Virus record (IMG/VR): IMGVR_UViG_3300046171_000008
Location: 1-54,923 of that record
Strand: one strand, 5' to 3'
Source of the DNA: a virus
Lineage: Duplodnaviria; Caudoviricetes
DNA: 54,923 nt
Shown: piece after piece, positions 1-54,923 of the stretch
How the letters are laid out: every line of letters starts with the position of its first letter
Numbering within the stretch: the first letter of the stretch is position 1
Made by a program: the position numbers and the translations under genes
Notes under the pieces: generated by a model
Told to the model about the DNA's origin: nothing
The model's input: the letters and a program-made list of their open reading frames with translations, nothing else
The model's database searches: none

Positions 1-249
1 CACCGCCGTTATGTTATAACATTACATTCTTACAGTCTGGCATTCATGTTGCGGGTGGATATCGTCAAAGCATAGGTGATGCCTTGCCGGTATTGCCGCG
101 CATGGGGTGAAAATTGGCGGTTTTGCTAGGGTTTTGAGGCATTTTATTTGCTGGCAACGCCAGACATGCCTTTGATTTTTGCCAATTCTGGCAAATCTAT
201 CACGACATGCGACCCCGGCAGGGGCCACACCCCCGTAGGTAGTACGTAT
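1..249. repeat. Left direct terminal repeat (249 bp)
   Basis: 1..249 (caccgccgtt...agtacgtat) is identical to 54675..54923. Confidence 0.95.
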
Positions 250-409
250 ATACACATAAATACACAGATCAGGTAAATCAAGTGTTAACCACAAGGGCAA
301 TGCATAACTATACATGCACAAGTATAGTGCAATATGCCTAAAAAATAGGCAACTTTAGATAACTGGACCCATAAACTAGAAAACTGTAGTACCAGATGCA
401 GAAAGGGTG

Positions 410-438
410 TTGACAGGTAGGGCCAATTCTGGTATAAT
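410..438 (+). promoter_or_regulatory. Sigma70 promoter heading the + arm
   Basis: TTGACA(410-415)-17 nt-TATAAT(433-438), with extended -10 TG. Confidence 0.85.
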
Positions 439-459
439 TATGTATAACTAGGAATCATA

Positions 460-567
460 TAAGTGTTACACTTAACTGTACTTAGTTAAATCTATAAAAA
501 CACTTAGCTACAACACTTAAATGATTTAAAGTTTCTTTGTTAATACACTTAACTGAACACATAAGTG
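460..567. repeat. Cluster of short (A)CACTTA iterons
   Basis: TAAGTG 460, ACACTTAACTG 468 and 545, TACTTAG 479, ACACTTAG 500, ACACTTAA 513, TAAGTG 562. Confidence 0.65.
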
Positions 568-599
568 ATATCACCCGTGATAAAAGAAAGTACTTGACA

Positions 600-812
600 A
601 TGGCGAAGAAATCTGTAAAACTATACACAGACAATGTACTTGATGCATTCTACAATGCCATCCGTACAAACACATTAGACAAACTCCACATACCTCATAG
701 CGATGTTTTCTACGTGCGTACTGCCGTGGAGGCATACTATGGGCGTTCCTTTACTCTGAAACACGTAGAAGATGCTATGAGAGCAGAAGGGTGGACAGAG
801 AGGAACGAATGA
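600..812 (+). CDS. Hypothetical protein
   Basis: MAKKSVKLYT...; start chosen at ATG 600 inside the 537..812 ORF. Confidence 0.65.
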   Translation: MAKKSVKLYTDNVLDAFYNAIRTNTLDKLHIPHSDVFYVRTAVEAYYGRSFTLKHVEDAMRAEGWTERNE

Positions 813-813
813 T

Positions 814-1011
814 ATGTTTGAAGCATGGATAATGGTCTGTGTTATGTACCAGACAGGTGCGTGTTTTCCTGCACAAGACACTCGTGGTCCGTATAAGACG
901 CATGACGAGTGCTATGAGCGTACCGTAGAAATGAGTGCAGATATTATTGAGAACATTCCGCTACACGTACCTGTAAGCTGGAAGTGTACATCACCGGGAA
1001 CTCCAACATAA
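814..1011 (+). CDS. Small putatively exported Cys-containing protein
   Basis: Hydrophobic N-terminus, 4 Cys, TAATG-coupled to the next gene. Confidence 0.6.
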   Translation: MFEAWIMVCVMYQTGACFPAQDTRGPYKTHDECYERTVEMSADIIENIPLHVPVSWKCTSPGTPT

Positions 1012-1304
1012 TGGCTATACCAGAGAGAGTACGTAATAAAATGAAAGAGGAAGGTCTCAAGGGCGTGAACAAGCCTAAGAGAACTCCTAACCACCCAACT
1101 AAGTCGCACTGTGTGATGGCATCAGAAGGTGGTAAGTATAAGTTCATACGCTTTGGTCAGCAGGGCGTATCAGGTGCTGGTAAGAATCCTAAGTCAGCGA
1201 AGGATAAGGCACGTAAGAAGTCCTATTATGCACGTCACGATGCACAGGGCAAGCCAACTACTAAGCTGTCTGCGAAGTATTGGTCACATAAGGTTAAATG
1301 GTAA
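1011..1304 (+). CDS. Small basic conserved phage protein (IRFGQQG...YYARH...YWS..VKW; DUF6321/DUF5754-like)
   Basis: Motifs recalled from marine phage and giant-virus proteins; ATG 1011 overlaps the upstream stop. Confidence 0.6.
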   Translation: MAIPERVRNKMKEEGLKGVNKPKRTPNHPTKSHCVMASEGGKYKFIRFGQQGVSGAGKNPKSAKDKARKKSYYARHDAQGKPTTKLSAKYWSHKVKW

Positions 1305-1316
1305 TAGGAGATACCC

Positions 1317-1946
1317 ATGTCATTCGCAGAAATGTTTAAACCTAAAGGTAGATATAAAGCAGAGTTAGAAGAACTACGTAAAAAAGGACGTAGTTTTAAT
1401 TTAGGGTCTGTAATTGACTTTCTTGTAAATAAACCTACATTTAAACCTGACCTAACGGGTAAACGTAAACGGAATGCAGCACGTATTGCAGCAGAAAGCA
1501 TGGTCAATCGTGCTACATCGCAAGGTGGTCGATCTCGTGAGCAGGTAATTGAGCAGCGTCAAAAGCGGCTGGCAGCTAAGTCTGCAGCGCAAGGTGGTGG
1601 TTCTGTATTGTCTAAGAGAAAGAAAAGTACTAGTAAAAAAGCTGCTAGTGAGGAATCAGCACAGCGCGGTGCAGTAAGAAGTGCAGCTAAAGCAAAGACA
1701 GCTAAAGAAGCGCGTAAGGGTCCACCACAGCGTAAAGCCACGACAGTGACAAAGAAAGTGACACCACCAAAGGCAAAGCCTAAGATGTACACGACTATTG
1801 ATCCAAAAACAGGTAAGCTGGTGGATAAAAAGGTAACAGCGGCACAGCATCTTGCAAATCTTGATAAGTTTAAGGCACGTAAAAAGGCACAGGATTTGAT
1901 TAAGTCAGCCGCAAAAGCATCTATGAAGAAAAAAGGAAAGAAATAA
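1317..1946 (+). CDS. Lys/Ala-rich basic protein
   Basis: 209-aa ORF with AGGAG RBS; histone-H1-like composition. Confidence 0.7.
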   Translation: MSFAEMFKPKGRYKAELEELRKKGRSFNLGSVIDFLVNKPTFKPDLTGKRKRNAARIAAESMVNRATSQGGRSREQVIEQRQKRLAAKSAAQGGGSVLSKRKKSTSKKAASEESAQRGAVRSAAKAKTAKEARKGPPQRKATTVTKKVTPPKAKPKMYTTIDPKTGKLVDKKVTAAQHLANLDKFKARKKAQDLIKSAAKASMKKKGKK

Positions 1947-2293
1947 TGGACCTTAAATCAAAATCAGATTCACAGCTACGTAACATGCTGAACAAAGATA
2001 GTGGATACAGTGCTAATGAAGTGCGGTCTGTACTCGCTGAAATGAAGTCACGTGGTTTGCCTACACCGCCCGCAAAGATGGTGACAGGTGGTCGTAAGGC
2101 TAAAGACGTGGACATTACACTGCCTACACCAAAGCCTAAAAAGAAGACTGCCATGATGCGTGGCGGTATGGCTAATGGCAAGGTACACATGTATGCTGCA
2201 GGTGGTTCTGTCACAGAGAACCCCGGACTGAAGGCACTTAAAGCTAGTGGGCCAAAGGGCATGGAAGCCTACAATAAAATTACAGGTAAGTAA
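1946..2293 (+). CDS. Basic protein with three xxGG motifs
   Basis: 115 aa; MVTGG, MMRGG, YAAGG; TAATG coupling on both sides. Confidence 0.75.
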   Translation: MDLKSKSDSQLRNMLNKDSGYSANEVRSVLAEMKSRGLPTPPAKMVTGGRKAKDVDITLPTPKPKKKTAMMRGGMANGKVHMYAAGGSVTENPGLKALKASGPKGMEAYNKITGK

Positions 2294-2874
2294 TGGCTCC
2301 CAGAGTACCAAGAAAAAAAGGTCAACCTGCAAAGTCTAAGAAGCATAGTGATCTGTACACAGACGAAGACCCTAAAGGAACTATAAAGGGTTTAAAGTTT
2401 GCTACAGTGAAAGATGCTGAAGCTAGTGTGCGTAAAATTAAAGCGTCAGACAGAACTGATGCACACAAGACACAGGCTGCTATAGCTATGGAACAACGAG
2501 CAAAGGTTGCTGGCAAGATTGCAGCAGCATCTGTGTTTCGTAAGTTTATAGAAAGTCAAAAGAAAAAAACTATGACTAAAAAGAAAACTACCAAGAAGAA
2601 AATGGCAGTTGGCGGTGTTGCAAATAAACGTAACTACCGTAAAGAGTACGACAACTACCACGGTAAGCCAGAACAAATTAAGAGGCGTGACAGCCGTAAT
2701 GCTGCACGTAACTCTCTTAAAAAAGCTGGTGTAAATGTAGCGGGTAAGGATGTAGCGCACAAGAATGGCAATCCTCGTGACAATAGCCGTGGTAATCTTA
2801 CTTTGCAAAGGGCTTCTCAGAACAGGTCTTTTGCAAGAACTAAGACAGCAGGTAAGCGGAACAGACGTGCATAA
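2293..2874 (+). CDS. Two-domain basic protein: HSDLYTDEDP domain plus C-terminal HNH-like domain
   Basis: C-terminal DVAHKNGNPRDNSRGNL resembles an HNH motif; linker has KKMAVGG. Confidence 0.6.
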   Translation: MAPRVPRKKGQPAKSKKHSDLYTDEDPKGTIKGLKFATVKDAEASVRKIKASDRTDAHKTQAAIAMEQRAKVAGKIAAASVFRKFIESQKKKTMTKKKTTKKKMAVGGVANKRNYRKEYDNYHGKPEQIKRRDSRNAARNSLKKAGVNVAGKDVAHKNGNPRDNSRGNLTLQRASQNRSFARTKTAGKRNRRA

Positions 2875-3412
2875 GATTGAAGCTGACATACGTAAATGGT
2901 CAAATGATTTTCTTGAAGTACCCAATGCGAAGCTGAATGGCCTACCCCCATGCCCGTATGCAAAACAGGCGTGGCTAGATGGTAAAGTTACTTTTAGCAT
3001 CAATACAGGTATAGATGGACTAATACAATCTGTACGTGAGTTTGATACACACAACTACGACATTGTAGTGTGGGCTAATGAAGAACTGCCAAACATGGAA
3101 TACCTAGATGGTCTATGTGACGGCATGAATGAATTAATGTCTATAGCTGGCATTGATATGCACCTAATGGTGTTTCATCCAGACTACGATGCTGAAAAAG
3201 CTGGGCTGGACTTTTTAGTAGAAGATGGTATCGTAGATGATTCCCTAGAATACTGCATGGTATTTGTGCAGCGACTATCTGTGCTGGACGATGCAGCATT
3301 GAGTTTAGAAAAGAGTGGATACTATTTACATTTTCCTGTAGAAGTATTTCACTCATTAGTTATAGACAGACGGAGATTAAGAAATGAAAGGCAAGACAAA
3401 AGTAGCATCTAA
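2867..3412 (+). CDS. DUF1415-like protein
   Basis: PCPYA and VFHPDY motifs; GTG start inferred. Confidence 0.6.
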   Translation: MHKIEADIRKWSNDFLEVPNAKLNGLPPCPYAKQAWLDGKVTFSINTGIDGLIQSVREFDTHNYDIVVWANEELPNMEYLDGLCDGMNELMSIAGIDMHLMVFHPDYDAEKAGLDFLVEDGIVDDSLEYCMVFVQRLSVLDDAALSLEKSGYYLHFPVEVFHSLVIDRRRLRNERQDKSSI

Positions 3413-3524
3413 AAAAATGATGCGTGGCGGTGTAGCTGCAAAGAAAATGCGTGGTGGCGGTATGGCTAAAATGGCATCAAAGAAAAAAATGATGCGCGGT
3501 GGAATGGCTAAGAAGAAGAAGTAA
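3384..3524 (+). CDS. 46-aa protamine-like peptide with three GG-motif units (absent from the ORF track)
   Basis: MKGKTKVASKKMMRGGVAAKKMRGGGMAKMASKKKMMRGGMAKKKK; GGAG RBS at 3372; TAATG overlap with 3524. Confidence 0.8.
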   Translation: MKGKTKVASKKMMRGGVAAKKMRGGGMAKMASKKKMMRGGMAKKKK

Positions 3525-3883
3525 TGCCAGTACTACAATCAGGCTCAAAGTTTCGTACCGAAGTCGTGTCGTTGTCCACAACGAACAAGACGAATGTGTA
3601 TACTGTACCTGCAAACTTTTCTTCACACTTGGAAAATTTGTTTGTAAGTAATAACCACACAGGTAACGTAACTTTGAGCCTACACCTTTTTCATGCAGAT
3701 GATAATACAGAGTATGACTTACTGACTACACATGCTATTTCAGGTGGTTCTTATGAGTCTATCTTTACTGTAGACAGACCACTGTATTTACACGCAGGTG
3801 ACATCATTAAATGCACAGCGGATACAGCAAGCAAGCTAGTTGTTACCACTGCATGTGAAGAATTTTTTGACCCAGCGAGATAG
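3524..3883 (+). CDS. Small beta-rich virion-type protein, likely paralogue of 19863..20192
   Basis: VYTVPA...VSN...LYLHAGDIIK pattern shared with 19863..20192. Confidence 0.65.
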   Translation: MPVLQSGSKFRTEVVSLSTTNKTNVYTVPANFSSHLENLFVSNNHTGNVTLSLHLFHADDNTEYDLLTTHAISGGSYESIFTVDRPLYLHAGDIIKCTADTASKLVVTTACEEFFDPAR

Positions 3884-3893
3884 GAGACAGGAG

Positions 3894-4172
3894 ATGAACC
3901 GTGTCACTAAAAAACCAGCCGCTAAAAAGAAAACCACACAAGCTAGAACGAAAACGAAACAGACTAGAACGGTTAAACTTGCGGCGGGTGGTGCGCCAAA
4001 GAGCAAAAGCAGAGTTAATGAAGCTGGCAACTATACTAAGCCCGGAATGAGGAAGCAACAGTTTAACCGCATTAAGGCTGGTGGCAAAGGCGGCGCACCC
4101 GGACAGTGGTCGGCGAGAAAAGCCCAGATGCTTGCCAAGGCTTACAAGTCAGCAGGTGGTGGCTACAAATGA
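3894..4172 (+). CDS. DUF5872-like N-terminal half (GQWSARKAQ)
   Basis: NYTKP...KGG.PGQWSARKAQMLAKAYKSAGGGY. Confidence 0.65.
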   Translation: MNRVTKKPAAKKKTTQARTKTKQTRTVKLAAGGAPKSKSRVNEAGNYTKPGMRKQQFNRIKAGGKGGAPGQWSARKAQMLAKAYKSAGGGYK

Positions 4173-4173
4173 T

Positions 4174-4365
4174 ATGGAACATGTATTCCTACTATTAGTA
4201 TTTGTAGGCATTGGAGAAGAAAAGAAACTAGAGAGCAAAGACTTATTCTTTAGGGATTTGCAAGAATGTGTCTGGTACGCACAGACATTACATAAACAAG
4301 GGAATTTAGTTACTGCATACTGCCTTCCTAAATACGTTAACCCCGGCAACGTAAGGATATATTAA
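4174..4365 (+). CDS. Small putatively exported two-Cys protein
   Basis: MEHVFLLLVFVG...ECVWYA...AYCLPK. Confidence 0.6.
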   Translation: MEHVFLLLVFVGIGEEKKLESKDLFFRDLQECVWYAQTLHKQGNLVTAYCLPKYVNPGNVRIY

Positions 4366-5057
4366 TGGACCCGATTAGTGCAATGGCAACAGCATCAGCA
4401 GCGTTTGGTGCTATCAAAAAAGGCTTTCAAGTAGGTCGTGATATTGAATCAATGGCTTCTGACTTGTCACGCTGGATGGGCGCAATGTCCGACTTGGACA
4501 TGTTGGAGAAGGAAGCCAAGAACCCGCCTATCTTCAAGAAGTTATTTGCTGGTAAGTCTGTAGAACAAGAAGCTATAGAAACATTTGCTGCAAAGCAAAA
4601 GGCTCAAACACAACGCTACGAGTTACAGCAGTGGATTGGCATGACTATGGGTAGGTCCAAGTGGGATGAACTCGTGCGTATGGAAGGGTCCATCCGTAAG
4701 CAACGCCAAGAAACACTATATAAACAAAGGCAACGTAGACGTAAGTTTGTTGAAATTGTGGCATGGATATTAATGATACTGCTTGCTTCAGGTCTACTGT
4801 ATGGATTCATATTATTTCTTAAAGGTCTTGCAGCTAATGCAAGCCCAGAGTATGTAGTATGTAGACTACAAGGATGCCAGACCATAGATGGGGAGAGGCT
4901 GTGCATATATCACGGTGCTAACAATACAGTGGATAATGTTTGGTTAGATACTAGCGAATACTTTCCAAAAGAAATACAATGTAAATATGACCCAAAGAAT
5001 GAAAAGCCACCTAGTTTACGTGATACATTTAAAGCTATAGAAAAATCGAGGAAGTAA
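4365..5057 (+). CDS. Membrane protein with C-terminal Cys-rich domain
   Basis: 230 aa; TM segment after RRRRK; 4 Cys in the C-terminal domain. Confidence 0.7.
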   Translation: MDPISAMATASAAFGAIKKGFQVGRDIESMASDLSRWMGAMSDLDMLEKEAKNPPIFKKLFAGKSVEQEAIETFAAKQKAQTQRYELQQWIGMTMGRSKWDELVRMEGSIRKQRQETLYKQRQRRRKFVEIVAWILMILLASGLLYGFILFLKGLAANASPEYVVCRLQGCQTIDGERLCIYHGANNTVDNVWLDTSEYFPKEIQCKYDPKNEKPPSLRDTFKAIEKSRK

Positions 5058-5296
5058 TGAAGAAGCCACAGCAAAGCCTTAAAAACTGGACAGCGCAGAA
5101 GTGGCGCACTAAATCAGGAAAGCCATCTGCAAAGACAGGTGAAAGGTATTTACCTGATGCTGCAATAAAATCCTTGACAAGTGCGGAGTATGCTGCTACA
5201 ACTAAGGCAAAGAGAAAAGGTAAAGCAGCAGGTAAACAATTTGTTAAACAGCCAAAAACTATTGCTAAGAAGACCGCTAAGTTTCGGAGAGGCTAA
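5057..5296 (+). CDS. DUF5872-like C-terminal half (WT.QKW...ERYLP...KQFV)
   Basis: SLKNWTAQKWRTKSG...ERYLP...GKQFVKQP. Confidence 0.65.
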   Translation: MKKPQQSLKNWTAQKWRTKSGKPSAKTGERYLPDAAIKSLTSAEYAATTKAKRKGKAAGKQFVKQPKTIAKKTAKFRRG

Positions 5297-5679
5297 TGTT
5301 AAACTTACTCATAGGACCAATCTCTCAACTCGCGGGTACGTGGCTTGAAGGAAAGGTTGAAACTAAGAAAGCAGAGACTGCATCTAAAGTCGCAACGGCG
5401 AAGGCTGAAGCGGTTATTATGGAAAAAAAGGCGACCGGGGAAATAGACTGGGATTTGGAGATGGCTAAAGGTAGTCAGTCTTCATGGAAAGACGAATGGC
5501 TTACTATTTTGTTTTCAATCCCGCTTATCCTAGCCTTCATTCCCGGCATGGAAGAAGTAGTAGCAAATGGATTTGCACAACTCAATGCGATGCCTGAATG
5601 GTATCAATATAGCCTTGGTGTTATTGTTGCTGCCAGCTTTGGTGTACGCAGTGCTACAAAATTCTTTGGTAAAAGGTAG
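5296..5679 (+). CDS. Putative holin (3TM/DUF3154-like)
   Basis: SWKDEW + TM, MPEWY + TM + SFG.R; upstream of the endolysin. Confidence 0.65.
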   Translation: MLNLLIGPISQLAGTWLEGKVETKKAETASKVATAKAEAVIMEKKATGEIDWDLEMAKGSQSSWKDEWLTILFSIPLILAFIPGMEEVVANGFAQLNAMPEWYQYSLGVIVAASFGVRSATKFFGKR

Positions 5680-5739
5680 TCCTAGTGGCGAAGTGGAGTT
5701 TGCACGAGAGAACTACAGAAGAGCAAGCGAGGATAAATC

Positions 5740-5943
5740 GTGGCAGAAGTAACAATGGAAAGATTTCTACGGTGGAAGATACTTCCCCGTCTGATGATGA
5801 TTGGGATGTCGCTATCGGCTTGGCGGGTAGTGGAGTGGTTTATGTCACTACCGGAACCAACAAGTCAGCAAGCAGCACTAGTAAGTGTAGTCACGGGGGC
5901 CATGACAGGTGCATTTGCGGTCTGGATGGGGCATGAAAAATGA
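5740..5943 (+). CDS. Small two-TM membrane protein in the lysis cassette
   Basis: WKILPRLMM...WFMSLPEPT; overlaps the endolysin start. Confidence 0.6.
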   Translation: MAEVTMERFLRWKILPRLMMIGMSLSAWRVVEWFMSLPEPTSQQAALVSVVTGAMTGAFAVWMGHEK

Positions 5944-6431
5944 AATATCGTAAAGAAGACTTTATTGAAAAACTAATTAAACACGAAGGTCTACGCCTTG
6001 AAGTGTACAAAGATTCACTAGGAATTGATACCATTGGTATTGGACGTAACCTAGAAGACCGTGGCATTACGCCAGCAGAACTGGAGTGGATGGATATTCC
6101 TAATATGGCAGTTGTTCATACTATGGGTATCTCCGAAGCTGATGCCATGTATCTAGCAGGGAATGACGTGCAGATAGTCGAAGAGGAACTTGTGAGAGCG
6201 CACCCTTGCGTTGACAAGCTAGACGCTGTACGTCAACTTGTAGTCATGGACATGGCATTTAATATGGGTGTACCAAGACTTTGTAAATTTAAAAAAATGT
6301 GGGCGGCTATCCACGAAGAAAATTATCCTACTGCAGCAAAAGAAATGCTTGACAGTAGGTGGGCAGTTCAGGTAAAATCGCGTAGTACAAAGTTAGCCCA
6401 TGCTATGCATCATGGAGAGTTTAGTGGCTAG
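5940..6431 (+). CDS. Endolysin, T4-like lysozyme (GH24)
   Basis: HEGLRL.VYKDSLG..TIGIGRNL catalytic E-D-T pattern; MAFNMG; EMLDSRWA.QV..R. Confidence 0.9.
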   Translation: MKYRKEDFIEKLIKHEGLRLEVYKDSLGIDTIGIGRNLEDRGITPAELEWMDIPNMAVVHTMGISEADAMYLAGNDVQIVEEELVRAHPCVDKLDAVRQLVVMDMAFNMGVPRLCKFKKMWAAIHEENYPTAAKEMLDSRWAVQVKSRSTKLAHAMHHGEFSG

Positions 6432-6798
6432 ACAGCTAACAGCAAAACAACAAGTATTTTTGAATGCGCTTTTCGATGAAGCAGGAGGTAGTGTAATCTT
6501 AGCTAAGAAGATTGCAGGTTACGCTGACACAAGTTCTACATCTGAAATTGTTAAAGGATTGAAAGAAGAAATACTAGAAGCCACACAGCTATATATGGCA
6601 CGTAATGCACCACAGGCTGCAGTTGCTATGGCAGGTGCGTTGATGGACCCGACTGAACTTGGCATTCGTGATAAGATGTCTGCCGCTAAAGAACTGCTTG
6701 ACCGTACTGGTCTGGTAAAGACTGAGAAGATGCAAGTAGAAGCATCGGGCGGTGTAATGCTTATGCCACCTAAAGCTGTCGTAGAGGATGATGACTAA
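6424..6798 (+). CDS. Terminase small subunit (probable)
   Basis: LTAKQQ.FL HTH start, AGY, AAKELLDRTG; upstream of TerL. Confidence 0.7.
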   Translation: MARQLTAKQQVFLNALFDEAGGSVILAKKIAGYADTSSTSEIVKGLKEEILEATQLYMARNAPQAAVAMAGALMDPTELGIRDKMSAAKELLDRTGLVKTEKMQVEASGGVMLMPPKAVVEDDD

Positions 6799-7295
6799 TG
6801 ACAAACCCATTTAAAGCCCGTACAGAAGGAACTAAAGACAAACCACTGTCTCCTTATGAAAAAAAGTTAAAAAAACTAAAACAAAAAAATAAACAAAAAA
6901 CTGAAGACGCTAATTTCAGTGTATCAGCAGGAAAGTTTGGCGATAAAAGTAGTACTTTAAGTGATATTGCTAATAAACTTGGTATTACATTAAAGTCTTT
7001 AAAAAAAGAAAATCCACAAATAAAAGACTTAAATAAAATATCAAAAAATCAAAAAATTAATGTTCCCCTACGTAGGCAAACTTTTTTTGAGAAATACATA
7101 GCTGGCCCTAAAACAAAACCATCCACTCGTGAAGTAGTAACAGGCAAAGATAAAAAAGAACAACTGGCTGTAAAAAAAGGTGCAGAAGGTAAAGTCTATA
7201 AAGGTATGTCTAAAAAAGATATGGCTGCAATAACACTTGACTATCGTGTAGGTGGTATGGTAAAATCTACAGTAGACAATAGAAAAAAGAAATGA
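6798..7295 (+). CDS. Basic LysM-domain protein
   Basis: TLSDIANKLGITLKSLKKENPQIKDLNKISKNQKINVP is a LysM pattern. Confidence 0.75.
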   Translation: MTNPFKARTEGTKDKPLSPYEKKLKKLKQKNKQKTEDANFSVSAGKFGDKSSTLSDIANKLGITLKSLKKENPQIKDLNKISKNQKINVPLRRQTFFEKYIAGPKTKPSTREVVTGKDKKEQLAVKKGAEGKVYKGMSKKDMAAITLDYRVGGMVKSTVDNRKKK

Positions 7296-7693
7296 CTAGA
7301 AGCATAGGTAAGTGGAAGCTACCACAGCCAACCGATATTAAAGAAGAAAATGAATGGGTGCAAATACCTCGCATTGCTAGGACTGTACCTTTCGGCTACA
7401 AGCAAAACGAACAAGACCCCGACATTCTTGACCCAATACCAACAGAACTTGACCTGCTAGAAAAAGCTAGGTCACATGTAAATCAGTATAGTTATCGTGA
7501 AGTAGCCAACTGGCTTAGTACACAGACAGGGCGATACATATCTCACGTAGGTCTAAGGAAACGGCTAAGTAATGAGCGGAAACGTAAGAACCAAGCTGCA
7601 AGCCTCCGCAAGTGGGCAGAATATGCGGAAACGGCAATCGCCAAAGCGAAAGCCATCCAAGAAGAAAGAACAGGCGCAAAAGCCAACAGTTGA
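7292..7693 (+). CDS. Putative DNA-binding protein (recombinase-domain-like HTH)
   Basis: VPFGY...SYREVANWLS...ISHVGLRKRL. Confidence 0.55.
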   Translation: MTRSIGKWKLPQPTDIKEENEWVQIPRIARTVPFGYKQNEQDPDILDPIPTELDLLEKARSHVNQYSYREVANWLSTQTGRYISHVGLRKRLSNERKRKNQAASLRKWAEYAETAIAKAKAIQEERTGAKANS

Positions 7694-9131
7694 AATAAAG
7701 TCTGTAGAGTACGAGACACAGGCAATTGAAGAGACAGCTAACGTACTGTTTAAGCCTAACCCCGGACCACAGACTGACTTTCTAGCCGCAGCAGAACGAG
7801 AAGTACTATACGGTGGAAGTGCTGGTGGAGGTAAATCCTACGCCATGCTGTCAGACCCACTACGTTATATGGGGCATCCCGCATTTAGTGGATTGCTCTT
7901 GCGACACACCACAGAAGAACTAAGAGAACTGGTATTCAAGTCGCAGGAGTTGTACCCAAAAATCTGGCCCGGTATTAAGTGGTCAGAGCGAAAGATGCAG
8001 TGGACTGCACCATCTGGCGCAAGGTTGTGGATGTCATACCTCGACAGAGATGATGATGTCTTGCGTTATCAGGGTCTGGCATTTAGCTGGATAGGGTTTG
8101 ACGAATTGACCCAGTGGGCCACACCATATGCATGGAATTACATGCGGTCACGTCTACGGTCCACTGCACCCGACTTGCCTATCTTTATGAGAGCCACAAC
8201 TAACCCCGGAGGAAGAGGTCATCACTGGGTAAAGAAAATGTTCATTGACCCATCACCATACAATAGAGCATTCGATGCAACAGACAGTGAAACCGGAGAA
8301 GTACTACGATACCCAGCAGGACATGCAAAGGCTGGAAAGTCACTATTTAAAAGGCGGTTTATCCCAGCAAGACTATCAGACAATCCTTATCTGGCAGAGT
8401 CGGGTGACTATGAAGCAATGCTACTCTCTATGCCAGAGCAGCAAAGACGACAGCTTCTTGAAGGTGATTGGGATATCAAAGAAGGTGCGGCCTTTACTGA
8501 GTTTGACCGCAACATTCATGTTGTTGAGCCTTTCGATGTACCTCATAATTGGGTTAAGTTTAGGGCTTGCGATTATGGTTACGGCAGTAAGTCTGGCGTT
8601 GTTTGGTTTGCTGTCGCACCTAATGAGCAGCTTGTGGTATATAGAGAACTATACGTCTCTAAAGTCCTTGCCGCAGATTTGGCAGATATGATACTTGAAT
8701 TAGAGGCAGGTGATGGAACTATTAAATATGGTGTGCTGGATAGCAGTCTTTGGCATAAGCGTGGGGATACTGGACCGTCTCTTGCGGAAACTATGATAGC
8801 ACGAGGATGCCGTTGGCGTCCATCAGATAGAAGCCGTGGCAGTCGTGTAGCAGGTAAGAACGAAATACACAGACGCTTACAGGTAGATGAGTTTACAGAG
8901 GAGCCTAGACTTGTATTCTTTAATAGCTGCACAAATGTCATATCACAGTTACCAGCCATCCCGCTTGATAAAAAGAATCCAGAAGACATTGATACAAATA
9001 GTGAAGACCACTTGTATGATGCGTTAAGGTATGGTATAATGTCCAGACCAAGGTTTAGTATATTTGACTACGACCCAATGGGAAGACCTAGCACTGGTAT
9101 GCGTGTAGCAGACAGCACATTCGGATATTAA
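7572..9131 (+). CDS. terL: Terminase large subunit
   Basis: Walker A GGSAGGGKS, Walker B IGFDE, ATTNPGG, nuclease DYGY and DHLYDALRY; exact start uncertain. Confidence 0.95.
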   Translation: MSGNVRTKLQASASGQNMRKRQSPKRKPSKKKEQAQKPTVEIKSVEYETQAIEETANVLFKPNPGPQTDFLAAAEREVLYGGSAGGGKSYAMLSDPLRYMGHPAFSGLLLRHTTEELRELVFKSQELYPKIWPGIKWSERKMQWTAPSGARLWMSYLDRDDDVLRYQGLAFSWIGFDELTQWATPYAWNYMRSRLRSTAPDLPIFMRATTNPGGRGHHWVKKMFIDPSPYNRAFDATDSETGEVLRYPAGHAKAGKSLFKRRFIPARLSDNPYLAESGDYEAMLLSMPEQQRRQLLEGDWDIKEGAAFTEFDRNIHVVEPFDVPHNWVKFRACDYGYGSKSGVVWFAVAPNEQLVVYRELYVSKVLAADLADMILELEAGDGTIKYGVLDSSLWHKRGDTGPSLAETMIARGCRWRPSDRSRGSRVAGKNEIHRRLQVDEFTEEPRLVFFNSCTNVISQLPAIPLDKKNPEDIDTNSEDHLYDALRYGIMSRPRFSIFDYDPMGRPSTGMRVADSTFGY

Positions 9132-9141
9132 GGAAAACATC

Positions 9142-11289
9142 ATGGATGAAGATGATATTATGATTGAAGACGATGCAATTGCATTGGAAGACACAGATGA
9201 CTCTGTTGTTGAAGATGCAGAAATTGCTTCAATTATTCCATTTATTAACGAGAAGTATCAGCGTTCAGAAGACTACCGCGAACAAGACGAAGACCGTTGG
9301 CTACGTGCTTATCGTAACTACCGTGGCTTGTATGGTCCAGACGTGCAGTTTACTGAGGCAGAGAAGTCTCGTGTATTTATCAAGGTAACAAAGACAAAGA
9401 CGCTGGCAGCTTACGGACAGATTGTAGATGTCCTGTTTGCAAATCAGCGTTTTCCTTTATCTGTAGACCCAACTGAACTGCCAGAAGGCGTAGTTGAGGA
9501 TGTTAGCTTTGACCCACAAGAGCCAGAGCAACTGCGTGGAGAAACTGCGTTGTCTACTAGCCCGTATGGTTTTGCTGGTGATGGCAATGATTTGGCACCC
9601 GGCGCAACAGCACAGTCTCTGCAAGAGAAGCTGGGTGTAGTACAAAATAAACTAGAGCCTGTACAGGAAAAACTTAAAGAAGGTCCGGGTAAGACACCTA
9701 CAGCAATTACATTTAGTCCTGCACAAATTGCTGCAAAGAAAATGCAAAAGAAAATCCATGACCAGCTTGAGGAGTCAGGTGCTAGTAAGCACATGCGTAA
9801 TTCTGCATTTGAGATGGCGTTGTTTGGCACAGGCGTTATGAAGGGTCCATTTGCTGTAGACAAAGAGTATCCTAATTGGAATGATGATGGTGAGTATGAT
9901 CCTAGATTCAAAACCGTTCCGCAAGTACAGCATGTATCTGTTTGGAACTTTTATCCTGACCCTGATGCGAATAGCATGGATGAAGCGCAGTACGTAATTG
10001 AACGGCATAAGATGTCACGTACACAGTTGCGCGGTTTGAAAAAGCGTCCATATTTTCGTGGACAAGTTATTGATGAGGTAATTCAAATTGGTGAAAACTA
10101 TACTAAAAAATATTGGGAAGATGATTTATCCGATTATGCTCCTGAGTCCTCTATTGACCGCTTTGAGGTACTTGAATATTGGGGTACAGTGGATATTGAC
10201 ATGCTTGAAGAGCAAGATATCGAAATACCGGAAGAACTAAAAGACTTTGATGAACTACAAGCAAACGTATGGATTTGTAATGATAAACTTATTCGTATGG
10301 TTCTGAACCCATTCAAGCCTAGTAAAATTCCGTATCATGCTGCGCCATATGAACTGAACCCATACTCATTTTTTGGAGTGGGTATTGCAGAAAACATGGA
10401 CGACACGCAGACATTGATGAATGGTTTCATGCGTATGGCTGTGGACAATGCCGTACTGTCAGGCAATTTGATTATGGAACTAGATGAAACTAATCTGGTT
10501 CCGGGTCAAGACCTGTCACTATATCCGGGTAAGGTATTCCGTAGGCAGGGCGGCGCACCGGGTCAAGCTATCTTTGGCACAAAGTTTCCTAACGTGTCTA
10601 GTGAGAACATGATGCTGTTTGATAAGGCACGTCAGCTATCAGATGAAAGTACAGGCTTGCCTAGTTTTGCTCATGGGCAGACAGGTGTTACAGGTGTAGG
10701 GCGTACTGCGTCAGGCATCTCTATGCTTATGGGTGCTGCCAGTGGTAGCATTAAGACTGTCGTTAAGAACGTAGACGATTATTTGCTGCGTCCTTTGGGT
10801 GAAGGCTTCTTCCGTTTTAATATGCAGTTTGACTTTGACCCAGAAATTAAGGGTGACTTAGAAGTTAAGGCACGTGGAACAGAAAGCCTGATGGCTAATG
10901 AAGTACGTAGCCAACGCCTGATGCAGTTCTTGCAGGTAGCAAGCAGCCCAGCACTTGCACCTTTTGCTAAGTTCCAGTATGTAATCCGCGAGATTGCATC
11001 TTCATTGGACTTGGACCCCGACAAAGTAACCAACAATATGGATGAAGCTGCTCTGCAAGCAGAGATTATGAAAGGCTTCCAAGCCCCTGCACAGCCAGTA
11101 GGACCAGAAGGCGCAGCACCAGCGGGTGCAAACCCAATGGACCCAACAGGAGCAGGTGGTGGTAATATAGGTACAGGACAAGTTCCTATGCCGGGTGAAC
11201 AAGGATTTAGTGCAAATGGACAAACAGCAGATACTCAGCCGCCTCAAGCCGCTGGTGGGCAACAACCGCCAATGGGAGGCGTTCAATAG
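9142..11289 (+). CDS. Portal protein
   Basis: 715 aa directly after TerL; ALFGTG, FYPDP, GRTASGISML motifs of P22-like podoviral portals. Confidence 0.88.
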   Translation: MDEDDIMIEDDAIALEDTDDSVVEDAEIASIIPFINEKYQRSEDYREQDEDRWLRAYRNYRGLYGPDVQFTEAEKSRVFIKVTKTKTLAAYGQIVDVLFANQRFPLSVDPTELPEGVVEDVSFDPQEPEQLRGETALSTSPYGFAGDGNDLAPGATAQSLQEKLGVVQNKLEPVQEKLKEGPGKTPTAITFSPAQIAAKKMQKKIHDQLEESGASKHMRNSAFEMALFGTGVMKGPFAVDKEYPNWNDDGEYDPRFKTVPQVQHVSVWNFYPDPDANSMDEAQYVIERHKMSRTQLRGLKKRPYFRGQVIDEVIQIGENYTKKYWEDDLSDYAPESSIDRFEVLEYWGTVDIDMLEEQDIEIPEELKDFDELQANVWICNDKLIRMVLNPFKPSKIPYHAAPYELNPYSFFGVGIAENMDDTQTLMNGFMRMAVDNAVLSGNLIMELDETNLVPGQDLSLYPGKVFRRQGGAPGQAIFGTKFPNVSSENMMLFDKARQLSDESTGLPSFAHGQTGVTGVGRTASGISMLMGAASGSIKTVVKNVDDYLLRPLGEGFFRFNMQFDFDPEIKGDLEVKARGTESLMANEVRSQRLMQFLQVASSPALAPFAKFQYVIREIASSLDLDPDKVTNNMDEAALQAEIMKGFQAPAQPVGPEGAAPAGANPMDPTGAGGGNIGTGQVPMPGEQGFSANGQTADTQPPQAAGGQQPPMGGVQ

Positions 11290-11431
11290 TTACTTAGATG
11301 ATGCAATTATGCAACACCATAAAGTAATGGAACAATCGACAGACACTGTTATGTTACACAGGCAACAAGGTGCCATAGCAGTTTTACGTAAACTAAAGCA
11401 ACTTAGGGATGAAATTAATGGCTCTGGATAA
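11216..11431 (+). CDS. Small conserved protein after portal
   Basis: HRQQGAIAVLRKL motif typical of portal-adjacent genes. Confidence 0.7.
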   Translation: MDKQQILSRLKPLVGNNRQWEAFNSYLDDAIMQHHKVMEQSTDTVMLHRQQGAIAVLRKLKQLRDEINGSG

Positions 11432-12983
11432 ACAAATGGAAATGTTTGATGACGGTGGTCTTATGGACGAAGGCGGCACAGTAGACCCTGTATCTGGTAA
11501 TGACGTGCCACCCGGCTCTACTCAAGAAGAAGTACGAGATGACATTCCCGCACAGCTTAGTGAAGGTGAATTTGTATTCCCTGCTGACGTAGTGCGTTAC
11601 ATTGGTCTAGGCAACTTGATGCGTATGCGTCAGGAAGCTAAGATGGGCCTAAAGTTAATGGATCAAATGGGCCAGATGGGCAATAGCGAAGAAGCTACTA
11701 TGCCAGATGACTTGCCATTTGATATTAATGATCTTGACATGGAAGACGAAATAGACGATAATAACGAATTAGAAATGCAAGTAGGTGGTTTTGTACAGCC
11801 TACACAACAACAACAACAGATGGGTATCAGTGGATATCAGCAAGCTGCAGCACCAACAACAGGAGTAGCAGCAGTGCCACAGCAAGCTGCATCACAGCAA
11901 TACGTACAACCTGTACAGCCTGTGCAAGCAGCAGTACCAACAATGCAAGCGTATAAACCAGAGGAAGTACCTACATTCCAGCAGACCATCGGTGACGATG
12001 CATTTGGAACTTATGATGAATTACGTCAATATCGCAATGAAGCAGGTAACATTCTTAATGTACCATTCCGTAATGGTCAGCCTATCAGCCCAATCCCAGA
12101 AGGCTACACATTTGTAGACCCAGAAGAGACTGCCACAGAAGAGGTAACAACTACACCTACAACGCCACAGACTACTACTGTACGTGAAGAAGGTGGAGAT
12201 GACGAAGCACGGCAACGCCGCGAGGAAGAAATGTATGGTCCGGGTGGTGGTAGACTTGGAGTAAAAGGAAAAACTTATGGTATTTCTTTTGATGGTGTAG
12301 GACTATTAGAAGGAAGGGGTATGTTAACTGGTTTAGCTTTGAGTGGAGAAATTCCTGATAAGTATGCTACTAGCGTATCTGTAAATATAAAACGTGGGGA
12401 TGACGAATTTGCAGTCAGGGGTGATGCTTATAATGAATTGAAAGAAGTAATTGAAGACTCTGGTGCAAATTCTCCTGCTGCTGAAAATAAATTGGCTGAG
12501 TTGCGTAGGCGATCTAATGCAATTAAAGAAGCAAAACGTAAAGCGCAAGAAGAGTTTGATAGGCTTGCTAAACTAAAAGAAAACGAAGAAGAACGTAAAC
12601 GCACAAAAGTACAGCCTTCATCGGATGACCCCGGAGGTAAAGGACCGTTTGGTACCGGATATACTTACGACCCTAAATCCGTAAAAGAAACCACAGACTA
12701 TGTAGAATCAGGATACCAAGAAGCCTCTGGAGGTGGAGGAGGCGGTTTTGGAGGTGGTAGCCCATCCTCTAGTTCAAGTTCTTCTAGCAGCAGTTCATCA
12801 GGTAGTAGTAAATCTTCTAGTTCGGGTTCATCCAGTGGTGGTTCATCTAAATCTAGTGGAGGCAGCTACGGCGCAAAAGACTCAACTGGGGGTTCTAGAC
12901 GATTCGATGAAGGTGGTTTAGCATCTAAACCTAAACCCAAAACTAAAAAGATGAAGCGTGGTGGATTAGCTTCTAAAAAATAA
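11409..12983 (+). CDS. Head-module protein with N-terminal GEFV domain and five xxGG motifs; candidate maturation protease or cargo adaptor
   Basis: DDIPAQLSEGEFVFPADVVRYIGLGNL; lies between portal and scaffold; Q-rich and S/G-rich low-complexity tracts; function is inference. Confidence 0.55.
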   Translation: MKLMALDKQMEMFDDGGLMDEGGTVDPVSGNDVPPGSTQEEVRDDIPAQLSEGEFVFPADVVRYIGLGNLMRMRQEAKMGLKLMDQMGQMGNSEEATMPDDLPFDINDLDMEDEIDDNNELEMQVGGFVQPTQQQQQMGISGYQQAAAPTTGVAAVPQQAASQQYVQPVQPVQAAVPTMQAYKPEEVPTFQQTIGDDAFGTYDELRQYRNEAGNILNVPFRNGQPISPIPEGYTFVDPEETATEEVTTTPTTPQTTTVREEGGDDEARQRREEEMYGPGGGRLGVKGKTYGISFDGVGLLEGRGMLTGLALSGEIPDKYATSVSVNIKRGDDEFAVRGDAYNELKEVIEDSGANSPAAENKLAELRRRSNAIKEAKRKAQEEFDRLAKLKENEEERKRTKVQPSSDDPGGKGPFGTGYTYDPKSVKETTDYVESGYQEASGGGGGGFGGGSPSSSSSSSSSSSSGSSKSSSSGSSSGGSSKSSGGSYGAKDSTGGSRRFDEGGLASKPKPKTKKMKRGGLASKK

Positions 12984-13055
12984 TCTACAATATGTTGGCT
13001 ACTCATCCCCCATCCCCGACAGGTTGGCTACGGTGGCCCCAACAAGGAGAATGAC

Positions 13056-13922
13056 ATGAACGATACAATCATGGCAGAAGAAATGAAGACTACGCCAAAG
13101 GCGGCATTTGTTAATAAACCTTACACGCAAGAAGAACGAGTTAAGCGCGATGAGGAAGAACTAGAACAGCTAATGAAAGAACGTGATGGTGAAGAAGAAG
13201 CACCAGAGCAAGAAGCTGAACCTACTAGCGCAGAAGAGAAAACATTTAAAAAGCGTTACTCTGACCTACGCCGACATCAACAGAAACAAGCAGAAGAGTT
13301 TAAGTCTGAACTTGCAGAACTAAAGCGTCAGCTTTCGGATGCTACAAAGAAAGAAATGAAACTGCCCAAGTCTGATGAGGACATTGAAGAGTGGGCAAAA
13401 GAATACCCAGACGTAGCAGCTATCGTTGAAACAATTGCAATGAAGAAAGCTAGTGAACAAGCAACTGCACTAGAAGAACGAATCAAAGCAATTGATGAGA
13501 TGCAGAATACCGCAACTAAAGAAAAAGCAGAAGCATCTCTGATGCAGATGCATCCAGATTTCGGCGAGATTCGTGACAGCGATGACTTCCACGAGTGGGC
13601 CGAAGAACAACCTAAGTGGGTACAGGACGCACTGTACGAGAATGATAATGACGCACGGTCAGCAGCACGAGCAATTGACCTCTACAAAGCAGATAGAGGC
13701 ATTGGCAAAAAGTCTAAGAGCAAGAATGATAAGGGTGCAGCAGAGGCAGTTGCGCCGAAAGATAAAAGAAGTAAGCCGCAAACTGATGAGGCTTCCACGT
13801 ATCTGAAAGAGTCAGATGTAGAAAAAATGTCAGCACATGAATACGAGAAACATGCTGATGAGATTATGGATGCAATCCGTAGTGGTAAGTTTATCTACGA
13901 TTTATCTGGTTCTGCACGATAA
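13056..13922 (+). CDS. Capsid scaffolding protein
   Basis: Acidic coiled coil with FKKRYSDLRRH and HPDF...F.EW; upstream of MCP. Confidence 0.75.
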   Translation: MNDTIMAEEMKTTPKAAFVNKPYTQEERVKRDEEELEQLMKERDGEEEAPEQEAEPTSAEEKTFKKRYSDLRRHQQKQAEEFKSELAELKRQLSDATKKEMKLPKSDEDIEEWAKEYPDVAAIVETIAMKKASEQATALEERIKAIDEMQNTATKEKAEASLMQMHPDFGEIRDSDDFHEWAEEQPKWVQDALYENDNDARSAARAIDLYKADRGIGKKSKSKNDKGAAEAVAPKDKRSKPQTDEASTYLKESDVEKMSAHEYEKHADEIMDAIRSGKFIYDLSGSAR

Positions 13923-13929
13923 AAAAGAG

Positions 13930-13957
13930 TTGACAAGTAGTTATTAATAAGTATAAC
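13930..13957 (+). promoter_or_regulatory. Sigma70-like promoter upstream of MCP
   Basis: TTGACA-16 nt-TATAAC. Confidence 0.6.
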
Positions 13958-14164
13958 TATAGTCAAGTGTAGTGTAAGCAGGGTCGCTCCTTGCTTACCT
14001 AACAATCCGCAAACGACAAAAATCTTCAAGATTACCTGAATAACATGGCCTACTAAGTATGTCGGCGGCCACTGACTTACAAGGTACACCCTACGTTATA
14101 CAGCCTCTGCAAAGAATTGTACTGTTTGCATCTGTGAAAAATCCAAAACAATAGGAGATGGATT

Positions 14165-15220
14165 ATGGCTTTCCCAAGAGCACCGGGTTATAACAACTTG
14201 CCGAATGGCAATTTTAGCCCAGTAATTTACTCCAAACAGGTGCAGCTTGCATTCCGCAAGGCCGCTGTTTGTGACGCGATTACGAATAACGACTACTTTG
14301 GTGAAATCGCAAACTTTGGTGATTCAGTTAAAATCATCAAGGAACCCGAAATCACTGTTAAGGCTTACGAGCGTGGTACTACCATTACTCCGCAAGACCT
14401 TGACGATGAAGACTTCACACTGACCGTTGACAAAGCTAACTACTTTGCTTTTAAAGTTGACGACATTGAGGAAGCGCATTCGCACGTAAACTTTGAGTCT
14501 CTCTCAAGCAACCGTGCTGCATACCGTCTTGCTGACCAGTTTGACCAAGATGTTCTTGGCTACCTGTCAGGCTTTAAGCAGTCTGCAATCAGTGGCACAC
14601 CTGACACCGTAAATAACGTAATTAACGGTACTAAGTCAGTTACAACTGCTGGTACTGACGAACTGCTGTCAAGCATGAAGCTGAATGCATCCGACTTCAA
14701 CGCAGGTAATGCTGCTAACTGTGTCGGTCTGAAGCCTCGCGCATCAGAAGCTGTTCCAACTGCTGCTGGTACTACTAACCCACTGACTGTGATTGCACGT
14801 ATGGGTCGTCAACTCGACCTGCAAAACGTGGACTCTCAGGGCCGTTGGTTGGTCATTGACCCAGTGTTCGTTGAACTGCTGAAAGATGAAGACTCACGTT
14901 TGTTTGATTCAGACTTTGGTGGTTCTGGACTTCAGAACGGTTTGATTTTGAATAACCTGCATGGATTTAAAGTCCATGTTTCTAACAACCTGCCTAAAGT
15001 TGGTACTGGTCCTTCCACAACTGGTGGAACCAATGCTAATAACTTTGGTGTGATTGTTGCTGGTCATTCATCTTCAGTCGCTACTGCTGACCAAATCAAC
15101 AAGACTGAAACTTACCGCGACCCGGACAGCTTTGCCGATATCGTCCGTGGTATGCATCTGTATGGCCGCAAGATTCTCCGTCCAGAGGCTCTTGTTAACG
15201 CCAAATACTGTTTGGTTTAA
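14165..15220 (+). CDS. Major capsid protein
   Basis: 351 aa; FSP.IYSK, GDSVKI, F.VDDIE, RDPDSFADIVRG.HLYG.K motifs; strong RBS. Confidence 0.92.
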   Translation: MAFPRAPGYNNLPNGNFSPVIYSKQVQLAFRKAAVCDAITNNDYFGEIANFGDSVKIIKEPEITVKAYERGTTITPQDLDDEDFTLTVDKANYFAFKVDDIEEAHSHVNFESLSSNRAAYRLADQFDQDVLGYLSGFKQSAISGTPDTVNNVINGTKSVTTAGTDELLSSMKLNASDFNAGNAANCVGLKPRASEAVPTAAGTTNPLTVIARMGRQLDLQNVDSQGRWLVIDPVFVELLKDEDSRLFDSDFGGSGLQNGLILNNLHGFKVHVSNNLPKVGTGPSTTGGTNANNFGVIVAGHSSSVATADQINKTETYRDPDSFADIVRGMHLYGRKILRPEALVNAKYCLV

Positions 15221-15232
15221 GGAGAATAGATT

Positions 15233-15712
15233 ATGGCACTAGGTGATAACACTCTCCAAGCCGCACGTGGCAACTCGCAGCGTGGGCGTAATCCATACAT
15301 GGTTCAGACTACTCTGAACTGGGCAACAGCTTTGTCAGACAAAGGTTCTGCACTTGCAGCATCTGATGTCGTTCCTGTCATTGCCGTTCCTAAAGGTGTA
15401 ATGGTACTGAACGCAGGTATTGAAGTTGATACTGCTTCTGACGGTTCTACATTTACTGTAGACGTTGGTATGGTAGATGCTGATGTATTTGTCGATGGTT
15501 TTGATGCTACGTCAGCCGCTGGCGTACTGTCGCAAAACCCTGCAGCTTACCAGCCAGTAATGGCTGTTGCTGCTGATAACATTGACGTGACTATCGCTAC
15601 CCTTTCAGGTGGCGCAGTGAGTTCAGGTCTGTTCCGCGTCTGGGCTGTCCTTATGGACTGCAATGACGAAGGTGACTTGACTGCTCAAGAAGTAGCACGT
15701 GACGTTATCTAA
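15233..15712 (+). CDS. Capsid decoration/minor head protein (probable)
   Basis: 159-aa beta-rich protein between MCP and a terminator. Confidence 0.55.
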   Translation: MALGDNTLQAARGNSQRGRNPYMVQTTLNWATALSDKGSALAASDVVPVIAVPKGVMVLNAGIEVDTASDGSTFTVDVGMVDADVFVDGFDATSAAGVLSQNPAAYQPVMAVAADNIDVTIATLSGGAVSSGLFRVWAVLMDCNDEGDLTAQEVARDVI

Positions 15713-15725
15713 CTGACATAGTATT

Positions 15726-15762
15726 GGGGCAGGGCAACTTGCCCCTTTACTTTCTTTCTTTA
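15726..15762 (+). terminator. Rho-independent terminator
   Basis: GGGGCAGG-GCAA-CTTGCCCC followed by a T-rich tract. Confidence 0.8.
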
Positions 15763-15774
15763 TAAGGATGCACG

Positions 15775-16491
15775 ATGGCATATACTTACCTAGACATTAC
15801 TAATGAAGTACTTGCTCGTATGAACGAGGTATCTCTTACTGCAGCCAATTTTGCTACAGCTAGGGGTTTTCAAGTACAATGTCAAAACGCTGTTAATGAT
15901 GCTATCAACTATATTAATCAACGTGAGTTTGGCTGGCCCTTTACACATGATACTGAAACGCAGACATTAGTAGCTGGTCAAACACGTTATACTATTCCAA
16001 CGGATACACAGTCAATAGACTATGACACATTTAGAATTAGTAAAGATGATACTCTGGGTGTATCAGGGATTACACTACGTATTTTAGACTACAAAGAATA
16101 TACACAAAAATATATTGACCAAGAAACTACATCTGATGTAGGTGCAGTTCCTATCTACGTATTCCGCACACCAGATAATAACTACGGCTTGTACCCATAT
16201 CCTGATAAAGCCTACGAATTAAAGTACGAATATTATAAAAAGCCTACTCCATTGTCGGCAGCAACAGATGCACCAACTGTACCTGAACAGTACCGACAGG
16301 TAATTGTAGATGGTGCAACTGCATACGCTTATCAGTATCGTGGAGAGGCACAGCAGTATGGCATCAACTTTGCACGTTTTGAGGAAGGCATCAAGCAGAT
16401 GCAGACAATCTTGCTTAATCGTGCCGACTACATCAGGTCTACGTATATTCCATACTCACAAAGGTACGGTGCTGGCGCGGGTGGATTTTAG
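15775..16491 (+). CDS. Tail adaptor / tubular protein A-like
   Basis: YLDITNEVL.R, WPF, YPYPDKAY, VPEQY pattern; position after the head genes. Confidence 0.7.
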   Translation: MAYTYLDITNEVLARMNEVSLTAANFATARGFQVQCQNAVNDAINYINQREFGWPFTHDTETQTLVAGQTRYTIPTDTQSIDYDTFRISKDDTLGVSGITLRILDYKEYTQKYIDQETTSDVGAVPIYVFRTPDNNYGLYPYPDKAYELKYEYYKKPTPLSAATDAPTVPEQYRQVIVDGATAYAYQYRGEAQQYGINFARFEEGIKQMQTILLNRADYIRSTYIPYSQRYGAGAGGF

Positions 16492-16499
16492 AGGTTTAA

Positions 16500-18014
16500 A
16501 TGGCAGATGAATCTGGCCTCAGTCCTTATGTGTTTGCTTGTGAAGGTGGGTTAGTTCTTGACCAGCCAACCTTTAAGATGCAACCCGGCATGGCACTTGA
16601 ACTAGAAAACTTTGAACCTGATGTACGTGGTGGCTACCGCCGTATCAATGGCTACATCAAGTGGAACAGCAATATTGTTCCTCAGACAGCTAGTTCATCT
16701 GAAGCAGTGCTTATGTCTGCTTTTTTTCCCGGCAACAATAAAGTAATTGCTGCACGTGGAGAAAAAGTATTTGAGGCTGGTACATCAGGTAGCTGGACAG
16801 AGATTGACACAGGACGTACTAATGCAAACAGGTATACGTTCTTTAGGTATAACCTAGCTGGCACTGACCATATTATCTGGGCTGATGGTGCAAACCACGC
16901 AACAAAATATGATGGCACAACTGTAACAGATATTAACGCAACAGGCGCACCATCCAATCCAAAGTTTGTTGTAGGTTATAAAAATGCTATGTTCTTTGCA
17001 GGGCATAGTGCCAATAAAGAAGAAATTGTATTTACGGCACCTTTTACTGACAATGACTTTAACACAGCCAATGGCGCAGGTTCCATACGAGTAGACAGCA
17101 CAATCACTGGATTGTTTCCGTTTCGTGATGAATTGTACATCTTCTGTGAAGAACGTATCTTTAGACTTGTAGGCAACACTGTTGCAGACTTTCAGATGCA
17201 ACCTGTTACTAGAGACATTGGTTGTCTAAATAACTTTACCATCCAAGAACTAGCTGGTGATATTATTTTTCTTGGGCGAGATGGACTTAGAACAGTAGCC
17301 GCGACTGAACGTATTAATGACGTTGAACTTGGCACAATTACGGCACCCATTAAGGAACTCTTTGATGGTGTAACAGACGTAGATGAGTTTGTAAGCGTAG
17401 TTGTACCCGGCAAGACACAGTATCGTCTGTTCAGGGTCAATAGGTCAGAAGATACACAGGCCACAACAAAAGGTGTTATTGCTGTACGTAAACAACAAGG
17501 TTACGAGTTTGCTACAACTATAGGCATACAGCCAGCTTGTACAGATTATAATACAGTACAGGGTGACATTTTTGTACTGCACGGTGGCTACGATGGTTAT
17601 ATCTATCGCCAAGAACAGGGTAACACATTTGATGGCACTACAATTATAGGCCGTTATCGTTCACCTGATATGACTATGGGAGATGCTGGCATACGTAAAA
17701 ACTTTCAGCGAGTAATTATTAACTACGCACCTACAGGCGCACTTAACTCTGACTTGTTTCTACGATATGACTATGAATCTCCAGATGCAGCAAGACCTGA
17801 TGCATACCCGTTTGACAGTTCAACAGTAGTGGCATTGTATGGAACGTCAGTATACGGAACAGCAACATACGGTGGTCAGTCAAACCCATTGGTACGACAG
17901 CCAGTAGAAGGTAGCGGTTTTGCTGTAGCAATGCGGGTGGTTGATAATGATATATCACTACCCTACACACTAAAAGGTTTTCAGCTAGAATTTGACGCAG
18001 GAGCAAGAAGGTAA
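16500..18014 (+). CDS. Tail nozzle / tubular protein B-like
   Basis: 504-aa beta-rich protein; GGL, ENFEP...GGYRRI, DIGC motifs; position after the adaptor. Confidence 0.7.
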   Translation: MADESGLSPYVFACEGGLVLDQPTFKMQPGMALELENFEPDVRGGYRRINGYIKWNSNIVPQTASSSEAVLMSAFFPGNNKVIAARGEKVFEAGTSGSWTEIDTGRTNANRYTFFRYNLAGTDHIIWADGANHATKYDGTTVTDINATGAPSNPKFVVGYKNAMFFAGHSANKEEIVFTAPFTDNDFNTANGAGSIRVDSTITGLFPFRDELYIFCEERIFRLVGNTVADFQMQPVTRDIGCLNNFTIQELAGDIIFLGRDGLRTVAATERINDVELGTITAPIKELFDGVTDVDEFVSVVVPGKTQYRLFRVNRSEDTQATTKGVIAVRKQQGYEFATTIGIQPACTDYNTVQGDIFVLHGGYDGYIYRQEQGNTFDGTTIIGRYRSPDMTMGDAGIRKNFQRVIINYAPTGALNSDLFLRYDYESPDAARPDAYPFDSSTVVALYGTSVYGTATYGGQSNPLVRQPVEGSGFAVAMRVVDNDISLPYTLKGFQLEFDAGARR

Positions 18015-19807
18015 TGGCAGGTTACACTAGACAATCCACATATACTGACGGTGACGTTATTACCGCAGCACAGAGTAACAACGAATTTAATCAGTTACTT
18101 GCTGCTTTTGTAAATACCACTGGTCACAAACATGACGGCACTGCCGCTGAAGGTCCAGTAATAGGATTGATTGGTGACCCCGGTGTTGCCACACCACTTA
18201 ACAAAGTCGTAGTTAGTGATACAAACAATCGCATTGGTGTGTTTGTAGATGTAGGTGGCAGTTCAACAGAACAGATACGCTTTCAAGACGGTGCCATTGT
18301 TCCTGTCACAGATAACGACATTGACTTGGGTGCATCTGGCACAGAGTTCAAAGACCTGTTTATTGATGGCACAGCCAACATTGACGCACTTGTAGCTGAC
18401 ACTGCTGACATAAACGGTGGTACAATTGATGGTGTCACTATCGGTGGTGCATCAGCGGGTGCGATTACGGCTACCAGCTTGGTGGCTACTACTGCCGATA
18501 TCAATGGTGGTACAGTAGACGGTGCAGTAATTGGTGGGGCATCTGCTGCTGCCATTACAGGTACAACAATCGTAGCTAATACCAGTATTAATATTGCAGG
18601 TGATGGGGCGACTGTCACAGGCATTAAAGATGAAGACGACATGTCTTCCAATAGTGCGACTAAACTCGCCACGCAACAATCCATTAAGGCTTATGTAGAT
18701 GCCCAAGTCACAGCGCAAGACCTTGACTTCCAAGCAGATAGCGGTGGTGTTCTCTCTATCGACCTTGACAGCGAGACTTTTACGCTTACAGGTGGTACAG
18801 GGATTGATACTTCTGGTTCAGGTAATGCTGTTACTTTTGCTATTGACTCAACTGTAGCCACACTTACAGGTACACAGACACTTACCAATAAGACGCTTAC
18901 AACGCCCGTCATCTCCTCTATCAGTAACTCAGGTACTATTACCCTACCCACAGGCACAGACACGCTTGTAGGCCGTGCTACGACTGATACACTTACCAAT
19001 AAAACTCTTACAAGCCCGACTATTACTACTGGCGTACTTAATGGTGCAGTCAGCGGTACGTCTATTAAAGATGAAGACGATATGTCATCTGACAGCGCAA
19101 GCCATCTGGCTACGCAGCAGTCTATTAAAGCATACGTAGATAGCCAAGTAACTGCACAGGACTTTGACTTCTCTGGTGACAGTGGCGGCGCACAGAGTGT
19201 AGACCTTGATAGTCAGTCAATGACATTCACAGGTGGCACAGGTATTGATACAACAGGGTCATCACAGACAATGACCTTTGCTATTGATAGCACTGTAGCG
19301 ACACTGACAGGCTCACAAACTCTTACAAATAAAACCTTGACAAGTGCTGTACTCAATAGTACAATAAGTGGAACTTCCATTAAAGATGAAGACGATATGT
19401 CTTCTAACAGTGCCGACCATCTTGCTACACAACAGTCAATCAAAGCCTATGTAGATACACAAGTAGCCACTGTACCTGTCGGTGACATTACATCTGTAGT
19501 TGCTGGTTCTGGTATGACAGGTGGTGGTACATCTGGTGATGTTACACTGAATGTGATTGGTGGTACAGGTATTACTGCTAATGCTGATGAGATTACCATT
19601 GACAGCACAGTAACAACACTTACAGGTACACAGACACTTACAAATAAAACCCTGACTAGCCCTACTATTAATGGTGGCTCACTGTCAAGCACAGTCACGG
19701 GTACTACGCAATCTGCTGGCACAAGCAATACAACAATTGCTACAACAGCCTTTGCTGTCACAGAAGCTAACAATGCCGCTGTAGCAATGGCGATTGCACT
19801 AGGATAA
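18014..19807 (+). CDS. Tail fibre (proximal) with internal repeats
   Basis: GHKHDG N-terminal anchor, repeated TQTLTNKTLT, three IKDEDDMSS..LATQQSIKAYVD units, C-terminal AMAIALG. Confidence 0.8.
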   Translation: MAGYTRQSTYTDGDVITAAQSNNEFNQLLAAFVNTTGHKHDGTAAEGPVIGLIGDPGVATPLNKVVVSDTNNRIGVFVDVGGSSTEQIRFQDGAIVPVTDNDIDLGASGTEFKDLFIDGTANIDALVADTADINGGTIDGVTIGGASAGAITATSLVATTADINGGTVDGAVIGGASAAAITGTTIVANTSINIAGDGATVTGIKDEDDMSSNSATKLATQQSIKAYVDAQVTAQDLDFQADSGGVLSIDLDSETFTLTGGTGIDTSGSGNAVTFAIDSTVATLTGTQTLTNKTLTTPVISSISNSGTITLPTGTDTLVGRATTDTLTNKTLTSPTITTGVLNGAVSGTSIKDEDDMSSDSASHLATQQSIKAYVDSQVTAQDFDFSGDSGGAQSVDLDSQSMTFTGGTGIDTTGSSQTMTFAIDSTVATLTGSQTLTNKTLTSAVLNSTISGTSIKDEDDMSSNSADHLATQQSIKAYVDTQVATVPVGDITSVVAGSGMTGGGTSGDVTLNVIGGTGITANADEITIDSTVTTLTGTQTLTNKTLTSPTINGGSLSSTVTGTTQSAGTSNTTIATTAFAVTEANNAAVAMAIALG

Positions 19808-19812
19808 TACGC

Positions 19813-19841
19813 TTGACAAATCAGTATGATTGTGGTATAAT
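19813..19841 (+). promoter_or_regulatory. Internal consensus sigma70 promoter at the start of the fibre island
   Basis: TTGACA-17 nt-TATAAT with extended -10 TG. Confidence 0.85.
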
Positions 19842-19862
19842 TATACATAATTGGAGAAATAA

Positions 19863-20192
19863 ATGGCAAACTCATTTAAACTGGTGACAGACACTGGAGT
19901 AGGCACTTCTGCTGCCACAGTTCATACTGGTGCTGGTTCTACCGAAACAACAATCATTGGCATGTCGATTGCAAACATTCACACTTCACAGATTGAGGTA
20001 GATGTACAGCTTGAGAACAATGACGGTGACAATATCTATATTGTAAAGGATGCACCTATTCCTGTGGGTAGCAGCCTTGTTGTTGTGGGCGGTGAACAGA
20101 AAGTAGTTATGAACGCAAGTGATGTCTTGAAAGTTACGTCAAATGTCGCATCTAGCGCAGACGTTGCTTTGTCTATTCTTGAAATTACGTAA
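19863..20192 (+). CDS. Small fibre-associated connector protein (putative)
   Basis: 109-aa beta-rich ORF with GGAG RBS between fibre genes. Confidence 0.65.
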   Translation: MANSFKLVTDTGVGTSAATVHTGAGSTETTIIGMSIANIHTSQIEVDVQLENNDGDNIYIVKDAPIPVGSSLVVVGGEQKVVMNASDVLKVTSNVASSADVALSILEIT

Positions 20193-20201
20193 GGAATAAT
20201 C

Positions 20202-21854
20202 ATGGGTTATATCGGCGCAGGTATATCAAGATTTAACACAGCAGATGAACTGACTGTTAGCGGTGATGCTGAGTTCAACGGCAACGCTAACTTTGGCGAC
20301 AGTGACAAGGTTTCTTTTTCTTCTGGAAAACTTGAAATGTACCACGATGGTACAAACGCCTATATTGATGAGACCTATGCTAACGGCACGTTTCTAATCA
20401 GGGGCAATAACATTTCGCTTCAGAAGTACACTGGCGAGACGATGATACAGTGTGTGTCGGACGGTAAAGTTGAGTTGAACTTCAACAACGTGCCGAAGTT
20501 AGAAACCACCTCATCCGGCGTGGATATTACATCCACAGCAACAGCTACAACATTTCAAAGTAATGCAGGAGGTACGTTCACCACTGCATCCGGCAATGAT
20601 TTAAACATTGTGTACCCTGACAGTCGTTCACTGTTTATCAAAGAAGGCTCAACTACTCACGTTACTGTGGATAATGTTGGTAACGTGGGCATCGGCACTG
20701 CGTCTGTAGACAATAAACTGCATTTAGAAAACGCTGGAACCCTGTATCTTCAAATTGAAAACACAAGCACAGCTAATAAATTTTATGTAGGAAACTCTGG
20801 CGGTAGTGCAATTTTGGAATCTACTGGTGCCTACAGTATGAATTTCAAAACTAATGGTAGCGAAGCGTTCCGCGTGGATAGTTCGCAAAACTTGTTAGTT
20901 GGCAAGACGGCATCTGGGATTGCAAACAACGGCATCGAACTCAGAGCAAATAACGATGTTCTGATAACCAAAGACGGTGCTACGGCTTTATATTTGAACC
21001 GCAAATCTAGTGACGGTGAGATAATAGAGTTCAGGAAGGACGGGGCTAATGCTGGTGAAATCGGCGTGGTCAATGGAAACAATTTAATAATTTCCAATAA
21101 TGCCGACAATTCAGGCCTTCAGCTTGGCTCTGGTTCAATAACACCAGCCTATGATGGAGCGGGTCAAGACAATTCTGTTGATTTGGGAAGCAGCAGCACT
21201 CGTTTCAAACACGGTTATTTTGCCAACACTGTCTACACAGCGTCTGTTGCTGGAATTACTGACAACGATACTTACATCAACTTTGCTAACAATAACATAA
21301 TGCAGTTCATCACTGGCGGCAGTGAAAAGGCTAGGTTTGCGGCTGATGGGAACCTATACATCGCCAAGACCAGTGACACTGCAACAGACGTTGGGCTTAC
21401 ATTAAGTGGTGGTGGGTTTATTCGTGCTGTTAGAAATGAAATTTGTGGCGTTTTTAACAGACAGGGTTCTGACGGCACTTTGTTGTCATTCAGTCGTAGT
21501 AATTCTGGAGTAGGGGCAATCAGCGTCACAACATCCGGCACTACCTACAACACAACCTCAGACATAAGACTCAAGCAAGACATTGAACCCCTAGAAGCTA
21601 CTGACAAGCTGATGCAGATGAACCCTGTCAGCTACGCTTGGAAGGCTGACCCAGACGGCCCACGCTCTATGGGCTTTATCGCTCAAGAGATGGCCGATGT
21701 CATGCCCGAAGCTGTAAGCACTGGCGATGACGATGATGCAATGATGAGTATGGATTACGGACGCATCACACCAATACTGGTGTCGGCACTTCAAGATGCT
21801 CACCGCAAGATTGAAGAACTAGCAGCAGAGATTGCTGAATTAAAAGCCAATTAA
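20202..21854 (+). CDS. Tail fibre/spike with C-terminal intramolecular chaperone (peptidase S74)
   Basis: TSDIRLKQDI...GFIAQE...MDYGRITPILVSALQ plus coiled coil. Confidence 0.85.
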   Translation: MGYIGAGISRFNTADELTVSGDAEFNGNANFGDSDKVSFSSGKLEMYHDGTNAYIDETYANGTFLIRGNNISLQKYTGETMIQCVSDGKVELNFNNVPKLETTSSGVDITSTATATTFQSNAGGTFTTASGNDLNIVYPDSRSLFIKEGSTTHVTVDNVGNVGIGTASVDNKLHLENAGTLYLQIENTSTANKFYVGNSGGSAILESTGAYSMNFKTNGSEAFRVDSSQNLLVGKTASGIANNGIELRANNDVLITKDGATALYLNRKSSDGEIIEFRKDGANAGEIGVVNGNNLIISNNADNSGLQLGSGSITPAYDGAGQDNSVDLGSSSTRFKHGYFANTVYTASVAGITDNDTYINFANNNIMQFITGGSEKARFAADGNLYIAKTSDTATDVGLTLSGGGFIRAVRNEICGVFNRQGSDGTLLSFSRSNSGVGAISVTTSGTTYNTTSDIRLKQDIEPLEATDKLMQMNPVSYAWKADPDGPRSMGFIAQEMADVMPEAVSTGDDDDAMMSMDYGRITPILVSALQDAHRKIEELAAEIAELKAN

Positions 21855-21866
21855 CAGGAGTAAACA

Positions 21867-22214
21867 ATGGCAAACACATATACGTGGTCATATCCACAAC
21901 TGGACACAGCACCCACGGAAGGTGACTTGTCAGACGTAATCAAGACAATCCACTGGCGCATTACTGCTGTCAGTGACAGTGAGCAAGACGCTGATGACAA
22001 TTACCTGTCAGCAACTATGTACGGCACCACTGGTGTTGAGGTAGATGACGGCGTAGACTTCATTGAATTTAACAGTGTGACACAAGACTGGTGCAAGGCA
22101 AAGGTCTTGGCTGACATAGCACAGACTGAAGAAGAAGTACAGGCATCACTAGATGCACAGATTGCTGAAATGGCAAGCCCATCTATTGTAGGCAAAGTAC
22201 CATCAAGCTGGTAA
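21867..22214 (+). CDS. Fibre-associated small acidic protein (assembly chaperone-like)
   Basis: YTW...VIKTIHWR...FIEF...W; follows a fibre gene. Confidence 0.55.
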   Translation: MANTYTWSYPQLDTAPTEGDLSDVIKTIHWRITAVSDSEQDADDNYLSATMYGTTGVEVDDGVDFIEFNSVTQDWCKAKVLADIAQTEEEVQASLDAQIAEMASPSIVGKVPSSW

Positions 22215-22232
22215 TTTTAGGAGAACGTAGCC

Positions 22233-24767
22233 GTGACTAGAGCAAGAGACTTAGCAGATGCAGCCGATAAGGACTTCAGTGGCACCGTTACTGTAGACAA
22301 TATAACTATTGGCGGTAACATCTCGCAGGATAGCGGGACTGTTAAGCTGGACGGTAATTATCCTACTGGTACAGGCAACGTGGCGTTGGGTGATTCTGCG
22401 CTTGATGATGGCAGTTTGTCTGGTGATTATAATACGGCGGTTGGCTCTAATTCTCTGACGGCAAACACTACAGGCTCACAAGCTACTGCTGTTGGTGTTC
22501 ATGCGTTACAATTAAATACAACGGCAAGTTACAATACAGCAGTAGGCGTTAATTCAGCGCAGAACAATACAACAGGACAAAAAAACACTGCGCTTGGACA
22601 TAGTGCTGGGCGACTAACTACAACTGGTTCGTATAATGTTTCTGTTGGATTGGAGGCGTTATACTCAAACACCACCGCCAGCTTCAACACTGCCATTGGA
22701 GCATCTGCACTTCTGTCAAACACCACTGGAGGTGGTTTAGCCGCTGTGGGCTACAATGCGCTTGGTGCTAATACTACAGGCTCTGCTAACACTGCGATGG
22801 GCAGTGAGGCACTTGATGCTAACACAACGGCAGATAACAACACTGCCTTTGGGTATCAAGCACTGACTGCAAACACCACTGGCGTATCCAATGTCGCTGT
22901 AGGTGCTGAGTCTTTAAACGCAAACACCACTGGTGAGCAACACGCCGCTTTGGGCAAAAATGCTTTGAAAGTAAACACCACAGGAAGCAACAGTGTTGCC
23001 ATAGGTGCAGGAGCGTTACGGAACAATACTACCGCAAGTAGCAACACTGCTGTTGGGGCGATTGCTTTGAACGCAAACACCACTGGCGCAGAAAACGTAG
23101 CAGTGGGTTCAACAGCCTTAGATGCGAATACTACTGGAAATTATAACAATGCTTTTGGAAAAGACGCTCTAGGGGCGAACACTACAGGCGCGTATAACAC
23201 CGCAGTAGGAAGAATGGCTTTATTGACCAACACAACAGGAAGTAGCAATGTTGCTTTAGGGTCAAATTCGCTTAGATTTTCAACCACTGCAAGTAATAAC
23301 ACTGCGGTTGGTTACGACAGTTTAAGAGCAAACACCACTGGTCATTCAAATGCGGCTGTGGGTTACAACGCACTTCTCTTAAACACCACTGGTACATCCA
23401 ATGTCGCGTTTGGTTATCTTGCCGCAGATGCGAATACCACAGGGGGTGCCATAACTGCTATTGGTGAAAACGCATTGGGTGCAAACACCACCGCAAGTAA
23501 TAACACCGCTTGTGGTAGAGAGGCTTTAAAAAATAATACTACAGCAAGCGACAATACTGCTGTCGGAAATGCCGCGTTAAAACTAAACACCACTGGCGGG
23601 TCCAACGTAGCTGTCGGAAGTACAGCACTTGCCGCAAACACTACTGGTGCAAGCGGCACGGCAGTAGGTCGTTTTGCACTTGAAGCAAACACTACGGGCA
23701 ATCACAACACAGGTGTCGGTCAAAGTGCGCTTGAAGCTAACACTACAGGCTCAAACAACACGGCTGTTGGTCTTGCGGCTTTAGACTCTCAAACAACGGG
23801 TGCCAACAATGTAGCATTGGGCTATCAAGCTGGTCAGGCAATAACCACAAACGGTGACAGCACATTTGTAGGCACACAAGCTGGTTACAATACAACAGGA
23901 AATCGCAATCAATTTTTTGGATACGCATCTGGTGGTGAAGTAACGACAGGCTCTAACAATGTAATCTTAGGCCGTTACTCTGGCAATCAGGGTGGCATAG
24001 ACATTCGCACAGTCAGCAACAAAATTGTATTGTCTGATGGTGATGGCAATCCCAGAATGTGGAACGACTCTGAACGCTGGAGAATTTCAAATAGTGGAGT
24101 AGATACTTTTTTCCCAAATACAAGTTCTGCAAGTGGAACAAATGGCATTGTACTTGACGGAAATACTGGCAGTGGTGCTGGATATATTGGCATTACAGGT
24201 GGTGCAAATTTATTATATTTAGATAGAAACGCCTCTGACGGTGATTTAATAGTTTTTTATCAGGCTGGCACTGTTGAAGGTAGCATTTCAGTATCTGGCA
24301 CTACCGTGTCATACAACGGTGGACACCTATCTCGCTGGTCACAAGCTACAGACGGCAATCGTATTGACGGCCTACTCAAAGGCACCGTGATGACTAACCT
24401 CGACCAGATGGCTGAGTGGACTAAGGATGGCGTGACAGAAGATAACGAACAGCTTAACTGTATGGCTGTATCTTCAGTAGAAGGTGACCCAAATGTTGCT
24501 GGCGTGTTCGTTAACTGGGATGATGATGACGAGGACTACACCGCCGACATGAATATCGCAATGACAGGCGACATGATTATCCGCATTGCACAAAGCACAA
24601 CTGTCGCACGGGGTGACTTGCTAATGAGTGCTGGTGATGGCACGGCAAAGCCACAAGATGACGACATTGTTCGTAGCAAAACAATCGCAAAAGTAACATC
24701 AACCAATGTATCGCACACATATGACGATGGGTCATACTGTGTTCCTTGTGTCCTAATGGCTTGTTAA
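22233..24767 (+). CDS. Adhesin-like fibre with long 14-residue repeats (YadA-head-like beta-roll)
   Basis: More than 30 tandem N(T/V)A(V/L)GxxALxxNTT(G/A) repeats; N-terminal MTRARDLA; C-terminal PCVLMAC. Confidence 0.8.
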   Translation: MTRARDLADAADKDFSGTVTVDNITIGGNISQDSGTVKLDGNYPTGTGNVALGDSALDDGSLSGDYNTAVGSNSLTANTTGSQATAVGVHALQLNTTASYNTAVGVNSAQNNTTGQKNTALGHSAGRLTTTGSYNVSVGLEALYSNTTASFNTAIGASALLSNTTGGGLAAVGYNALGANTTGSANTAMGSEALDANTTADNNTAFGYQALTANTTGVSNVAVGAESLNANTTGEQHAALGKNALKVNTTGSNSVAIGAGALRNNTTASSNTAVGAIALNANTTGAENVAVGSTALDANTTGNYNNAFGKDALGANTTGAYNTAVGRMALLTNTTGSSNVALGSNSLRFSTTASNNTAVGYDSLRANTTGHSNAAVGYNALLLNTTGTSNVAFGYLAADANTTGGAITAIGENALGANTTASNNTACGREALKNNTTASDNTAVGNAALKLNTTGGSNVAVGSTALAANTTGASGTAVGRFALEANTTGNHNTGVGQSALEANTTGSNNTAVGLAALDSQTTGANNVALGYQAGQAITTNGDSTFVGTQAGYNTTGNRNQFFGYASGGEVTTGSNNVILGRYSGNQGGIDIRTVSNKIVLSDGDGNPRMWNDSERWRISNSGVDTFFPNTSSASGTNGIVLDGNTGSGAGYIGITGGANLLYLDRNASDGDLIVFYQAGTVEGSISVSGTTVSYNGGHLSRWSQATDGNRIDGLLKGTVMTNLDQMAEWTKDGVTEDNEQLNCMAVSSVEGDPNVAGVFVNWDDDDEDYTADMNIAMTGDMIIRIAQSTTVARGDLLMSAGDGTAKPQDDDIVRSKTIAKVTSTNVSHTYDDGSYCVPCVLMAC

Positions 24768-24778
24768 AGGAGAATAAA

Positions 24779-25024
24779 ATGGACGAACTTACAACAGAAC
24801 AAATCGCACAGAACTACACCGCTATGGGTCATTCCGTGCAACTCATCACAGACGTGATTGCAGGTGATGCAATGGCAGACGATGAAGCAGAAGAGCGTCA
24901 GGGTTGTGTAGACCGCAATGTTGAACATCTGCAACTGATGGTAGCTAAAGACTACTGGACTTCAGAAGACATGACAGCAGTCAACGCTGCAATCACAGCA
25001 GGTCAAGGCTACACTGCCGAATAA
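24779..25024 (+). CDS. Small fibre-associated protein
   Basis: MDELTTEQ...RNVEHL; AGGAG RBS. Confidence 0.65.
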   Translation: MDELTTEQIAQNYTAMGHSVQLITDVIAGDAMADDEAEERQGCVDRNVEHLQLMVAKDYWTSEDMTAVNAAITAGQGYTAE

Positions 25025-25042
25025 TAAACCGGAGAACCGTTA

Positions 25043-26350
25043 ATGGCTTACTTAGGCAAATCACCATCACAGGGTGTACGTAATCGTTACTACTTCACTG
25101 CATCAGGCGGTGAGACATCAATCAGCGGTGCGCTGACAGGTGGCACCCTGACATTCACTGACGGCAACTATGTTGACGTGAACTTGAATGGTGTGACCCT
25201 AGTAGCTGGTACGGACTACAACACAAGCACAGCGAACACCATTGCTGGTTTGTCGGCATTGACTGCAAGCGATGTAGTCGAGATTGTAGTATATGACGTG
25301 TTTAGTGTGTTCAGTGGTAATGTGAACAGCGACTTCAGTGTGGGTGGTAATCTAAGCGTTACTGGTACAACTGCATTTACAGGCGCAACAACTATTACTG
25401 GACTGACCACAACTGGTGACATCAACTTTGGCGACAACGACAAGGCCATCTTTGGTGCTGGCAGTGACTTGCAGATTTATCACGATGGGTCAGCTAGTAG
25501 AATTGTTGATTCAGGAACAGGCGGGTTAACATTACAAGCAGATGCAAATGTCGTAATTCAAAACTCTGCTGGAACAGAAACAAAGGCAGAATTTACAACT
25601 GATGCTGGTGTTAATCTCTATTACGACAACGCTGCTAAACTCGCCACCACCTCATCTGGCGTGGATGTCACTGGCACGGCGGTAGTTGATGCCCTTACAT
25701 GCAGTGGCTCAGCCACTATCGAAGGTACCTCTACATTTGGAACATCCAGCGCCGACACGAGATTTAACTTTGATGGTCCAAATCAGTACAGAGCCGTGTT
25801 CAAACACTCAGGAAATATTGCAGGACAAATCGGTGGTGGTGGGGCAGACGAATTGCGGTTTAGCAATGCGGCTGGGGCAATCGTTGCTTCTATTACGGGT
25901 GGCGGCATTACCTTCAACGGCGATACCGCAGCGGCCAATGCGCTAGATGACTATGAAGAAGGCACTTGGACTCCAGTTTTAACAGCATCAAGTGGTGCGC
26001 CTAGTAGTGTTGGTTATAGCACTCAATCAGGTTCATATGTAAAAATTGGCAAAATGGTAACTGTATGGTGTCGCATTACTCTTTCTTCTCTATCAGGCGG
26101 TTCAGGAAACGGACAAATTTCAGGTTTGCCTTACACTTCAGAAAATCATAATTCTCTTAGAGGAAATGTGGGCGTTATGTTAGACCAGTTAGATTCAGAT
26201 AATCGTCAATGTTTTATTCAAGTAGATTTAAGTGCTACGACCATGACATTAGTAAAAGATGCTGGTCAGGGTAGCAGTCACGCTGGTCTTGAAATTGGTG
26301 AATTAACAGGCAACACCGACATTAGATTTCAATATTCATACACAGTATAA
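25043..26350 (+). CDS. Tail fibre/receptor-binding protein
   Basis: MAYLG start, FGAGSDLQIYHDG shaft motif, ALDDYEEGTWTP...YVKIG..V head domain. Confidence 0.8.
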   Translation: MAYLGKSPSQGVRNRYYFTASGGETSISGALTGGTLTFTDGNYVDVNLNGVTLVAGTDYNTSTANTIAGLSALTASDVVEIVVYDVFSVFSGNVNSDFSVGGNLSVTGTTAFTGATTITGLTTTGDINFGDNDKAIFGAGSDLQIYHDGSASRIVDSGTGGLTLQADANVVIQNSAGTETKAEFTTDAGVNLYYDNAAKLATTSSGVDVTGTAVVDALTCSGSATIEGTSTFGTSSADTRFNFDGPNQYRAVFKHSGNIAGQIGGGGADELRFSNAAGAIVASITGGGITFNGDTAAANALDDYEEGTWTPVLTASSGAPSSVGYSTQSGSYVKIGKMVTVWCRITLSSLSGGSGNGQISGLPYTSENHNSLRGNVGVMLDQLDSDNRQCFIQVDLSATTMTLVKDAGQGSSHAGLEIGELTGNTDIRFQYSYTV

Positions 26351-26398
26351 CCCCACCAGAGGTGCGGGTCGGACAGTCCAAGCCAGAAGGAGATAAAA

Positions 26399-26677
26399 AT
26401 GGCACTTACAGAAGAAACAGCACAAGACAAGATTGAAGTAGTCGGCGAACACAAAGCTGTGCAGGTTCGCACTGCCACAGTTATCAAGCGTGATGGCGAA
26501 GAGATTAGCCGCAGCTTTCACAGGCACGTTCTGCATCCTAGCACTAAGACAGACGATACTTGGGCAGATACTGACATCAGCGGCGAAAGCGCAGAGGTGC
26601 AGGGCATCTGCAACGCTGTGTGGACAGACGCAGTAAAGACTGCTTATCAGGCCGCAATGGACGCACAGAGCGTATAG
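26399..26677 (+). CDS. Fibre chaperone-like protein
   Basis: DKIEVV...QVR.ATVI.RDGEEISRSFHRHVL; typically follows DDYEEGTWTP fibres. Confidence 0.6.
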   Translation: MALTEETAQDKIEVVGEHKAVQVRTATVIKRDGEEISRSFHRHVLHPSTKTDDTWADTDISGESAEVQGICNAVWTDAVKTAYQAAMDAQSV

Positions 26678-26728
26678 GCAACCATACAGGAACTTGAGGC
26701 TCGTATAGCCACACTAGAAACTGAATAA
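26678..26728 (+). pseudogene. Relict C-terminus of an S74-type fibre gene
   Basis: Reads ATIQELEARIATLETE-TAA; its TAA overlaps the ATG at 26728. Confidence 0.6.
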
Positions 26729-26934
26729 TGAAAATGACCCAGCAAGTAGAGCCAGCACTCAAGGTACAGATGGAACTAGACGCACACGAAAAAGAGTGCG
26801 CCATGTTTCGTGAGTTGGTAAACGGCAAGCTGGACAACTTGGATAAGCGCATGTGGCGTTTAGAAGCAATGATAATGGGTAGCACCGTAATGGTGGTGGC
26901 TATGGTAGTTACAGTATTTATGGGAATGAATTAG
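26728..26934 (+). CDS. Small coiled-coil plus C-terminal TM protein (XhlA-like architecture)
   Basis: HEKECA...LDKRMWRLE followed by a hydrophobic tail. Confidence 0.6.
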   Translation: MKMTQQVEPALKVQMELDAHEKECAMFRELVNGKLDNLDKRMWRLEAMIMGSTVMVVAMVVTVFMGMN

Positions 26935-26935
26935 T

Positions 26936-29005
26936 ATGGCGATGTTCAAAGCATTTAAACCTGAAGCAATGAATAAGATTGCACAGGCTATGGGCTATTC
27001 TGGTGACATGGGCCAGTTCCAACAATACATTGAAGATGACCCAGCACGTAAGGCACGAATGAATGGCTTTGTCCAAGCTGCACAGCAGATGGCAAAGGGT
27101 GGTGTAGTGAAGATGCAACAAGGTGGTATATTGTCTCAAGGTCCATCTTTTTATACTCCTACATCTGGAGAAACGCTTGTTCAAAATGACCCTACGCCTA
27201 CAGCCATTAGGTCAACAGTAATGCCTCAAACTGGAGGTATGTTTGCATTTAAATCTGACGGTACACGTGTAACTGTTCCACAAGGATATTTTGACCCACG
27301 CACAGCACAACAAGACACACCACCTGCTGCACCTACACCCCAAAGTGATGTAAAGAACGTAGCTATTGGTGATGTAACTACACAGCGTATGTATGCACCC
27401 GGTCTACCGCAGGGCGGTGTAACTACCGCTGCTATGACACCAACAGGTCCGGGTCAAGAAGTGCAGCAAGGTACTGGCGCACTTACAGGTGCAGTTGCAG
27501 TGCCTACAGCTATGGCACAGACAGCTATAGCTGCCCCACAACAAGAGTCACAAGCAAATGTAATGGAAGCCGCTACAGCCGCACCAGCAGTCGATGCAGC
27601 TATGAATGCTACACAGGCAGCACAGGCTACCGTAGACCCCCGCGCACAGGTCACAGCGGCCCAGCAAACAGCATCTAGCGTAGGTAATCTACAGGCTGCA
27701 CAGGGCAATGCCACACTTATCAACAATCCTGTACAACGTCAGATTCAAGCAGGTGAACTTATCTCTGGTGCTGCTGATGCCCAGACTGCTGCTACCTTTA
27801 CTGAACAAGTACAAGCTGCAGAAGCTACACCATCTACGCAAGCTACTGTACAGGGCCAGCTTGCTTCTCTAACAGCCAACTTTGATGCTGCCAATCCACC
27901 TGCATGGGCCGCTGGTGCTATGCGTAATGCTACACAAGCAATGGCTGCACGTGGACTAGGCGCAAGTAGCCTCGCTGGTCAGGCAATTGTACAGGCCACG
28001 CTTGAGGCTGCTCTCCCCATTGCACAGGCTGATGCAGCAGTAACTGCACAGTTTGAGGCACAGAACCTATCTAACAGACAACAACGTGCTATGCTTTCTG
28101 CACAGCAACGTGCCACATTCATGGGTCAAGAGTTTGACCAAGCCTTTCAATCACGTGTTCAGAACTCTGCACGTATTGCCGATATAGCTAACATGAACTT
28201 TACTGCTGAACAACAGGTACAGCTAGAGAACTCTCGTGCTGCTAATACAATGAACCTTAACAACTTGTCTAACTCACAGGCAATGACAATGGCAGAAGCA
28301 TCTGCACTAGCACAGATGGATGCATCTAATCTTAACAATCGTCAACAGGCTGCAGTAAATAATGCACAGGCATTCCTGCAGACCGATATGGCTAACTTGT
28401 CTAATCAACAACAGACAGAGTTGTTTAAGGCACAACAGCGTACACAGTCTATGTTTACGGACCAAGCAGCTACCAATGCAGCACGTCAATTCAATGCATC
28501 TAGTCAGAACCAAGTTGACCAGTTCTTTGCCAATCTGGCACAGCAGACATCACAGTTTAATGCCACACAGCAAAATGCACAGGCACAGTTTAATGCAGGT
28601 CAGGCTAATACAGTAGAACGCTTCAATGCTGAGATGAATAATCAGCGTGACCAGTTCAATGCACAGAACCAGATTGTAATTGCACAGTCAAATGCACAGT
28701 GGCGTAGGCAAATTGCTACAGCAGATACCGCTGCAGTTAATCGTGCTAATGAAATTAATGCTGCTGCTGTTCTTGATATTAGTAAGACCGCTTACGATAA
28801 TCTGTGGCAGTACTATGCAGACAGCATGGAGTATGCATGGGATGCTGCAGACAGTGAACTTGACCGTTTGAATAACTTGGCTGTAGCACAGCTTAGTGCA
28901 GATGCACAAGCAGCAGCAACAAAAGCAGCAAGCAGTTCTGCTGCTGGTAGCGCATTAGGCGGTTTGATTGGCACACTTGGTAGTGCATTTATTGAGTTTG
29001 GATAA
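26936..29005 (+). CDS. Internal virion (ejection) protein, A/Q/N-rich
   Basis: 689-aa helical A/Q-rich protein with RGLGASS and QFNA repeats; N-terminal MAKGG and MQQGG. Confidence 0.7.
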   Translation: MAMFKAFKPEAMNKIAQAMGYSGDMGQFQQYIEDDPARKARMNGFVQAAQQMAKGGVVKMQQGGILSQGPSFYTPTSGETLVQNDPTPTAIRSTVMPQTGGMFAFKSDGTRVTVPQGYFDPRTAQQDTPPAAPTPQSDVKNVAIGDVTTQRMYAPGLPQGGVTTAAMTPTGPGQEVQQGTGALTGAVAVPTAMAQTAIAAPQQESQANVMEAATAAPAVDAAMNATQAAQATVDPRAQVTAAQQTASSVGNLQAAQGNATLINNPVQRQIQAGELISGAADAQTAATFTEQVQAAEATPSTQATVQGQLASLTANFDAANPPAWAAGAMRNATQAMAARGLGASSLAGQAIVQATLEAALPIAQADAAVTAQFEAQNLSNRQQRAMLSAQQRATFMGQEFDQAFQSRVQNSARIADIANMNFTAEQQVQLENSRAANTMNLNNLSNSQAMTMAEASALAQMDASNLNNRQQAAVNNAQAFLQTDMANLSNQQQTELFKAQQRTQSMFTDQAATNAARQFNASSQNQVDQFFANLAQQTSQFNATQQNAQAQFNAGQANTVERFNAEMNNQRDQFNAQNQIVIAQSNAQWRRQIATADTAAVNRANEINAAAVLDISKTAYDNLWQYYADSMEYAWDAADSELDRLNNLAVAQLSADAQAAATKAASSSAAGSALGGLIGTLGSAFIEFG

Positions 29006-29009
29006 AAAT

Positions 29010-29225
29010 ATGCTAACTAATCCTACACCTATATTACATCAGAACTTGTCACTGGCTATGAAGAATATGCCAGAAGAAACTCCTATGACTAAAAATACTT
29101 TGATGGGGCCACCTAAAAAACAGGTGACAAAGGCAAAAGAAGATGATATACTACAACCTTCAAGACGTGTAGCTTCTTACATTGAAACAATTCAAAAGAA
29201 ACGTGAGGAAATTAAGAATGGCTGA
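29010..29225 (+). CDS. Hypothetical protein
   Basis: ORF fills the gap between internal virion genes. Confidence 0.55.
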   Translation: MLTNPTPILHQNLSLAMKNMPEETPMTKNTLMGPPKKQVTKAKEDDILQPSRRVASYIETIQKKREEIKNG

Positions 29226-29742
29226 CATGATGATGCAACCTAAACTTGATGCACCTATTCCGGGTCATTCCTTAACTAAGGAACTTGGCTCACGTCCTTG
29301 GCAGCAACCTGCACAGTACACAACTGTAGAGGATGCGCTGGACTATTATATTCCACGACTTGAATCTGATGAAGTTACAAGTCAACTTCTTGATGTACTT
29401 GAAATGGGTATTCCTGTAACTACAGTAGCTAATACAATGCAGCTTGGTAGTGTCATGGAAGGCAAGCACAGTGTTGATGTAGGTATGCTTATATTGCCTG
29501 TACTGGTTGAGTTGATTATGTTAATTGCTGATAGCGCAGGTGTTGAATATACTACTGGTCTTGAAAAAGATAAAGAAATTCGTGGTTCTCTAGTAGATTT
29601 AGCAGTTAGTAAATTTAAAGAAGAAAAAGATAAAACAAAAAATAATGATGCTAGTGAAGGTGATGGTGGTAAATTTGTTGCCGACAGCATGAAGCAAGCT
29701 GCCGAAGATCGTGTCGGTGGATTAATGTCTAGGGGTACATAA
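29218..29742 (+). CDS. Conserved virion-module protein
   Basis: APIPG.SLT.ELG.RPWQQP motif; ends VGGLMSRGT. Confidence 0.7.
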   Translation: MADMMMQPKLDAPIPGHSLTKELGSRPWQQPAQYTTVEDALDYYIPRLESDEVTSQLLDVLEMGIPVTTVANTMQLGSVMEGKHSVDVGMLILPVLVELIMLIADSAGVEYTTGLEKDKEIRGSLVDLAVSKFKEEKDKTKNNDASEGDGGKFVADSMKQAAEDRVGGLMSRGT

Positions 29743-31850
29743 TGTCTCTTTTTGGTTTAGGTTCATTTGGTGAAGGTTTTGTTACAGGCTTTGCTACGGA
29801 GGCAAACGAAGCACTAAAAAAGAGTGTTAATCGTATTAATACTCGTGTAGACAAACTTAAACAATTTCAAGTAGAACGTGCTATTAAAGAGCAAGACAAA
29901 CGTGCTTCAGAAATAGAGGAACACAAAGAGGCACTAGCAGAAGCATACGCATTATTTGGGGGTGACGAAAATGCAGAGCAAGCTATTGCTTATGCTGGCG
30001 GTCTTCTTAAAGAACGTGGTGGTCTTGCTGCATTTAAAAGTAGGATTGCTGAACTGCGTGAAGCAAAAGATAACGATGTAGATATAAATTCATACTTTGG
30101 ACGTGCGGAAACAGATGCACCTTATAATGCTACATTAGATGATATAGCAGAAGCTGCAGTAGGTGGACGTTCTACCTTGGCAAGTGATTATCGTTTACCT
30201 AAAGGCATGGGTGATGATAGCAGTTTAATAGGTACAGTACTTGGTAAAAAGATAGATGTAGTCGGTATGGCTATGGAGCAAGCAGGTGAAGAAATTCGTG
30301 CGTTATACGGTGCGGATGTAGACACACTTGTTAAACTGCCTACAATCACATTCAAAGCTGAAGAGTTTTCTTTACGTGATAAAAGTCCTGCTGAAAGACT
30401 AGATTACGCAAATAAAAAACTAGCGTTACCACGTGTGCAAGCAGATGAAGCCCTTAAATCAAAATATACAAGTATGCGAGATGAACAAGAGTTAGCGGTT
30501 ATCAATACTAAAGATGAAGCAGCTACTATTGAAATTCTTGATGCCCAAATTAATCGTGCTGAACCGGGTTCTGATGAAGAAGCTACGCTTCTCTCTCAAC
30601 GTAAAAACGTAAATAGAAATATGCAATTAAAAGCTGTTGCAGATCAGCCTGTAAAAGAACTTAATTTAAGAATTGAGTATGCAATGGCAGATGCTCTTGA
30701 AGAGTCTGAACGTACAGGTAATCCAATTGATCGTAGTCAAGTTGAAATACTAGAACAAGAACTGGCTTCTCTTACAGGAGATGTACCAAGTGTTCAGAGT
30801 GAAATTGATGAAGAAAGAGAAGAACTCCGGCGTAGGTCTGACCCATCATACACAGGAACAGATAAACTTACAATAGGTTCCGATGAGTACAATAACGAAC
30901 TTGCTCGTATTGAAGCTAGACAAAATGCACACGATTCAGTAAAGCCTATAAAACCTTTAAACCCTAGATCAGTAGATGTGTTTCAAGATACTTTTCTTAA
31001 CGCTATTGCAAGAGCAGAAATAGATGCAATAAAGCAGTTTTCGGATACAGAACAAACTGTTTATCAAGGTATAAAGGATTTAGCTAAAACCCCTGCAGAA
31101 CTAGAACGCCTACGACAAAAAGGGCAAGATGATGCAAAAGCAGGTAATAACGCTTTAAATGAAAGACTTGCTATTTATGACAAAGTTGCTGCTGCATCTC
31201 GTTCTGTAACGAATACCGTTATAGCCCGTAGTTTAAATAACTATAATAAAAAAGATCACGCTGAAGCATGGATTGCTGCAGCAAATCTTGGATACATTGA
31301 TCCTGCTGACGCAACAAGTACTCCGACTGCCACTGATACCTCTGCACAGACTGCTGCTGCATTGGGTGTTGAAATAACTGCAGGTGCTGCCACAGCAGCA
31401 GACGTTAAAAGGCAGTTTCCCGATACTGTGGAAGGTGCTAATGCCATGATTAATCAGTTGTATAAAAATAAATTGAAGGTAGAAGATGCGATTAAAATGG
31501 CTAAAGAGGACGGGTATAGTCCTGAGTTTTTGGCTGTTCTTGAGCAAGAGAAAGGCCAAGATCCTGCAGGGGTCGCACAATTGGTTATTCAAGACACGGA
31601 TATAGACGTTAATGATGAAGAGGTTCGTCAAATAGCTGAAGCAAAACGTATTATAGGGGATGTTGCAGGATTTGATTCAAAAGAAATTCGTGCTATTGCA
31701 AAAGAACTAGGCGTAACTCCAGAAAAAGCTGCGGAACTTCATGCAGCAGCAACAGAGGAAATAAAAGAGGCGCGTAAAGAAAACCGTGTGTCTAGGAGAA
31801 GTGGAAGAACTAACAATCGCTATACTGGTGGATTAATGTCGAGGAAGTAG
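29742..31850 (+). CDS. Internal virion (ejection) protein
   Basis: 702-aa helical protein; SFGEGFVTGFA start; ends TGGLMSRK. Confidence 0.65.
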   Translation: MSLFGLGSFGEGFVTGFATEANEALKKSVNRINTRVDKLKQFQVERAIKEQDKRASEIEEHKEALAEAYALFGGDENAEQAIAYAGGLLKERGGLAAFKSRIAELREAKDNDVDINSYFGRAETDAPYNATLDDIAEAAVGGRSTLASDYRLPKGMGDDSSLIGTVLGKKIDVVGMAMEQAGEEIRALYGADVDTLVKLPTITFKAEEFSLRDKSPAERLDYANKKLALPRVQADEALKSKYTSMRDEQELAVINTKDEAATIEILDAQINRAEPGSDEEATLLSQRKNVNRNMQLKAVADQPVKELNLRIEYAMADALEESERTGNPIDRSQVEILEQELASLTGDVPSVQSEIDEEREELRRRSDPSYTGTDKLTIGSDEYNNELARIEARQNAHDSVKPIKPLNPRSVDVFQDTFLNAIARAEIDAIKQFSDTEQTVYQGIKDLAKTPAELERLRQKGQDDAKAGNNALNERLAIYDKVAAASRSVTNTVIARSLNNYNKKDHAEAWIAAANLGYIDPADATSTPTATDTSAQTAAALGVEITAGAATAADVKRQFPDTVEGANAMINQLYKNKLKVEDAIKMAKEDGYSPEFLAVLEQEKGQDPAGVAQLVIQDTDIDVNDEEVRQIAEAKRIIGDVAGFDSKEIRAIAKELGVTPEKAAELHAAATEEIKEARKENRVSRRSGRTNNRYTGGLMSRK

Positions 31851-31852
31851 AT

Positions 31853-34800
31853 ATGGGTTTTCGTGATTTACTCCTTTCTAATGACGAGGAAGAAGAAACA
31901 GTTACTTCTCCTCTATTAGAAAAGGAAGAACCAAAAGCGCAGCAATCTTTTCGTGACTTACTTTTGGCCCAGCCAGAGGAAAAAGAACCGGAAGATATTG
32001 ACGTAGCTACTGCTGCAACGGCACAAAAAAATATAGAGAACAATTCTGCTATTCGTGAAGCTGCTATTCGTTTTGTGCAAGACCGTTTGGGTATGACAAA
32101 TGTTACCGATCCTGATGAAGCTATGGAAGAGTATATAGAACACTTCCGTTCTTTTAACGTAAATGAAATTACTGCAGGTGGTGACTATAGGTATGTATCT
32201 GCTGCTGCTGCTGACGCAACTAAAACACCTGATTTAACACAAGAAACTAGAGATAAAGCTGCACAGAGATTAAGTGACTACCGTTTACTATATCAGTCTT
32301 TTAATGAGATGCCAGCATTTTCAGATAACTTTTTTACCGCAACTGGCGATTATGCGGAAGGCATTTTAACAGCCCCATCTACATATATAGGAATGCTATT
32401 GCCCGGTGCAGGTAAAGCGGCGGGAATAGCTGCCCAGACAGGTGCTAAAGTCGCAGTTAATCGCACACTTGCACAAGCATTTAAAACCCCCATTTCAACC
32501 CTAGCCGCTAAAGCCGCTGCAAATCCTATTAAAACCACTGTTTTAGTAGAAGGTGCGGGTGGTTCTTTGCAGAATGTAGCCGCCCAAAAAACTGAGATGG
32601 CTGCAGATTTACGTACAGATTATGATCCATCTGAAACCGCAGTGGCATTTGGCCTTAGTGCGGCTTTACCTGCTGCGGGTGTAGTATACGCAGGTAAAAT
32701 GGGGGCTAAAAAGTATATTGAAAAAGATACACCTGATTTAGTTGAACAAGTTCTTAAACAAGAAGAAGATGCTACAGTAGAAGCTGCAAAAACACTTACA
32801 AAAAATAAAAAGAATAAAAAACTTGCAAAAGACATAGCTGATGGCGCACCTAGCGTACGTTCTTTGGATGCGGATGAAGTTGCTAAAGGTAAAGATGTTC
32901 GTGAGATTATGGAAGCGGGTAAAGAACTAGACCCAGACTTCAATATGACCTTAACCCCAGAAAAAACAATGCGTATCTATGCTGGTGTAGTTGAGATAGC
33001 GGAAAGAGCAGGTATAGAAAAAGCACCTGACGAACGTATAACAGAGTTTGTTGCTCGTGCTATGGACGAGATAGTTAGAAAAGACCCTAAAAAGGGTGGA
33101 GAAAAAGCAGAAAAACTTTATGGTGAAATACTAGAAAAGTATAAACTTACCAACGATGATTTTGGTGCGTTTGTTATGGCTGATGCTTCAGATTGGGGGC
33201 GTAAAGGTGCTGCTATGTCTCAAGCAAAAAGATTACAGGTACGCTTGAACAATGCTGCTGCTAATAAAATATTTGGTTTAGATGAAGAAGCACTGAGTAA
33301 AATAAAAGAACTTGAAGAGGCTGTAAATGATGGTGATGTTCGTCTAGCACTAACCAAATCAGATGAGATAGCCGATAAAGCAGAGACAGATGGTCTGTTT
33401 AGAAAATTAGATACCGTGCGTCTAGCTGCAATGACTTCACAGACAGCAACAACTGTTCGTAACGGTGTTGGTGGATTTGGTCGTGCAGGTATTGATGGTG
33501 TAACTAAATTATTGGATAGGGGTATTGCATCTGGTTTAAAAACAGTCGGATTTGCTGAAGGTAAAAAAGGACTTAATTTACTTGAAAAAGACCCTAATCT
33601 AGATTCTTTTTCTATTTTATATGGCATGATGAATACTAAAGAATCTGCTGCTATTAAAGACATTTTTAGGATGGGTTTTGACCAGAAAGCAGAGGCACTA
33701 TACCGACAACTGCGAGACATTGATAATAAAACAGGCAAAAAGAAAGGTATGAACAGTGCCAGAGCAATTGCTATGGAACTAAATGCTCTTAACCAACTTA
33801 CTGATAATTATTTTAAACAGGCAGCATTTGCCGGATCATTGAAAAGACAACTAAATGAACAGTTTCAAAAAGCATTGGCTGATCCTAAAATGGCAGATAC
33901 TGTAAAAGCAGAGGATTTTAACCTGTTAAACATTATAGCTGATGGAGATTTTAAAAAGGTATTTGGAGATAAAAGAGGCAAAAATATGTTAGACAAGGCA
34001 GTTAAAGACTCTTTGTACTTTACATATCAACAAACACCAAATTCAAAAGTAGGACAAGCTATTGTTAATGGTATACACTCTGCACCATTTTTGACAACAT
34101 CATTGGTTCCTTTCCCCCGATTTATTATGAATGCACTGCGCTTCACCTACGAATATTCCCCTGCATATATAGTTCAGGGTGCTGCACGATCCTTTTCCAA
34201 AGATTCTAACAACTACGAAGAACTTGCCAAATCTTTAATTGGTACGGGCATACTAGCAGGTGCCGTAGCTTTTAGAGGAAGTGAAAATGCAGGTGAAAAT
34301 TGGTATGAGTACAAAATGGATGATGGCCGTACATTTGATATGCGTCCTTTCTTTCCTGCCGCACCTTATTTATTTTTTGCTGATTTGTATGTAAAATATA
34401 GAGATAATGATCCTGTAATTGGAGATAGGAGATTTGTTGCAGATGGTATTCAAGCACTGACAGGCACACAAATGAGAGCAGGATTTGGTGCTTATGCTAT
34501 TGACGGTGCTATTAAGGACTTGTTGAGAGATGATACAGACGCATATCAAAAGGCAGGTAAAATTGGTGCTAATTACATTTCTAACTTATTTAGTACATAT
34601 ACTATACCGCTTACTGCAAGTCAGGACGTGTATAATACATTCTTATCCCCAGATGATGAAGTTATTGCTAGGCAGACTGACTCATCCAATTTATTTGATT
34701 TGATTGTAAATAAATCAACCGCACGTCTACCTATGAATTATGCTTTGCAAAAGAATATACAAGAGATGACGGGTGGAAGTTCGTGGCTTCCTAAATACAC

Positions 34801-35347
34801 GGCACCAGAAGCCTACCAATCGGGTACACGTGATGAACCACTGCGTAGACAAATACCTATTACACGTCAGGTTGCAGGTATTTTATTACGGGATAGGCGT
34901 AATTTTCTTGAAAATGAAATGGCACGTCTTAAAATATCAAAGAAAAAGTTGTTACAAAAAACAGGTGTTCCTGAAGCAGATACACTAATAGGTGATTTAA
35001 TGGGAGAGTATTCAGTAGAATACATTGTTCCTATTTTACAGAATAGTGAAGAATATAAAAGTCTGGATGGAGCAGATCAAGCTGTATTTTTAAAGTCTGT
35101 AATTGATGACTACAAAGCAGATATTATGAAGTTAGTTCGTTATCGTTCTCGTTATGAAGGTAAAGAAAAGTACGGTATAGATGTTATGGCTAAAGCAGAC
35201 TTTAATAAGTTACAGTCAATGTATCAAAATAAAGCTATAGAAGAATATAATAGAAGATATGGAACGCCAAAAGAAGGTGAGCAATATGATTATTCTATTC
35301 TAACTGAAATGGGTAAATCGTGGCAACGAATAGCGGAAAATAGATAA
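31853..35347 (+). CDS. Large internal virion (ejection) protein
   Basis: 1164-aa last gene of the structural arm; VPFPRF..N motif typical of large podoviral core proteins. Confidence 0.7.
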   Translation: MGFRDLLLSNDEEEETVTSPLLEKEEPKAQQSFRDLLLAQPEEKEPEDIDVATAATAQKNIENNSAIREAAIRFVQDRLGMTNVTDPDEAMEEYIEHFRSFNVNEITAGGDYRYVSAAAADATKTPDLTQETRDKAAQRLSDYRLLYQSFNEMPAFSDNFFTATGDYAEGILTAPSTYIGMLLPGAGKAAGIAAQTGAKVAVNRTLAQAFKTPISTLAAKAAANPIKTTVLVEGAGGSLQNVAAQKTEMAADLRTDYDPSETAVAFGLSAALPAAGVVYAGKMGAKKYIEKDTPDLVEQVLKQEEDATVEAAKTLTKNKKNKKLAKDIADGAPSVRSLDADEVAKGKDVREIMEAGKELDPDFNMTLTPEKTMRIYAGVVEIAERAGIEKAPDERITEFVARAMDEIVRKDPKKGGEKAEKLYGEILEKYKLTNDDFGAFVMADASDWGRKGAAMSQAKRLQVRLNNAAANKIFGLDEEALSKIKELEEAVNDGDVRLALTKSDEIADKAETDGLFRKLDTVRLAAMTSQTATTVRNGVGGFGRAGIDGVTKLLDRGIASGLKTVGFAEGKKGLNLLEKDPNLDSFSILYGMMNTKESAAIKDIFRMGFDQKAEALYRQLRDIDNKTGKKKGMNSARAIAMELNALNQLTDNYFKQAAFAGSLKRQLNEQFQKALADPKMADTVKAEDFNLLNIIADGDFKKVFGDKRGKNMLDKAVKDSLYFTYQQTPNSKVGQAIVNGIHSAPFLTTSLVPFPRFIMNALRFTYEYSPAYIVQGAARSFSKDSNNYEELAKSLIGTGILAGAVAFRGSENAGENWYEYKMDDGRTFDMRPFFPAAPYLFFADLYVKYRDNDPVIGDRRFVADGIQALTGTQMRAGFGAYAIDGAIKDLLRDDTDAYQKAGKIGANYISNLFSTYTIPLTASQDVYNTFLSPDDEVIARQTDSSNLFDLIVNKSTARLPMNYALQKNIQEMTGGSSWLPKYTAPEAYQSGTRDEPLRRQIPITRQVAGILLRDRRNFLENEMARLKISKKKLLQKTGVPEADTLIGDLMGEYSVEYIVPILQNSEEYKSLDGADQAVFLKSVIDDYKADIMKLVRYRSRYEGKEKYGIDVMAKADFNKLQSMYQNKAIEEYNRRYGTPKEGEQYDYSILTEMGKSWQRIAENR

Positions 35348-35350
35348 AGT

Positions 35351-35383
35351 AAAAAAAGGGGCAATTAAGCCCCTTCTTTTTTT
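35351..35383. terminator. Bidirectional terminator between the converging arms
   Basis: A7-GGGGC-AATTAA-GCCCC-TTCTTTTTTT. Confidence 0.85.
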
Positions 35384-35517
35384 GTCCAGTATTCTAACTC
35401 CCACCAACCATTAAAGTCTCTGACACAATCACATATAGTATTAGTCAGTGCCATGCCTATGATATATACTAACCACAGACATATAGCACCACCTATAACA
35501 TATTTAACGATGGTCAC
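35365..35517 (-). CDS. Small membrane protein
   Basis: Hydrophobic core; GTG start inferred within the 35365..35583 ORF. Confidence 0.45.
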   Translation of the reverse strand: MTIVKYVIGGAICLWLVYIIGMALTNTICDCVRDFNGWWELEYWTKKEGA

Positions 35518-35890
35518 CAGAGCCAGACAGAGTACCCCTAGCTTTGCGGTCAGCCAATTTACGTAGGTTGTTTTCCATAACATGTCCTAAGTCCATCCCC
35601 ATCTCTGCTGCAAGCACAGCGCAGTACCACATGACATCACCAATCTCGTAGGCAATCTCAATCTTCTTGGCTTCATACTCATCCTGTGCAGCACCATCTC
35701 TAATAAATTTCTTCACCTTATTAGCAATCTCTCCCGCCTCCCCAGTAAGGCCCAGAGTCAAATACTCTGTGGCCTTTTCTTTTGGGAAGATGGCAGTGCT
35801 ACACGCCTGTTCTTGATATGCTGTTCCTGTAATATCACTCATCCTATTCTCCTTTATCCACTGTCTAGCTTCTTGCTCTAGCTTGTTCAT
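35504..35890 (-). CDS. mazG: MazG-like nucleoside triphosphate pyrophosphohydrolase
   Basis: LGLTGEAGEIANKVKK...EIGDVMWY...N..KL.DR..RG.L.GSGD.R. Confidence 0.88.
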   Translation of the reverse strand: MNKLEQEARQWIKENRMSDITGTAYQEQACSTAIFPKEKATEYLTLGLTGEAGEIANKVKKFIRDGAAQDEYEAKKIEIAYEIGDVMWYCAVLAAEMGMDLGHVMENNLRKLADRKARGTLSGSGDHR

Positions 35891-36104
35891 CCCGTTGCAC
35901 TCTCTTCAAGTTGGCGTAGTAGGCATCGTTGTACCCACGTAGCCACTCACGATGCTGCATTGTGTTATGGTCAATGCCGCTATCCCCAAGGAAGAACTTG
36001 CCTTTGTTCCCCTTGGTCATCTTGCCATTCATAAAGGCATCGAAACCCCACTGATATTGAATCTTTAGTGGAGCATCGTACTTGCTTAGTCCATTACGCC
36101 TCAT
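35865..36104 (-). CDS. Small protein with an RMF-like motif
   Basis: YQWGFDAF...REWLRGYNDA. Confidence 0.5.
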   Translation of the reverse strand: MRRNGLSKYDAPLKIQYQWGFDAFMNGKMTKGNKGKFFLGDSGIDHNTMQHREWLRGYNDAYYANLKRVQRDEQARARS

Positions 36105-36636
36105 CTAGATTCTCCTTTACATCGTAATTGAAAAGTTTAATTGCTGTAACAGGGTCAATCTTGAACCACTCTCCACGGCGTTCCTCTGCGAAGTGTTCAA
36201 ACACCTTATGCATGTGGCTTTCTTTCAAGTGCCTGTCTTCCGTATCAAGTCGTGCAATGATCTTGTAATCACGAAACGGTGAAGATGTCTGGTAGCCGTT
36301 GCACCTATCGTCTGCGTTTACTGCCTTGCCTACCTTGACCCACTCAGGGAAAGCAGGATTAACAATTGCGTAGACCTCACCAAGCGTAGTCTTTTCAATC
36401 TGGTTATGTGACCACACATCATCCAGTGATTTATACCTACCCGGCTTGTGAAGCGGGTGTGACGTGGGAATGTACTTGCCGTTCACAAACATGCGAACAT
36501 CATTGTTCTTGTGGTACTGGTCAATCCTCTCACGCTTACCTGCTGTCTTTGTGCCTTTAGGGCGAATGTACCACCACTCACCGTCCTCAAACACAGCCTC
36601 TGTCTTCCTAGTTGCTCTCTCTTTCAGCTTTATCAT
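36094..36636 (-). CDS. GIY-YIG superfamily (T5orf172-like) nuclease-domain protein
   Basis: GEVYAIVNPAFPEWVKVGKA...R...YQTSSP...E..H...GEWF. Confidence 0.75.
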   Translation of the reverse strand: MIKLKERATRKTEAVFEDGEWWYIRPKGTKTAGKRERIDQYHKNNDVRMFVNGKYIPTSHPLHKPGRYKSLDDVWSHNQIEKTTLGEVYAIVNPAFPEWVKVGKAVNADDRCNGYQTSSPFRDYKIIARLDTEDRHLKESHMHKVFEHFAEERRGEWFKIDPVTAIKLFNYDVKENLDEA

Positions 36637-36647
36637 GCTAATCTCCT

Positions 36648-36869
36648 CTACTGTTCAGTTGGGGTTTCTTCTTCTACTTGCTCTACTGATGCAATCAGTG
36701 CCTTACTGAAAGCGTCCTCTGCTGCAACGAGCTGGTCAATGTTGAACCGTGCCTCTGCAATGCGACCTTTTAGATTACGCACCTGATTCACAAAGTACTG
36801 CGACTGCTCATCAAGGTCAGCGAAGTCGTACTCCGTTTCGTTAATCGTGATTTTGTTTTGTTCTGTCAT
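36648..36869 (-). CDS. Hypothetical coiled-coil protein
   Basis: ITINETEY..DL; AGGAG RBS. Confidence 0.65.
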   Translation of the reverse strand: MTEQNKITINETEYDFADLDEQSQYFVNQVRNLKGRIAEARFNIDQLVAAEDAFSKALIASVEQVEEETPTEQ

Positions 36870-36975
36870 CGTGCTTCTCCTTTTCTTTTATCCACTCTTT
36901 GTATTGTTCAGACTTGCGGGGTGGATTAGCTATCAACCAATCCTTGCCCCGTTTCCAAATCAGTTTACTACTCAT
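36841..36975 (-). CDS. 44-aa hypothetical protein (absent from the ORF track)
   Basis: MSSKLIWKRGKDWLIANPPRKSEQYKEW...; fills the gap. Confidence 0.5.
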   Translation of the reverse strand: MSSKLIWKRGKDWLIANPPRKSEQYKEWIKEKEKHDDRTKQNHD

Positions 36976-37171
36976 TGAAATAGTCTGTCAAGATATCCAT
37001 CCTATCAGAGTGCATTGCAATCTTGTCCAACTCACCCTGTATAGCTTCCATAATATCAGAGTGTTCTCCGATACCTGCTGGATTCTTGAGGTATGTCTCA
37101 ATGTTCATTACATGCAGATTGATATTTGCCTCTGCATGACTTCTAAGTACTTCTAACATTCTTTCTCTCAT
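36968..37171 (-). CDS. Hypothetical protein
   Basis: YLKNPAGIGEHSDI motif common in marine phages. Confidence 0.65.
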   Translation of the reverse strand: MRERMLEVLRSHAEANINLHVMNIETYLKNPAGIGEHSDIMEAIQGELDKIAMHSDRMDILTDYFNE

Positions 37172-37358
37172 CTGTCAACTCCTTTCCTTCCGTATGCCAA
37201 TCATACTCTTCATTGTGTTTGTCTACTGCTTTTGTGATTAATGATAATAAGCCTTCATTAATTAGTGCCTTTCTCGATTCATCATCACAATCAAACACAA
37301 CAGTAGCTGAACCATTTTCATGTTCTACTACTTTTTGTACTTCAATTTTTCCTACCAT
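37143..37358 (-). CDS. Hypothetical protein
   Basis: MVGKIEV...EHENGSAT; AGGAG RBS. Confidence 0.55.
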   Translation of the reverse strand: MVGKIEVQKVVEHENGSATVVFDCDDESRKALINEGLLSLITKAVDKHNEEYDWHTEGKELTDERKNVRST

Positions 37359-37461
37359 TATCACTCCTTTTTCTAAACCTATGCTTGAAGAATACAATCA
37401 AATTGATTGTGGTGTTGACAGTGATAGCTAGTATCAGCCACCACTGCCACCATGTAGGCAT
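37342..37461 (-). CDS. 39-aa membrane peptide (absent from the ORF track)
   Basis: MPTWWQWWLILAITVNTTINLIVFFKHR...; AGGAG RBS. Confidence 0.5.
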   Translation of the reverse strand: MPTWWQWWLILAITVNTTINLIVFFKHRFRKRSDNGRKN

Positions 37462-37475
37462 GTCCACTCCTTCAA

Positions 37476-39446
37476 TCACGCTGCATTCAAGTCCACTACT
37501 TCACAGACACCAGCAGTACATGCCAACTCACGTCCACCTGAAGTATTATCTTCTTTCTCAAACTCCTGCAACTTAGACCAATTAACACTGCGAGGCATTT
37601 CTGCCATCATAGCATCATATTCATCTTCTGTGCAGTCCTGATATGGGGCTTGCTTATACACGTGATCGTCAAACGGCAGGAAGCTAATGCCTGACACTTC
37701 ATCAAAGTGTTTGTAAACCCAATCTCCTACTTCCATCCACTCATTCTCTTTTACAGAGACTGTTACAGATGGCTTATGCTCACACCAGTAACGCTGATAA
37801 GTAAGCCACAACTCAAGCTGTTCAATAGCCGACATGATTGTGCGTGTTACTGCCCCACGTGGTGCTGCCATTGGAAAGCTAAACACAGTAGTGCTGTGTG
37901 GCTTACCTACATCTGGCTCATTCGGTATACCTTCTGATATAAGGAACTGTGTAATGGGGTCTTTGTTATCACCACGTACAGTACGAATGTAGTGTGGGTT
38001 GTGCCTTGCATGGATGCCAGATGCACTGTCAACAAGCTGCGACACTGTGCCACTAGGCTTGACGCATGTGATAGCCGTTGACTGTGGAATACCAAGCTGT
38101 TCAGCCATAGCAGCGTTAGTCTCTACTGCTGTGTCACGCAATGTCTCCAGTGTCTGCCCAATGTTCTTGCCAAGATGGGCTGACGTACCACTGAGCAAGT
38201 CGTTGTCCATGATACCTGTCAGTGACACGCCCAGCAAACGCTCTTCCTCTGTGTTCTTCTGCCATACCTTACGCAGATATTTGAAGTCAGTCAGTGTTGA
38301 CTGGAATGTACCCAAGATTGTAGCCAAGCGTACCTTCTCACGCAATGTCTGTTGTGTGTCACTGGCACGTGCAACTACCTCTGACAAATTGCAGAACTGA
38401 TATGGGCGCAAGATAATTTCACTGCAAGGATTGCATCCGAAATCTTGTTCCGCATCACGCCTACCATTCTTAGCTGCTTGTACCTTTGCTGCTTGACGAT
38501 TGAAGATACCACGTTCACCAGAGTGTGATTCATATAGTGACAACCATTCCCGCATAAATGTACCCATCTCTGGTTTTACTTTATACGCTACAGAGTTATT
38601 AGCTAGTCCTCTTTGGCCTTCACGTTTAATACCCTTCTCAGGTTCATCCCACCATACACCTGACTTGGCATGTGCCATCTGGTCATCGTTCAAGTTGGAC
38701 AGGCTGATTAGTGCGCTACGGCGTACACCACCGACAACTACAACCTCACCAATCTTACACATGATATCGTGACACTCAATAGGATAAAGTCTGCGACCTG
38801 CTGCACCCTTAAACTTCTTAATGATAAAGTCAAAGAGTTCTTCCAAAGGTGCTGGGCCACTGGCACGACCACCAAATGTCTTTAGTCTTTCACCTGCAGG
38901 ACGCACCTCTGATACATCCCACTTTGGAATCTGACCTGCGTAAAGCAATGAGATAAGTTCACGCAGGGACTTTGCCCATCCGGGGCGGCTGTCACCTACT
39001 TTAATTACTGTATCTGTCTCATGCATATCTTCATTTACAATAGGCAACTTATCCACTACTTCACGCTCTACAGAGAAGCCTACACCCGTTCCACACATTA
39101 GAATGTACATAGTCTCATCAAATGCTCTAGGGCTGTCTACAGGCACGTAGGAACAGTTGTATGCACCCACGTGGCAGCGGTCTAGTGCTGGGCCAGATGT
39201 CATCAAGGCTCTCATGCTAGGCATGATATCTTGGTTCAGTACAGCATCCTCTAGTTCGCCACGCAGTTCATCTGACAGCACGTAATTGCATGTACTGTAC
39301 AAGTGGTTCTTCATATAGTCAAAGTAGCGTTCTACTGTTTCAACCCATGTCTCACGGCGTTGTTCATCTTCTTTCCATCGGGCATACCGTGATAGCGCGA
39401 TGAAGTTTTGGTAGTCTGTTGGTAGATAATTGTTCATATCTGTCAC
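37476..39446 (-). CDS. nrdJ: Ribonucleotide reductase class II (B12-dependent)
   Basis: PSMR, YNCS, GTGVG, GGVRRSA, NPCSEI, CNLSE, CVKPSGT, C-terminal CTAGVC; no beta-subunit gene in the genome. Confidence 0.92.
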   Translation of the reverse strand: MTDMNNYLPTDYQNFIALSRYARWKEDEQRRETWVETVERYFDYMKNHLYSTCNYVLSDELRGELEDAVLNQDIMPSMRALMTSGPALDRCHVGAYNCSYVPVDSPRAFDETMYILMCGTGVGFSVEREVVDKLPIVNEDMHETDTVIKVGDSRPGWAKSLRELISLLYAGQIPKWDVSEVRPAGERLKTFGGRASGPAPLEELFDFIIKKFKGAAGRRLYPIECHDIMCKIGEVVVVGGVRRSALISLSNLNDDQMAHAKSGVWWDEPEKGIKREGQRGLANNSVAYKVKPEMGTFMREWLSLYESHSGERGIFNRQAAKVQAAKNGRRDAEQDFGCNPCSEIILRPYQFCNLSEVVARASDTQQTLREKVRLATILGTFQSTLTDFKYLRKVWQKNTEEERLLGVSLTGIMDNDLLSGTSAHLGKNIGQTLETLRDTAVETNAAMAEQLGIPQSTAITCVKPSGTVSQLVDSASGIHARHNPHYIRTVRGDNKDPITQFLISEGIPNEPDVGKPHSTTVFSFPMAAPRGAVTRTIMSAIEQLELWLTYQRYWCEHKPSVTVSVKENEWMEVGDWVYKHFDEVSGISFLPFDDHVYKQAPYQDCTEDEYDAMMAEMPRSVNWSKLQEFEKEDNTSGGRELACTAGVCEVVDLNAA

Positions 39447-39601
39447 TCCGTTATTGTTCTCATTGTTCTAATGTCGGCACCGTTTACATCATAAAAGTAT
39501 TCACGTATGCCATCCTCTATCTCCTCCCCAACCTGCCCATCAGCGGGTACGGGGTATTCCTCCTCGTCAATATCCAATGTGATGAACATTTTAACTCTCA
39601 C
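39443..39601 (-). CDS. 52-aa hypothetical protein (absent from the ORF track)
   Basis: GTG-RVKMFITLDIDEEEYPVPADG...; overlaps both neighbours. Confidence 0.55.
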   Translation of the reverse strand: MRVKMFITLDIDEEEYPVPADGQVGEEIEDGIREYFYDVNGADIRTMRTITE

Positions 39602-39887
39602 CATTTGCCATTACCTCTTCAATCAACTTATCCAGATACCACTGGGCCTTCTTCAAATCCTCAAGCGGTTTATCTTTGTAGTCAAAACGCCACAGGTACT
39701 TGAGGATGTTTCCCTGTAGGTAGTACTTGAAGCCATCGTTAGTGGCTGCAGAGATAGCATGAATACACTCAATACCTGTTTGATTGTAGTGTGGTGGGCT
39801 GTTCACCATGTCCACATTGCCATAGGCTTCCTTGCCAGCTTTCTCCGCTTCTTCCATCATCTGTTTCATGTACGCCTCGTGTCTCAT
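39591..39887 (-). CDS. DUF3310 / T7 gp1.7-like nucleotide kinase
   Basis: VNSPPHY...IECI...GNILKYLWR...EDLKKAQWYL. Confidence 0.85.
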   Translation of the reverse strand: MRHEAYMKQMMEEAEKAGKEAYGNVDMVNSPPHYNQTGIECIHAISAATNDGFKYYLQGNILKYLWRFDYKDKPLEDLKKAQWYLDKLIEEVMANGES

Positions 39888-40252
39888 GCATTACCTCCTG
39901 TCTTAGTGTTGAAGTTGAGATGAACTACGTTACCGTCATACTCTTTCTCTACGCCCATCTCTTCCTCTAGTTCTACATCAACTTCCATCTCGTTGTCAAT
40001 AACACTTGTGACATATTCATGCACGACATTACGAATAGCTTCCTCTTGTTCCATGATAGGCACAGTAGCACACATCATCTTACAAAAGTGCATAACCTGA
40101 CTGTAGTCTTCATCATCCATTGGGTTCTTGGGAAATGCCATGATTGAGATATCAATCTCACCACTCCAATGCCCATCATCATCAGCAAAGGGTCTGACCC
40201 GAATAATAAAGTCCTCGTCATTTACATTGTTTATAAGTTCGTCTTTGGTCAT
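39884..40252 (-). CDS. Hypothetical protein
   Basis: 122-aa acidic ORF ending NVVHLNF; coupled to neighbours. Confidence 0.7.
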   Translation of the reverse strand: MTKDELINNVNDEDFIIRVRPFADDDGHWSGEIDISIMAFPKNPMDDEDYSQVMHFCKMMCATVPIMEQEEAIRNVVHEYVTSVIDNEMEVDVELEEEMGVEKEYDGNVVHLNFNTKTGGNA

Positions 40253-40710
40253 TTTCTAATTCTCCTTTTAACTGTTGAGTTTGGGTGGCTGATAAAGTTT
40301 GGGTGTTTGTCCTTACCTTTCTCTTTTAGCCAATCTTCTGGAATGATGCGGTCATAGTATCTAAAACCATTCTTGATGCACCAATCCCCATATGTTGTCT
40401 TTGCTCCTTTACGTATCTTGCTCTTGCTATTCTCAAACACAAACCGAATGTCAAGTTCTGGATGCTGCTTCTTAATCTGTAAGTGTTTACGCCTATCAGC
40501 AGCCATGAATCTACCTTTTACCTCAACTATGATACCGTTGTCAAGTATGTAGTCAGGAGTATAAGTGCGGTAGGCTAGGTCTTCCCATTCAATTTTGATG
40601 GCTTCATATCTAAACGATATTTTATCTGCCTTCAACTTCTCTGCGATGGTTAGTTCTAGCCCACTGCGATAACCATACTTACGTGCGGCTCTCCATGCTT
40701 TATGGTACAA
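40249..40710 (-). CDS. Endonuclease I (T7 gp3-like resolvase)
   Basis: YRSGLE, YTPDY, EVKGRF, DRRKHL, LDIRFVF. Confidence 0.92.
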   Translation of the reverse strand: MYHKAWRAARKYGYRSGLELTIAEKLKADKISFRYEAIKIEWEDLAYRTYTPDYILDNGIIVEVKGRFMAADRRKHLQIKKQHPELDIRFVFENSKSKIRKGAKTTYGDWCIKNGFRYYDRIIPEDWLKEKGKDKHPNFISHPNSTVKRRIRK

Positions 40711-41554
40711 CTACATCTCCAATATAGGCCACCATTGGTGGAACCTTGGCTTTCGACATAACTGATGGCTGTTCCTTTAAGTTATCCCAACAGTCAAATC
40801 TGTATGAGCAAAACTTGCAGCCACTGTTTAGTATCGTGTTGCCTGTCTCCTTACCTCTGAACTTTTCGGCTACAGGCTGAAAACACCGTTCAAACTTATT
40901 CTCCTTTACTGTGTCTACGGTTTTTTGTATCTTAGCTATTTCTTTATCCAAGTCAAGTCCTGCCGCTGGCACATACTTGAATTGACCGTTGGCTTTATTG
41001 ACTACCCACCAGCCACCTACATACTTACCAGATGCCTTAGCATAACCAGCTAGTTGCCCTACATAACCAAAGCCATCTCCATCAGCCAGCGTTTCATATG
41101 ATTCAAACTTGTTAGTATAGGACCAATTAGATGCTGACTTAACATCATCGACTGCACCATCAACAACAATATCATATGTTCCATTAACGGATGCACCATC
41201 CAGTTCAAGTGTGACATGTTCAGGTTCTTCATATTGTACTCCTGCTTCTCTCAACAGACCCTTGAATACTGCCTCAACAATATCGCCAAGCATCATGTTC
41301 ATTATGAATGTAGTCGGCATCGGCAATGCCGCCTCTGGCTTATTCTTTTCATACCAAAGTTGGCAAGTGGGGCGACCTACGTTTGACATCCGTAGTTTAA
41401 AGTCGCCCCGCTTTTTACCGCTGCCGAACTGCTTGTGCAGTGCTTCAGCAATGTCGGAAGAGACTTGTTCAATTGTCTCCTCAGACATCTCTGTTTTGCC
41501 TTTGACTGCATCCTCCATATATTGATGGAGTGCAAGTTCAGCACGGTGATGCAT
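40700..41554 (-). CDS. PD-(D/E)XK exonuclease (Cas4/RecB-like)
   Basis: RMSNVGRP.CQLW, GTYD...DVKS, Y..QL..Y, C..C..R..C. Confidence 0.8.
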   Translation of the reverse strand: MHHRAELALHQYMEDAVKGKTEMSEETIEQVSSDIAEALHKQFGSGKKRGDFKLRMSNVGRPTCQLWYEKNKPEAALPMPTTFIMNMMLGDIVEAVFKGLLREAGVQYEEPEHVTLELDGASVNGTYDIVVDGAVDDVKSASNWSYTNKFESYETLADGDGFGYVGQLAGYAKASGKYVGGWWVVNKANGQFKYVPAAGLDLDKEIAKIQKTVDTVKENKFERCFQPVAEKFRGKETGNTILNSGCKFCSYRFDCWDNLKEQPSVMSKAKVPPMVAYIGDVVVP

Positions 41555-42447
41555 TACGCTACCTCTTCATCAATTTCAATGTCAACCATGTCATCGACAA
41601 CATCAACATCGTCATCTTCCATTTTGGAGTTAGCCTTCTCTGCCCATGCATTGATAATGTAGTTGTTGTAGTTATCAATCCATGACATGAAGTCACCGAA
41701 CAATGCCTGATCCTGTTCAGTCAACTCAATGGTATTTGAGACATCCAGCGATGCCACAGGCACAAAGTAGGAGGCACCTGTTGGAATCTTACGCTCACTG
41801 GTGTTAGCAGTGATTATGTGCTGAATGGGCAAGCGTTGCATCTTTGCCAAAGTAGTGAAGCTGGAACCGATTTCCTTAAAGGCATCACGGTTATCAATCT
41901 CCCAGATGAACGGGGTAGGTGCTACTTCAACAGGCTCACCGTTCTCATTCGTTGGGTTAATCAACTCCACCTCACCAAAGACAACACGTACACGCTTGAT
42001 CTGCTTGAGCAGGTCTTGCTGTGACTGCGGGAGTGCTTTGAAGTCTTTGATGTATCCTGCGGGTTTACCACAGTTGAACCCACCGTCATTGTCCTTGAGG
42101 TCAATGTCCAGTGTGTCAGCCATCACGCTCTTCACGTAACGATTAGGGTTCTTTACATCACCCTGCACGAAACGCTTGTGCATGAAGCGTTGCATGAAAG
42201 GACGCATCTTGATAGCGGTAGCGTAATGTGTAGGTCCGTCAGGAATCTCTAGCTTATATGCGCCGCCTTCTACCACTTCTACGTTCACCTTCTTGCCGTT
42301 AACTTCAGCCGTACCCATGATGGGTGAATGGCTAATGCGTAGACGTGCAAGTGAACTAGAAGAAGATGAAGTCTTCTCATGTGCTATGCCCATAGCTTTC
42401 GCCATAGCGGCATAGTTGTTCGTATCTACTGTTGTCAATTGTGTCAT
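41554..42447 (-). CDS. Probable ssDNA-binding protein
   Basis: 297 aa between polymerase and exonuclease; acidic C-terminal tail. Confidence 0.5.
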   Translation of the reverse strand: MTQLTTVDTNNYAAMAKAMGIAHEKTSSSSSSLARLRISHSPIMGTAEVNGKKVNVEVVEGGAYKLEIPDGPTHYATAIKMRPFMQRFMHKRFVQGDVKNPNRYVKSVMADTLDIDLKDNDGGFNCGKPAGYIKDFKALPQSQQDLLKQIKRVRVVFGEVELINPTNENGEPVEVAPTPFIWEIDNRDAFKEIGSSFTTLAKMQRLPIQHIITANTSERKIPTGASYFVPVASLDVSNTIELTEQDQALFGDFMSWIDNYNNYIINAWAEKANSKMEDDDVDVVDDMVDIEIDEEVA

Positions 42448-42480
42448 ACATTTCTCCTTTCTTCAGAGTTTAGAACCGTA

Positions 42481-42509
42481 GTTATATCACGCTACGTCTT
42501 TAGTGTCAA
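42481..42509 (-). promoter_or_regulatory. Sigma70 promoter overlapping the polymerase 3' end
   Basis: Minus strand TTGACA-17 nt-TATAAC with extended -10 TG. Confidence 0.75.
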
Positions 42510-44526
42510 GCCAATTTGATCCTATTTTTGACTCAAGTAAGAGAGGAACATTGAAGTCAATGCCCCATCTCAATGTAATCAAATTAGGCAGTTCTTTGTT
42601 AGTCAAGTCAATTATATCTAGCACCTTCCTTTCTTCATCTGGGTGTACATCTATGACAATAGAATCATGTACTGTGTTTACTACACACGACTGCATGTTG
42701 TCAAGCAGGTTATCAATATGTAATAGGGCAATTGGTACAATATCAGCCGTAGCAAAAGACTGTACCGGGTAGTTTTTTATCTGTGTAAAGTATGAAACAC
42801 GGCCATTTGCTTTACGTACAACATCGGGGAATGAAAACTCACGTCCAGATGGGGTTACTATTTTCTGTGTTGTGATAGCTTCCGTAGCCAACTTGGAATG
42901 CCAAGTGGCAACCCCCGTGTACTTGTCGTTGAAGTGTTCGTAGTAGGCTGCTTCTGCTGCCGTCCTTCCGAACCCAGTGGCCCCGTAGAGTGGCGCAAAT
43001 GTATGCGCTTTTGCATCCTGTCTACTCGTAGGCTGACCAGCATTGGTAATAACTTCAGCGGTGTATGCATGTACATCAAATCCAGTAGAAACTTCTTCAA
43101 TTGCAACTCCATCCTGTGATAAGTATGCGGCAGCACGAAACTCTAGCTGTGCAAAGTCAGCCTCAAGTATCTTACCACCATCCCATCGTGACACAAATAC
43201 CTTCTTTACAGGAAACGTGCCGCCACGTGGCATGTTCTGCATATTTGGATTAGCACCAGACAGACGACCTGTCGCAGTGCGATGTTGTAGTAGGCTGACA
43301 TGCAGCATACCATCTTGCTTGGTGTAGTTCTTGATGCCATCAACAAACGATGACAGGTAAGTGTCAACAGCACTAAGCCGCTTAACCTTTGCCAAGAACT
43401 CAACTGCATCTTCCATACCTTTTGACTTAGCACCTGCCTCAAGCAATTGCAAGTTGTTCTTGCTGGTTGAGAAGCCATTAGCTGACGCCCACTTAGCAGA
43501 AGGTGGCTTGAACTTAAAGCCAGCCAGTTTGTCTGTTGGTACAAATAGGTAGCCTTCTGTATGGCACTCAGGGCATTTGCTAGGCTTAGAGAATGGCTCA
43601 CCGTTCTTCTTTATCTTGCGTATGTAACCACTACCATTACAGTGACTACACTGTACTGCGTTTGTTCTGTACAGGCGTTGGGTGCGGGTAGCTACCAGTT
43701 GTCTGAACTCTGTGTCGTCCATGTATGGATCAATCAATGTAGCCCAATCATTCTTGTCAATGACCTTGCGACCATATATAACCCAAGACAGTTGCTCTGG
43801 GCTGTTAAGATTAATTGGGGTATCACCCATAACCTTACGAACATGAACTTGTAAGTCGTCAATTAATTGACACTTCTCTTGTTCAAATTCTTGACGCACT
43901 TCCTCAAGCACACTCAAGTCAACCTTGAACCCACGTTGGTATATACGTGCCAGTGTGACACATACCTGATTGGTAAGCACCACAGTATCATTTAGGCTAG
44001 AACTGCCTGACTGTAGCTGGCGCATTAGCTTATCTGATAGCTGTTGCGTAGCATGTAGGTCAGCAGACAAGTATTCAGACAACTCAGCATGTGGTATGTC
44101 TCGTGTGCTGTAGCCCTTTTTGAAATACTCTTTCAGTGTGTCCTGCTTCTTGGTATCTAACTCGTACCGTTCTGCACAAGCCTCAAGTGACAGTGGTTGC
44201 TTCTGACCACGCTGTAGCACATACTCGCCCAGCATAGTATCAAAGACAGCACCATCATACTTGAAGCCAGACTCCCACAGCCACATCAAATCGTATGCGG
44301 CATTGTGTGCGATGATGATAGTAGCAGCATCTAAAAACTCTTGTACCAATACATGCCCACCTTCATCTGCATCCACCTCACTGTGGTCAAAGGTAACGAT
44401 ACGTTCAACGCCTTGATCTGTAAGCATACCAACCATAGTCAGTGAGTTATCTGGCTCAAATGGGTCTAGGTGTAACTTACCATTACGTTCTGTTGTTGTA
44501 TTCTCTACATCTAATGTTAGCTTCAT
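42487..44526 (-). CDS. polA: DNA polymerase family A with DnaJ-like zinc-finger insertion
   Basis: Exo DVE and HNAAYD; TGRLS, ADFAQLE, AKAHTF..LYG, NYPVQS, VHDS; CSHCNGSG...CPECHTEG insert. Confidence 0.95.
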   Translation of the reverse strand: MKLTLDVENTTTERNGKLHLDPFEPDNSLTMVGMLTDQGVERIVTFDHSEVDADEGGHVLVQEFLDAATIIIAHNAAYDLMWLWESGFKYDGAVFDTMLGEYVLQRGQKQPLSLEACAERYELDTKKQDTLKEYFKKGYSTRDIPHAELSEYLSADLHATQQLSDKLMRQLQSGSSSLNDTVVLTNQVCVTLARIYQRGFKVDLSVLEEVRQEFEQEKCQLIDDLQVHVRKVMGDTPINLNSPEQLSWVIYGRKVIDKNDWATLIDPYMDDTEFRQLVATRTQRLYRTNAVQCSHCNGSGYIRKIKKNGEPFSKPSKCPECHTEGYLFVPTDKLAGFKFKPPSAKWASANGFSTSKNNLQLLEAGAKSKGMEDAVEFLAKVKRLSAVDTYLSSFVDGIKNYTKQDGMLHVSLLQHRTATGRLSGANPNMQNMPRGGTFPVKKVFVSRWDGGKILEADFAQLEFRAAAYLSQDGVAIEEVSTGFDVHAYTAEVITNAGQPTSRQDAKAHTFAPLYGATGFGRTAAEAAYYEHFNDKYTGVATWHSKLATEAITTQKIVTPSGREFSFPDVVRKANGRVSYFTQIKNYPVQSFATADIVPIALLHIDNLLDNMQSCVVNTVHDSIVIDVHPDEERKVLDIIDLTNKELPNLITLRWGIDFNVPLLLESKIGSNWLDTKDVA

Positions 44527-45746
44527 GCTGTATACCTCGCTGTTTGATATTCCAACTGACAGTGTACACTACCATGCCACCCTGTCAACTTGTTTTTTAC
44601 AATGTTGAGATGGCGTTCAATATCTTCTTCATCCTGCCCCTGCACTGGTGGATTCTTTGCAATCAGCACCATAAGGTCAGCCTCTGCCGCCTTACCTGTG
44701 CGACTACCTTCCATCATACTCTGGTTCAGGACAATCTTACCTTCTGCCTCTGCCGACAACTGTGACATATAGAAGACAGCACACTCATGTTGCTTGGCAA
44801 TCATACGTGCGTGGATTGCATTGGCCTTTAACGCCTCGTCAGGACGTGCATAGCCGCCTGTCCTAGCAAACTTATCACCCATGTCCAGCAGAACTAAGTC
44901 AGGCTTGTACGCCTTGCAAATAGACTCTACCCACGCCATATCACGGCCTGTGGCATCCTTGATCTTGATGCGTTCCTTGACAGGTGCATACAAGTCACGT
45001 GCCTTGCTTGGGTTCTTCTTGATTTCCTGCATAGTCATACCAGTAGCGGCAGTCAGGTATCTAGCACCGACACGGTGATAGCCTTCCTCGTTACACAAGA
45101 TAATGCAGTTAGCACCCTGATGTGCAAAGCCGCCGGGCGATGCAATCAGTGAGGCATGAAATGATGTCTTACCTGTGTTGGGTCTAGCACCCACCTCAAT
45201 CAAGTGACCAGCGTTCACACCTTCCACCTTACGTGTCAGGCTGGGGATATTGAATGTCCATCGTGCCTCAAGGTCATTACGTGCAAGCAATGTCTCAAGT
45301 TCGATGTCATCCCACTCAACCTTGGCACTAGGTGTAAAGTCATCACCATACTGCTCAAGTATCTGACGCAGTGGGTCAAGGCTAGTCTGCATACCATCCA
45401 CGTAGTCACATCCTAGTGTGGCAATCTCTTCGCCAATGACCTTCTGGAACAGCTTGGATAGCACCTCTTGTGCTACGTCACTGCCCATCGGCTGTTCACG
45501 TTTGATGTTGTTGAACAGGGATGAATAGGCTTGCTTCTGTGCAGTAGTCAGCGTTGGATTGTTTGCCATGAACAACGCCTCAATTTCATCGGGTGTCACA
45601 GTACGTTCATATCGTTCCATAGCACTGTCGATAGACTGCTTTATTTTACGTACATCTTTACTGAACAAGCGGTCAGGACAACGTGCGCCACGATGCTCCT
45701 CGTAAAACTCCCTGTTCATTAGGCTTCTGATTAGTGATAATTCCAT
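44523..45746 (-). CDS. Replicative DNA helicase (DnaB/SF4-like)
   Basis: ARPNTGKT, NEE, LLD, SQL, EADL, KNK. Confidence 0.9.
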   Translation of the reverse strand: MELSLIRSLMNREFYEEHRGARCPDRLFSKDVRKIKQSIDSAMERYERTVTPDEIEALFMANNPTLTTAQKQAYSSLFNNIKREQPMGSDVAQEVLSKLFQKVIGEEIATLGCDYVDGMQTSLDPLRQILEQYGDDFTPSAKVEWDDIELETLLARNDLEARWTFNIPSLTRKVEGVNAGHLIEVGARPNTGKTSFHASLIASPGGFAHQGANCIILCNEEGYHRVGARYLTAATGMTMQEIKKNPSKARDLYAPVKERIKIKDATGRDMAWVESICKAYKPDLVLLDMGDKFARTGGYARPDEALKANAIHARMIAKQHECAVFYMSQLSAEAEGKIVLNQSMMEGSRTGKAAEADLMVLIAKNPPVQGQDEEDIERHLNIVKNKLTGWHGSVHCQLEYQTARYTA

Positions 45747-45750
45747 GTGG

Positions 45751-46538
45751 TTATTCTCCTATCTGTTTGTGGATAGCATCTAGCTTATCCATGTCTGTCG
45801 GGTTTCTGTATTTTATATCATCTTGCAACTTTAGCAACCGTACATTTTCTACGTAGCCTCTCAGTTCTTTTACCATCTGTATTGATTTTACTAGCGCATC
45901 GGGGTCTAGTGCAATCACTGCCGTTGAGAACTGTGCAAGATACCTTTTATGCGAATCTTGGAGAGATGTACCAAGAAGCGCAACCCCGACAAAGGAACCA
46001 TAACCAACAATGGCCGCACTCACACAGTCCTCAACAACTACGGCGACTTTACCACAACCTGACGTGTATGGCAAGCCACTTTTTCCATATCTTTTCCATT
46101 TAGGAATACGTTTACTCAATGTCCTGCCTGTTGCATCAACCAGCTTGCCATCATGTACGACAGGGAATACCACGCGGTCTTCCTTTACATCATACATCAG
46201 GGCATGTTCATCCTCATTGATACCCCACTCAGCGCACCACTTAACAACGGCACGTTTATTACGATGTGGGACTACGTATGCAGGTAACTCAAATGTATCC
46301 TCTGTTGTATCAGTAACAGGGTTAAGGCGTTTCTGTACGTCACTGATAGACAATGGCACACGAGTACCACCACTGACAGTACAACTCACCTTGTAGCAGT
46401 TCCATACAAGATTACCCATGTTGTTGGTCACGTAAATGTTTGTATCCCTTACAGACAGGACAGTTCATACGTTTAGTCTCACCATTGCACGTATAGTCAC
46501 TTACATATCACCTTTCATATGTTATATATATTATTCAT
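45751..46538 (-). CDS. DNA primase (zinc finger + TOPRIM); 5' part frameshifted in this sequence
   Basis: VVEDCVSA, ALLGT, ALDPDA, DDIK; upstream fragments MNNIYNI, NGETKRMNCPVCKG lie in other frames. Confidence 0.85.
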
Positions 46539-46569
46539 ATAATATCACTTTCCCTGCGGCAGTTAAGTG

Positions 46570-46599
46570 CTTATATCATCGTCTTTTACGTGCTGTCAA
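46570..46599 (-). promoter_or_regulatory. Sigma70-like promoter upstream of primase
   Basis: TTGACA-18 nt-TATAAG with extended TG. Confidence 0.55.
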
Positions 46600-47440
46600 G
46601 GCATTATTTGCACTGGCATATGTATTTTTCATGTAAGGCTTTACTGACTGTGGGTTAGCATGTCCTGTAACCGACATGATTTGTCCATATACCACACTCT
46701 GCATCGACCATCTCTGTCACCTGTGCGCCTAAGATCAGATCAGTCGTAGTTCATTAGGCAATCCAGCTTCATCCATCAGCTTACGGCATGTAAGGTAGTT
46801 TATACATCTGTATAGGGTCGTACTCACCCTGTATGGCTTGTGCGCGGTGCAACGTAGCTTTGAAAGCCAAAGTCTTGCTCTTGCTGTACTAGCATGTCGT
46901 ACAAGTCATCTTCAATAGGTAATTCTACCTGTGCATCTACGCTTAGATTGCTACATAGTACACGCTTCTTTTCAAAGTCAATAGCATCCCATGTCAACAG
47001 CGCATGTCACCTACTCGCTGGCACCATTCGTATGCCATGTGTAGCAATCAGACCAATGTTACGGTGCTAAAATCACTGTAGGCAGCGTCTAGGAGCTTCT
47101 TGACATCTCCCTCGCCACACAACCTTACGTGGCTGGTGGCGTCTTACGCACCGCTGCGAAGGGATTACATAAGCAGTGTTCCATGCGTAGCGCATAGTTA
47201 TATAGATATTCTAGCTAGCCAGACATGGATTGGCAGTGAATACCACGATCACACCACTGTCATACGCAGCTTAGCTTGCTTGGTGGACAGCTTCGTGCAA
47301 TCCACCTCCCAATGCTACACCATCAACAGTGTGTAGCCAGTAGCACCAAGGCAGTATTGATAATCGTTCTTAGTTTCTTCGCGTAACATCTTGTAATCAT
47401 GGGACAAATAATATTCATCCGCTACTTGATACAGCTTCAT
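46576..47440 (-). pseudogene. int: Tyrosine integrase, multiply frameshifted (absent from the ORF track)
   Basis: Fragments MKLYQVADEYYLSHDY, AYEWCQRVGDMR, QSKR, SDLRRTG, QIMSVTGHANPQSVKPY supply the R-K-(D)xxR-H-Y catalytic set across several frames. Confidence 0.85.
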
Positions 47441-48273
47441 TATGCCGCTACCGCCAGTGACTTGAACACAGGGCTTTCAACCCAGCCAGCTACTTCAACT
47501 TCACGCATGAACAATGACTTAGCTTGTGTGTCATTGCCAGTGTTACGCTGAGTAAAACCATTGCGTTCATCTGCATAGGTAGCGTAATTGGTGAAGGCAG
47601 AGTACAGTGACCACAGGTTGCGTCCACGTGTGGCTACCTCTTGGTTATATAAGATGTTCATCTTCTCTGCCTTGCGATCAGACTTGAGCAGTGTTTCAAG
47701 CATAGCCTTAACATCCACATTGACTAGGCTAGTGTTTGCCCAGCGTTGCATCTGTTCTGCCTGTGCAGTGAAGTCCTGCTGAGACTTGTGCAGTTCAGTG
47801 ATGAACTTTTCTATGTTGAAACCACTGGTGTTCTTACGCATCACCTTGTCATGCTTGCCACGTATCTGCCCATTGAGACAGAAAAAGTCGATAGCACCAA
47901 AGATAGTGACGTTAGAACACGTGCCATTTACCCCATGCAGGGCAATGATACGTTGTGCCACAGTAGTCTCGTGTTTGTCAGTGATGATCTTGGCATTCAC
48001 GTTGGGCAGTGTCATGTCCATCATGGCCCAGCCATTCTTGTGGGCATCACGCCACTTTATCTCAGCACCAGCCATGTCGTACTCCGACAGGCTTTCTGTA
48101 GCGGTGGTCATTACGTCACGAAAGAAGTCACCATGTGAGGCACAGGTAAAGCCGTTACCAACAATTCCAATGTACTCATCTGTGGTGGCATTGATGACGT
48201 ATTTCTTGTCGTCAACTTTGGTTGGCTCAAACCGAACATCAAAGTCGAGATTCTCAGGGATATATTCAAGCAT
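47440..48273 (-). CDS. DUF932-family protein
   Basis: GIVG..F...SH, C.NG, LWSLYSAFTNYAT. Confidence 0.7.
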   Translation of the reverse strand: MLEYIPENLDFDVRFEPTKVDDKKYVINATTDEYIGIVGNGFTCASHGDFFRDVMTTATESLSEYDMAGAEIKWRDAHKNGWAMMDMTLPNVNAKIITDKHETTVAQRIIALHGVNGTCSNVTIFGAIDFFCLNGQIRGKHDKVMRKNTSGFNIEKFITELHKSQQDFTAQAEQMQRWANTSLVNVDVKAMLETLLKSDRKAEKMNILYNQEVATRGRNLWSLYSAFTNYATYADERNGFTQRNTGNDTQAKSLFMREVEVAGWVESPVFKSLAVAA

Positions 48274-48308
48274 AGGTATTCTCCTTTCCTATCGTTAAGG
48301 TATGTCGT

Positions 48309-48337
48309 GTTATATCACTAGCTAGACGTAATGTCAA
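48309..48337 (-). promoter_or_regulatory. Sigma70 promoter
   Basis: Minus strand TTGACA-17 nt-TATAAC with extended TG. Confidence 0.75.
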
Positions 48338-48386
48338 CAGCCAATAGTATAACAAAAATAAATAGTCCTAGTAGTATGTCCATGTA

Positions 48387-48806
48387 TTACTCCCATCTGT
48401 AAAATATGTGTTGTCCTATTTGTACAACTGGTGTTTTAGTTTCTGCCCACTCAGGCAGAACGTATGTGGCGTGATAATGTGTCGCACCTTCCACAAAGTC
48501 ATCTAGGTTGCCATAGTATACACCATGAGCAATCATCAAAGCCTTTTCATAGGCTTCTGTATCTGGTGTATTGTCTGACTTGCCATCACAGTACCAACTA
48601 AACTGGCAACGATGACGCACAGGGAAGTCAGGACGCCATGAGTATGTCGGGCCTTGCATGACCACACCACACACGTCATCAGGATACCTGTCATCAGCCA
48701 CACGGTTCATCACCACTTGGGCTACCGCAACCTGCCCAATAAAGGGCTGGTCACGGGCCTCATGGTACACGTTGAGTGCTAGGCAAACAAGTGCTTCTGC
48801 AACCAT
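48387..48806 (-). CDS. SleB-like cell wall hydrolase (Hydrolase_2)
   Basis: CLALNVYHEAR...GQVAVAQVVMNRV...CQFSW...GATHYHA...IGQHIFY. Confidence 0.9.
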   Translation of the reverse strand: MVAEALVCLALNVYHEARDQPFIGQVAVAQVVMNRVADDRYPDDVCGVVMQGPTYSWRPDFPVRHRCQFSWYCDGKSDNTPDTEAYEKALMIAHGVYYGNLDDFVEGATHYHATYVLPEWAETKTPVVQIGQHIFYRWE

Positions 48807-49057
48807 CAGTCTGCGTCCTCATCCCACTGATAATCTACGTACCAGTTTCTTGAAAAATCTTCATTACTTGGTTGGACTAGACCGAAACGCCTAGCAAGAA
48901 AATCATCAGCACCATCTAGTTCACGAATGGTATCGTAGTCAATAGGTGCTTTGTCAGATGTATGAGTGTTAAAGTCTTTGATAGCATTGACGATGCTACG
49001 TAGACGTTCAATCTCATGGCCTTCTAGTTTTATCTTACACTTTTTACTTTTTAGCAT
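48806..49057 (-). CDS. Hypothetical early protein
   Basis: ORF with GAGGAG RBS; coupled to the downstream gene. Confidence 0.6.
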   Translation of the reverse strand: MLKSKKCKIKLEGHEIERLRSIVNAIKDFNTHTSDKAPIDYDTIRELDGADDFLARRFGLVQPSNEDFSRNWYVDYQWDEDAD

Positions 49058-49194
49058 TGTCTAACTCCTCTACCAGTTTAGTTGCGTTGTCATATAGCAC
49101 ATTACGTGCCGTGATTAGATGCCCACAGTCTTGTGGCTCTATGATGCTATCAAGATAAGCTATCTCATCCATCAAAGCAATAACGTGTTTAGCA

Positions 49195-49398
49195 CTACTG
49201 CGTCTTTGTTTTAGTGTGTTCATGGTTGAACTCCTCTTTCAAAATGTACATCCTGATATCGTGTGCCTTATCTTCTAGTAGATAGGCAAGTTCACTAGCA
49301 TAGTCCTCATCACTACATCTGAACCAGTCGGCCCAATGTTCTAATGAACCAACATATGCTCTAAGGTTCTTCTTTATCTCATCATCATACATTAGCAT
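49195..49398 (-). CDS. Hypothetical early protein
   Basis: 67-aa ORF with GAGGAG RBS. Confidence 0.55.
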   Translation of the reverse strand: MLMYDDEIKKNLRAYVGSLEHWADWFRCSDEDYASELAYLLEDKAHDIRMYILKEEFNHEHTKTKTQ

Positions 49399-49570
49399 AC
49401 TCCTCTAACTCATGTGCCTCTATACATTCAGCAGTGCCAATGTGTCCACCTGTCAGGTTTGTCCACTCCGAATAGGCATTAGCCTCTGCCTCTGCCAGTG
49501 ACCCACCTGATACAATTACCCTGCGTTCCACTGAACCTATTACTAGCACTGAATATGTTTTCTTACTCAT
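49385..49570 (-). CDS. Hypothetical early protein
   Basis: TYSV.V...S.AEAE..A pattern common in small phage early proteins. Confidence 0.55.
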   Translation of the reverse strand: MSKKTYSVLVIGSVERRVIVSGGSLAEAEANAYSEWTNLTGGHIGTAECIEAHELEEYANV

Positions 49571-49730
49571 CTTTCATCTCCTGTATTACTACATCTTCTG
49601 CGGTTGAAATTGCACCAGCTATACGAAACCAGCTATCATCAGGTTCGTAACTGCTGTTCATACAAATGTCGTATAACTTTGTTAGTTCTTCTAAAACCTC
49701 TGCCTTTGTCAGTTCCTCGTTATCAGTCAT
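49563..49730 (-). CDS. Hypothetical early protein
   Basis: MTDNEELTK...; GGAGG RBS. Confidence 0.55.
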   Translation of the reverse strand: MTDNEELTKAEVLEELTKLYDICMNSSYEPDDSWFRIAGAISTAEDVVIQEMKDE

Positions 49731-49864
49731 TTCACATAAACCTCCCAATCAATCCGATTATAAAGTGATACAACATCCAGCCTATGCTGGCCCATATACA
49801 CGCAAACAAAAACATCTCAATTCCGTCATGCGTGAGGTAGTAGTGCCTTGCTTTGTGCCAGTAT

Positions 49865-50167
49865 CTATTCATGCTCACCTCCATTGCCTCTACCTAAACC
49901 ACCAAAGTATTGGGGCTTACGCTTGGCTGTCTCAAACACACCTGCCGTGATGAACACGCCAGCTATCAACAGGGCATGGGCTATGGCACTGATGCCAAAC
50001 ACTACGATGCTACCCATCCACATACTAAAGATGATACACCACATCCACGCCAGCATCTGCATTACCAGATGCCGTGTGTTGTTGTCAGGTATGTGGCGCA
50101 GTGGATTGTACCGACTGTCCATGATTAGGTTGTATGCATTAATCATCGTCATCTCCCATGATGTCAT
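49865..50167 (-). CDS. Conserved marine-phage membrane protein
   Basis: MDSRYNPLRHIPD...MQMLAWMWCIIFS; two TM segments. Confidence 0.65.
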   Translation of the reverse strand: MTSWEMTMINAYNLIMDSRYNPLRHIPDNNTRHLVMQMLAWMWCIIFSMWMGSIVVFGISAIAHALLIAGVFITAGVFETAKRKPQYFGGLGRGNGGEHE

Positions 50168-50369
50168 CTAGTGTGTGTGTGGCTGTACTCATGCACTTCT
50201 CATGTTCATCCTGTTCAAGACGAAACTTAATTGCTTCCCACTGGTCAACAATGGTGTGCCACAGTTCTGGGTTTTCATCACGCAGTTCAGTCTTGGTGTG
50301 GAAAATCTCTATGTAATCCTCACGCATCTGGTGCATCTGCATTCTCTCTTCTTTTGTGAGCCATGTCAT
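50139..50369 (-). CDS. Hypothetical early protein
   Basis: 76-aa ORF abutting the upstream stop. Confidence 0.55.
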   Translation of the reverse strand: MTWLTKEERMQMHQMREDYIEIFHTKTELRDENPELWHTIVDQWEAIKFRLEQDEHEKCMSTATHTLDDIMGDDDD

Positions 50370-50774
50370 TTAGTATGCCCACCCATCCAAATCGTATTCA
50401 TCATCACCTCCTGATTCATACCCATCAACAGCATTACCTTCTTCATCAAAGTAAATATGACCAAAACCTGAATAGGCTTCCATCATTACTGACCTATTTT
50501 CTTTTTTGTTTATGTAATTTGCGTGTTCTTCTGCCTCTTCTTCTGTATCAAAGTAATCTTTGTCAAGACCATCATTTACAAAGTAGTAAGTCTCCGCACA
50601 GACATGGGCATCACTCCAATCTTCAGCATCTATCTCCTGCTTAGAGCATGATTGTTCCAGCCATTTATCCATAGAGTTATCATCATTATTGTTTACTTCA
50701 TCCCAAAAGTTTTTAACAGCTTGTTCTTTGTTGTCAGCCTCACAATCCATTGTGTAGGTGCGAGTGATGTTAAA
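50370..50774 (-). CDS. Acidic early protein
   Basis: Very D/E-rich; coding frame of ORF 50370..50795, start probably at 50795. Confidence 0.55.
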   Translation of the reverse strand, partial: FNITRTYTMDCEADNKEQAVKNFWDEVNNNDDNSMDKWLEQSCSKQEIDAEDWSDAHVCAETYYFVNDGLDKDYFDTEEEAEEHANYINKKENRSVMMEAYSGFGHIYFDEEGNAVDGYESGGDDEYDLDGWAY

Positions 50775-50849
50775 TTCTACTGTGTACTGTGTCATGGGTA
50801 TCTCCTGTCTCTGTGTAATGGGGTGGCCTGTGTGACCACCCCTATAGTG

Positions 50850-51266
50850 CTAGGCGGCTTTGCGTCCACCAGCTTTTTTAGCCAAGTTCCAAGACTTGAT
50901 ATCAATACCACCGACTTCGATGATGACACCATTGCGCTTGTTCTTGTCTTTCTTGATAAGGCGGTTGCGGCGCACCTCTTTGCCAAGTTCGCGGTGCATC
51001 TGGGCAAGCATGATACCCCCTACATCACACACCATGTACTGCAGGTAGCCACCTACGTCTGACTTACCTTCAACGGCAACCTCATGGCACTTCTTGAAAA
51101 AGGCAGTGCGGTTGAGATTGCGACCATGCAATTCCTTGAACAGAGGCTCTACACGGGCCAGCTTGGCCTCAATCTGTGGATTGGCAAAGAACTGCCCCCA
51201 AAGACCAGACTGACGCTTGTGAAGTGTACCTGCTGGGATTGCATTCTCGTTGTAGAAAGTTGTCAT
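50850..51266 (-). CDS. Hypothetical early protein
   Basis: 138 aa; strong AAGGAG RBS. Confidence 0.7.
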   Translation of the reverse strand: MTTFYNENAIPAGTLHKRQSGLWGQFFANPQIEAKLARVEPLFKELHGRNLNRTAFFKKCHEVAVEGKSDVGGYLQYMVCDVGGIMLAQMHRELGKEVRRNRLIKKDKNKRNGVIIEVGGIDIKSWNLAKKAGGRKAA

Positions 51267-51301
51267 AATAATATCTCCTTTATGTTGGTTGGTTGGTATA
51301 T

Positions 51302-51448
51302 TTATGCGGCATCCCGCACAAATTGTTTAGCCTTGCGGCCCGTCTTACGGTTAAGTGTCTTTGTCTTACCCGCACTACGAAAGTGGTCACGTGAACTAGG
51401 CTTACGCTCAGTCTTTACGTTCTTCATTGGTTCGATCTTTACTTGCAT
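51302..51448 (-). CDS. 48-aa basic peptide (absent from the ORF track)
   Basis: MQVKIEPMKNVKTERKPSSRDHF...RKAKQFVRDAA. Confidence 0.5.
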   Translation of the reverse strand: MQVKIEPMKNVKTERKPSSRDHFRSAGKTKTLNRKTGRKAKQFVRDAA

Positions 51449-51554
51449 TGTCTTTATCCTTTTTTCTGTTGTACTTGGTTTTGTCAGGCACTACCATAGA
51501 CCGTCTACGATTGGTCTGCAATAGCGACTTGGCTACAGGGTTTATCTTACGCAT
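51408..51554 (-). CDS. 48-aa basic peptide with NPVAK...KY.RK pattern (absent from the ORF track)
   Basis: MRKINPVAKSLLQTNRRRSMVVPDKTKYNRKK... Confidence 0.55.
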   Translation of the reverse strand: MRKINPVAKSLLQTNRRRSMVVPDKTKYNRKKDKDNASKDRTNEERKD

Positions 51555-51717
51555 TTTAACAGCTTTGTCAAGGCGTACAGGAAGCCCACGATAAACATTG
51601 TGAACAGCCCTGTCTCAAGTGGCACGTAGTATATCAACTCAGGCACTACGATAGCCAGACCCACTGTTGATGCAATTAAACACATAAGATAGCCCATAAG
51701 ATTTGATCTAGTCATTT

Positions 51718-52101
51718 TCATTCTCCCTGTACTTTATGCCCAATTGCATGGGCAGCTTGGTGGTAATATCGGGGTGCCTCTGCCCCATCAAAAAAGGCCT
51801 TCACGTCTATGCGATTGACAGTCTCCCAGATGAACTCCCTATAGTCCTCACTTAAATCAGCCAACTTGGCTTCCCACTCTGCCTGTGTCTCCACGTCTGT
51901 AGGTATTTCCTTGAGGCCAATACTGTTGACAGCAAAGGTAGCCATGACAAACGCCATTGCATCTGCTGGTCTGTCAACACCTGATACAAGGTATGTGTCA
52001 CCACCCTTGAACTTCCAATAGGCATTGCCACTGGCAAACCTGCCGTCCTCACTATGTGCGCCATAGTTTTCTAAAGTCTGCATGTGTACTGCGTAAGTCA
52101 T
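51718..52101 (-). CDS. Conserved early protein
   Basis: Q.LENYGAH...YWKFKGG.TY motif; AGGAG RBS. Confidence 0.7.
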   Translation of the reverse strand: MTYAVHMQTLENYGAHSEDGRFASGNAYWKFKGGDTYLVSGVDRPADAMAFVMATFAVNSIGLKEIPTDVETQAEWEAKLADLSEDYREFIWETVNRIDVKAFFDGAEAPRYYHQAAHAIGHKVQGE

Positions 52102-52136
52102 TAGTCTCTCCTGTCAAAATATTTACCAGTAAATTT

Positions 52137-52865
52137 TTATGCCGTAGCATAATGCTTAGAGCCAGTGCCATGCACCACAATGGCGATAGACTTGGCATTG
52201 ATGGTATTACCACTGCACAGCTTACACTTGTCGCACGTGGTACGCTTGCCAGCTTCCTCTGATGCAGGACAGGCAATCTCTTTGCCCTGCACAATATCAT
52301 TGACATTGGTGGTAACACGGAACGTGCGTTCACCCCTAGCCCATGCCTCTTGCGCTTCCTCTAGCGTGTCAGCACTACGCATTGTCAAGTCAGGCCGATA
52401 GTCTGCACCTTCAAGTGTAGCTTGGTGACTGTAGCCTGTACGACCTTCAGACTTAGATATGAGACTGTCCCATATGTAGCCATGCACAGCCGCAGGGTCA
52501 CCATAGCTGCCTAGTCGTATGACTAGCCCAGCACCTACGTCAGCAATAGCGTCATGCCCTTCTATGCGTCTGTAATTGCCCTTTTTGTATGACTTGAATA
52601 CAGACAGCACCATAAGCAACATGACATAGCATGATCGTTTCTTGGCACCACCACTGTCACCATCATGCGGCACACCACGATGAACACAGTTACCACACAC
52701 ACTGAAATCTTCACCCTGTCTGCTGGCAGTGATAGGGTCAATGTCAGACCGCATGATGATGGTTTGAAACATACCACCAGTTTTGCTGTTGCTAGACTTG
52801 GGGATACCAATAACCACAATGGGCTTGTTATCCAATAGTGATGGTCCTTCGTAAATGATATACAT
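52137..52865 (-). CDS. Cys-rich putative Fe-S protein (DUF7227/radical-SAM-like suspected)
   Basis: NSKTG, CGNC.H...SCYV, RLGSYGDP, TGYSHQ, CPA...TCDKCKLC; start at MYIIYEG after a GGAG RBS. Confidence 0.6.
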   Translation of the reverse strand: MYIIYEGPSLLDNKPIVVIGIPKSSNSKTGGMFQTIIMRSDIDPITASRQGEDFSVCGNCVHRGVPHDGDSGGAKKRSCYVMLLMVLSVFKSYKKGNYRRIEGHDAIADVGAGLVIRLGSYGDPAAVHGYIWDSLISKSEGRTGYSHQATLEGADYRPDLTMRSADTLEEAQEAWARGERTFRVTTNVNDIVQGKEIACPASEEAGKRTTCDKCKLCSGNTINAKSIAIVVHGTGSKHYATA

Positions 52866-52926
52866 TGTCTTGTCTCCGTGTTGGGGTGATAAATATTTAC
52901 CAGTAAATTTTTCGCCCATGTTTTGC

Positions 52927-52985
52927 TGAAAATTTGAAGATTCTCAACCTTTATTTATACTAGCAAAAACAATTGTTTGTGTCAA
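52927..52985 (-). promoter_or_regulatory. Early promoter cassette, copy 1
   Basis: TTGACA-17 nt-TAGTAT; 40 bp (52927-52966) identical to 53273-53312. Confidence 0.85.
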
Positions 52986-52992
52986 TAGCCAC

Positions 52993-53217
52993 TCAAAGAG
53001 TTTCCAGCCACGCCTCAAAATCTGAAACAGAACGCTTCACACGTTCCTGCTCACACCACGCACGAATATCATCAGGTGCCTTGAATACACCCACGTTGTA
53101 GATATGTGTGTGACGCAACTCGCGCTCCCTGTTTTCATCAGGCGCATCAGGCCACGCACTGCGTAATCTTTTAGGTGCTTGTACGGTGGCACTGCCGTTA
53201 TCCCAAACCAGTTTCAT
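52993..53217 (-). CDS. Hypothetical early protein
   Basis: 74 aa; GGAG RBS; own promoter cassette. Confidence 0.65.
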   Translation of the reverse strand: MKLVWDNGSATVQAPKRLRSAWPDAPDENRERELRHTHIYNVGVFKAPDDIRAWCEQERVKRSVSDFEAWLETL

Positions 53218-53272
53218 TTTGTAACTCCAATCCGTTGTCTAAATATTTACCAGTAAATTTTTGTACCCACGT

Positions 53273-53331
53273 TGAAAATTTGAAGATTCTCAACCTTTAT
53301 TTATACTAGCAATTCCCCACATATATGTCAA
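53273..53331 (-). promoter_or_regulatory. Early promoter cassette, copy 2
   Basis: TTGACA-17 nt-TAGTAT plus the same 40-bp block. Confidence 0.85.
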
Positions 53332-53474
53332 CCCTACCCCAAAAAAACCACCACCCCACCTCCGATAGTAATGACAGGCGGTCAAAATATTTACCAGTAA
53401 ATTTTTAGCCCACGCCCACAGCACCGCACCACCACCCCACCACCATAGGATAGTACCCGCCAAAATGCAGACAC

Positions 53475-53503
53475 AAAAAAACCCCCGCCATTTCTGGCAG
53501 GGG
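53475..53503 (-). terminator. Rho-independent terminator after the first early gene
   Basis: Minus strand CCCCTGCCA-GAAA-TGGCGGGG followed by G and T7. Confidence 0.85.
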
Positions 53504-53522
53504 CTTGTGGGTTGCGGTGGTG

Positions 53523-54284
53523 TTAGGCTGTTTTCTTGATTTTGCTTTCTTGCGCGGCTTGCCATGCTTTGGCGGTAATTCCTGCGGTTTTCAGAAATTC
53601 TTTTTCCATGGCATTTTGCAATGCTGCAAGAATGGTTTTTGCGGTAAATGCGTCAATATCGCCAGACTGAGCTTTTGCGATTGCAGCCGCATATTGGCCG
53701 ACAAATTCAGACGCTGGCGGGGTTGCGTTTTCTGGCGTGGCATCATTGCCGCCATTGTCGCTGTCGCTGTCGCCATTGTCGCTGTCGCTGTCGTTTTTAG
53801 GCGTATTCTTTTTGATAGCATTCGCAAGGGACCGGACGTTAAACAATTTCGCAATTTTCTTGGCGTTTTTTTCATCCGCATAATATGCCGCGCAACCATC
53901 TTTTGATACTTCCGCACCATCCTTAAATTGTTTGATAGCATTCAAAATGACAGCAACCCGCAAGTCATATAACGCGGTCATTCCTTCCTTATCCATCAAA
54001 CGCTTATACAGCGCGTTGTCTTTGGTGCCAGCTTTTCCTTTCGTATAGCTATGGCCAGAAATAGGGCATTTATAACCGCTCTTGCCTACGTCTACAGGAC
54101 GCAAGCTATCAGCATGGCATAGGGCTTCAGCATTCGCGATTGCGTTAAATTCGGCATATGGGTTAACCAAAAGGCCAGCATTTTGCGCGGCGCGGTTTTC
54201 AATTTCTGGTGCCACAAAATTTGTTTCAACAAAAGCAATGGCATTTTCAAGAGTGATAACAGACATGGTATATATCCTTTTCAA
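53523..54284 (-). CDS. First early gene, unknown function (start possibly 54266)
   Basis: 253-aa Ala/Lys-rich ORF with an acidic DSDSDNG linker and its own terminator. Confidence 0.7.
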   Translation of the reverse strand: MKRIYTMSVITLENAIAFVETNFVAPEIENRAAQNAGLLVNPYAEFNAIANAEALCHADSLRPVDVGKSGYKCPISGHSYTKGKAGTKDNALYKRLMDKEGMTALYDLRVAVILNAIKQFKDGAEVSKDGCAAYYADEKNAKKIAKLFNVRSLANAIKKNTPKNDSDSDNGDSDSDNGGNDATPENATPPASEFVGQYAAAIAKAQSGDIDAFTAKTILAALQNAMEKEFLKTAGITAKAWQAAQESKIKKTA

Positions 54285-54674
54285 TTCTGGCGAATGGCCG
54301 CCAGTAGGCCTCCGATCATTTTGATCGTTCTTTTAGTATACTGATTATTTCGCATGAATAAAGCCCTAAAATGAATGGGGGCGAAATATTTACCAGTAAA
54401 TTTTTAGACCAGTTTTAGGGCTGTTTTTGGCTCTATATATGGGGCTGTTTTGCTATATCGTCTGCAACGTAGGGTGGAAGCCAAAAATGCGTCTAGCATG
54501 GTTTGTGATAGGTTATAGCTGATATAAGTAAAAGCCCGCCAGTGGGGCTTAAAACGCGATTAAGGGCATGTTGCCTATATGCCACAACACATATGCCACA
54601 CTGTTGCATATATGTCACACCGGATAGTAGTTGCGAATCATTCGCAAGTAGGGGGTATGGTGTGTGAAAACGTA

Positions 54675-54923
54675 CACCGCCGTTATGTTATAACATTACA
54701 TTCTTACAGTCTGGCATTCATGTTGCGGGTGGATATCGTCAAAGCATAGGTGATGCCTTGCCGGTATTGCCGCGCATGGGGTGAAAATTGGCGGTTTTGC
54801 TAGGGTTTTGAGGCATTTTATTTGCTGGCAACGCCAGACATGCCTTTGATTTTTGCCAATTCTGGCAAATCTATCACGACATGCGACCCCGGCAGGGGCC
54901 ACACCCCCGTAGGTAGTACGTAT
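54675..54923. repeat. Right direct terminal repeat (249 bp)
   Basis: Identical to 1..249. Confidence 0.95.

What the first reader, a model, noticed from the sequence alone, without database searches (positions are those of the whole stretch)
1946..31850. Candidate GG-directed maturation or cargo-tag system: a hydrophobic-x-x-Gly-Gly motif shared by 9 unrelated late proteins
Seen: the motif [MFYL]-x-x-G-G, often preceded by K/R and followed by a small or hydrophobic residue, recurs in otherwise unrelated proteins. 1946..2293 has MVTGG, MMRGG, YAAGG; 2293..2874 MAVGG; 3384..3524 MMRGG x2 and MRGGG; 3894..4172 LAAGG; the LysM protein YRVGG; 11409..12983 FDDGG, MDEGG, MQVGG, FDEGG, MKRGG; 26936..29005 MAKGG, MQQGG. 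Looser versions close 29218..29742 (RVGG) and 29742..31850 (YTGG). Motifs sit at termini or in linkers. Known: adenovirus protease cuts (M/I/L)XGG-X in basic core proteins, and ASFV pS273R cuts GG-X. Inference: a phage-wide signal for proteolytic processing or for sorting cargo into the head. I know of no description of this for these podoviruses.
Basis: partly seen in the sequence, partly recalled or inferred. Interest (0 to 1): 0.85.

Follow-up and report, generated by a model that had tools for sequence, protein, structure and literature searches.

The report
Gly-Gly address tag on phage accessory proteins
In this abundant type of ocean phage, a short conserved peptide built around two glycines marks a particular set of small basic, cell-wall-binding and probably injected proteins; it is most likely a docking or sorting label, but it could be a cutting site, and neither has been shown.

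Summary
The window is a complete HMO-2011-type podophage genome (81% nt identity to HMO-2011).

**Enrichment.** The loose pattern [MFYL]xxGG is only modestly enriched in late proteins: 23 observed against 13-15 shuffled. The sharper form, hydrophobic-x-x-G-G-[LVMIF]-[AVMLI], is 13 against about 1 (0 of 2000 shuffles). It is absent from the replication arm.

**Conservation.**
- HMO-2011 itself repeats the enrichment.
- So do 137 related metagenomic loci: 263 observed against 31 expected. The replication arms of 80 loci show none (8 against 11).
- The motif is not phage-wide. It sits in about eight accessory families and is absent from terminase, portal, scaffold, capsid and tail proteins.
- It lies at domain borders and termini, often inside portable C-terminal cassettes with Lys/Arg tails.

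**Cutting.** No protease was found. The hydrophobic residue is at P5, not the P4 that I recall for adenain.

**Reading.** Uncleaved docking or sorting tag (0.4); cleavage site (0.3).

The scan noted a similar motif before in uncultured crAss-like phages. Two unrelated cultured marine phages that I tested lack it.

The parts
1946..2293 (+). 115-aa basic protein (net +13) with three motifs: MVTGGRK (nt 2078-2098), MMRGGMA (2153-2173), YAAGGSV (2192-2212). A conserved C-terminal module NPGLKALK..AYNKITGK follows.
   Evidence: In the 12 sequences the double motif KMMRGGMANGKxHMYAAGGSV is kept. 92% of 12 family members carry the refined motif.
2293..2874 (+). 193-aa basic protein that fuses two modules. 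MAVGGVA (nt 2602-2622) lies in the Lys-rich joint. The C-module is weakly HNH_3-like.
   Evidence: in relatives the N-module (3 loci) and the C-module (7 loci) are separate ORFs without the motif. Pfam HNH_3 E 9.8e-5, below the cut-off.
3384..3524 (+). 46-aa Lys-rich mini-protein (18 K+R, no D/E) made of three motif units: KKMMRGGVA, KKMRGGGMA, KKMMRGGMAKKKK*.
   Evidence: 14 of 14 family members carry 2-5 units, with indels of whole units. The HMO-2011 counterpart at 50628-50780 is not annotated in the record.
3894..4172 (+). 92-aa basic protein. A variable Lys-rich leader ends in KLAAGGAP (nt 3978-3998), just before the conserved module KSKSRVNEAGNYTKP...GQWSARKAQ.
   Evidence: read by eye from the alignment: 15 of 16 orthologues with a leader of about 30 aa or more have a hydrophobic-xxGG just before the module, at shifting positions. 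0 of 4 leaderless forms have one.
6798..7295 (+). 165-aa LysM protein ending in the portable C-terminal cassette DYRVGGMVKSTVDNRKKK* (motif nt 7242-7262).
   Evidence: LysM, Pfam E 2.4e-5. The same tail is found on 15 distinct proteins with at least 8 unrelated N-termini in related loci.
11409..12983 (+). 524-aa modular protein encoded just after the portal. An invariant-rich core (SGNxVP...SEGEFVFPADVVR) is fenced by FDDGGLMDEGG (nt 11445-11483) and MQVGGFV (11775-11795). The C-terminus carries the double tail FDEGGLASKPKPKTKKMKRGGLASKK* (12903-12971).
   Evidence: Relatives carry Phage_lysozyme2, Phage_lysozyme, Hydrolase_2, Phage_L5_gp82 or DUF7178 modules in this protein. 6803 homologues of the N-module. 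AF2 pLDDT 66, largely extended.
26936..29005 (+). 689-aa Q/N/A-rich putative internal virion protein. An N-terminal three-helix domain (residues 9-53) is followed at once by the tandem motif MAKGGVVKMQQGGIL (nt 27089-27133) and then by disorder.
   Evidence: AF2. 31 of 31 intact orthologue N-termini have at least 2 motifs. Of 135 representatives at 50% identity or less, 134 have at least 1 and 115 have at least 2.
29218..29742 (+). 174-aa acidic putative internal protein ending in RVGGLMSRGT* (nt 29710-29739), a G-L-M-x-R C-terminal tail.
   Evidence: GLM in the last 12 residues of 42 of 46 distinct orthologues.
29742..31850 (+). 702-aa putative internal protein ending in RYTGGLMSRK* (nt 31818-31847).
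   Evidence: GLM tail in 11 of 20 distinct orthologues.
9142..15220 (+). Context. Portal 9142-11289, whose first 40 aa hold 15 D/E and 1 K/R. Acidic helical putative scaffold 13056-13922. P22-type major capsid protein 14165-15220. None carries the motif. They are candidate binding partners only by inference.

Best explanation
The motif is a selected short linear motif: hydrophobic (M/F/Y/L) at P5, two variable residues, Gly-Gly, then two hydrophobic or small residues. It often forms the core of longer portable cassettes that end in Lys/Arg-rich tails.

It marks the accessory late proteins of HMO-2011-type phages:
- a cluster of small basic proteins;
- a LysM protein;
- the modular protein after the portal, which in relatives carries wall hydrolases;
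- the putative ejection proteins at the end of the late operon.

Most likely it is an uncleaved docking or sorting tag. Exposed at termini and domain borders, often in two or three copies, it would bind a repeated site on an assembly component. The acidic scaffold or the portal is my guess. These proteins would then be built into the procapsid and later leave with the DNA.

Shown: the motif, its enrichment, its conservation, its portability and its placement. Inferred: that these proteins are in the virion, that the motif binds something, and what it binds.
For: **1. Real and specific.** Window counts are. HMO-2011 repeats them: MxxGG 8 against 2.2 (1 of 1000); refined 8 against 1.0 (0 of 1000). 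In 137 related loci the refined motif is 263 against 30.9 (shuffle maximum 45 in 200). The replication arms of 80 loci give 8 against 11.4.

**2. Profile over 656 distinct GG contexts in four motif families.** Hydrophobic residues make up 51% at P5, 43% at P1' and 42% at P2', against a background of 25%. In 426 contexts from control families the figures are 12%, 31% and 29%.

**3. Conservation continues after the Gly-Gly to the stop codon.**
- The cassette D[FY]RKGGMV[LI]S[ST][VI]DNRK[NK]K* is on 15 distinct proteins with at least 8 unrelated N-termini.
- GGLASKK* tails are on 14 and 7 proteins after the portal.
- GLMxR tails are in 42 of 46 orthologues, although the first Gly is kept in only 10 of 46.
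- C-terminal tails number 67 against 1.6 expected.

**4. Kept where there is little to cut off.** 24 of 28 proteins of the post-portal family with the core at the N-terminus keep the upstream motif behind a leader of only 7-32 residues.

**5. No protease.** None by Pfam, PHROGs or NCBIfam and no HExxH. The capsid protein matches major-head PHROGs, and the HMO-2011 orthologue is annotated as P22 coat type. It has a separate helical acidic scaffold candidate. By established knowledge of P22 and T7 this assembly class needs no protease.

**6. The tagged class fits cargo.** Relatives of the post-portal protein carry lysozyme and hydrolase modules. In crAss001 a cargo protein is tethered to the portal by a dedicated domain (PMC10172136, passages).

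**7. No fixed fold.** AF2 places the motif directly after a small helical domain and in low-confidence, non-globular stretches, as expected for a linear motif.
Against: - No receptor is identified. The one complex prediction I tried never ran.
- No direct evidence was available that any tagged protein is in the virion. The HMO-2011 paper is not held.
- The motif sits at the joints of fused modules. 2293-2874 joins two modules that are separate, motif-less genes in relatives. Extra N-terminal modules of the post-portal protein are joined through motif pairs, in 21 of 24 internal forms. 3894-type proteins have the motif only when they have a leader. This is what polyprotein cut sites look like.
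- Tandem sites and very basic substrates recall adenovirus core precursors.
- The refined pattern was defined after seeing the data.
- Counts over orthologues are not independent. One conserved DNA polymerase site alone gives MxxGG 75 against 24.7 in the early-arm control.
- Enrichment is weak in the more distant relatives CRP-3, CRP-738 and HTVC103P: refined 3 against about 1.1 each.
Confidence: 0.4

Rival explanations
1. The motif is a proteolytic cut site. An unrecognised phage protease or a host protease cuts after Gly-Gly. That would release modules, leaders and basic tail peptides from polyprotein-like precursors during assembly or after ejection, as adenain does with basic core precursors.
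For: - The motif lies at module joints, and fused and split gene forms occur.
- 15 of 16 3894-type proteins with a leader have the motif at the leader-module border; 0 of 4 leaderless forms have it.
- Tandem sites occur 6-16 residues apart.
- The carriers are very basic, such as the 46-aa protein with 18 K/R.
- The sites lie in predicted disorder next to folded domains.
Against: - No protease domain appears in 40 late and 37 early ORFs and there is no HExxH.
- The 'protease' label of HMO-2011 gp04 rests on a 23-residue match, and none of the 27 window early ORFs scanned in that call matched that family.
- The hydrophobic residue is at P5. P4 is at background level: 19% against 25%, and 19 against 15 in the register control. 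The GG-directed proteases I recall (adenain, PLpro and deubiquitinases, C39) use P4.
- Strong conservation on the P' side up to the stop codon.
- At many termini a cut would remove only 5-30 residues.
- The capsid type is assembled without a protease in its known relatives (established knowledge).
Confidence: 0.3
2. The motif is not a sorting or cutting signal. It is a structural cap or hinge of Lys/Arg-rich effector tails that bind DNA, the membrane or the cell wall. These would act in lysis or after entry, for example through DNA condensation, outer-membrane disruption or wall anchoring.
For: - Five of the eight strongly basic small proteins at 1011-7295 carry it.
- The cluster lies beside the lysis genes: lysozyme 5940-6431, membrane proteins 4365-5057 and 5296-5679.
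- It is linked with LysM and wall hydrolases.
Against: - Acidic versions exist without basic flanks: FDDGGLMDEGG, EMQVGGFV.
- It is also present on large acidic proteins at the end of the structural operon.
- This reading does not explain why the same core recurs on unrelated modules.
Confidence: 0.2
3. The motif is a by-product at the DNA level. Short conserved nucleotide stretches at module borders would serve as recombination joints for module shuffling.
For: - The repeat finder links the coding units at 3411-3517 and 12945-12979 at 66-77% nucleotide identity.
- The motifs sit at shuffled joints.
Against: - Gly codons and the P5, P4 and P3 residues vary freely.
- The shared nucleotides are too few for homologous exchange.
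- The selection pattern is by residue class: M, F, Y or L at P5.
Confidence: 0.04
4. The pattern is chance or a product of composition in Gly-, Met- and Lys-rich low-complexity stretches.
For: - The loose pattern is only 23 against about 15.
- GG itself is somewhat enriched in late proteins: 113 against 88-97.
Against: - Local-window shuffles keep the local composition and still give 0 of 2000 for the sharper forms.
- The enrichment is specific to one register.
- Conservation holds in relatives down to clusters of 50% identity or less.
Confidence: 0.01

Closest known systems
Adenovirus protease (adenain, clan CE) sites in the basic core precursors pVII, pre-Mu and pVI. PMC4246237 was seen only in a search listing.
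   Same: - A Gly-Gly core with a nearby hydrophobic residue.
- Tandem sites.
- Very basic small carriers.
- Sites at termini and linkers.
   Different: - The hydrophobic residue is at P5, not P4.
- Hydrophobic residues are strongly preferred at P1' and P2'.
- No clan CE or other protease gene is present.
- This is a tailed phage with a P22-type capsid.
- No cut has been shown.
Capsid targeting sequence of phage T4 internal proteins and Alt (recalled): a short N-terminal peptide that directs proteins to the scaffolding core and is then removed by the prohead protease gp21.
   Same: A short portable peptide on unrelated, often basic proteins that end up inside the head. This is the function proposed here.
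   Different: - There is no sequence likeness.
- Here the tag is at N-termini, C-termini and internal joints, and often in several copies.
- No prohead protease is present.
Portal-tethered cargo protein C1 (gp45) of Bacteroides phage crAss001 (PMC10172136, passages read).
   Same: - A large, partly disordered internal protein.
- A dedicated domain holds it at the portal.
- It is expected to be ejected ahead of the DNA.
   Different: - No homology was detected.
- That paper mentions neither a Gly-Gly motif nor cleavage: 0 occurrences of 'cleaved' or 'proteolytic'.
- Tethering of the window's post-portal protein to the portal is only my inference.
Polyvalent proteins of phages and conjugative elements (Iyer et al. 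2017, PMC5512222, passages read).
   Same: The protein after the portal strings different enzyme modules (lysozymes, wall hydrolase, L5 gp82-like) onto one polypeptide that is likely packaged.
   Different: - Polyvalent proteins are said to be released by embedded peptidase domains (zincin-like and others). None is found here.
- The term 'linker' has 0 occurrences in that paper, and none of the 12 of 23 passages shown describes a junction motif.
Earlier notes of this scan: a [Y/M]xxGG joint motif in uncultured marine crAss-like phages (e1-6067091, e1-6100951, e1-6019228), and Gly-Gly-fenced basic tails in giant viruses (e1-5487290).
   Same: - The same five-residue core.
- The same placement at joints and before basic tails.
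- The same lack of a protease in the phage cases.
   Different: - A different phage lineage.
- These are unchecked AI notes.
- Two unrelated cultured marine phages that I tested show no enrichment: Cellulophaga phi14:2 (crAss-like), 10 against 12.9; Pelagibacter HTVC010P, 6 against 6.9.

Membership tests
Adenain-type (clan CE) maturation system | Substrate consensus with hydrophobic M/I/L at P4 before G-G or G-X-G (recalled consensus) | tested here: not met
   Hydrophobic share is 19% at P4 against a 25% background, but 51% at P5. The P4 register is 19 against 15, not significant.
Adenain-type (clan CE) maturation system | Virus-encoded clan CE cysteine protease (Peptidase_C5, C48, C57 or C63) | tested here: not met
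   No such Pfam hit in 40 late ORFs (E up to 0.01) or 37 early ORFs (E up to 0.001). PHROGs and NCBIfam are also negative. Remote folds were not excluded: only two structure predictions were available.
Adenain-type (clan CE) maturation system | Observed cleavage of precursors | not testable with these tools
   Needs virion mass spectrometry.
Double-glycine leader peptides cut by C39 peptidase transporters | A single N-terminal leader of 15-30 residues ending in Gly-Gly, with hydrophobic residues at -4, -7 and -12 (recalled) | tested here: not met
   The motifs are internal, tandem and C-terminal as well as N-terminal. The hydrophobic residue is at -5.
Double-glycine leader peptides cut by C39 peptidase transporters | A C39 peptidase in the phage or host | not tested
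   None in the window. Host genomes were not searched.
T4-type capsid targeting sequence | An N-terminal targeting peptide removed by a prohead protease | tested here: not met
   No prohead protease was found. The tags lie at both termini and internally. Whether it works like a targeting sequence remains open.
Polyvalent / modular packaged proteins | Several unrelated effector domains strung on one polypeptide encoded among virion genes | tested here: met
   Of 15 long orthologues of 11409-12983 scanned, 8 passed Pfam's cut-off for Phage_lysozyme2, Phage_lysozyme, Hydrolase_2, Phage_L5_gp82 or DUF7178, 1 had a weak Phage_lysozyme match just below the cut-off, and 6 had no hit. The window's own copy has no recognised enzyme domain.
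Polyvalent / modular packaged proteins | An embedded peptidase domain that releases the modules | tested here: not met
   No peptidase family in the 15 orthologues scanned or in the window. No HExxH.
Short linear docking motif (general class) | Short; in disordered or border regions; conserved as a pattern while shifting position; portable between unrelated proteins | tested here: met
   Position shifts in the 3894 family. Low-pLDDT context. The same cassette occurs on at least 8 unrelated N-termini.
Short linear docking motif (general class) | A defined binding partner | not testable with these tools
   The complex prediction never ran. No partner is known.

The most novel reading that the evidence does not exclude
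A tailed phage with a protease-free type of capsid nevertheless runs an adenovirus-like maturation system. An unrecognised phage or host protease with a new P5-hydrophobic Gly-Gly specificity would cut polyprotein-like cargo and DNA-binding mini-proteins inside the head of one of the ocean's most abundant phage groups.
Probability: 0.25. Interest if true: 0.85.

Novelty: new variant of a known kind. Interest (0 to 1): 0.6.

Why it matters
HMO-2011-type phages are described as dominant and broadly distributed in the ocean (PMC9038755, abstract), yet most of their late genes have no known function.

A shared tag gives these orphan genes one common, testable property. It predicts which proteins travel in the particle. 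It also gives a handle for loading reporters into capsids, or for finding the unknown reader, whether receptor or protease.

If the tag is cut, it would be a new protease specificity and a convergence between tailed phages and adenovirus-like or giant viruses. If it is bound, it would be a cargo address label in a podovirus that is simpler and more portable than those I recall for podoviruses.

Tried and rejected
1. **Complex prediction of the portal (alignment A2) with the N-module of the post-portal protein (A1).** I handed it in repeatedly. The queue was full or the machine gave no answer, and the cap was then declared used. No verdict exists.
2. **Protease hunt.**
   - Pfam, PHROGs and NCBIfam on all curated ORFs gave nothing, and there is no HExxH.
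   - 2867-3412, which lies among the tagged genes, resembles DUF1415/DUF6875 clusters of unknown function (Atlas). I did not fold it.
3. **Solved structures.** No relative was found for the post-portal protein, its N-module profile or the profile of the 26936-29005 N-terminus.
4. **AF2 models.** Both were low-confidence (pLDDT 66 and 61.5), so I ran no fold search.
5. **Cross-lineage generality.** It was not supported in the two unrelated marine phages tested. Modules 1946-2293 and the N-terminus of 26936-29005 are found only in HMO-2011-type records of the phage collection.
6. **Virion proteomics of HMO-2011.** The paper is not held (identifiers recalled). Supplements of the HMO-2011-type papers were not read and could bear on virion content.
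7. **DNA-level signal.** Rejected because of codon variation.
8. **Padloc and RNA searches.** Not run; they were not relevant.

Full report
**What the window is.** The 54,923-base window is a complete genome of an HMO-2011-type podophage.
- It is 81% identical in nucleotides to Puniceispirillum phage HMO-2011 over the packaging and capsid genes. It is related to the CRP roseophages and to some pelagiphages.
- It carries an exact 249-base repeat at both ends.
- Genes from about 600 to 35347 lie on the + strand. In order they are: a cluster of small, mostly basic proteins and lysis genes; the small and large terminase; the portal (9142-11289); a 524-aa protein of no known family (11409-12983); a helical acidic scaffold candidate (13056-13922); the major capsid protein (14165-15220); adaptor, nozzle and fibres; and four large proteins of no known family at 26936-35347.
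- By position those four resemble the internal or ejection proteins of T7-like phages. That resemblance is an inference.
- The - strand from 35365 to 54284 holds replication and nucleotide-metabolism genes.

On my curated ORF list (40 late ORFs, 11280 aa; 37 early ORFs, 5860 aa):

| Pattern | Late, observed | Late, shuffled | Shuffles reaching it | Early, observed / shuffled |
|---|---|---|---|---|
| [MFYL]xxGG | 23 | 13.1 (whole protein); 14.5-15.1 (12-30-residue windows) | 13 of 2000; 47-56 of 2000 | 3 / 4.8 |
| MxxGG | 12 | about 2.5 | 0 of 2000 | 1 / 0.9 |
| [MFYL]xxGG[LVMIF][AVMLI] | 13 (in 7 proteins) | about 1 | 0 of 2000 | 0 / 0.4 |

I defined the third pattern after seeing the data.

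The effect is specific to one register. A hydrophobic residue one place closer to the glycines is not enriched (19 against 15), and directly before them it is depleted (7 against 15). The Gly codons vary between instances, so the constraint is on the protein.

**Independent replication.**
- HMO-2011 itself shows the same enrichment: MxxGG 8 against 2.2 (1 of 1000); refined 8 against 1.0 (0 of 1000); nothing in its early arm.
- The more distant CRP-3, CRP-738 and HTVC103P show only 3 against about 1.1 each. Even so, the instances sit in the equivalent proteins: a small basic protein, the protein after the portal, and the first internal protein.
- In 137 related IMG/VR loci (1565 distinct products on the late strand), the refined motif occurs 263 times against 30.9 expected (maximum 45 in 200 shuffles). 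Of these, 67 lie within 15 residues of the C-terminus (1.6 expected) and 42 within the first 30 residues (3.8 expected).
- The replication arms of 80 related loci (884 products) give 8 against 11.4.
- These counts over relatives are not independent. In the early-arm control a single conserved DNA polymerase site makes MxxGG 75 against 24.7. The family table is therefore the fairer view.

**Family view.** The motif is concentrated in a few families.
- 1946-2293: 92% of 12 members.
- 3384-3524: 14 of 14.
- LysM protein 6798-7295: 3 of 3.
- 11409-12983: 96% of 54.
- 26936-29005: 65% of 49, a set that includes truncated ORFs.
- 3894-4172 carries looser forms: 0.68 per sequence against 0.15.
- 29742-31850 also carries looser forms: 1.05 against 0.46.
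- Terminase, portal, scaffold, capsid, adaptor and nozzle are at or below expectation. The portal gives 0.01 against 0.93.

The signal therefore marks a class of accessory proteins and is not phage-wide.

**Anatomy of the motif.** I compared 656 distinct Gly-Gly contexts from four motif families with 426 from control families.

| Position | Hydrophobic share, motif families (background 25%) | Hydrophobic share, control families |
|---|---|---|
| P5 | 51% (M, F, Y, L) | 12% |
| P4 | 19% | not listed here |
| P1' | 43% (L, M, V) | 31% |
| P2' | 42%, plus Ala | 29% |

The motif is thus hydrophobic-x-x-G-G-hydrophobic-[V/A/M], symmetric around the glycines.

- **At borders.** In the first internal protein, AF2 predicts a three-helix N-terminal domain (residues 9-53, pLDDT about 80). 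The tandem MAKGGVVKMQQGG follows directly, and then disorder. All 31 intact orthologue N-termini have at least two motifs there. Among 135 representatives at 50% identity or less, 134 have at least one and 115 have at least two.
- **Fencing a core.** In the protein after the portal, a core rich in invariant residues (SGNxVP...SEGEFVxPADVVR) is fenced by motifs. A motif lies upstream in 47 of 52 sequences, downstream in 49 of 52, and within the last 35 residues in 30 of 52. AF2 gives this region no confident globular fold (pLDDT 66).
- **Portable.** The C-terminal cassette D[FY]RKGGMV[LI]S[ST][VI]DNRK[NK]K*, which ends the window's LysM protein, is found on 15 distinct proteins with at least 8 unrelated N-termini.
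- **The two looser cases.** The C-termini of 29218-29742 and 29742-31850 belong to a G-L-M-x-R tail, kept in 42 of 46 and 11 of 20 orthologues. The first glycine is kept in only 10 of 46.

**What the tagged proteins are.**
- Relatives of 11409-12983 carry a tail lysozyme, a T4-type lysozyme, a SleB-type wall hydrolase, an L5 gp82-like domain or DUF7178 in the same polypeptide. Of 15 long orthologues scanned, 8 passed Pfam's cut-off, 1 had a weak lysozyme match just below it and 6 had no hit. This is the behaviour of a modular, probably packaged and ejected wall-breaching protein. It is comparable to polyvalent proteins (PMC5512222, passages) and to the portal-tethered cargo protein of crAss001 (PMC10172136, passages).
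- Eight small proteins at 1011-7295 are strongly basic, with net +11 to +39 per 100 residues. Five of them carry the motif in the window.
- The portal N-terminus (15 acidic residues in the first 40) and the scaffold candidate (net -20) are acidic. That makes them plausible partners for basic tags, but this is only an inference.

**Cut or bound?**

For cutting:
- The motif lies at the joints of fused modules. 2293-2874 joins two modules that are separate, motif-less genes in relatives.
- 21 of 24 post-portal proteins with extra N-terminal modules have a motif pair at the junction.
- 15 of 16 3894-type proteins with a leader have the motif at the border between leader and module, against 0 of 4 leaderless ones (read by eye).

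Against cutting:
- No protease is detectable by Pfam, PHROGs or NCBIfam in any curated ORF, and there is no HExxH.
- The 'protease' label on HMO-2011 gp04 rests on a 23-residue match, and none of the 27 window early ORFs scanned in that call matched that family.
- The capsid is of the scaffold-dependent P22 type. From general knowledge, that type assembles without proteolysis.
- The hydrophobic residue is at P5, whereas the Gly-Gly proteases I recall read P4.
- Conservation continues past the glycines to the stop codon.
- The motif is retained in 24 of 28 proteins in which only 7-32 residues precede it, and at C-termini where only 5-15 residues follow. Removing so little has no obvious use.

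I therefore favour an uncleaved docking or sorting tag (0.4) over a cut site (0.3). A structural cap for basic effector tails gets 0.2. The readings as a DNA-level recombination joint or as chance are minor.

**Generality and prior knowledge.**
- I found no description of the motif. The passages shown from the comparative paper on HMO-2011-type phages mention only the DNA polymerase CXXCXGXG motif, and 'protease' has no occurrence in that paper (PMC9038755).
- Earlier unchecked notes of this scan report a similar [Y/M]xxGG joint motif in uncultured marine crAss-like phages, and Gly-Gly-fenced basic tails in giant viruses.
- I tested two unrelated cultured marine phages. Pelagibacter HTVC010P gives 6 against 6.9, and the crAss-like Cellulophaga phi14:2 gives 10 against 12.9 in late genes. 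Neither shows enrichment.
- In my hands the system is therefore specific to this lineage. That points to a phage-encoded reader rather than a universal host factor.

**Verdict.** The mechanism is open and can be tested directly by virion mass spectrometry.

Noticed in passing
window 1-249 and 54675-54923: An exact 249-base direct repeat lies at the two ends of the window. The window is therefore a whole genome of 54,674 bases plus an overlap. The overlap could be a terminal repeat or the closure of a circular assembly.
   Followed up: partly
window 52110-54416 (five copies); 52927-52966 and 53273-53312: There are five copies of AAATATTTACCAGTAAATTTTT between the small leftmost genes of the replication arm, and beside two of them a pair of exact 40-base repeats. 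They are probably early promoters or operator sites.
   Followed up: no
L001/L082 (HMO-2011 record 50628-50780); window 3384-3524: The Lys-rich mini-gene with three motif units is conserved in 14 of 14 related loci. Its HMO-2011 counterpart has no annotated CDS in the RefSeq record.
   Followed up: partly
window 48387-48806 (-) and related loci: The wall hydrolase (Hydrolase_2) is a separate gene on the replication strand here. In HMO-2011 the L5 gp82-like protein is likewise a separate gene on that strand (gp02). In relatives both occur as modules fused into the protein after the portal.
   Followed up: partly
window 22454-23823 and 18623-19658: The tail-spike or fibre gene 22233-24767 contains 12 copies of a 44-base unit spaced at multiples of 51 bases, that is, a 17-residue repeat. 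Fibre gene 18014-19807 has three copies of a 280-base unit.
   Followed up: no
window 31853-35347, residues 3-8 and 33-38: The N-terminus of the 1164-aa last late protein repeats the peptide FRDLLL twice within an acidic stretch. Its meaning is unknown.
   Followed up: no
window 12234-12254 and 27404-27424: Two further Gly-Gly sites are conserved in orthologues but lack the hydrophobic P1' and P2' residues: [KMI][YF]GPGGGR in the post-portal protein and LPxGGVT in 26936-29005. They seem to be different elements.
   Followed up: no
window 2867-3412: A 181-aa acidic protein (phrog_28122) lies among the tagged basic genes. Its nearest Atlas clusters are viral, and a minority of their members carry DUF1415 or DUF6875. 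Its function is unknown and I did not fold it.
   Followed up: partly
L001 2779-2961 (HMO-2011 gp04): The 'protease' annotation of this 60-aa protein rests on a 23-residue match to a 43-position PHROG profile. It is unlikely to be a protease.
   Followed up: yes
window 42487-44526 (-): The family A DNA polymerase carries a partial DnaJ CXXCXGXG insertion. This is the known hallmark of HMO-2011-type phages (PMC9038755, passages).
   Followed up: no

Follow-up and report, generated by a model that had tools for sequence, protein, structure and literature searches.

What is a short domain built around the motif GEFV doing between the portal gene and the head genes of a marine phage? The question is raised by a stretch of viral DNA of 54,923 nucleotides (IMG/VR record IMGVR_UViG_3300046171_000008; Duplodnaviria, Caudoviricetes), the whole of which is called the window below. 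A first-pass annotation had likened the domain (11472-11654) to the C-terminal region of the phage lambda tape measure protein gpH and joined it with nearby double-glycine (GG) motifs into one module. It was further proposed to stand alone in the slot of a prohead protease and to act in trans, as a protease or a reader, on many GG-tagged proteins. The homology, the single module and the absence of a recognised head protease have held up in the present analysis; the protease, the stand-alone action in trans and the reader of tags have not. We lean towards a different role, in which the GG-GEFV module is a joint or docking element, and not an enzyme, of an internal protein that is packaged and ejected.

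Gene context and source of the DNA

The domain is not a free-standing protein. It occupies the N-terminal ~110-130 aa of a protein of 524 aa, the gene of which lies on the plus strand at 11409..12983 in the ORF list; positions 11472-11654 correspond to aa 22-82 and GEFV to aa 53-56. The protein begins MKLMALDKQMEMFDDGGLMDEGGTVDPVSGNDVPPGSTQEEVRDDIPAQLSEGEFVFPADVVRYIGLGNLMRMRQEAK, and the true start of its gene may be the ATG at 11418 (MALDKQ...), since many homologues begin MALDKQ. From the N-terminus onwards, the GG-GEFV module is followed by an acidic stretch, a linker rich in Q, P, A and T, a middle block that is conserved, a coiled-coil-like stretch rich in K and E, a low-complexity run of Ser and Gly and a basic C-terminal tail with two GG tags (FDEGGLASKPKPKTKKMKRGGLASKK; 12903..12980, plus strand). 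The invariant columns of an alignment of 45 full-length relatives (A6) fall in aa 10-127 and 502-523. Judged by the matches that it draws, the stretch encodes a conserved domain and is not a product of chance: aa 1-115 were matched by 6782 of 6825 candidates of similar length (E<=0.001) and aa 8-90 by 1375 of 1411 longer candidates (E<=0.01). An Atlas search with aa 130-440 gave nothing usable.

The ORF list, Pfam and PHROGs agreed with the earlier description of the sequence and of the gene's position between the portal and the scaffold-like and head genes. Directly 5' of the region lies the portal gene (9142..11289, plus strand; Pfam SU10_portal, 2.7e-29; phrog_332, 6.9e-87; phrog_1216, 5.3e-40), with a small conserved ORF (11195-11431) between it and the 524-aa gene. 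Directly 3', in the scaffold position, is the gene for a 288-aa acidic coiled-coil protein (13056..13922, plus strand; phrog_13678, 6.4e-78), after which comes the major head protein (14165-15220; phrog_267, 1.8e-63). By its gene content the source is an HMO-2011-type marine podophage; Pfam and PHROGs identified a portal and an adaptor gene (15775-16491) of the SU10 type and a gene of the tubular-tail-B type (16500-18014), on which the assignment to the podophages is based (PMC4819975). The 524-aa protein had no Pfam match to TMP_2, TMP_3 or PhageMin_Tail and, by its sequence as a whole, does not classify as a tail tape measure protein. It also had no Pfam match to the Phage_Mu_F domain at E<=0.1, and position beside the portal gene is the only feature that it has in common with MuF / SPP1 gp7.

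Does this position point to a protease? The argument from a protease slot is weak, since T7, P22 and other phages in which the scaffold has its own gene need no protease. The sole likeness to prohead maturation proteases, such as those of HK97 (gp4-type) and T5, is that the gene lies close to the portal and head genes; the window module differs from them in having no family match, no domain-sized fold and no conserved catalytic Ser or His. The annotation was right that no head protease is recognised: across the 51 window proteins scanned with Pfam and PHROGs, the sole peptidase-named match was the Peptidase_S74 chaperone domain of a tail fibre. The same position could also belong to an assembly factor that is left unpackaged, a portal- or scaffold-associated helper in which the module is a mere shared oligomerisation motif. 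The place of the gene between the portal and a scaffold-like gene and the coiled-coil-like, low-complexity middle of the protein would suit such a helper. The relatives described below bear on this reading.

Anatomy of the module

The module spans ~110 aa. One or more hydrophobic-x-x-GG joints open it, the strand-like D-x-I-P-A-x-L-S-x-G-E-F-V and a pair of helices come next, and another GG joint closes it. In the window protein, the upstream joints FDDGG-L and MDEGG-T (aa 13-23; 11445..11477, plus strand) are invariant in 45/45 relatives. They are followed by DDIPAQLSEGEFVFPADVVRYIGLGNLMRMR, which holds the core D-x-[IV]-P-A-x-L-[ST]-x-G-E-[FY]-V that marks members of the module, then A-x-x-[VT] and a helix whose last residues are L-x-x-[ILM]-[N/R]. 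The part common to tape measure proteins, as delimited by hhalign, BLASTP and a PDB profile search, is the core RDDIPAQLSEGEFVFPADVVRYIGLGNLMRMRQ (aa 43-75; 11535..11633, plus strand). The module ends at the downstream joint MQVGGFV (aa 123-129; 11775..11795, plus strand), in which G126 and G127 are invariant in the 45 relatives. Copies in tape measure proteins have [FLY]-A-x-GG-x-V at the matching joint (G in 93% and 89% of 709 copies). The GG motifs and the GEFV core were always found together, with a GG motif on either side, and travel as one module, as had been proposed.

Three polar residues are conserved over the 709 copies, namely an Asp (99%), a Glu (97%) and an Asn (97%), and column frequencies revealed no conserved Ser, Cys or His. 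The Asp is absent from the lambda module, and the Asn position is occupied by Arg in both the window and lambda. The near-universal Asp and Glu would suit a catalytic or metal-binding role too, which counts against the non-enzymatic role favoured here. Many rows of alignments A2, A4 and A5 were collected with a DNA pattern taken from the window's own motif, so the invariance of IPA, L and GEFV in these alignments, and part of the hhalign score given below, arise by construction.

A module shared with tape measure proteins

The proposed likeness to lambda gpH was confirmed. gpH reads HFATGGFTGTGGKYEPAGIVHRGEFVFTKEATSRIGVGNLYRLMRGYATGG...MRDGGLFSGGGR and has the same arrangement at residues 738-785, with hydrophobic-x-x-GG followed by GEFV-x-x-x-A, G-x-G-N-L and x-x-GG. 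BLASTP of the window domain against gpH gave 11/21 identities at gpH 754-774 (E 3e-4 for that single comparison), and the module profile found gpH 754-780. The two proteins differ in other respects. gpH is the tape measure of a long tail, has a single module copy ~100 aa from its C-terminus and lacks the D-x-IPA-x-LS piece present in the window, whereas in the window protein, which comes from a phage with a short tail, there is no tape-measure body and the module stands at the N-terminus. The NCBIfam family TIGR01541 (tape_meas_lam_C) matched a module protein over profile positions 252-315; the window domain itself had no NCBIfam match (0 families at E<=1).

Likeness to the GEFV regions of other tape measure proteins was found by several methods. 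An hhalign comparison of the HMO-type alignment A3 with the tape-measure alignment A4, whose rows were partly picked by a window-derived pattern, gave a probability of 97.3% and E 2.1e-11 over exactly the 33 core columns. PHROG tape-measure families matched the module at 3.3e-4 and 9.3e-3. A tblastn search with the 52-aa core reached 89 phage records, and among the matches listed 40 of the 50 non-HMO-type rows lie in genes annotated as tape measure. With a Nitrincola tape-measure module as query, 513 phage records were reached at E<=1e-3, almost all of them tape measures. When the A2 profile was run against 177,635 PDB sequences, only three proteins matched, all tape measures: gp16 of mycobacteriophage Douge (PDB 8ZDO, two copies, E 2.2e-20), gp46 of Pseudomonas phage JBD30 (PDB 8RK3, E 1e-09) and lambda gpH.

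In a large protein library, the module profile matched 43,682 cluster representatives at E<=1e-3. The best 150 of these carry 2-11 copies each (median 5), and the median distance from the end of the last copy to the C-terminus is 110 aa, as in lambda. These giant tape measures (TMP_3 or PhageMin_Tail in 4 of the 10 scanned) differ from the window protein, which has one copy, and their copies adjoin SLT, lysozyme and LysM cassettes. Their consensus is TSD[ST][IV]PAML[ST]xGEFVVN with ...LLxxIN, compared with RDDIPAQLSEGEFVFP and ...LMRMR in the window. On the strength of these comparisons, the module is homologous to modules that tape measure proteins carry by the tens of thousands. It falls under no Pfam family, either in lambda gpH or in the window. 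A literature search did not find GEFV together with 'tape measure', and the strings SDSIPA, LSNGEF and LSDGEF did not occur among the matches listed.

Predicted fold

AlphaFold2 on alignment A2 gave pLDDT 82-94 for aa 48-87 (11550..11669, plus strand) and <60 elsewhere. The predicted elements are QLSEGEFVFP, which is strand-like, and two helices, the short ADVVRYI and the long LGNLMRMRQEAKMGLKLMDQ, and a modelled copy of the tape-measure type gave the same picture. Both models were made as monomers and their mean confidence is low (68.7 and 63.7); the GG flanks (pLDDT <60) are not paired with the core in them, which speaks neither for nor against binding. The ordered part of the module is therefore predicted to be ~35-40 residues, a strand-like stretch and two helices. 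A structure search with the window model against 48,161 PDB representatives returned 0 chains at Z>=5; the best Z was 3.1 and all hits were single helices, which assign no fold to the module. Suggested resemblances to LysM-like and AbrB-like domains found no Pfam match, and those to double-glycine leaders (C39) and adenain-type (M/L/I)-x-GG sites were set aside, with no cysteine protease or C39 peptidase found in the window.

The solved structures of Douge and JBD30 do not give the structure of the module, because only the last 33-42 residues were modelled according to passages of the two papers (PMC13033339, PMC11445458). JBD30 gp46 residues 1022-1066 were predicted by the authors to form a 'hook' of two helices and a hairpin, which they speculate anchors gp46 in the baseplate (PMC11445458, same passages). 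This hook falls inside the module match at residues 1002-1090 of gp46.

Variable cargo in relatives

The notion that the domain stands alone to act in trans was not supported by comparison with relatives. More than 70 aa precede GEFV in 190 of the 240 listed relatives, so that the module is internal there, and the window's copy begins a protein of 524 aa with GG tags of its own. The upstream regions hold Phage_lysozyme2, LysM, L5_gp82, ART-PolyVal, LPD23, a DUF6782 metallopeptidase-like domain or a methyltransferase, several of these matches scoring under Pfam's curated cut-off. In the cargo-bearing relatives a third motif (FxEGG or YNKGG) precedes the two joint motifs. Sequence similarity among relatives starts exactly at that first GG motif, and the cargo is swapped there. 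The lysozyme cargo that relatives place beside the module parallels the muralytic cassettes of the giant tape measures.

These relatives resemble the phage 'polyvalent proteins' (Iyer et al., 2017; PMC5512222) in having effector-like domains strung on a conserved body encoded among virion genes; two of these domains, ART-PolyVal and LPD23, take their Pfam names from this class. The window's own protein is unlike them in that Pfam recognised no cargo domain in it, and 'polyvalent' fits the relatives only; MuF, the usual head-targeting domain of polyvalent proteins, was not found in it either (Pfam). In the passages of PMC5512222 that were found, processing is ascribed to zincin-like peptidases and tape measures are not mentioned.

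Other module proteins, in other podophages, occupy comparable positions. A second class sits in the same portal / phrog_13678 slot at two loci (L151 and L102), and a third class precedes the 'DNA ejection protein' phrog_4287 in 3 of the 6 neighbours that were tested. These homes of the module, in tape measures and beside ejection proteins, are those of ejected proteins. In relatives, lysozyme, LysM, ADP-ribosyltransferase-like or methyltransferase-like domains are fused to it as cargo, and such cargo makes sense if it is delivered into the host cell, not if it belongs to a helper left behind. The unpackaged assembly factor is a highly unlikely account of the protein.

GG tags and the question of cutting

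Is the module linked to a cut, either its own or that of another enzyme? GG motifs also occur at protein ends. The C-terminal end GG[LM]AS[KR]K is found in 196 of the 240 listed relatives (KRGGLASKK in 114), and the similar ends of three window proteins that are probably internal read KRGGLASKK, RVGGLMSRGT and YTGGLMSRK. Across the window, a loose GG pattern was seen 24 times against 15.0 +/- 3.7 in shuffles (35 of 2000 reach 24), and a C-terminal GG pattern 4 times against 1.4 (117 of 2000 reach it). HMO-2011 keeps the module, and its gp49 and gp23 lack C-terminal GG tags; the basic tail seen on the 524-aa protein is missing from gp49. A genome-wide code of GG tags was rejected, the enrichment being modest and the tags not being kept on HMO-2011 gp49 and gp23, and on the same grounds the module is not supported as a reader of many tags. 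T7 gp6.7 and gp7.3 offer an analogy, with no sequence homology claimed: they are small, ejected virion proteins, basic and of low complexity, with GG in their loops and ends (...SAFGGKK; ...ARAGGKKSL...SSGGGINI), and PMC11784390 describes these loops as docking on the portal barrel, on the gp15 core and in the nozzle. The structural region of T7 (18-37 kb) yielded no GEFV module.

The proposal that the GEFV domain is itself a protease with Glu as the catalyst, or a reader, that would work in cis within a tape measure and in trans in the present phage, can appeal to the constant company of GG motifs and core, the retention of Glu and Asp in the 709 copies, the similar ends of the three internal proteins and the lack of another protease in the window. 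How gpH is cut is moreover an open question according to passages of PMC12617516. Against it stand an ordered part of ~35-40 residues, no protease family or fold match (Pfam, NCBIfam, structure search), no conserved Ser, Cys or His, a lambda copy without the Asp and window and lambda copies without the Asn. In addition, the domain is embedded in most listed relatives, HMO-2011 has it without the gp49 and gp23 tags, and T7 has GG-KK ends without it. We regard a protease or reader of this kind as very improbable indeed.

A related possibility is that the GG joints are maturation sites cut by a host protease or another phage protease, with the GEFV part presenting the site or holding the stump. 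Lambda gpH is cut in a glycine-rich region beside the module, by a protease and at an exact site that are not known, and the module (within residues ~690-817) is unresolved and lies in the cut-off fragment gpHC (passages of PMC12617516). T5 pb2 was shown by mass spectrometry to be cut after R1127 (PMC10038345). The sequence there is ...FVPR|AEGGMM, so that the cut lies two residues ahead of a GG joint, and a part played by the host in cleaving a T5 tail protein is reported, by its title, in a 1973 paper. In giant tape measures the modules are placed between cassettes, in relatives between the cargo and the body, and most window tags have an Arg 1-4 residues ahead of GG. Against this, the mapped cuts at any GG-GEFV module number none, the estimated size of gpH* implies a cut in lambda at about residue 710, which lies upstream of FATGG (passages of PMC12617516), and placement at joints is equally expected of a recombination seam. 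T5 pb2 1080-1160 has no detectable likeness to the module: its resolved 43-residue 'anchor' before R1127 was rejected as a degenerate copy (hhalign probability 0.16%; no BLASTP alignment to lambda; no profile match), and only the peptide R|AEGGMM is shared. Cutting of the joints by another protease is on balance unlikely.

A proposed joint in a probable ejected protein

The role that we favour, a joint or docking element, draws on what was observed: the homology, the way the module is built, its repeated copies at the joints of cassettes, the changing cargo of relatives and the gene context. The 524-aa protein is most likely packed in the particle beside the portal and would be ejected ahead of the DNA. 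It may be the podophage counterpart of the tip-proximal end of a tape measure, and a cargo-less form of the 'polyvalent'-type carrier. The module probably folds only on oligomerising or on docking in the portal or tail channel. Its GG flanks would serve as flexible seams where evolution exchanges cargo cassettes, and the chain may be cut at them. No paper on the virion proteomics of HMO-2011-type phages was found by title or abstract.

A bolder version is conceivable, although we rate it as distinctly unlikely: a self-contained processing cassette, present in tape measures and podophage ejection proteins, in which the Asp/Glu pair of the docked or oligomerised core, or a recruited protease, cuts the flanking [FY]-A-x-GG joints. 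If true, it would account for the maturation of lambda gpH into gpH* and gpHC and explain the release of enzyme cassettes from giant tape measures and polyvalent carriers, and the GG-tagged internal proteins of the window would be further substrates.

Phages of the HMO-2011 type form one of the ocean's most abundant podophage groups, and the module is among the commonest unnamed elements of tailed-phage virion proteins. It lies in the unresolved stretch of lambda gpH, beside a cut whose site and enzyme remain a forty-year question, and the objects for testing it are small and tractable, namely a 110-aa module and lambda as a genetic system. Its presence in a portal-adjacent podophage protein ties the tip-proximal end of tape measures to the internal and ejection proteins of short-tailed phages. 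This tie suggests a common way in which tailed phages may hold, swap and perhaps release the cargo that they deliver.

Genome Context of the Module Gene

Bases 1-249 recur exactly at 54675-54923 when the window is compared with itself. This 249-base end repeat may be a terminal repeat, or it may reflect a circular or circularly permuted genome whose assembly overlaps itself, and the window is therefore a whole phage genome, that of a complete HMO-2011-type marine podophage. The target protein (524 aa) is encoded by ORF 11409-12983 (+), and homology searches place its nearest cultured relatives in Puniceispirillum phage HMO-2011 and the Roseobacter CRP phages. The flagged bases, 11472-11654, encode aa 22-82, within which GEFV occupies aa 53-56, and the first residues of the ORF are exactly as written in the first-pass annotation. 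The gene is preceded by the portal gene (9142-11289, +) and followed by a gene for a 288-aa acidic protein of phrog_13678 (13056-13922, +), after which comes the major head protein (14165-15220). Pfam assigns both the portal and the adaptor to the SU10 type. ORF 16500-18014 falls in the family of HMO-2011 gp44, to which its position was assigned by synteny; gp44 is listed as tubular tail B by Hardies and co-workers (PMC4819975).

A 78-aa ORF (11195-11431, +), in a different frame from the portal gene, runs from the low-complexity 3' part of that gene into the first codons of the module gene. Its conservation with HMO-2011 gp50 (...NNRQWEAFN.YLDDAI.QHHKVMEQSTD...LHRQQGAIAVLR.LKQLRDEINGS) makes it a probable small gene in its own right. 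Upstream of the lysis and terminase genes, a series of small proteins is encoded (1317-2293, 3840-4172, 5057-5296) that are very basic, of low complexity and rich in Lys, Ala and Thr, several of them bearing GG motifs such as AMMRGGMANGKVHMYAAGGSV; the likeness of this series to small virion proteins of the T7 gp6.7 and gp7.3 type is one of composition only. Just before the terminase genes, 6798-7295 (+) encodes a basic protein of 165 aa that carries a single LysM domain (Pfam 2.4e-05) and, C-terminally, YRVGGMVKSTVDNRKKK; it could be a particle-borne wall-binding protein.

Relationship to Lambda gpH and Tape Measures

Residues 1-115 of the target protein match 6782 of 6825 candidates of similar length (E<=0.001), and residues 8-90 match 1375 of 1411 longer candidates (E<=0.01). 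Nearly all residues of aa 10-109 are invariant in 45 aligned full-length relatives, as is the tail GGLASK. Judged by this conservation, the flagged stretch is a real domain.

The likeness to the GEFV regions of lambda gpH and other tape measures, proposed in the first-pass annotation, is borne out by several searches. The gpH record reads ...KFHFATGGFTGTGGKYEPAGIVHRGEFVFTKEATSRIGVGNLYRLMRGYATGGYV...MRDGGLFSGGGR, and its residues 754-774, which lie outside both gpH Pfam domains (TMP_2, 54-256; Tape_meas_lam_C, 627-701), share 11 of 21 positions with residues 53-73 of the target protein (BLASTP, E 3e-4 for the pair). With tblastn, a 52-aa core reached 89 phage records. Ten of the 60 matches listed are HMO-type, and 40 of the other 50 fall in genes annotated as tape measures; the remaining ten comprise two Burkholderia phage 'gp15' genes in the same place, hypothetical proteins of pelagiphages (three), Rhizobium phages (three) and a Vibrio phage (one), and one unannotated record. 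The Nitrincola tape-measure end by itself matched 513 phage records (E<=1e-3), almost all of them tape measures. An alignment of seven sequences (the window, HMO-2011 gp49, lambda, Nitrincola, Burkholderia and Gordonia tape measures, and pelagiphage HTVC027P gp82) has a common plan, F-x-T-GG ... D-x-IPA-x-LS-x-GEFV-x-x-A-x-A-V-x-x-x-G-L-G-x-L ... GG-x-V. Between HMO-type and tape-measure sequences the hhalign probability is 97.3% (aa 43-75), part of which, like the invariance of the motif, arises by construction because most aligned rows were gathered with a pattern derived from the window's own motif. The tblastn and lambda results are free of this bias, as is a PHROG match to the module (3.3e-4).

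The module is widespread. A DNA pattern for IPA-x-L-S-x-GEFV occurs in at least 120 stretches of viral contigs, 80 of which were retrieved and sorted by reading their translations into four classes: HMO-type (8), tape-measure-type with ...FASGGLVTGPGTSTSDSIPARLSAGEFV...FAAGGLV (20), proteins 230-500 aa long in which about 100 aa follow the motif (27), and proteins ending 43-66 aa after it (25). A profile of 68 module segments matches three of 177,635 PDB sequences, all tape measures (Douge gp16, with two copies, JBD30 gp46 and lambda gpH). In a library of 1.84 billion proteins it matches 43,682 cluster representatives at E<=1e-3 and 15,409 at 1e-10. The best 150 of the 43,682 are 274-7872 aa long (median 3422) and carry 2-11 copies each (median 5). 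Among ten of the best matches scanned with Pfam, TMP_3 or PhageMin_Tail was found in four, five have SLT, Phage_lysozyme, LysM or a weak NlpC/P60 match, and three gave no match at all. The module is common, unstudied and uncatalogued in Pfam.

Anatomy and Fold of the Module

Column frequencies were taken from 709 copies in the best 150 proteins. The upstream joint reads [FY]-A-x-G(72%)-G(97%)-x-[VIL], the core D(99%)-[TS]-[VI]-P(92%)-A(96%)-M-L(96%)-[TS]-x-G(100%)-E(97%)-F(83%)-V(96%), the helix region L(90%)-x-x-[ILM]-N(97%), and the downstream joint [FLY]-A-x-G(93%)-G(89%)-x-V. The core is therefore bracketed by GG motifs, in the window too (FDDGG/MDEGG and MQVGGFV), which upholds the proposal that domain and GG motifs form one module. 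In giant library proteins, copies adjoin enzyme cassettes: P0249 (module 1529-1596, SLT 1599-1704), P0253 (module 1969-2033, SLT 2046-2142), P0283 (module 74-126, lysozyme 141-260, module 304-365) and P0350 (SLT 798-872, module 880-947, LysM 949-992). The last copy ends a median of 110 aa short of the C-terminus, a distance that is no greater than 150 aa for 109 of the 150 proteins, in agreement with lambda gpH.

An AlphaFold2 model of the window module from the 68-segment alignment has a mean pLDDT of 68.7 and is confident only at aa 48-87 (82-94), where the GEFV stretch is followed by one short and one long helix. A tape-measure-type copy behaves alike (mean 63.7; residues 51-80 at 77-88), and the GG flanks are unstructured in both models. 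A search of 48,161 PDB representatives gave no structural match above Z 3.1. Solved phage structures, as their reports describe them, do not show the module: the modelled parts are gpH 818-849 in lambda (PMC10721106, PMC12617516), 1658-1699 in Douge (PMC13033339) and the last 33 residues in JBD30 (PMC11445458). In the JBD30 authors' AlphaFold-multimer model, residues 1022-1066, within the module match at 1002-1090, form a hook made up of a short hairpin and two helices; the authors speculate that, once the tape measure has been cut at 1066, this hook anchors it in the baseplate (PMC11445458).

Proposed Protease, Tag-Reader and Cleavage-Site Roles

The first-pass annotation proposed that the domain is a protease or stand-alone reader of GG tags carried by many proteins. 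Neither idea is supported. Pfam and NCBIfam gave no protease family match for the whole protein or its first 100-115 aa, and the ordered part of the model is too small for a catalytic domain. Ser, Cys and His are all unconserved in the 709 copies; in the seven-sequence alignment the Asp is missing from lambda, and the Asn from both window and lambda. Pfam and PHROGs, like the first-pass annotation, recognised no head protease in the genome, an outcome to be expected of a phage that has its own scaffold-like gene, as T7 and P22 do. The sole peptidase-named domain found is a Peptidase_S74 intramolecular chaperone domain (3.2e-17) at the C-terminus of a tail-fibre-like protein (20202-21854, +).

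The tags themselves also argue against a reader. The 61 window proteins contain 24 instances of the loose pattern [FYMLIVWA]-x-x-GG-[LMFYVIA], where shuffled sequences give 15.0 +/- 3.7 (35 of 2000 shuffles have as many), and four at C-terminal positions, where they give 1.4 (117 of 2000); the enrichment is only modest. A profile search of the window found one module (E 2.5e-24) and no second copy. HMO-2011 has the module although gp49 (...LYNGKSV), gp23 (...GSRYI) and gp24 (...PTGLMARRK) lack GG ends; of these only gp24 has an end related to those of the window, and GG motifs are kept only in gp55 (...EASGGVMLMPP) and gp63 (...AAGGGYK). T7 gp6.7 and gp7.3 have GG-KK-type ends, which dock on core and nozzle proteins (PMC11784390), and no module was found by profile search in the T7 structural region.

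A live, if improbable, alternative is that the joints are cleavage sites. Lambda gpH is cut in a glycine-rich region beside the module (PMC12617516), and mass spectrometry places a cut in phage T5 pb2 after R1127 (PMC10038345; ...FVPR/AEGGMM, residues 1120-1135), two residues before a GG joint-like peptide. Three probable internal window proteins end alike, in KRGGLASKK (11409-12983), RVGGLMSRGT (29182-29742) and YTGGLMSRK (29742-31850), the first type being kept in 196 of 240 relatives listed, and almost every copy of the module has the Asp and the Glu. Against this, profile search, hhalign and BLASTP detect no module around the pb2 cut. The shared tails may be a lineage-specific docking or processing tail.

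The Carrier Protein in Relatives

The 240 relatives listed, a sample shaped by the length windows of the searches, have one module each. As in the window, 50 have at most 70 aa before GEFV; in the other 190 the upstream stretch exceeds 70 aa (its median length across all 240 is 418 aa), so the module is embedded and does not stand alone as had been suggested. Upstream cargo includes Phage_lysozyme2 (1.2e-16), LysM, Phage_L5_gp82, ART-PolyVal, LPD23 and Methyltransf_23 (Pfam), several matches being below the cut-off. Differing cargos meet the common body exactly at the first F-x-E-GG or Y-N-K-GG motif. Such swapping agrees with features of phage 'polyvalent proteins', the processing of which is ascribed to zincin-like peptidases (Iyer et al., 2017; PMC5512222); a term search of the available text of that paper found no mention of tape measures. 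Two metagenome relatives (P0125, P0199) have a weak upstream match to DUF6782, a 'putative metallopeptidase' (E 4-5e-4, below cut-off), which, if real, would offer this carrier family a candidate enzyme for processing in cis.

Other podophage contigs show similar surroundings. At locus L151 a second-class module protein occupies the same slot, with portal phrog_332 upstream and phrog_13678 downstream, and at L102 another has phrog_13678 downstream. The 'DNA ejection protein' phrog_4287 follows third-class module proteins in three of six neighbours tested (L092, L116 and HTVC027P gp83) and does not at L088, L125 and L099.

The flagged domain is probably not the new enzyme once proposed. The reading somewhat favoured is a tape-measure-type joint or docking module at the head of a carrier protein that is encoded next to the portal and is probably ejected.

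Follow-up and report, generated by a model that had tools for sequence, protein, structure and literature searches.

Gene layout and the control region between the two arms

The window (the whole stretch of DNA analysed here, 54,923 nt) is the complete genome of a podophage of the HMO-2011 type, a group described in PMC9038755. Its capsid protein shares 79% identity with the HMO-2011 one, and the hallmark genes of the group (DNA polymerase, helicase, primase, terminase, portal, reductase and MazG) are present in the gene order of the group, split over two divergent arms: the minus arm carries the replication genes and the plus arm the lysis and structural genes. The hosts of the nearest isolates are SAR116 for HMO-2011 and roseobacter for CRP-345. 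The protein encoded by the first gene of the minus arm gave no match to phages by tblastn, and relatives of this gene were found in two IMG/VR contigs only. PHROGs and Pfam scans of the ORFs detected neither an integrase nor a phage RNA polymerase. The integrase that the original prediction had attributed to this genome is not supported by a six-frame search either, which was limited to PF00589 and returned nothing at E ≤ 1.

The two arms are separated by a gene-free stretch (54267–54674 plus 1–599) of about 990 nt when a single copy of the terminal repeat is counted. It is bounded by the start codons at 54266 and 600, and so extends past the 250–410 segment at which its description had previously stopped. 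A 99-aa ORF on the minus strand, which crosses the repeat, was rejected as a protein gene because its reading frame is broken in the relative L028. Rfam recognizes no family over the whole window, and positions 54285–54923 gave no blastn match in 50,697 phage records.

The stretch had been described as about 1 kb of non-coding DNA crowded with dyads between divergent arms, and this is confirmed. It contains 13 perfect dyads (arms of at least 6 nt, spacer of at most 8 nt), compared to 2.60 ± 1.48 in 300 dinucleotide shuffles, none of which reached 13. In 211 windows of equal size taken from the rest of the genome, the mean is 2.35 and the maximum 9. Four other definitions of a dyad give the same answer, so that the density, which had been proposed as the signal to be checked against shuffled sequence and the rest of the genome, is indeed higher in the control region in terms of dyad counts. 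The coordinates that had been given for the named sites are all correct. The features of the region are collected in Table 1.

Table 1. Features of the control region and its borders (positions in the window; boxes named after host regulators are predictions)
Feature	Positions	Strand	Remarks
First gene of the minus (replication) arm	53523..54266	-	Lineage-specific; ATG at 54266; no family match
Control region, part right of the minus arm, outside the terminal repeat	54267..54674	.	No conserved ORF; dyad density far above shuffles
Five-copy repeat AAATATTTACCAGTAAATTTTT, dyad ATTTAC-N2-GTAAAT	54385..54406	.	Conserved in L030 and L028
Terminator-like hairpin with a T-run after it	54532..54550	-	Overlaps the 'CtrA' TTAA-N7-TTAA
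Two imperfect 18-bp dyads	54569..54619 (54569-54586 and 54602-54619)	.	Conserved in L030 and L028
Predicted Fur-family (Mur-like) box TTGCGAATCATTCGCAA = TTGCGAAT-C-ATTCGCAA	54631..54647	.	Perfect 8+1+8 palindrome
Family-conserved element GGGGGTATGGT, -10-like	54651..54661	.	Between the Mur-like and Zur boxes
Hairpin TGGTGTGTGAAAACGTACACCG	54658..54679	+	From the hairpin scan; holds the 'LacI-like' site 54664-54677
Direct terminal repeat, right copy (candidate end)	54675..54923	.	Exact repeat
Predicted Zur box GTTATGTTATAACATTAC	54682..54699 and 8..25	.	Letter-perfect 18-mer, in both repeat copies
Direct terminal repeat, left copy (candidate end)	1..249	.	Exact repeat; IMG/VR class DTR
Dyad TTTGCCA-ATTC-TGGCAAA	178..195	.	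Inside the terminal repeat
Sequence beyond the repeat, with the conserved block, the two host-type palindromes, the sigma-70 promoter and the leader	250..599	+	About 70% identity to HMO-2011
36-nt block AAATACACAGATCAGGTAAATCAAGTGTTAACCACA	258..293	+	Almost invariant across the phage family
Predicted NtrC-type box TGCACAAGTATAGTGCA	315..331	.	One mismatch from TGCACAA-N3-TTGTGCA
Second host-type palindrome TGCCTAAAAAATAGGCA	335..351	.	TGCCTAA-N3-TTAGGCA
Sigma-70 promoter TTGACA-N17-TATAAT	410..438	+	12/12 hexamer matches; TG before the second hexamer; faces the plus arm
Leader dyads TAAGTGTTACACTTA and TTAACTGTACTTAGTTAA	460..489	+	Just after the plus-arm promoter
First gene of the plus arm	600..812	+	ATG at 600 conserved family-wide

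Several of the dyads had been proposed to be a panel of sites for host transcription factors. Phage sites were searched in bacterial genomes, and the genes adjoining the matches were then inspected. The Zur, Fur and first NtrC assignments, as well as a host palindrome at 335, withstood this analysis; the CtrA, NrdR, LacI-like and TTTGCCA assignments and a host role of the two 18-bp dyads are not supported. Judged by its motifs, the control region is a mix of phage-family elements (the 36-nt block, the five-copy dyad family, iteron-like repeats, the leader dyads and a consensus sigma-70 promoter) and host-operator-like sites. The hypothesis of a captured host promoter was rejected, since the likeness to 282 host loci never exceeds 23 nt.

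Terminal repeat and genome ends

The first 249 nt of the window are 100% identical to the last 249 nt, and the record is classed in IMG/VR as having direct terminal repeats. The relative L001 and a Logan contig of sequencing run X1 read through the junction with a single copy of the repeat (the comparison of sequencing runs used assembled contigs from 24 runs, for which neither joints nor pile-ups were reported). The contig of run X2 ends 8 nt beyond position 54923, at the 36-nt block that is common to the relatives, which suggests that the ends of the record may be assembly break points rather than physical termini. Five near-complete relatives are classed as linear; they are cut elsewhere and the 36-nt block is internal in them.

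Both edges of the repeat fall in family-conserved sequence, one 8 nt before the 36-nt block and the other inside an ATGCACCGCC-like element. This is one of the arguments for assigning the dyads, host-like boxes included, to functions of the phage itself, such as end formation and packaging, an origin of replication or the binding of regulators that the phage encodes, with no part played by those of the host.

Phage-family elements and sites without host counterpart

The pattern of the 36-nt block is found exactly in at least 80 IMG/VR contigs, and the block can be aligned with HMO-2011 and CRP-345. The other four copies of AAATATTTACCAGTAAATTTTT are in the minus arm, near 52110, 52884, 53234 and 53378. 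When TATTTACCAGTAAATT was searched with up to 3 mismatches in genomes of the host family, the number of matches, judged by eye, was close to that of the control, and sites with 0–1 mismatch were absent among the matches listed (there are 212 further ones). The five-copy dyad is probably the site of a phage-encoded protein. The leader dyads are candidate phage-specific operators: TTAAGTG-N3-CACTTAA is found 4 times in hosts, compared to 15 in the control.

The two 18-bp dyads, the second of which is symmetric at 14 of 18 positions, sit within three direct repeats of ATATG(C/T)CACA and look like iterons. They had been listed among the possible host sites, but TGTNNCATATATGNNACA has 5 matches in 61 host-family genomes for 4 in the control. 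TTTGCCA-N4-TGGCAAA is found about 90 times in host-family genomes against 45 in the control; its matches are coding-like and do not support a host operator.

Three further assignments are not supported. The 'CtrA' pattern (54549–54563) is present twice in the genome for 2.04 expected copies; it overlaps a hairpin, and the second TTAA reads TTTA in both closest relatives, L030 and L028. The 'LacI-like' site is weak, and its inner bases differ in the same two relatives. The 'NrdR' site at 54430, CTCTATATATGGGG, fits at about 11 of 16 positions what we take to be the NrdR consensus. It is a single weak match, in a segment which is deleted in L028, far from the reductase gene (37476–39446), and it is not part of paired 16-nt palindromes before a nucleotide-reductase gene.

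The relatives have unrelated dyads at fixed distances from the 36-nt block, near −285, −250, −178 and −125. The dyad that HMO-2011 has at the position of the Zur box, TTACAAC-N2-GTTGTAA, has about 41 matches in the SAR116 order and more than 80 in the control. It is not a host motif, and host sites are therefore no general rule at these positions. None of the boxes is present in the roseophage isolate CRP-345.

These dyads at fixed distances, the HMO-2011 one included, are what would be expected if the region served phage functions only, as are the five dyad types of this phage that have no counterpart in hosts. The lack of a host signal for five other phage dyads also indicates that the host test is specific. 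Phage functions explain the phage-specific sites well, but not the four separate matches to host regulon motifs described below, two of which have a chance expectation of about 3e-7 each. Moreover, no Fur-family or NtrC-like protein was found among the phage ORFs scanned. An exclusive role in phage functions thus seems unlikely, and the sites for which host regulators may be involved are considered in turn.

Zur box

The predicted Zur box is an exact 18-mer of the ATGTTATAACAT palindrome class, whose chance expectation in the control region is 2.6e-7. Its core TGtTATAAC can be read as an extended −10 element in both directions; there is no good −35 element nearby and no gene within 400 nt. The 18-mer pattern was found at more than 122 genome loci, nearly all from Proteobacteria according to their titles, including 3 from SAR116 and 2 from roseobacter. 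About 51 of the 80 loci that were fetched adjoin families of the Zur regulon (a total summed by hand from the result tables). The neighbours in these 80 loci are cobW/COG0523 (20), Plug/TonB receptors (9), ABC ATPases (9), FUR (6), ZnuA (5), DUF1826 (4), L31 (3), DksA (2) and GTP cyclohydrolases (2). In Rhodobacteraceae, the family of G004 (a Tateyamaria record), cobW, ZnuA, ZinT or FUR are found at 15 of the 30 loci with the pattern. The original assignment of both copies to Zur is therefore supported: the box is exact, and its bacterial matches adjoin cobW, znuA, zur-type FUR genes, L31 paralogues and TonB receptors.

The box is kept at −250 from the 36-nt block in L028, L030 and L042, and its flanks diverge. 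In L042, the box and its immediate flanks are identical, and the surrounding sequence is largely different.

Mur-like box and its replacement by LexA-type boxes

The site at 54631, which had been assigned to Fur, is a predicted Fur-family box. When 151 genomes of the Rhodobacteraceae (again the family of G004) were searched for its pattern, up to 2 mismatches being allowed, there were 222 matches, compared to 27 for the reversed control (hand-summed totals), and the pattern is present in 109 of these genomes. The bacterial sites commonly form tandem pairs, 28–31 nt apart, whereas the phage has a single box. PF01297 adjoins 11 of 31 loci, and FUR genes 2 of 31. The box is called Mur-like since the host copies precede genes of PF01297 metal-binding proteins and of the FUR family. 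In excerpts of PMC1698941, the Mur box is a 19-bp palindrome that precedes sitABCD as well as mntH, and Rhodobacterales are said to have mur linked to sitABCD; the name 'Mur-like', as opposed to Fur or Irr, leans on this text and is to be taken as putative. In the SAR116 order, the Fur-family pattern has about 116 matches for 42 in the control, and iron genes are found at 3 of the 12 loci whose neighbours could be tested.

The Mur-like palindrome (17 nt) also has a chance expectation of about 3e-7 in the control region. It lies about 35 nt from the Zur box, the conserved −10-like element being in between; in about 40 related loci, a similar GGGGGTATGGT-type element comes after the variable cassette. 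A scan for promoters of the sigma-70 type found none in 54267–54923, and −35/−10 pairs placed by eye around the two boxes were discarded because of poor hexamers or spacing.

The Mur-like box is absent from the 80 related loci. Since it is found only here among 81 loci, conservation cannot support it. In L030, L028 and L042, the pattern GTTC-N7-GTTC, of the LexA type, is found at −299 from the block; the Mur-like box of the window is at −301. LexA-type boxes are present in 21 of 81 related loci: there are 35 in the 64.5 kb upstream of the block (81 loci), none in the 350 nt that begin with the block, and 6 in the 87.6 kb beyond the block plus 350 nt, which are mostly coding. The non-coding stretch of the window contains no LexA box, and the sole match of the genome, at 51419, is in coding sequence. 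In host genomes, the LexA pattern with 2 mismatches is noisy compared to the control, and the neighbour test used sites that keep both GTTC words; at 4 of 17 loci, such sites precede recA (2), a gene of an S24 peptidase and an MmcB gene. The position of the Mur-like box is thus a predicted exchangeable input, occupied by LexA (SOS) boxes in the closest relatives.

The presence of the Mur-like box in this phage only, and the fast turnover of the cassettes in the control region, would also be consistent with functionless look-alikes, either neutral sequences that were picked up recently or AT-rich palindromes that arose by convergence. This is very improbable, given that the Zur box is identical in three relatives, including L042 with its otherwise divergent surroundings, and that the high-quality copies of the four host-type motifs are all within the control region, with none in the other 53.7 kb. 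In addition, the variant of the Mur box recurs without any change in contigs from X1, X2 and X3, runs of three studies, one of which is possibly the source of the record.

NtrC-type site, second palindrome and plus-arm promoter

The pattern of the NtrC-type box, which belongs to the TGC-N11-GCA dyad class, has 41 matches in 61 genomes and 2 in the control (also summed by hand). Among 20 loci that were fetched, 9 sites are inside long ORFs and 11 are between genes; 5 of these 11 precede P-II genes and one precedes dus/nifR3, in agreement with the initial assignment of the site at 315 to NtrC. If up to 2 mismatches are allowed, 34 of 80 related loci have the box. HMO-2011, which infects SAR116, has a perfect copy of the dyad, even though TGCACAA-N3-TTGTGCA shows no enrichment in the SAR116 order (5 matches in 61 genomes, and 5 in the control). 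The dyad may therefore serve a phage protein in HMO-2011, which counts in favor of phage functions there.

The neighbouring site at 335 had also been attributed to NtrC. It is a real host palindrome, of another type than the first, with 15 exact sites of TGCCTAA-N3-TTAGGCA in 61 genomes and the same 17-mer in 4 genomes, but uvrC is downstream at 5 of 12 loci and dus/nifR3 is found at 1 of 12, so that these links do not pin the binder to NtrC.

The centres of the two palindromes lie about 122 and 102 nt upstream of the point where transcription from the plus-arm promoter is expected to begin. This promoter is conserved in L001 and HMO-2011, and a promoter of the same form is located downstream of the 36-nt block in 55 of 80 related loci. 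Since it is already consensus, it may need no activator. No sigma-54 promoter was recognized by eye after the NtrC-type sites. According to the part of a preprint that deals with this point (10.1101/2023.06.06.543975), NtrC of Rhodobacterales has no GAFTGA loop, and that of R. capsulatus activates through sigma-70, which fits the location of NtrC-type sites upstream of a sigma-70 promoter.

A proposed mechanism: gating of early transcription by host regulators

At least four sites of the control region match the predicted operators of host global regulators, in the form used by Rhodobacteraceae-type hosts; the regulators are putative and bear the names suggested by the genes next to the bacterial matches. 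The two adjoining palindromes are of a type that hosts have before P-II, nifR3-ntrBC and uvrC genes. We propose that, in a host of this family, these regulators would bind the sites during infection and gate early phage transcription, a hypothesis whose chances we consider about even. Metal-loaded Zur and Mur would bind as repressors at the start region beside the edge of the repeat, and phosphorylated NtrC would activate the plus-arm promoter from its upstream sites. As a result, early phage transcription would track the zinc, manganese/iron and nitrogen state of the host. The gated promoter, the direction in which it is read and the sign of each effect are part of this prediction. From the Mur-like and Zur boxes, the distance to the nearest genes is about 400 and 575 nt, more than in host promoters, where the boxes are about 35–70 nt before the regulated gene (loci L365 and L239).

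The Fur titration assay relies on the fact that genes under Fur control are de-repressed when a plasmid supplies many copies of a Fur box. By this principle, the boxes could act as decoys which soak up host Zur and Mur (LexA in the relatives) and gate no phage promoter. The host genes of zinc and manganese/iron uptake would be switched on, to the benefit of phage replication. The boxes are consensus-grade, they are far from the start codons of the phage with no clear promoter around them, and there would be two Zur boxes per genome if the terminal repeat is real, all of which suits a decoy. However, arrays would serve this purpose better than the one or two sites per regulator that are present, the Mur-like and LexA boxes occupy one fixed position beside a conserved element, which resembles a cis-acting input, and NtrC is an activator, whose titration has no obvious benefit. 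A role as decoys only is thus quite unlikely.

Gating by host regulators can be extended to a tentative, more general model, which is possible and in which we have limited confidence. The region may be a plug-in sensor slot, in which lineages of HMO-2011-type phages swap operators of host repressors, always equally far from a conserved core, and whose copies also titrate the repressors. Many lineages may use LexA; here, the slot may hold the site of a metal regulator of the Fur family, accompanied by a Zur box and, ahead of the main promoter, by NtrC-type sites. A virus with no repressor of its own would thereby compute zinc, manganese/iron, nitrogen and DNA damage via host proteins. As the copies of the phage multiply, they would titrate the host regulators and open the genes of metal uptake of the host.

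Comparison with known systems and significance

In T7-like podophages with short repeats, a stretch free of genes extends across the direct terminal repeat, with many repeats, promoters and conserved end sequences. The gene-free stretch across a short direct terminal repeat is similar here, with ends that are candidates only, but, unlike in T7, no phage RNA polymerase was found. To our knowledge, the host-regulator boxes have no counterpart in T7. In CTXphi and GIL01, the phage switch is run by host LexA. The likeness lies in the operator of a host repressor in the control region, which replaces or accompanies a phage repressor, and in the related loci that carry LexA-type boxes; the slot of the window differs in that it holds a Fur-family box and no LexA box, and no integrase was found in this genome.

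The closest precedent, as far as excerpts of PMC3037559 and PMC10976474 describe it, is that of marine cyanophages, lytic phages with sites for nutrient regulators of the host before their own genes: they have NtcA sites (1–16 per genome) and Pho boxes before phage genes, and host PhoB was shown to bind promoter fragments of phage S-PM2d. In these accounts, the cyanophage sites are scattered before single genes, each for one regulator, and follow short and loose consensus patterns. Here, on the contrary, the sites of several regulators are gathered in one control region, two of them are consensus-grade over 17–18 nt, they are known from sequence alone, and the probable hosts are heterotrophic Alphaproteobacteria. 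The Zur and Mur operators of Alphaproteobacteria, as they appear in parts of PMC1698941 and PMC7029138, are of the same sequence class and length and have the same adjoining genes as the bacterial matches of the phage boxes. A full-text literature search surfaced no report of such sites in phages of the HMO-2011 type, and the words 'promoter', 'intergenic', 'non-coding' and 'repressor' are absent from the text of PMC9038755.

Outside cyanophages, little is known about how abundant ocean phages adjust infection to host nutrient status, and the HMO-2011-type phages are among the most abundant marine phages. Short exact sites tie this widespread type of phage to the zinc, manganese/iron and nitrogen regulators of the host, and its sister phages to the SOS response. 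Should these sites be functional, limitation in trace metals and nitrogen, which is common in surface seawater, would shape phage development and hence bacterial mortality. The set of motifs, which points to Rhodobacteraceae, would also be a new handle for host prediction, and regulatory evolution in these phages would proceed via the exchange of operators rather than genes.

Genome organization and control region

The window is a complete phage genome of 54,923 nt, and the IMG/VR class of the record is direct terminal repeats. In the capsid protein, identity is 79% with Puniceispirillum (SAR116) phage HMO-2011 and 77% with Roseobacter phage CRP-345; the gene content agrees with the HMO-2011 type (PMC9038755). 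The repeats in the tail-spike-like and tail-fibre genes are internal domain repeats. The original prediction took the genome to encode an integrase, but a search of the six frames of the window (PF00589, E ≤ 1) gave no match, so this premise is not supported as regards the tyrosine type.

Features of the window
Feature	Position	Strand	Description
Terminal repeats	1-249; 54675-54923		exact copies
Plus arm	600-35347	+	small genes, lysis genes, terminase, portal, capsid, tail genes
Minus arm	54266 down to 35504	-	small genes, primase, helicase, DNA polymerase, exonuclease, ribonucleotide reductase, MazG
Control region	54267-54674 and 1-599		about 990 nt (one repeat copy removed), no credible genes
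Block	258-293		36 nt, almost invariant
NtrC-type site	315-331		one mismatch to TGCACAA-N3-TTGTGCA
Both palindromes	315-351		about 100-120 nt upstream of the start expected for the consensus promoter
Sigma-70 promoter	410-438	+	12/12 consensus
Mur-like box	54631-54647		TTGCGAATNATTCGCAA
-10-like element	54651-54661		conserved
Zur box	54682-54699		GTWATGTTATAACATWAC
Candidate small RNA	54680-54532	-	about 150 nt, from the Zur-box extended -10 to a hairpin and T-run (54550-54532); possibly crosses the Mur-like box and iteron-like repeats
Five-copy dyad	52110, 52884, 53234, 53378, 54377		AAATATTTACCAGTAAATTTTT (ATTTAC-N2-GTAAAT), 40-nt copies, early minus arm
40-nt exact repeat	52927, 53273	-	precedes two of the AAATATTTACCAGTAAATTTTT copies; TTGACA-N17-TAGTAT promoters
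Tandem 35-nt unit	3411-3517		three copies at the end of a small gene, coding K-K-M-(M)-R-G-G
Single 35-nt unit	12945-12979		end of a 524-aa gene
Tail-fibre repeats	18623-19658		597-aa gene; three copies of a 280-nt unit, 60-100% identical
Tail-spike-like repeats	22454-23823		844-aa gene; 12 copies of a 44-nt unit, spaced by multiples of 51 nt

The control region separates the two divergent arms. L001 (= L030), an IMG/VR contig about 90% identical to the phage, crosses the 54674-to-1 junction with a single copy of the repeat. A protein gene across the region was rejected, the sole long ORF there being disrupted in a close relative, and Rfam found no family. The sites listed in the original prediction all lie at their correct coordinates, and the crowding of dyads which it described is borne out: the control region holds 13 dyads whose arms pair perfectly over 6 nt or more, compared to 2.6 ± 1.5 in dinucleotide shuffles (13 was reached in none of 300) and a maximum of 9 in 211 same-sized windows elsewhere in the genome. 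Four further definitions of a dyad gave the same outcome.

The block was revealed by alignment with HMO-2011 and CRP-345, and at least 80 IMG/VR contigs of this phage type carry its pattern. The 81 loci anchored on the block have a common layout (negative positions are counted from the block). Downstream, two palindromes are followed by a sigma-70 promoter (55 of 80 loci have one), by a leader in which dyads are repeated and by a conserved first gene. Upstream is a variable region where unrelated dyads recur near -125, -178, -250 and -285, with a conserved GGGGTATGGT-like element and, directly before it, a variable cassette.

Zur and Fur-family boxes

Each phage site was searched in bacterial genomes, the count was compared with that of a reversed-pattern control and the adjoining genes were inspected. 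Enrichment was measured mainly in genomes of the Rhodobacteraceae, the putative host family.

The Zur box is found at more than 122 loci in a set of species-representative genomes, nearly all from Proteobacteria by record title. The genes adjoining 80 fetched loci encode cobW/COG0523 proteins (20), Plug/TonB receptors (9), ABC ATPases (9), FUR-family proteins (6), ZnuA (5), DUF1826 proteins (4), and paralogues of L31 (3) and DksA (2), as well as GTP cyclohydrolases (2); we take this set to be the classic Zur regulon. By hand count, about 51 of the 80 loci have Zur-type neighbours. The genome G004 comes from a Tateyamaria record (Rhodobacteraceae by title); in its family, 65 of 101 genomes have a match, and cobW, ZnuA, ZinT or FUR genes adjoin 15 of 30 loci. 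The predicted resemblance to a Zur site withstands this test. The box and its immediate flanks are identical in the related loci L030 and L042, and L028 shows a single base change; the distance to the block downstream is 250 nt in every case, even though the sequence around the box is largely different in L042.

The box TTGCGAATNATTCGCAA, predicted as a Fur site, probably belongs to the Fur family but is better described as Mur-like. With up to two mismatches, it occurs in 109 of 151 genomes of the G004 family (222 sites compared to 27 in the control, hand count), frequently as tandem pairs 28-31 nt apart, next to PF01297 metal-binding-protein genes at 11 of 31 loci and FUR-family genes at 2 of 31. 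The Zur-type box marks other PF01297 genes, along with cobW and ZinT, which argues that TTGCGAATNATTCGCAA belongs to another Fur-family regulator. PMC1698941 reports a palindromic Mur box of 19 bp upstream of sitABCD and mntH, and a link of mur to sitABCD in Rhodobacterales, hence the name. The order to which a SAR116 genome belongs gives a weaker signal (about 116 sites compared to 42 in the control), with few telling neighbours. Among the 81 loci the box is confined to this phage; contigs from three sequencing runs, each of a different study, have it unchanged, and one of these runs is possibly the source of the record.

NtrC-type site and second palindrome

Two NtrC sites had been proposed. 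The first is supported: TGCACAA-N3-TTGTGCA, with at most one mismatch, gives 41 sites compared to 2 in the control, and 28 of the 61 Rhodobacteraceae-family genomes searched have such a site. Nine of 20 fetched loci are inside long ORFs; among the other 11, five are just before P-II genes and one is before dus/nifR3. The SAR116 order shows no enrichment (5 compared to 5 in the control, 61 genomes), although such genomes do encode enhancer-binding proteins. The second site, TGCCTAA-N3-TTAGGCA, would rather be a distinct host-type palindrome linked to uvrC and dus: 61 genomes hold 15 exact copies of it, the 17-mer of the window itself occurs in four of these genomes, and the fetched loci precede uvrC (5 of 12) or dus/nifR3 (1 of 12). 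In G004, a copy is directly upstream of a stretch with ntr-type enhancer-binding genes.

Dyads without a host counterpart

No host signal was obtained for the AAATATTTACCAGTAAATTTTT family, the two 18-bp dyads, the leader dyad or TTTGCCA-N4-TGGCAAA in host-family genomes, nor in the SAR116 order for the dyad which HMO-2011 carries at the Zur position. These outcomes show that the host-site test discriminates. A host-regulator identity is therefore not retained for the 18-bp dyads and TTTGCCA-N4-TGGCAAA. Host-family genomes show no enrichment of AAATATTTACCAGTAAATTTTT, so its likely binder is an early regulator that the phage itself encodes.

Three other names were not supported. TTAA-N7-TTAA occurs twice in the genome (2.04 expected); the CtrA-like site shares bases with a terminator-like hairpin, and both of the closest relatives have it in mutated form. 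The LacI-like site varies between relatives in its inner bases, and the NrdR-like site is a lone weak match, deleted in L028.

The control region is thus a mixture of phage-specific and host-type sites. The phage-specific ones (block, five-copy dyad, iteron-like repeats, leader dyads) surely serve phage proteins, while four sites named in the original prediction are, judging from their sequence and neighbours, genuine host-type operators.

Placement and exchange of operators

Good copies of the four host-type motifs are confined to the control region, the rest of the genome having only matches with three or four mismatches. A captured host promoter was considered and rejected: similarity to 282 fetched host loci never exceeds 23 nt.

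At -301, where the Mur-like box lies in the window, L030, L028 and L042 have a different 45-nt module with GTTC-N7-GTTC at -299, which we take to be the LexA-box form of Alphaproteobacteria. In Rhodobacteraceae-family genomes this motif precedes recA (2), an S24 peptidase gene and an MmcB repair gene (4 of 17 loci), consistent with a LexA identity. In the 81 phage loci, 35 LexA-type boxes are found in 64.5 kb upstream of the block (21 loci carry some) and 6 in 87.6 kb of mostly coding flank beyond block+350, while the 350 nt that start with the block have none. The cassette slot would thus be occupied by a LexA operator in many lineages but by a Fur-family one in the window. Phage switches run by LexA are known.

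The boxes (GTTC-N7-GTTC or complement; L011, L013, L017, L025, L027, L028, L030, L039, L042, L048, L051, L053, L057, L060, L061, L064, L068, L072, L074, L078, L083) lie mostly at -260 to -350 or -60 to -85; L011 and L060 each have four GAAC words in 11-nt steps. In two other seawater runs (X3, X4), contigs are interrupted at 54618 and 54659, where the exchangeable cassette begins and ends, a sign that co-occurring strains differ there.

Eight loci (L014, L018, L026, L041, L049, L052, L059, L070) have, near -283, a dyad TGTATAGC-N2-4-GCTATACA whose core is common to the enterobacterial MntR consensus AACATAGC-N4-GCTATGTT given in PMC1698941. TGTCC-N5-7-GGACA dyads, two or three per control region in L011, L060, L037, L031 and others (L011, for example, has TGTCCCAACTTGGGACA three times), resemble operators bound by a single lineage-specific protein. 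The CRP-345 control region (L005, record 53837-54718) has no Zur, Mur or NtrC-type boxes; it contains two copies of TTTGTGATCACAAA and, in addition, a TGTCCAACGTTGGACG dyad.

Genome ends

The repeat edges lie in family-conserved sequence, one about 8-9 nt before the block, which follows a G/C-rich CCAC..CCCCGT stretch, and the other inside a ATGCACCGCC-like element; this would suit conserved cutting sites. The block could be a packaging or origin signal, and it is conceivable, if rather unlikely, that the host-type sites too serve the phage alone, for instance in forming its ends or as an origin. However, a contig of another run ends exactly at the block, which is longer than the assembler word size and common to co-occurring relatives, so that the record may simply end where the assembly broke. 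In five near-complete relatives the cut lies at other positions and there are no end repeats.

Possible regulatory role

The preferred reading, to which we give about even chances, is cis-regulation by borrowed host regulators. The Mur-like and Zur boxes flank the -10-like element and a hairpin, and the Zur core, TGtTATAAC, reads as an extended -10 in either direction; metal-loaded Mur and Zur would repress transcription starting between or at their boxes. NtrC would feed into the sigma-70 promoter. This input is coherent with the preprint 10.1101/2023.06.06.543975, according to which Rhodobacterales NtrC lacks the sigma-54 contact loop and R. capsulatus NtrC activates via sigma-70. Several points weaken cis-regulation: around the metal boxes no -35/-10 pair stands out clearly, genes come no closer to them than 400-575 nt, the plus-arm promoter looks constitutive, and a SAR116 phage retains the NtrC-type dyad. 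The boxes could instead titrate host repressors, which we consider unlikely, and it is less likely still that the four host-type sites are look-alikes devoid of function.

A full-text literature search surfaced no report of such sites in HMO-2011-type phages, and the words promoter, intergenic, non-coding and repressor are absent from PMC9038755, the main paper on this group. Marine cyanophages likewise have sites for host nutrient regulators: NtcA sites were predicted in 16 cyanophage myophage genomes (PMC3037559), and cyanophage S-PM2d has Pho boxes, with PhoB binding shown, although the authors regard site prediction by itself as unreliable (PMC10976474). Compared to these, what appears new, on the predicted sites, is the presence of consensus-grade sites of several different regulators in a single control region, their occurrence in an abundant phage type that infects heterotrophic alphaproteobacteria, and the exchange of one operator for another at a fixed slot.
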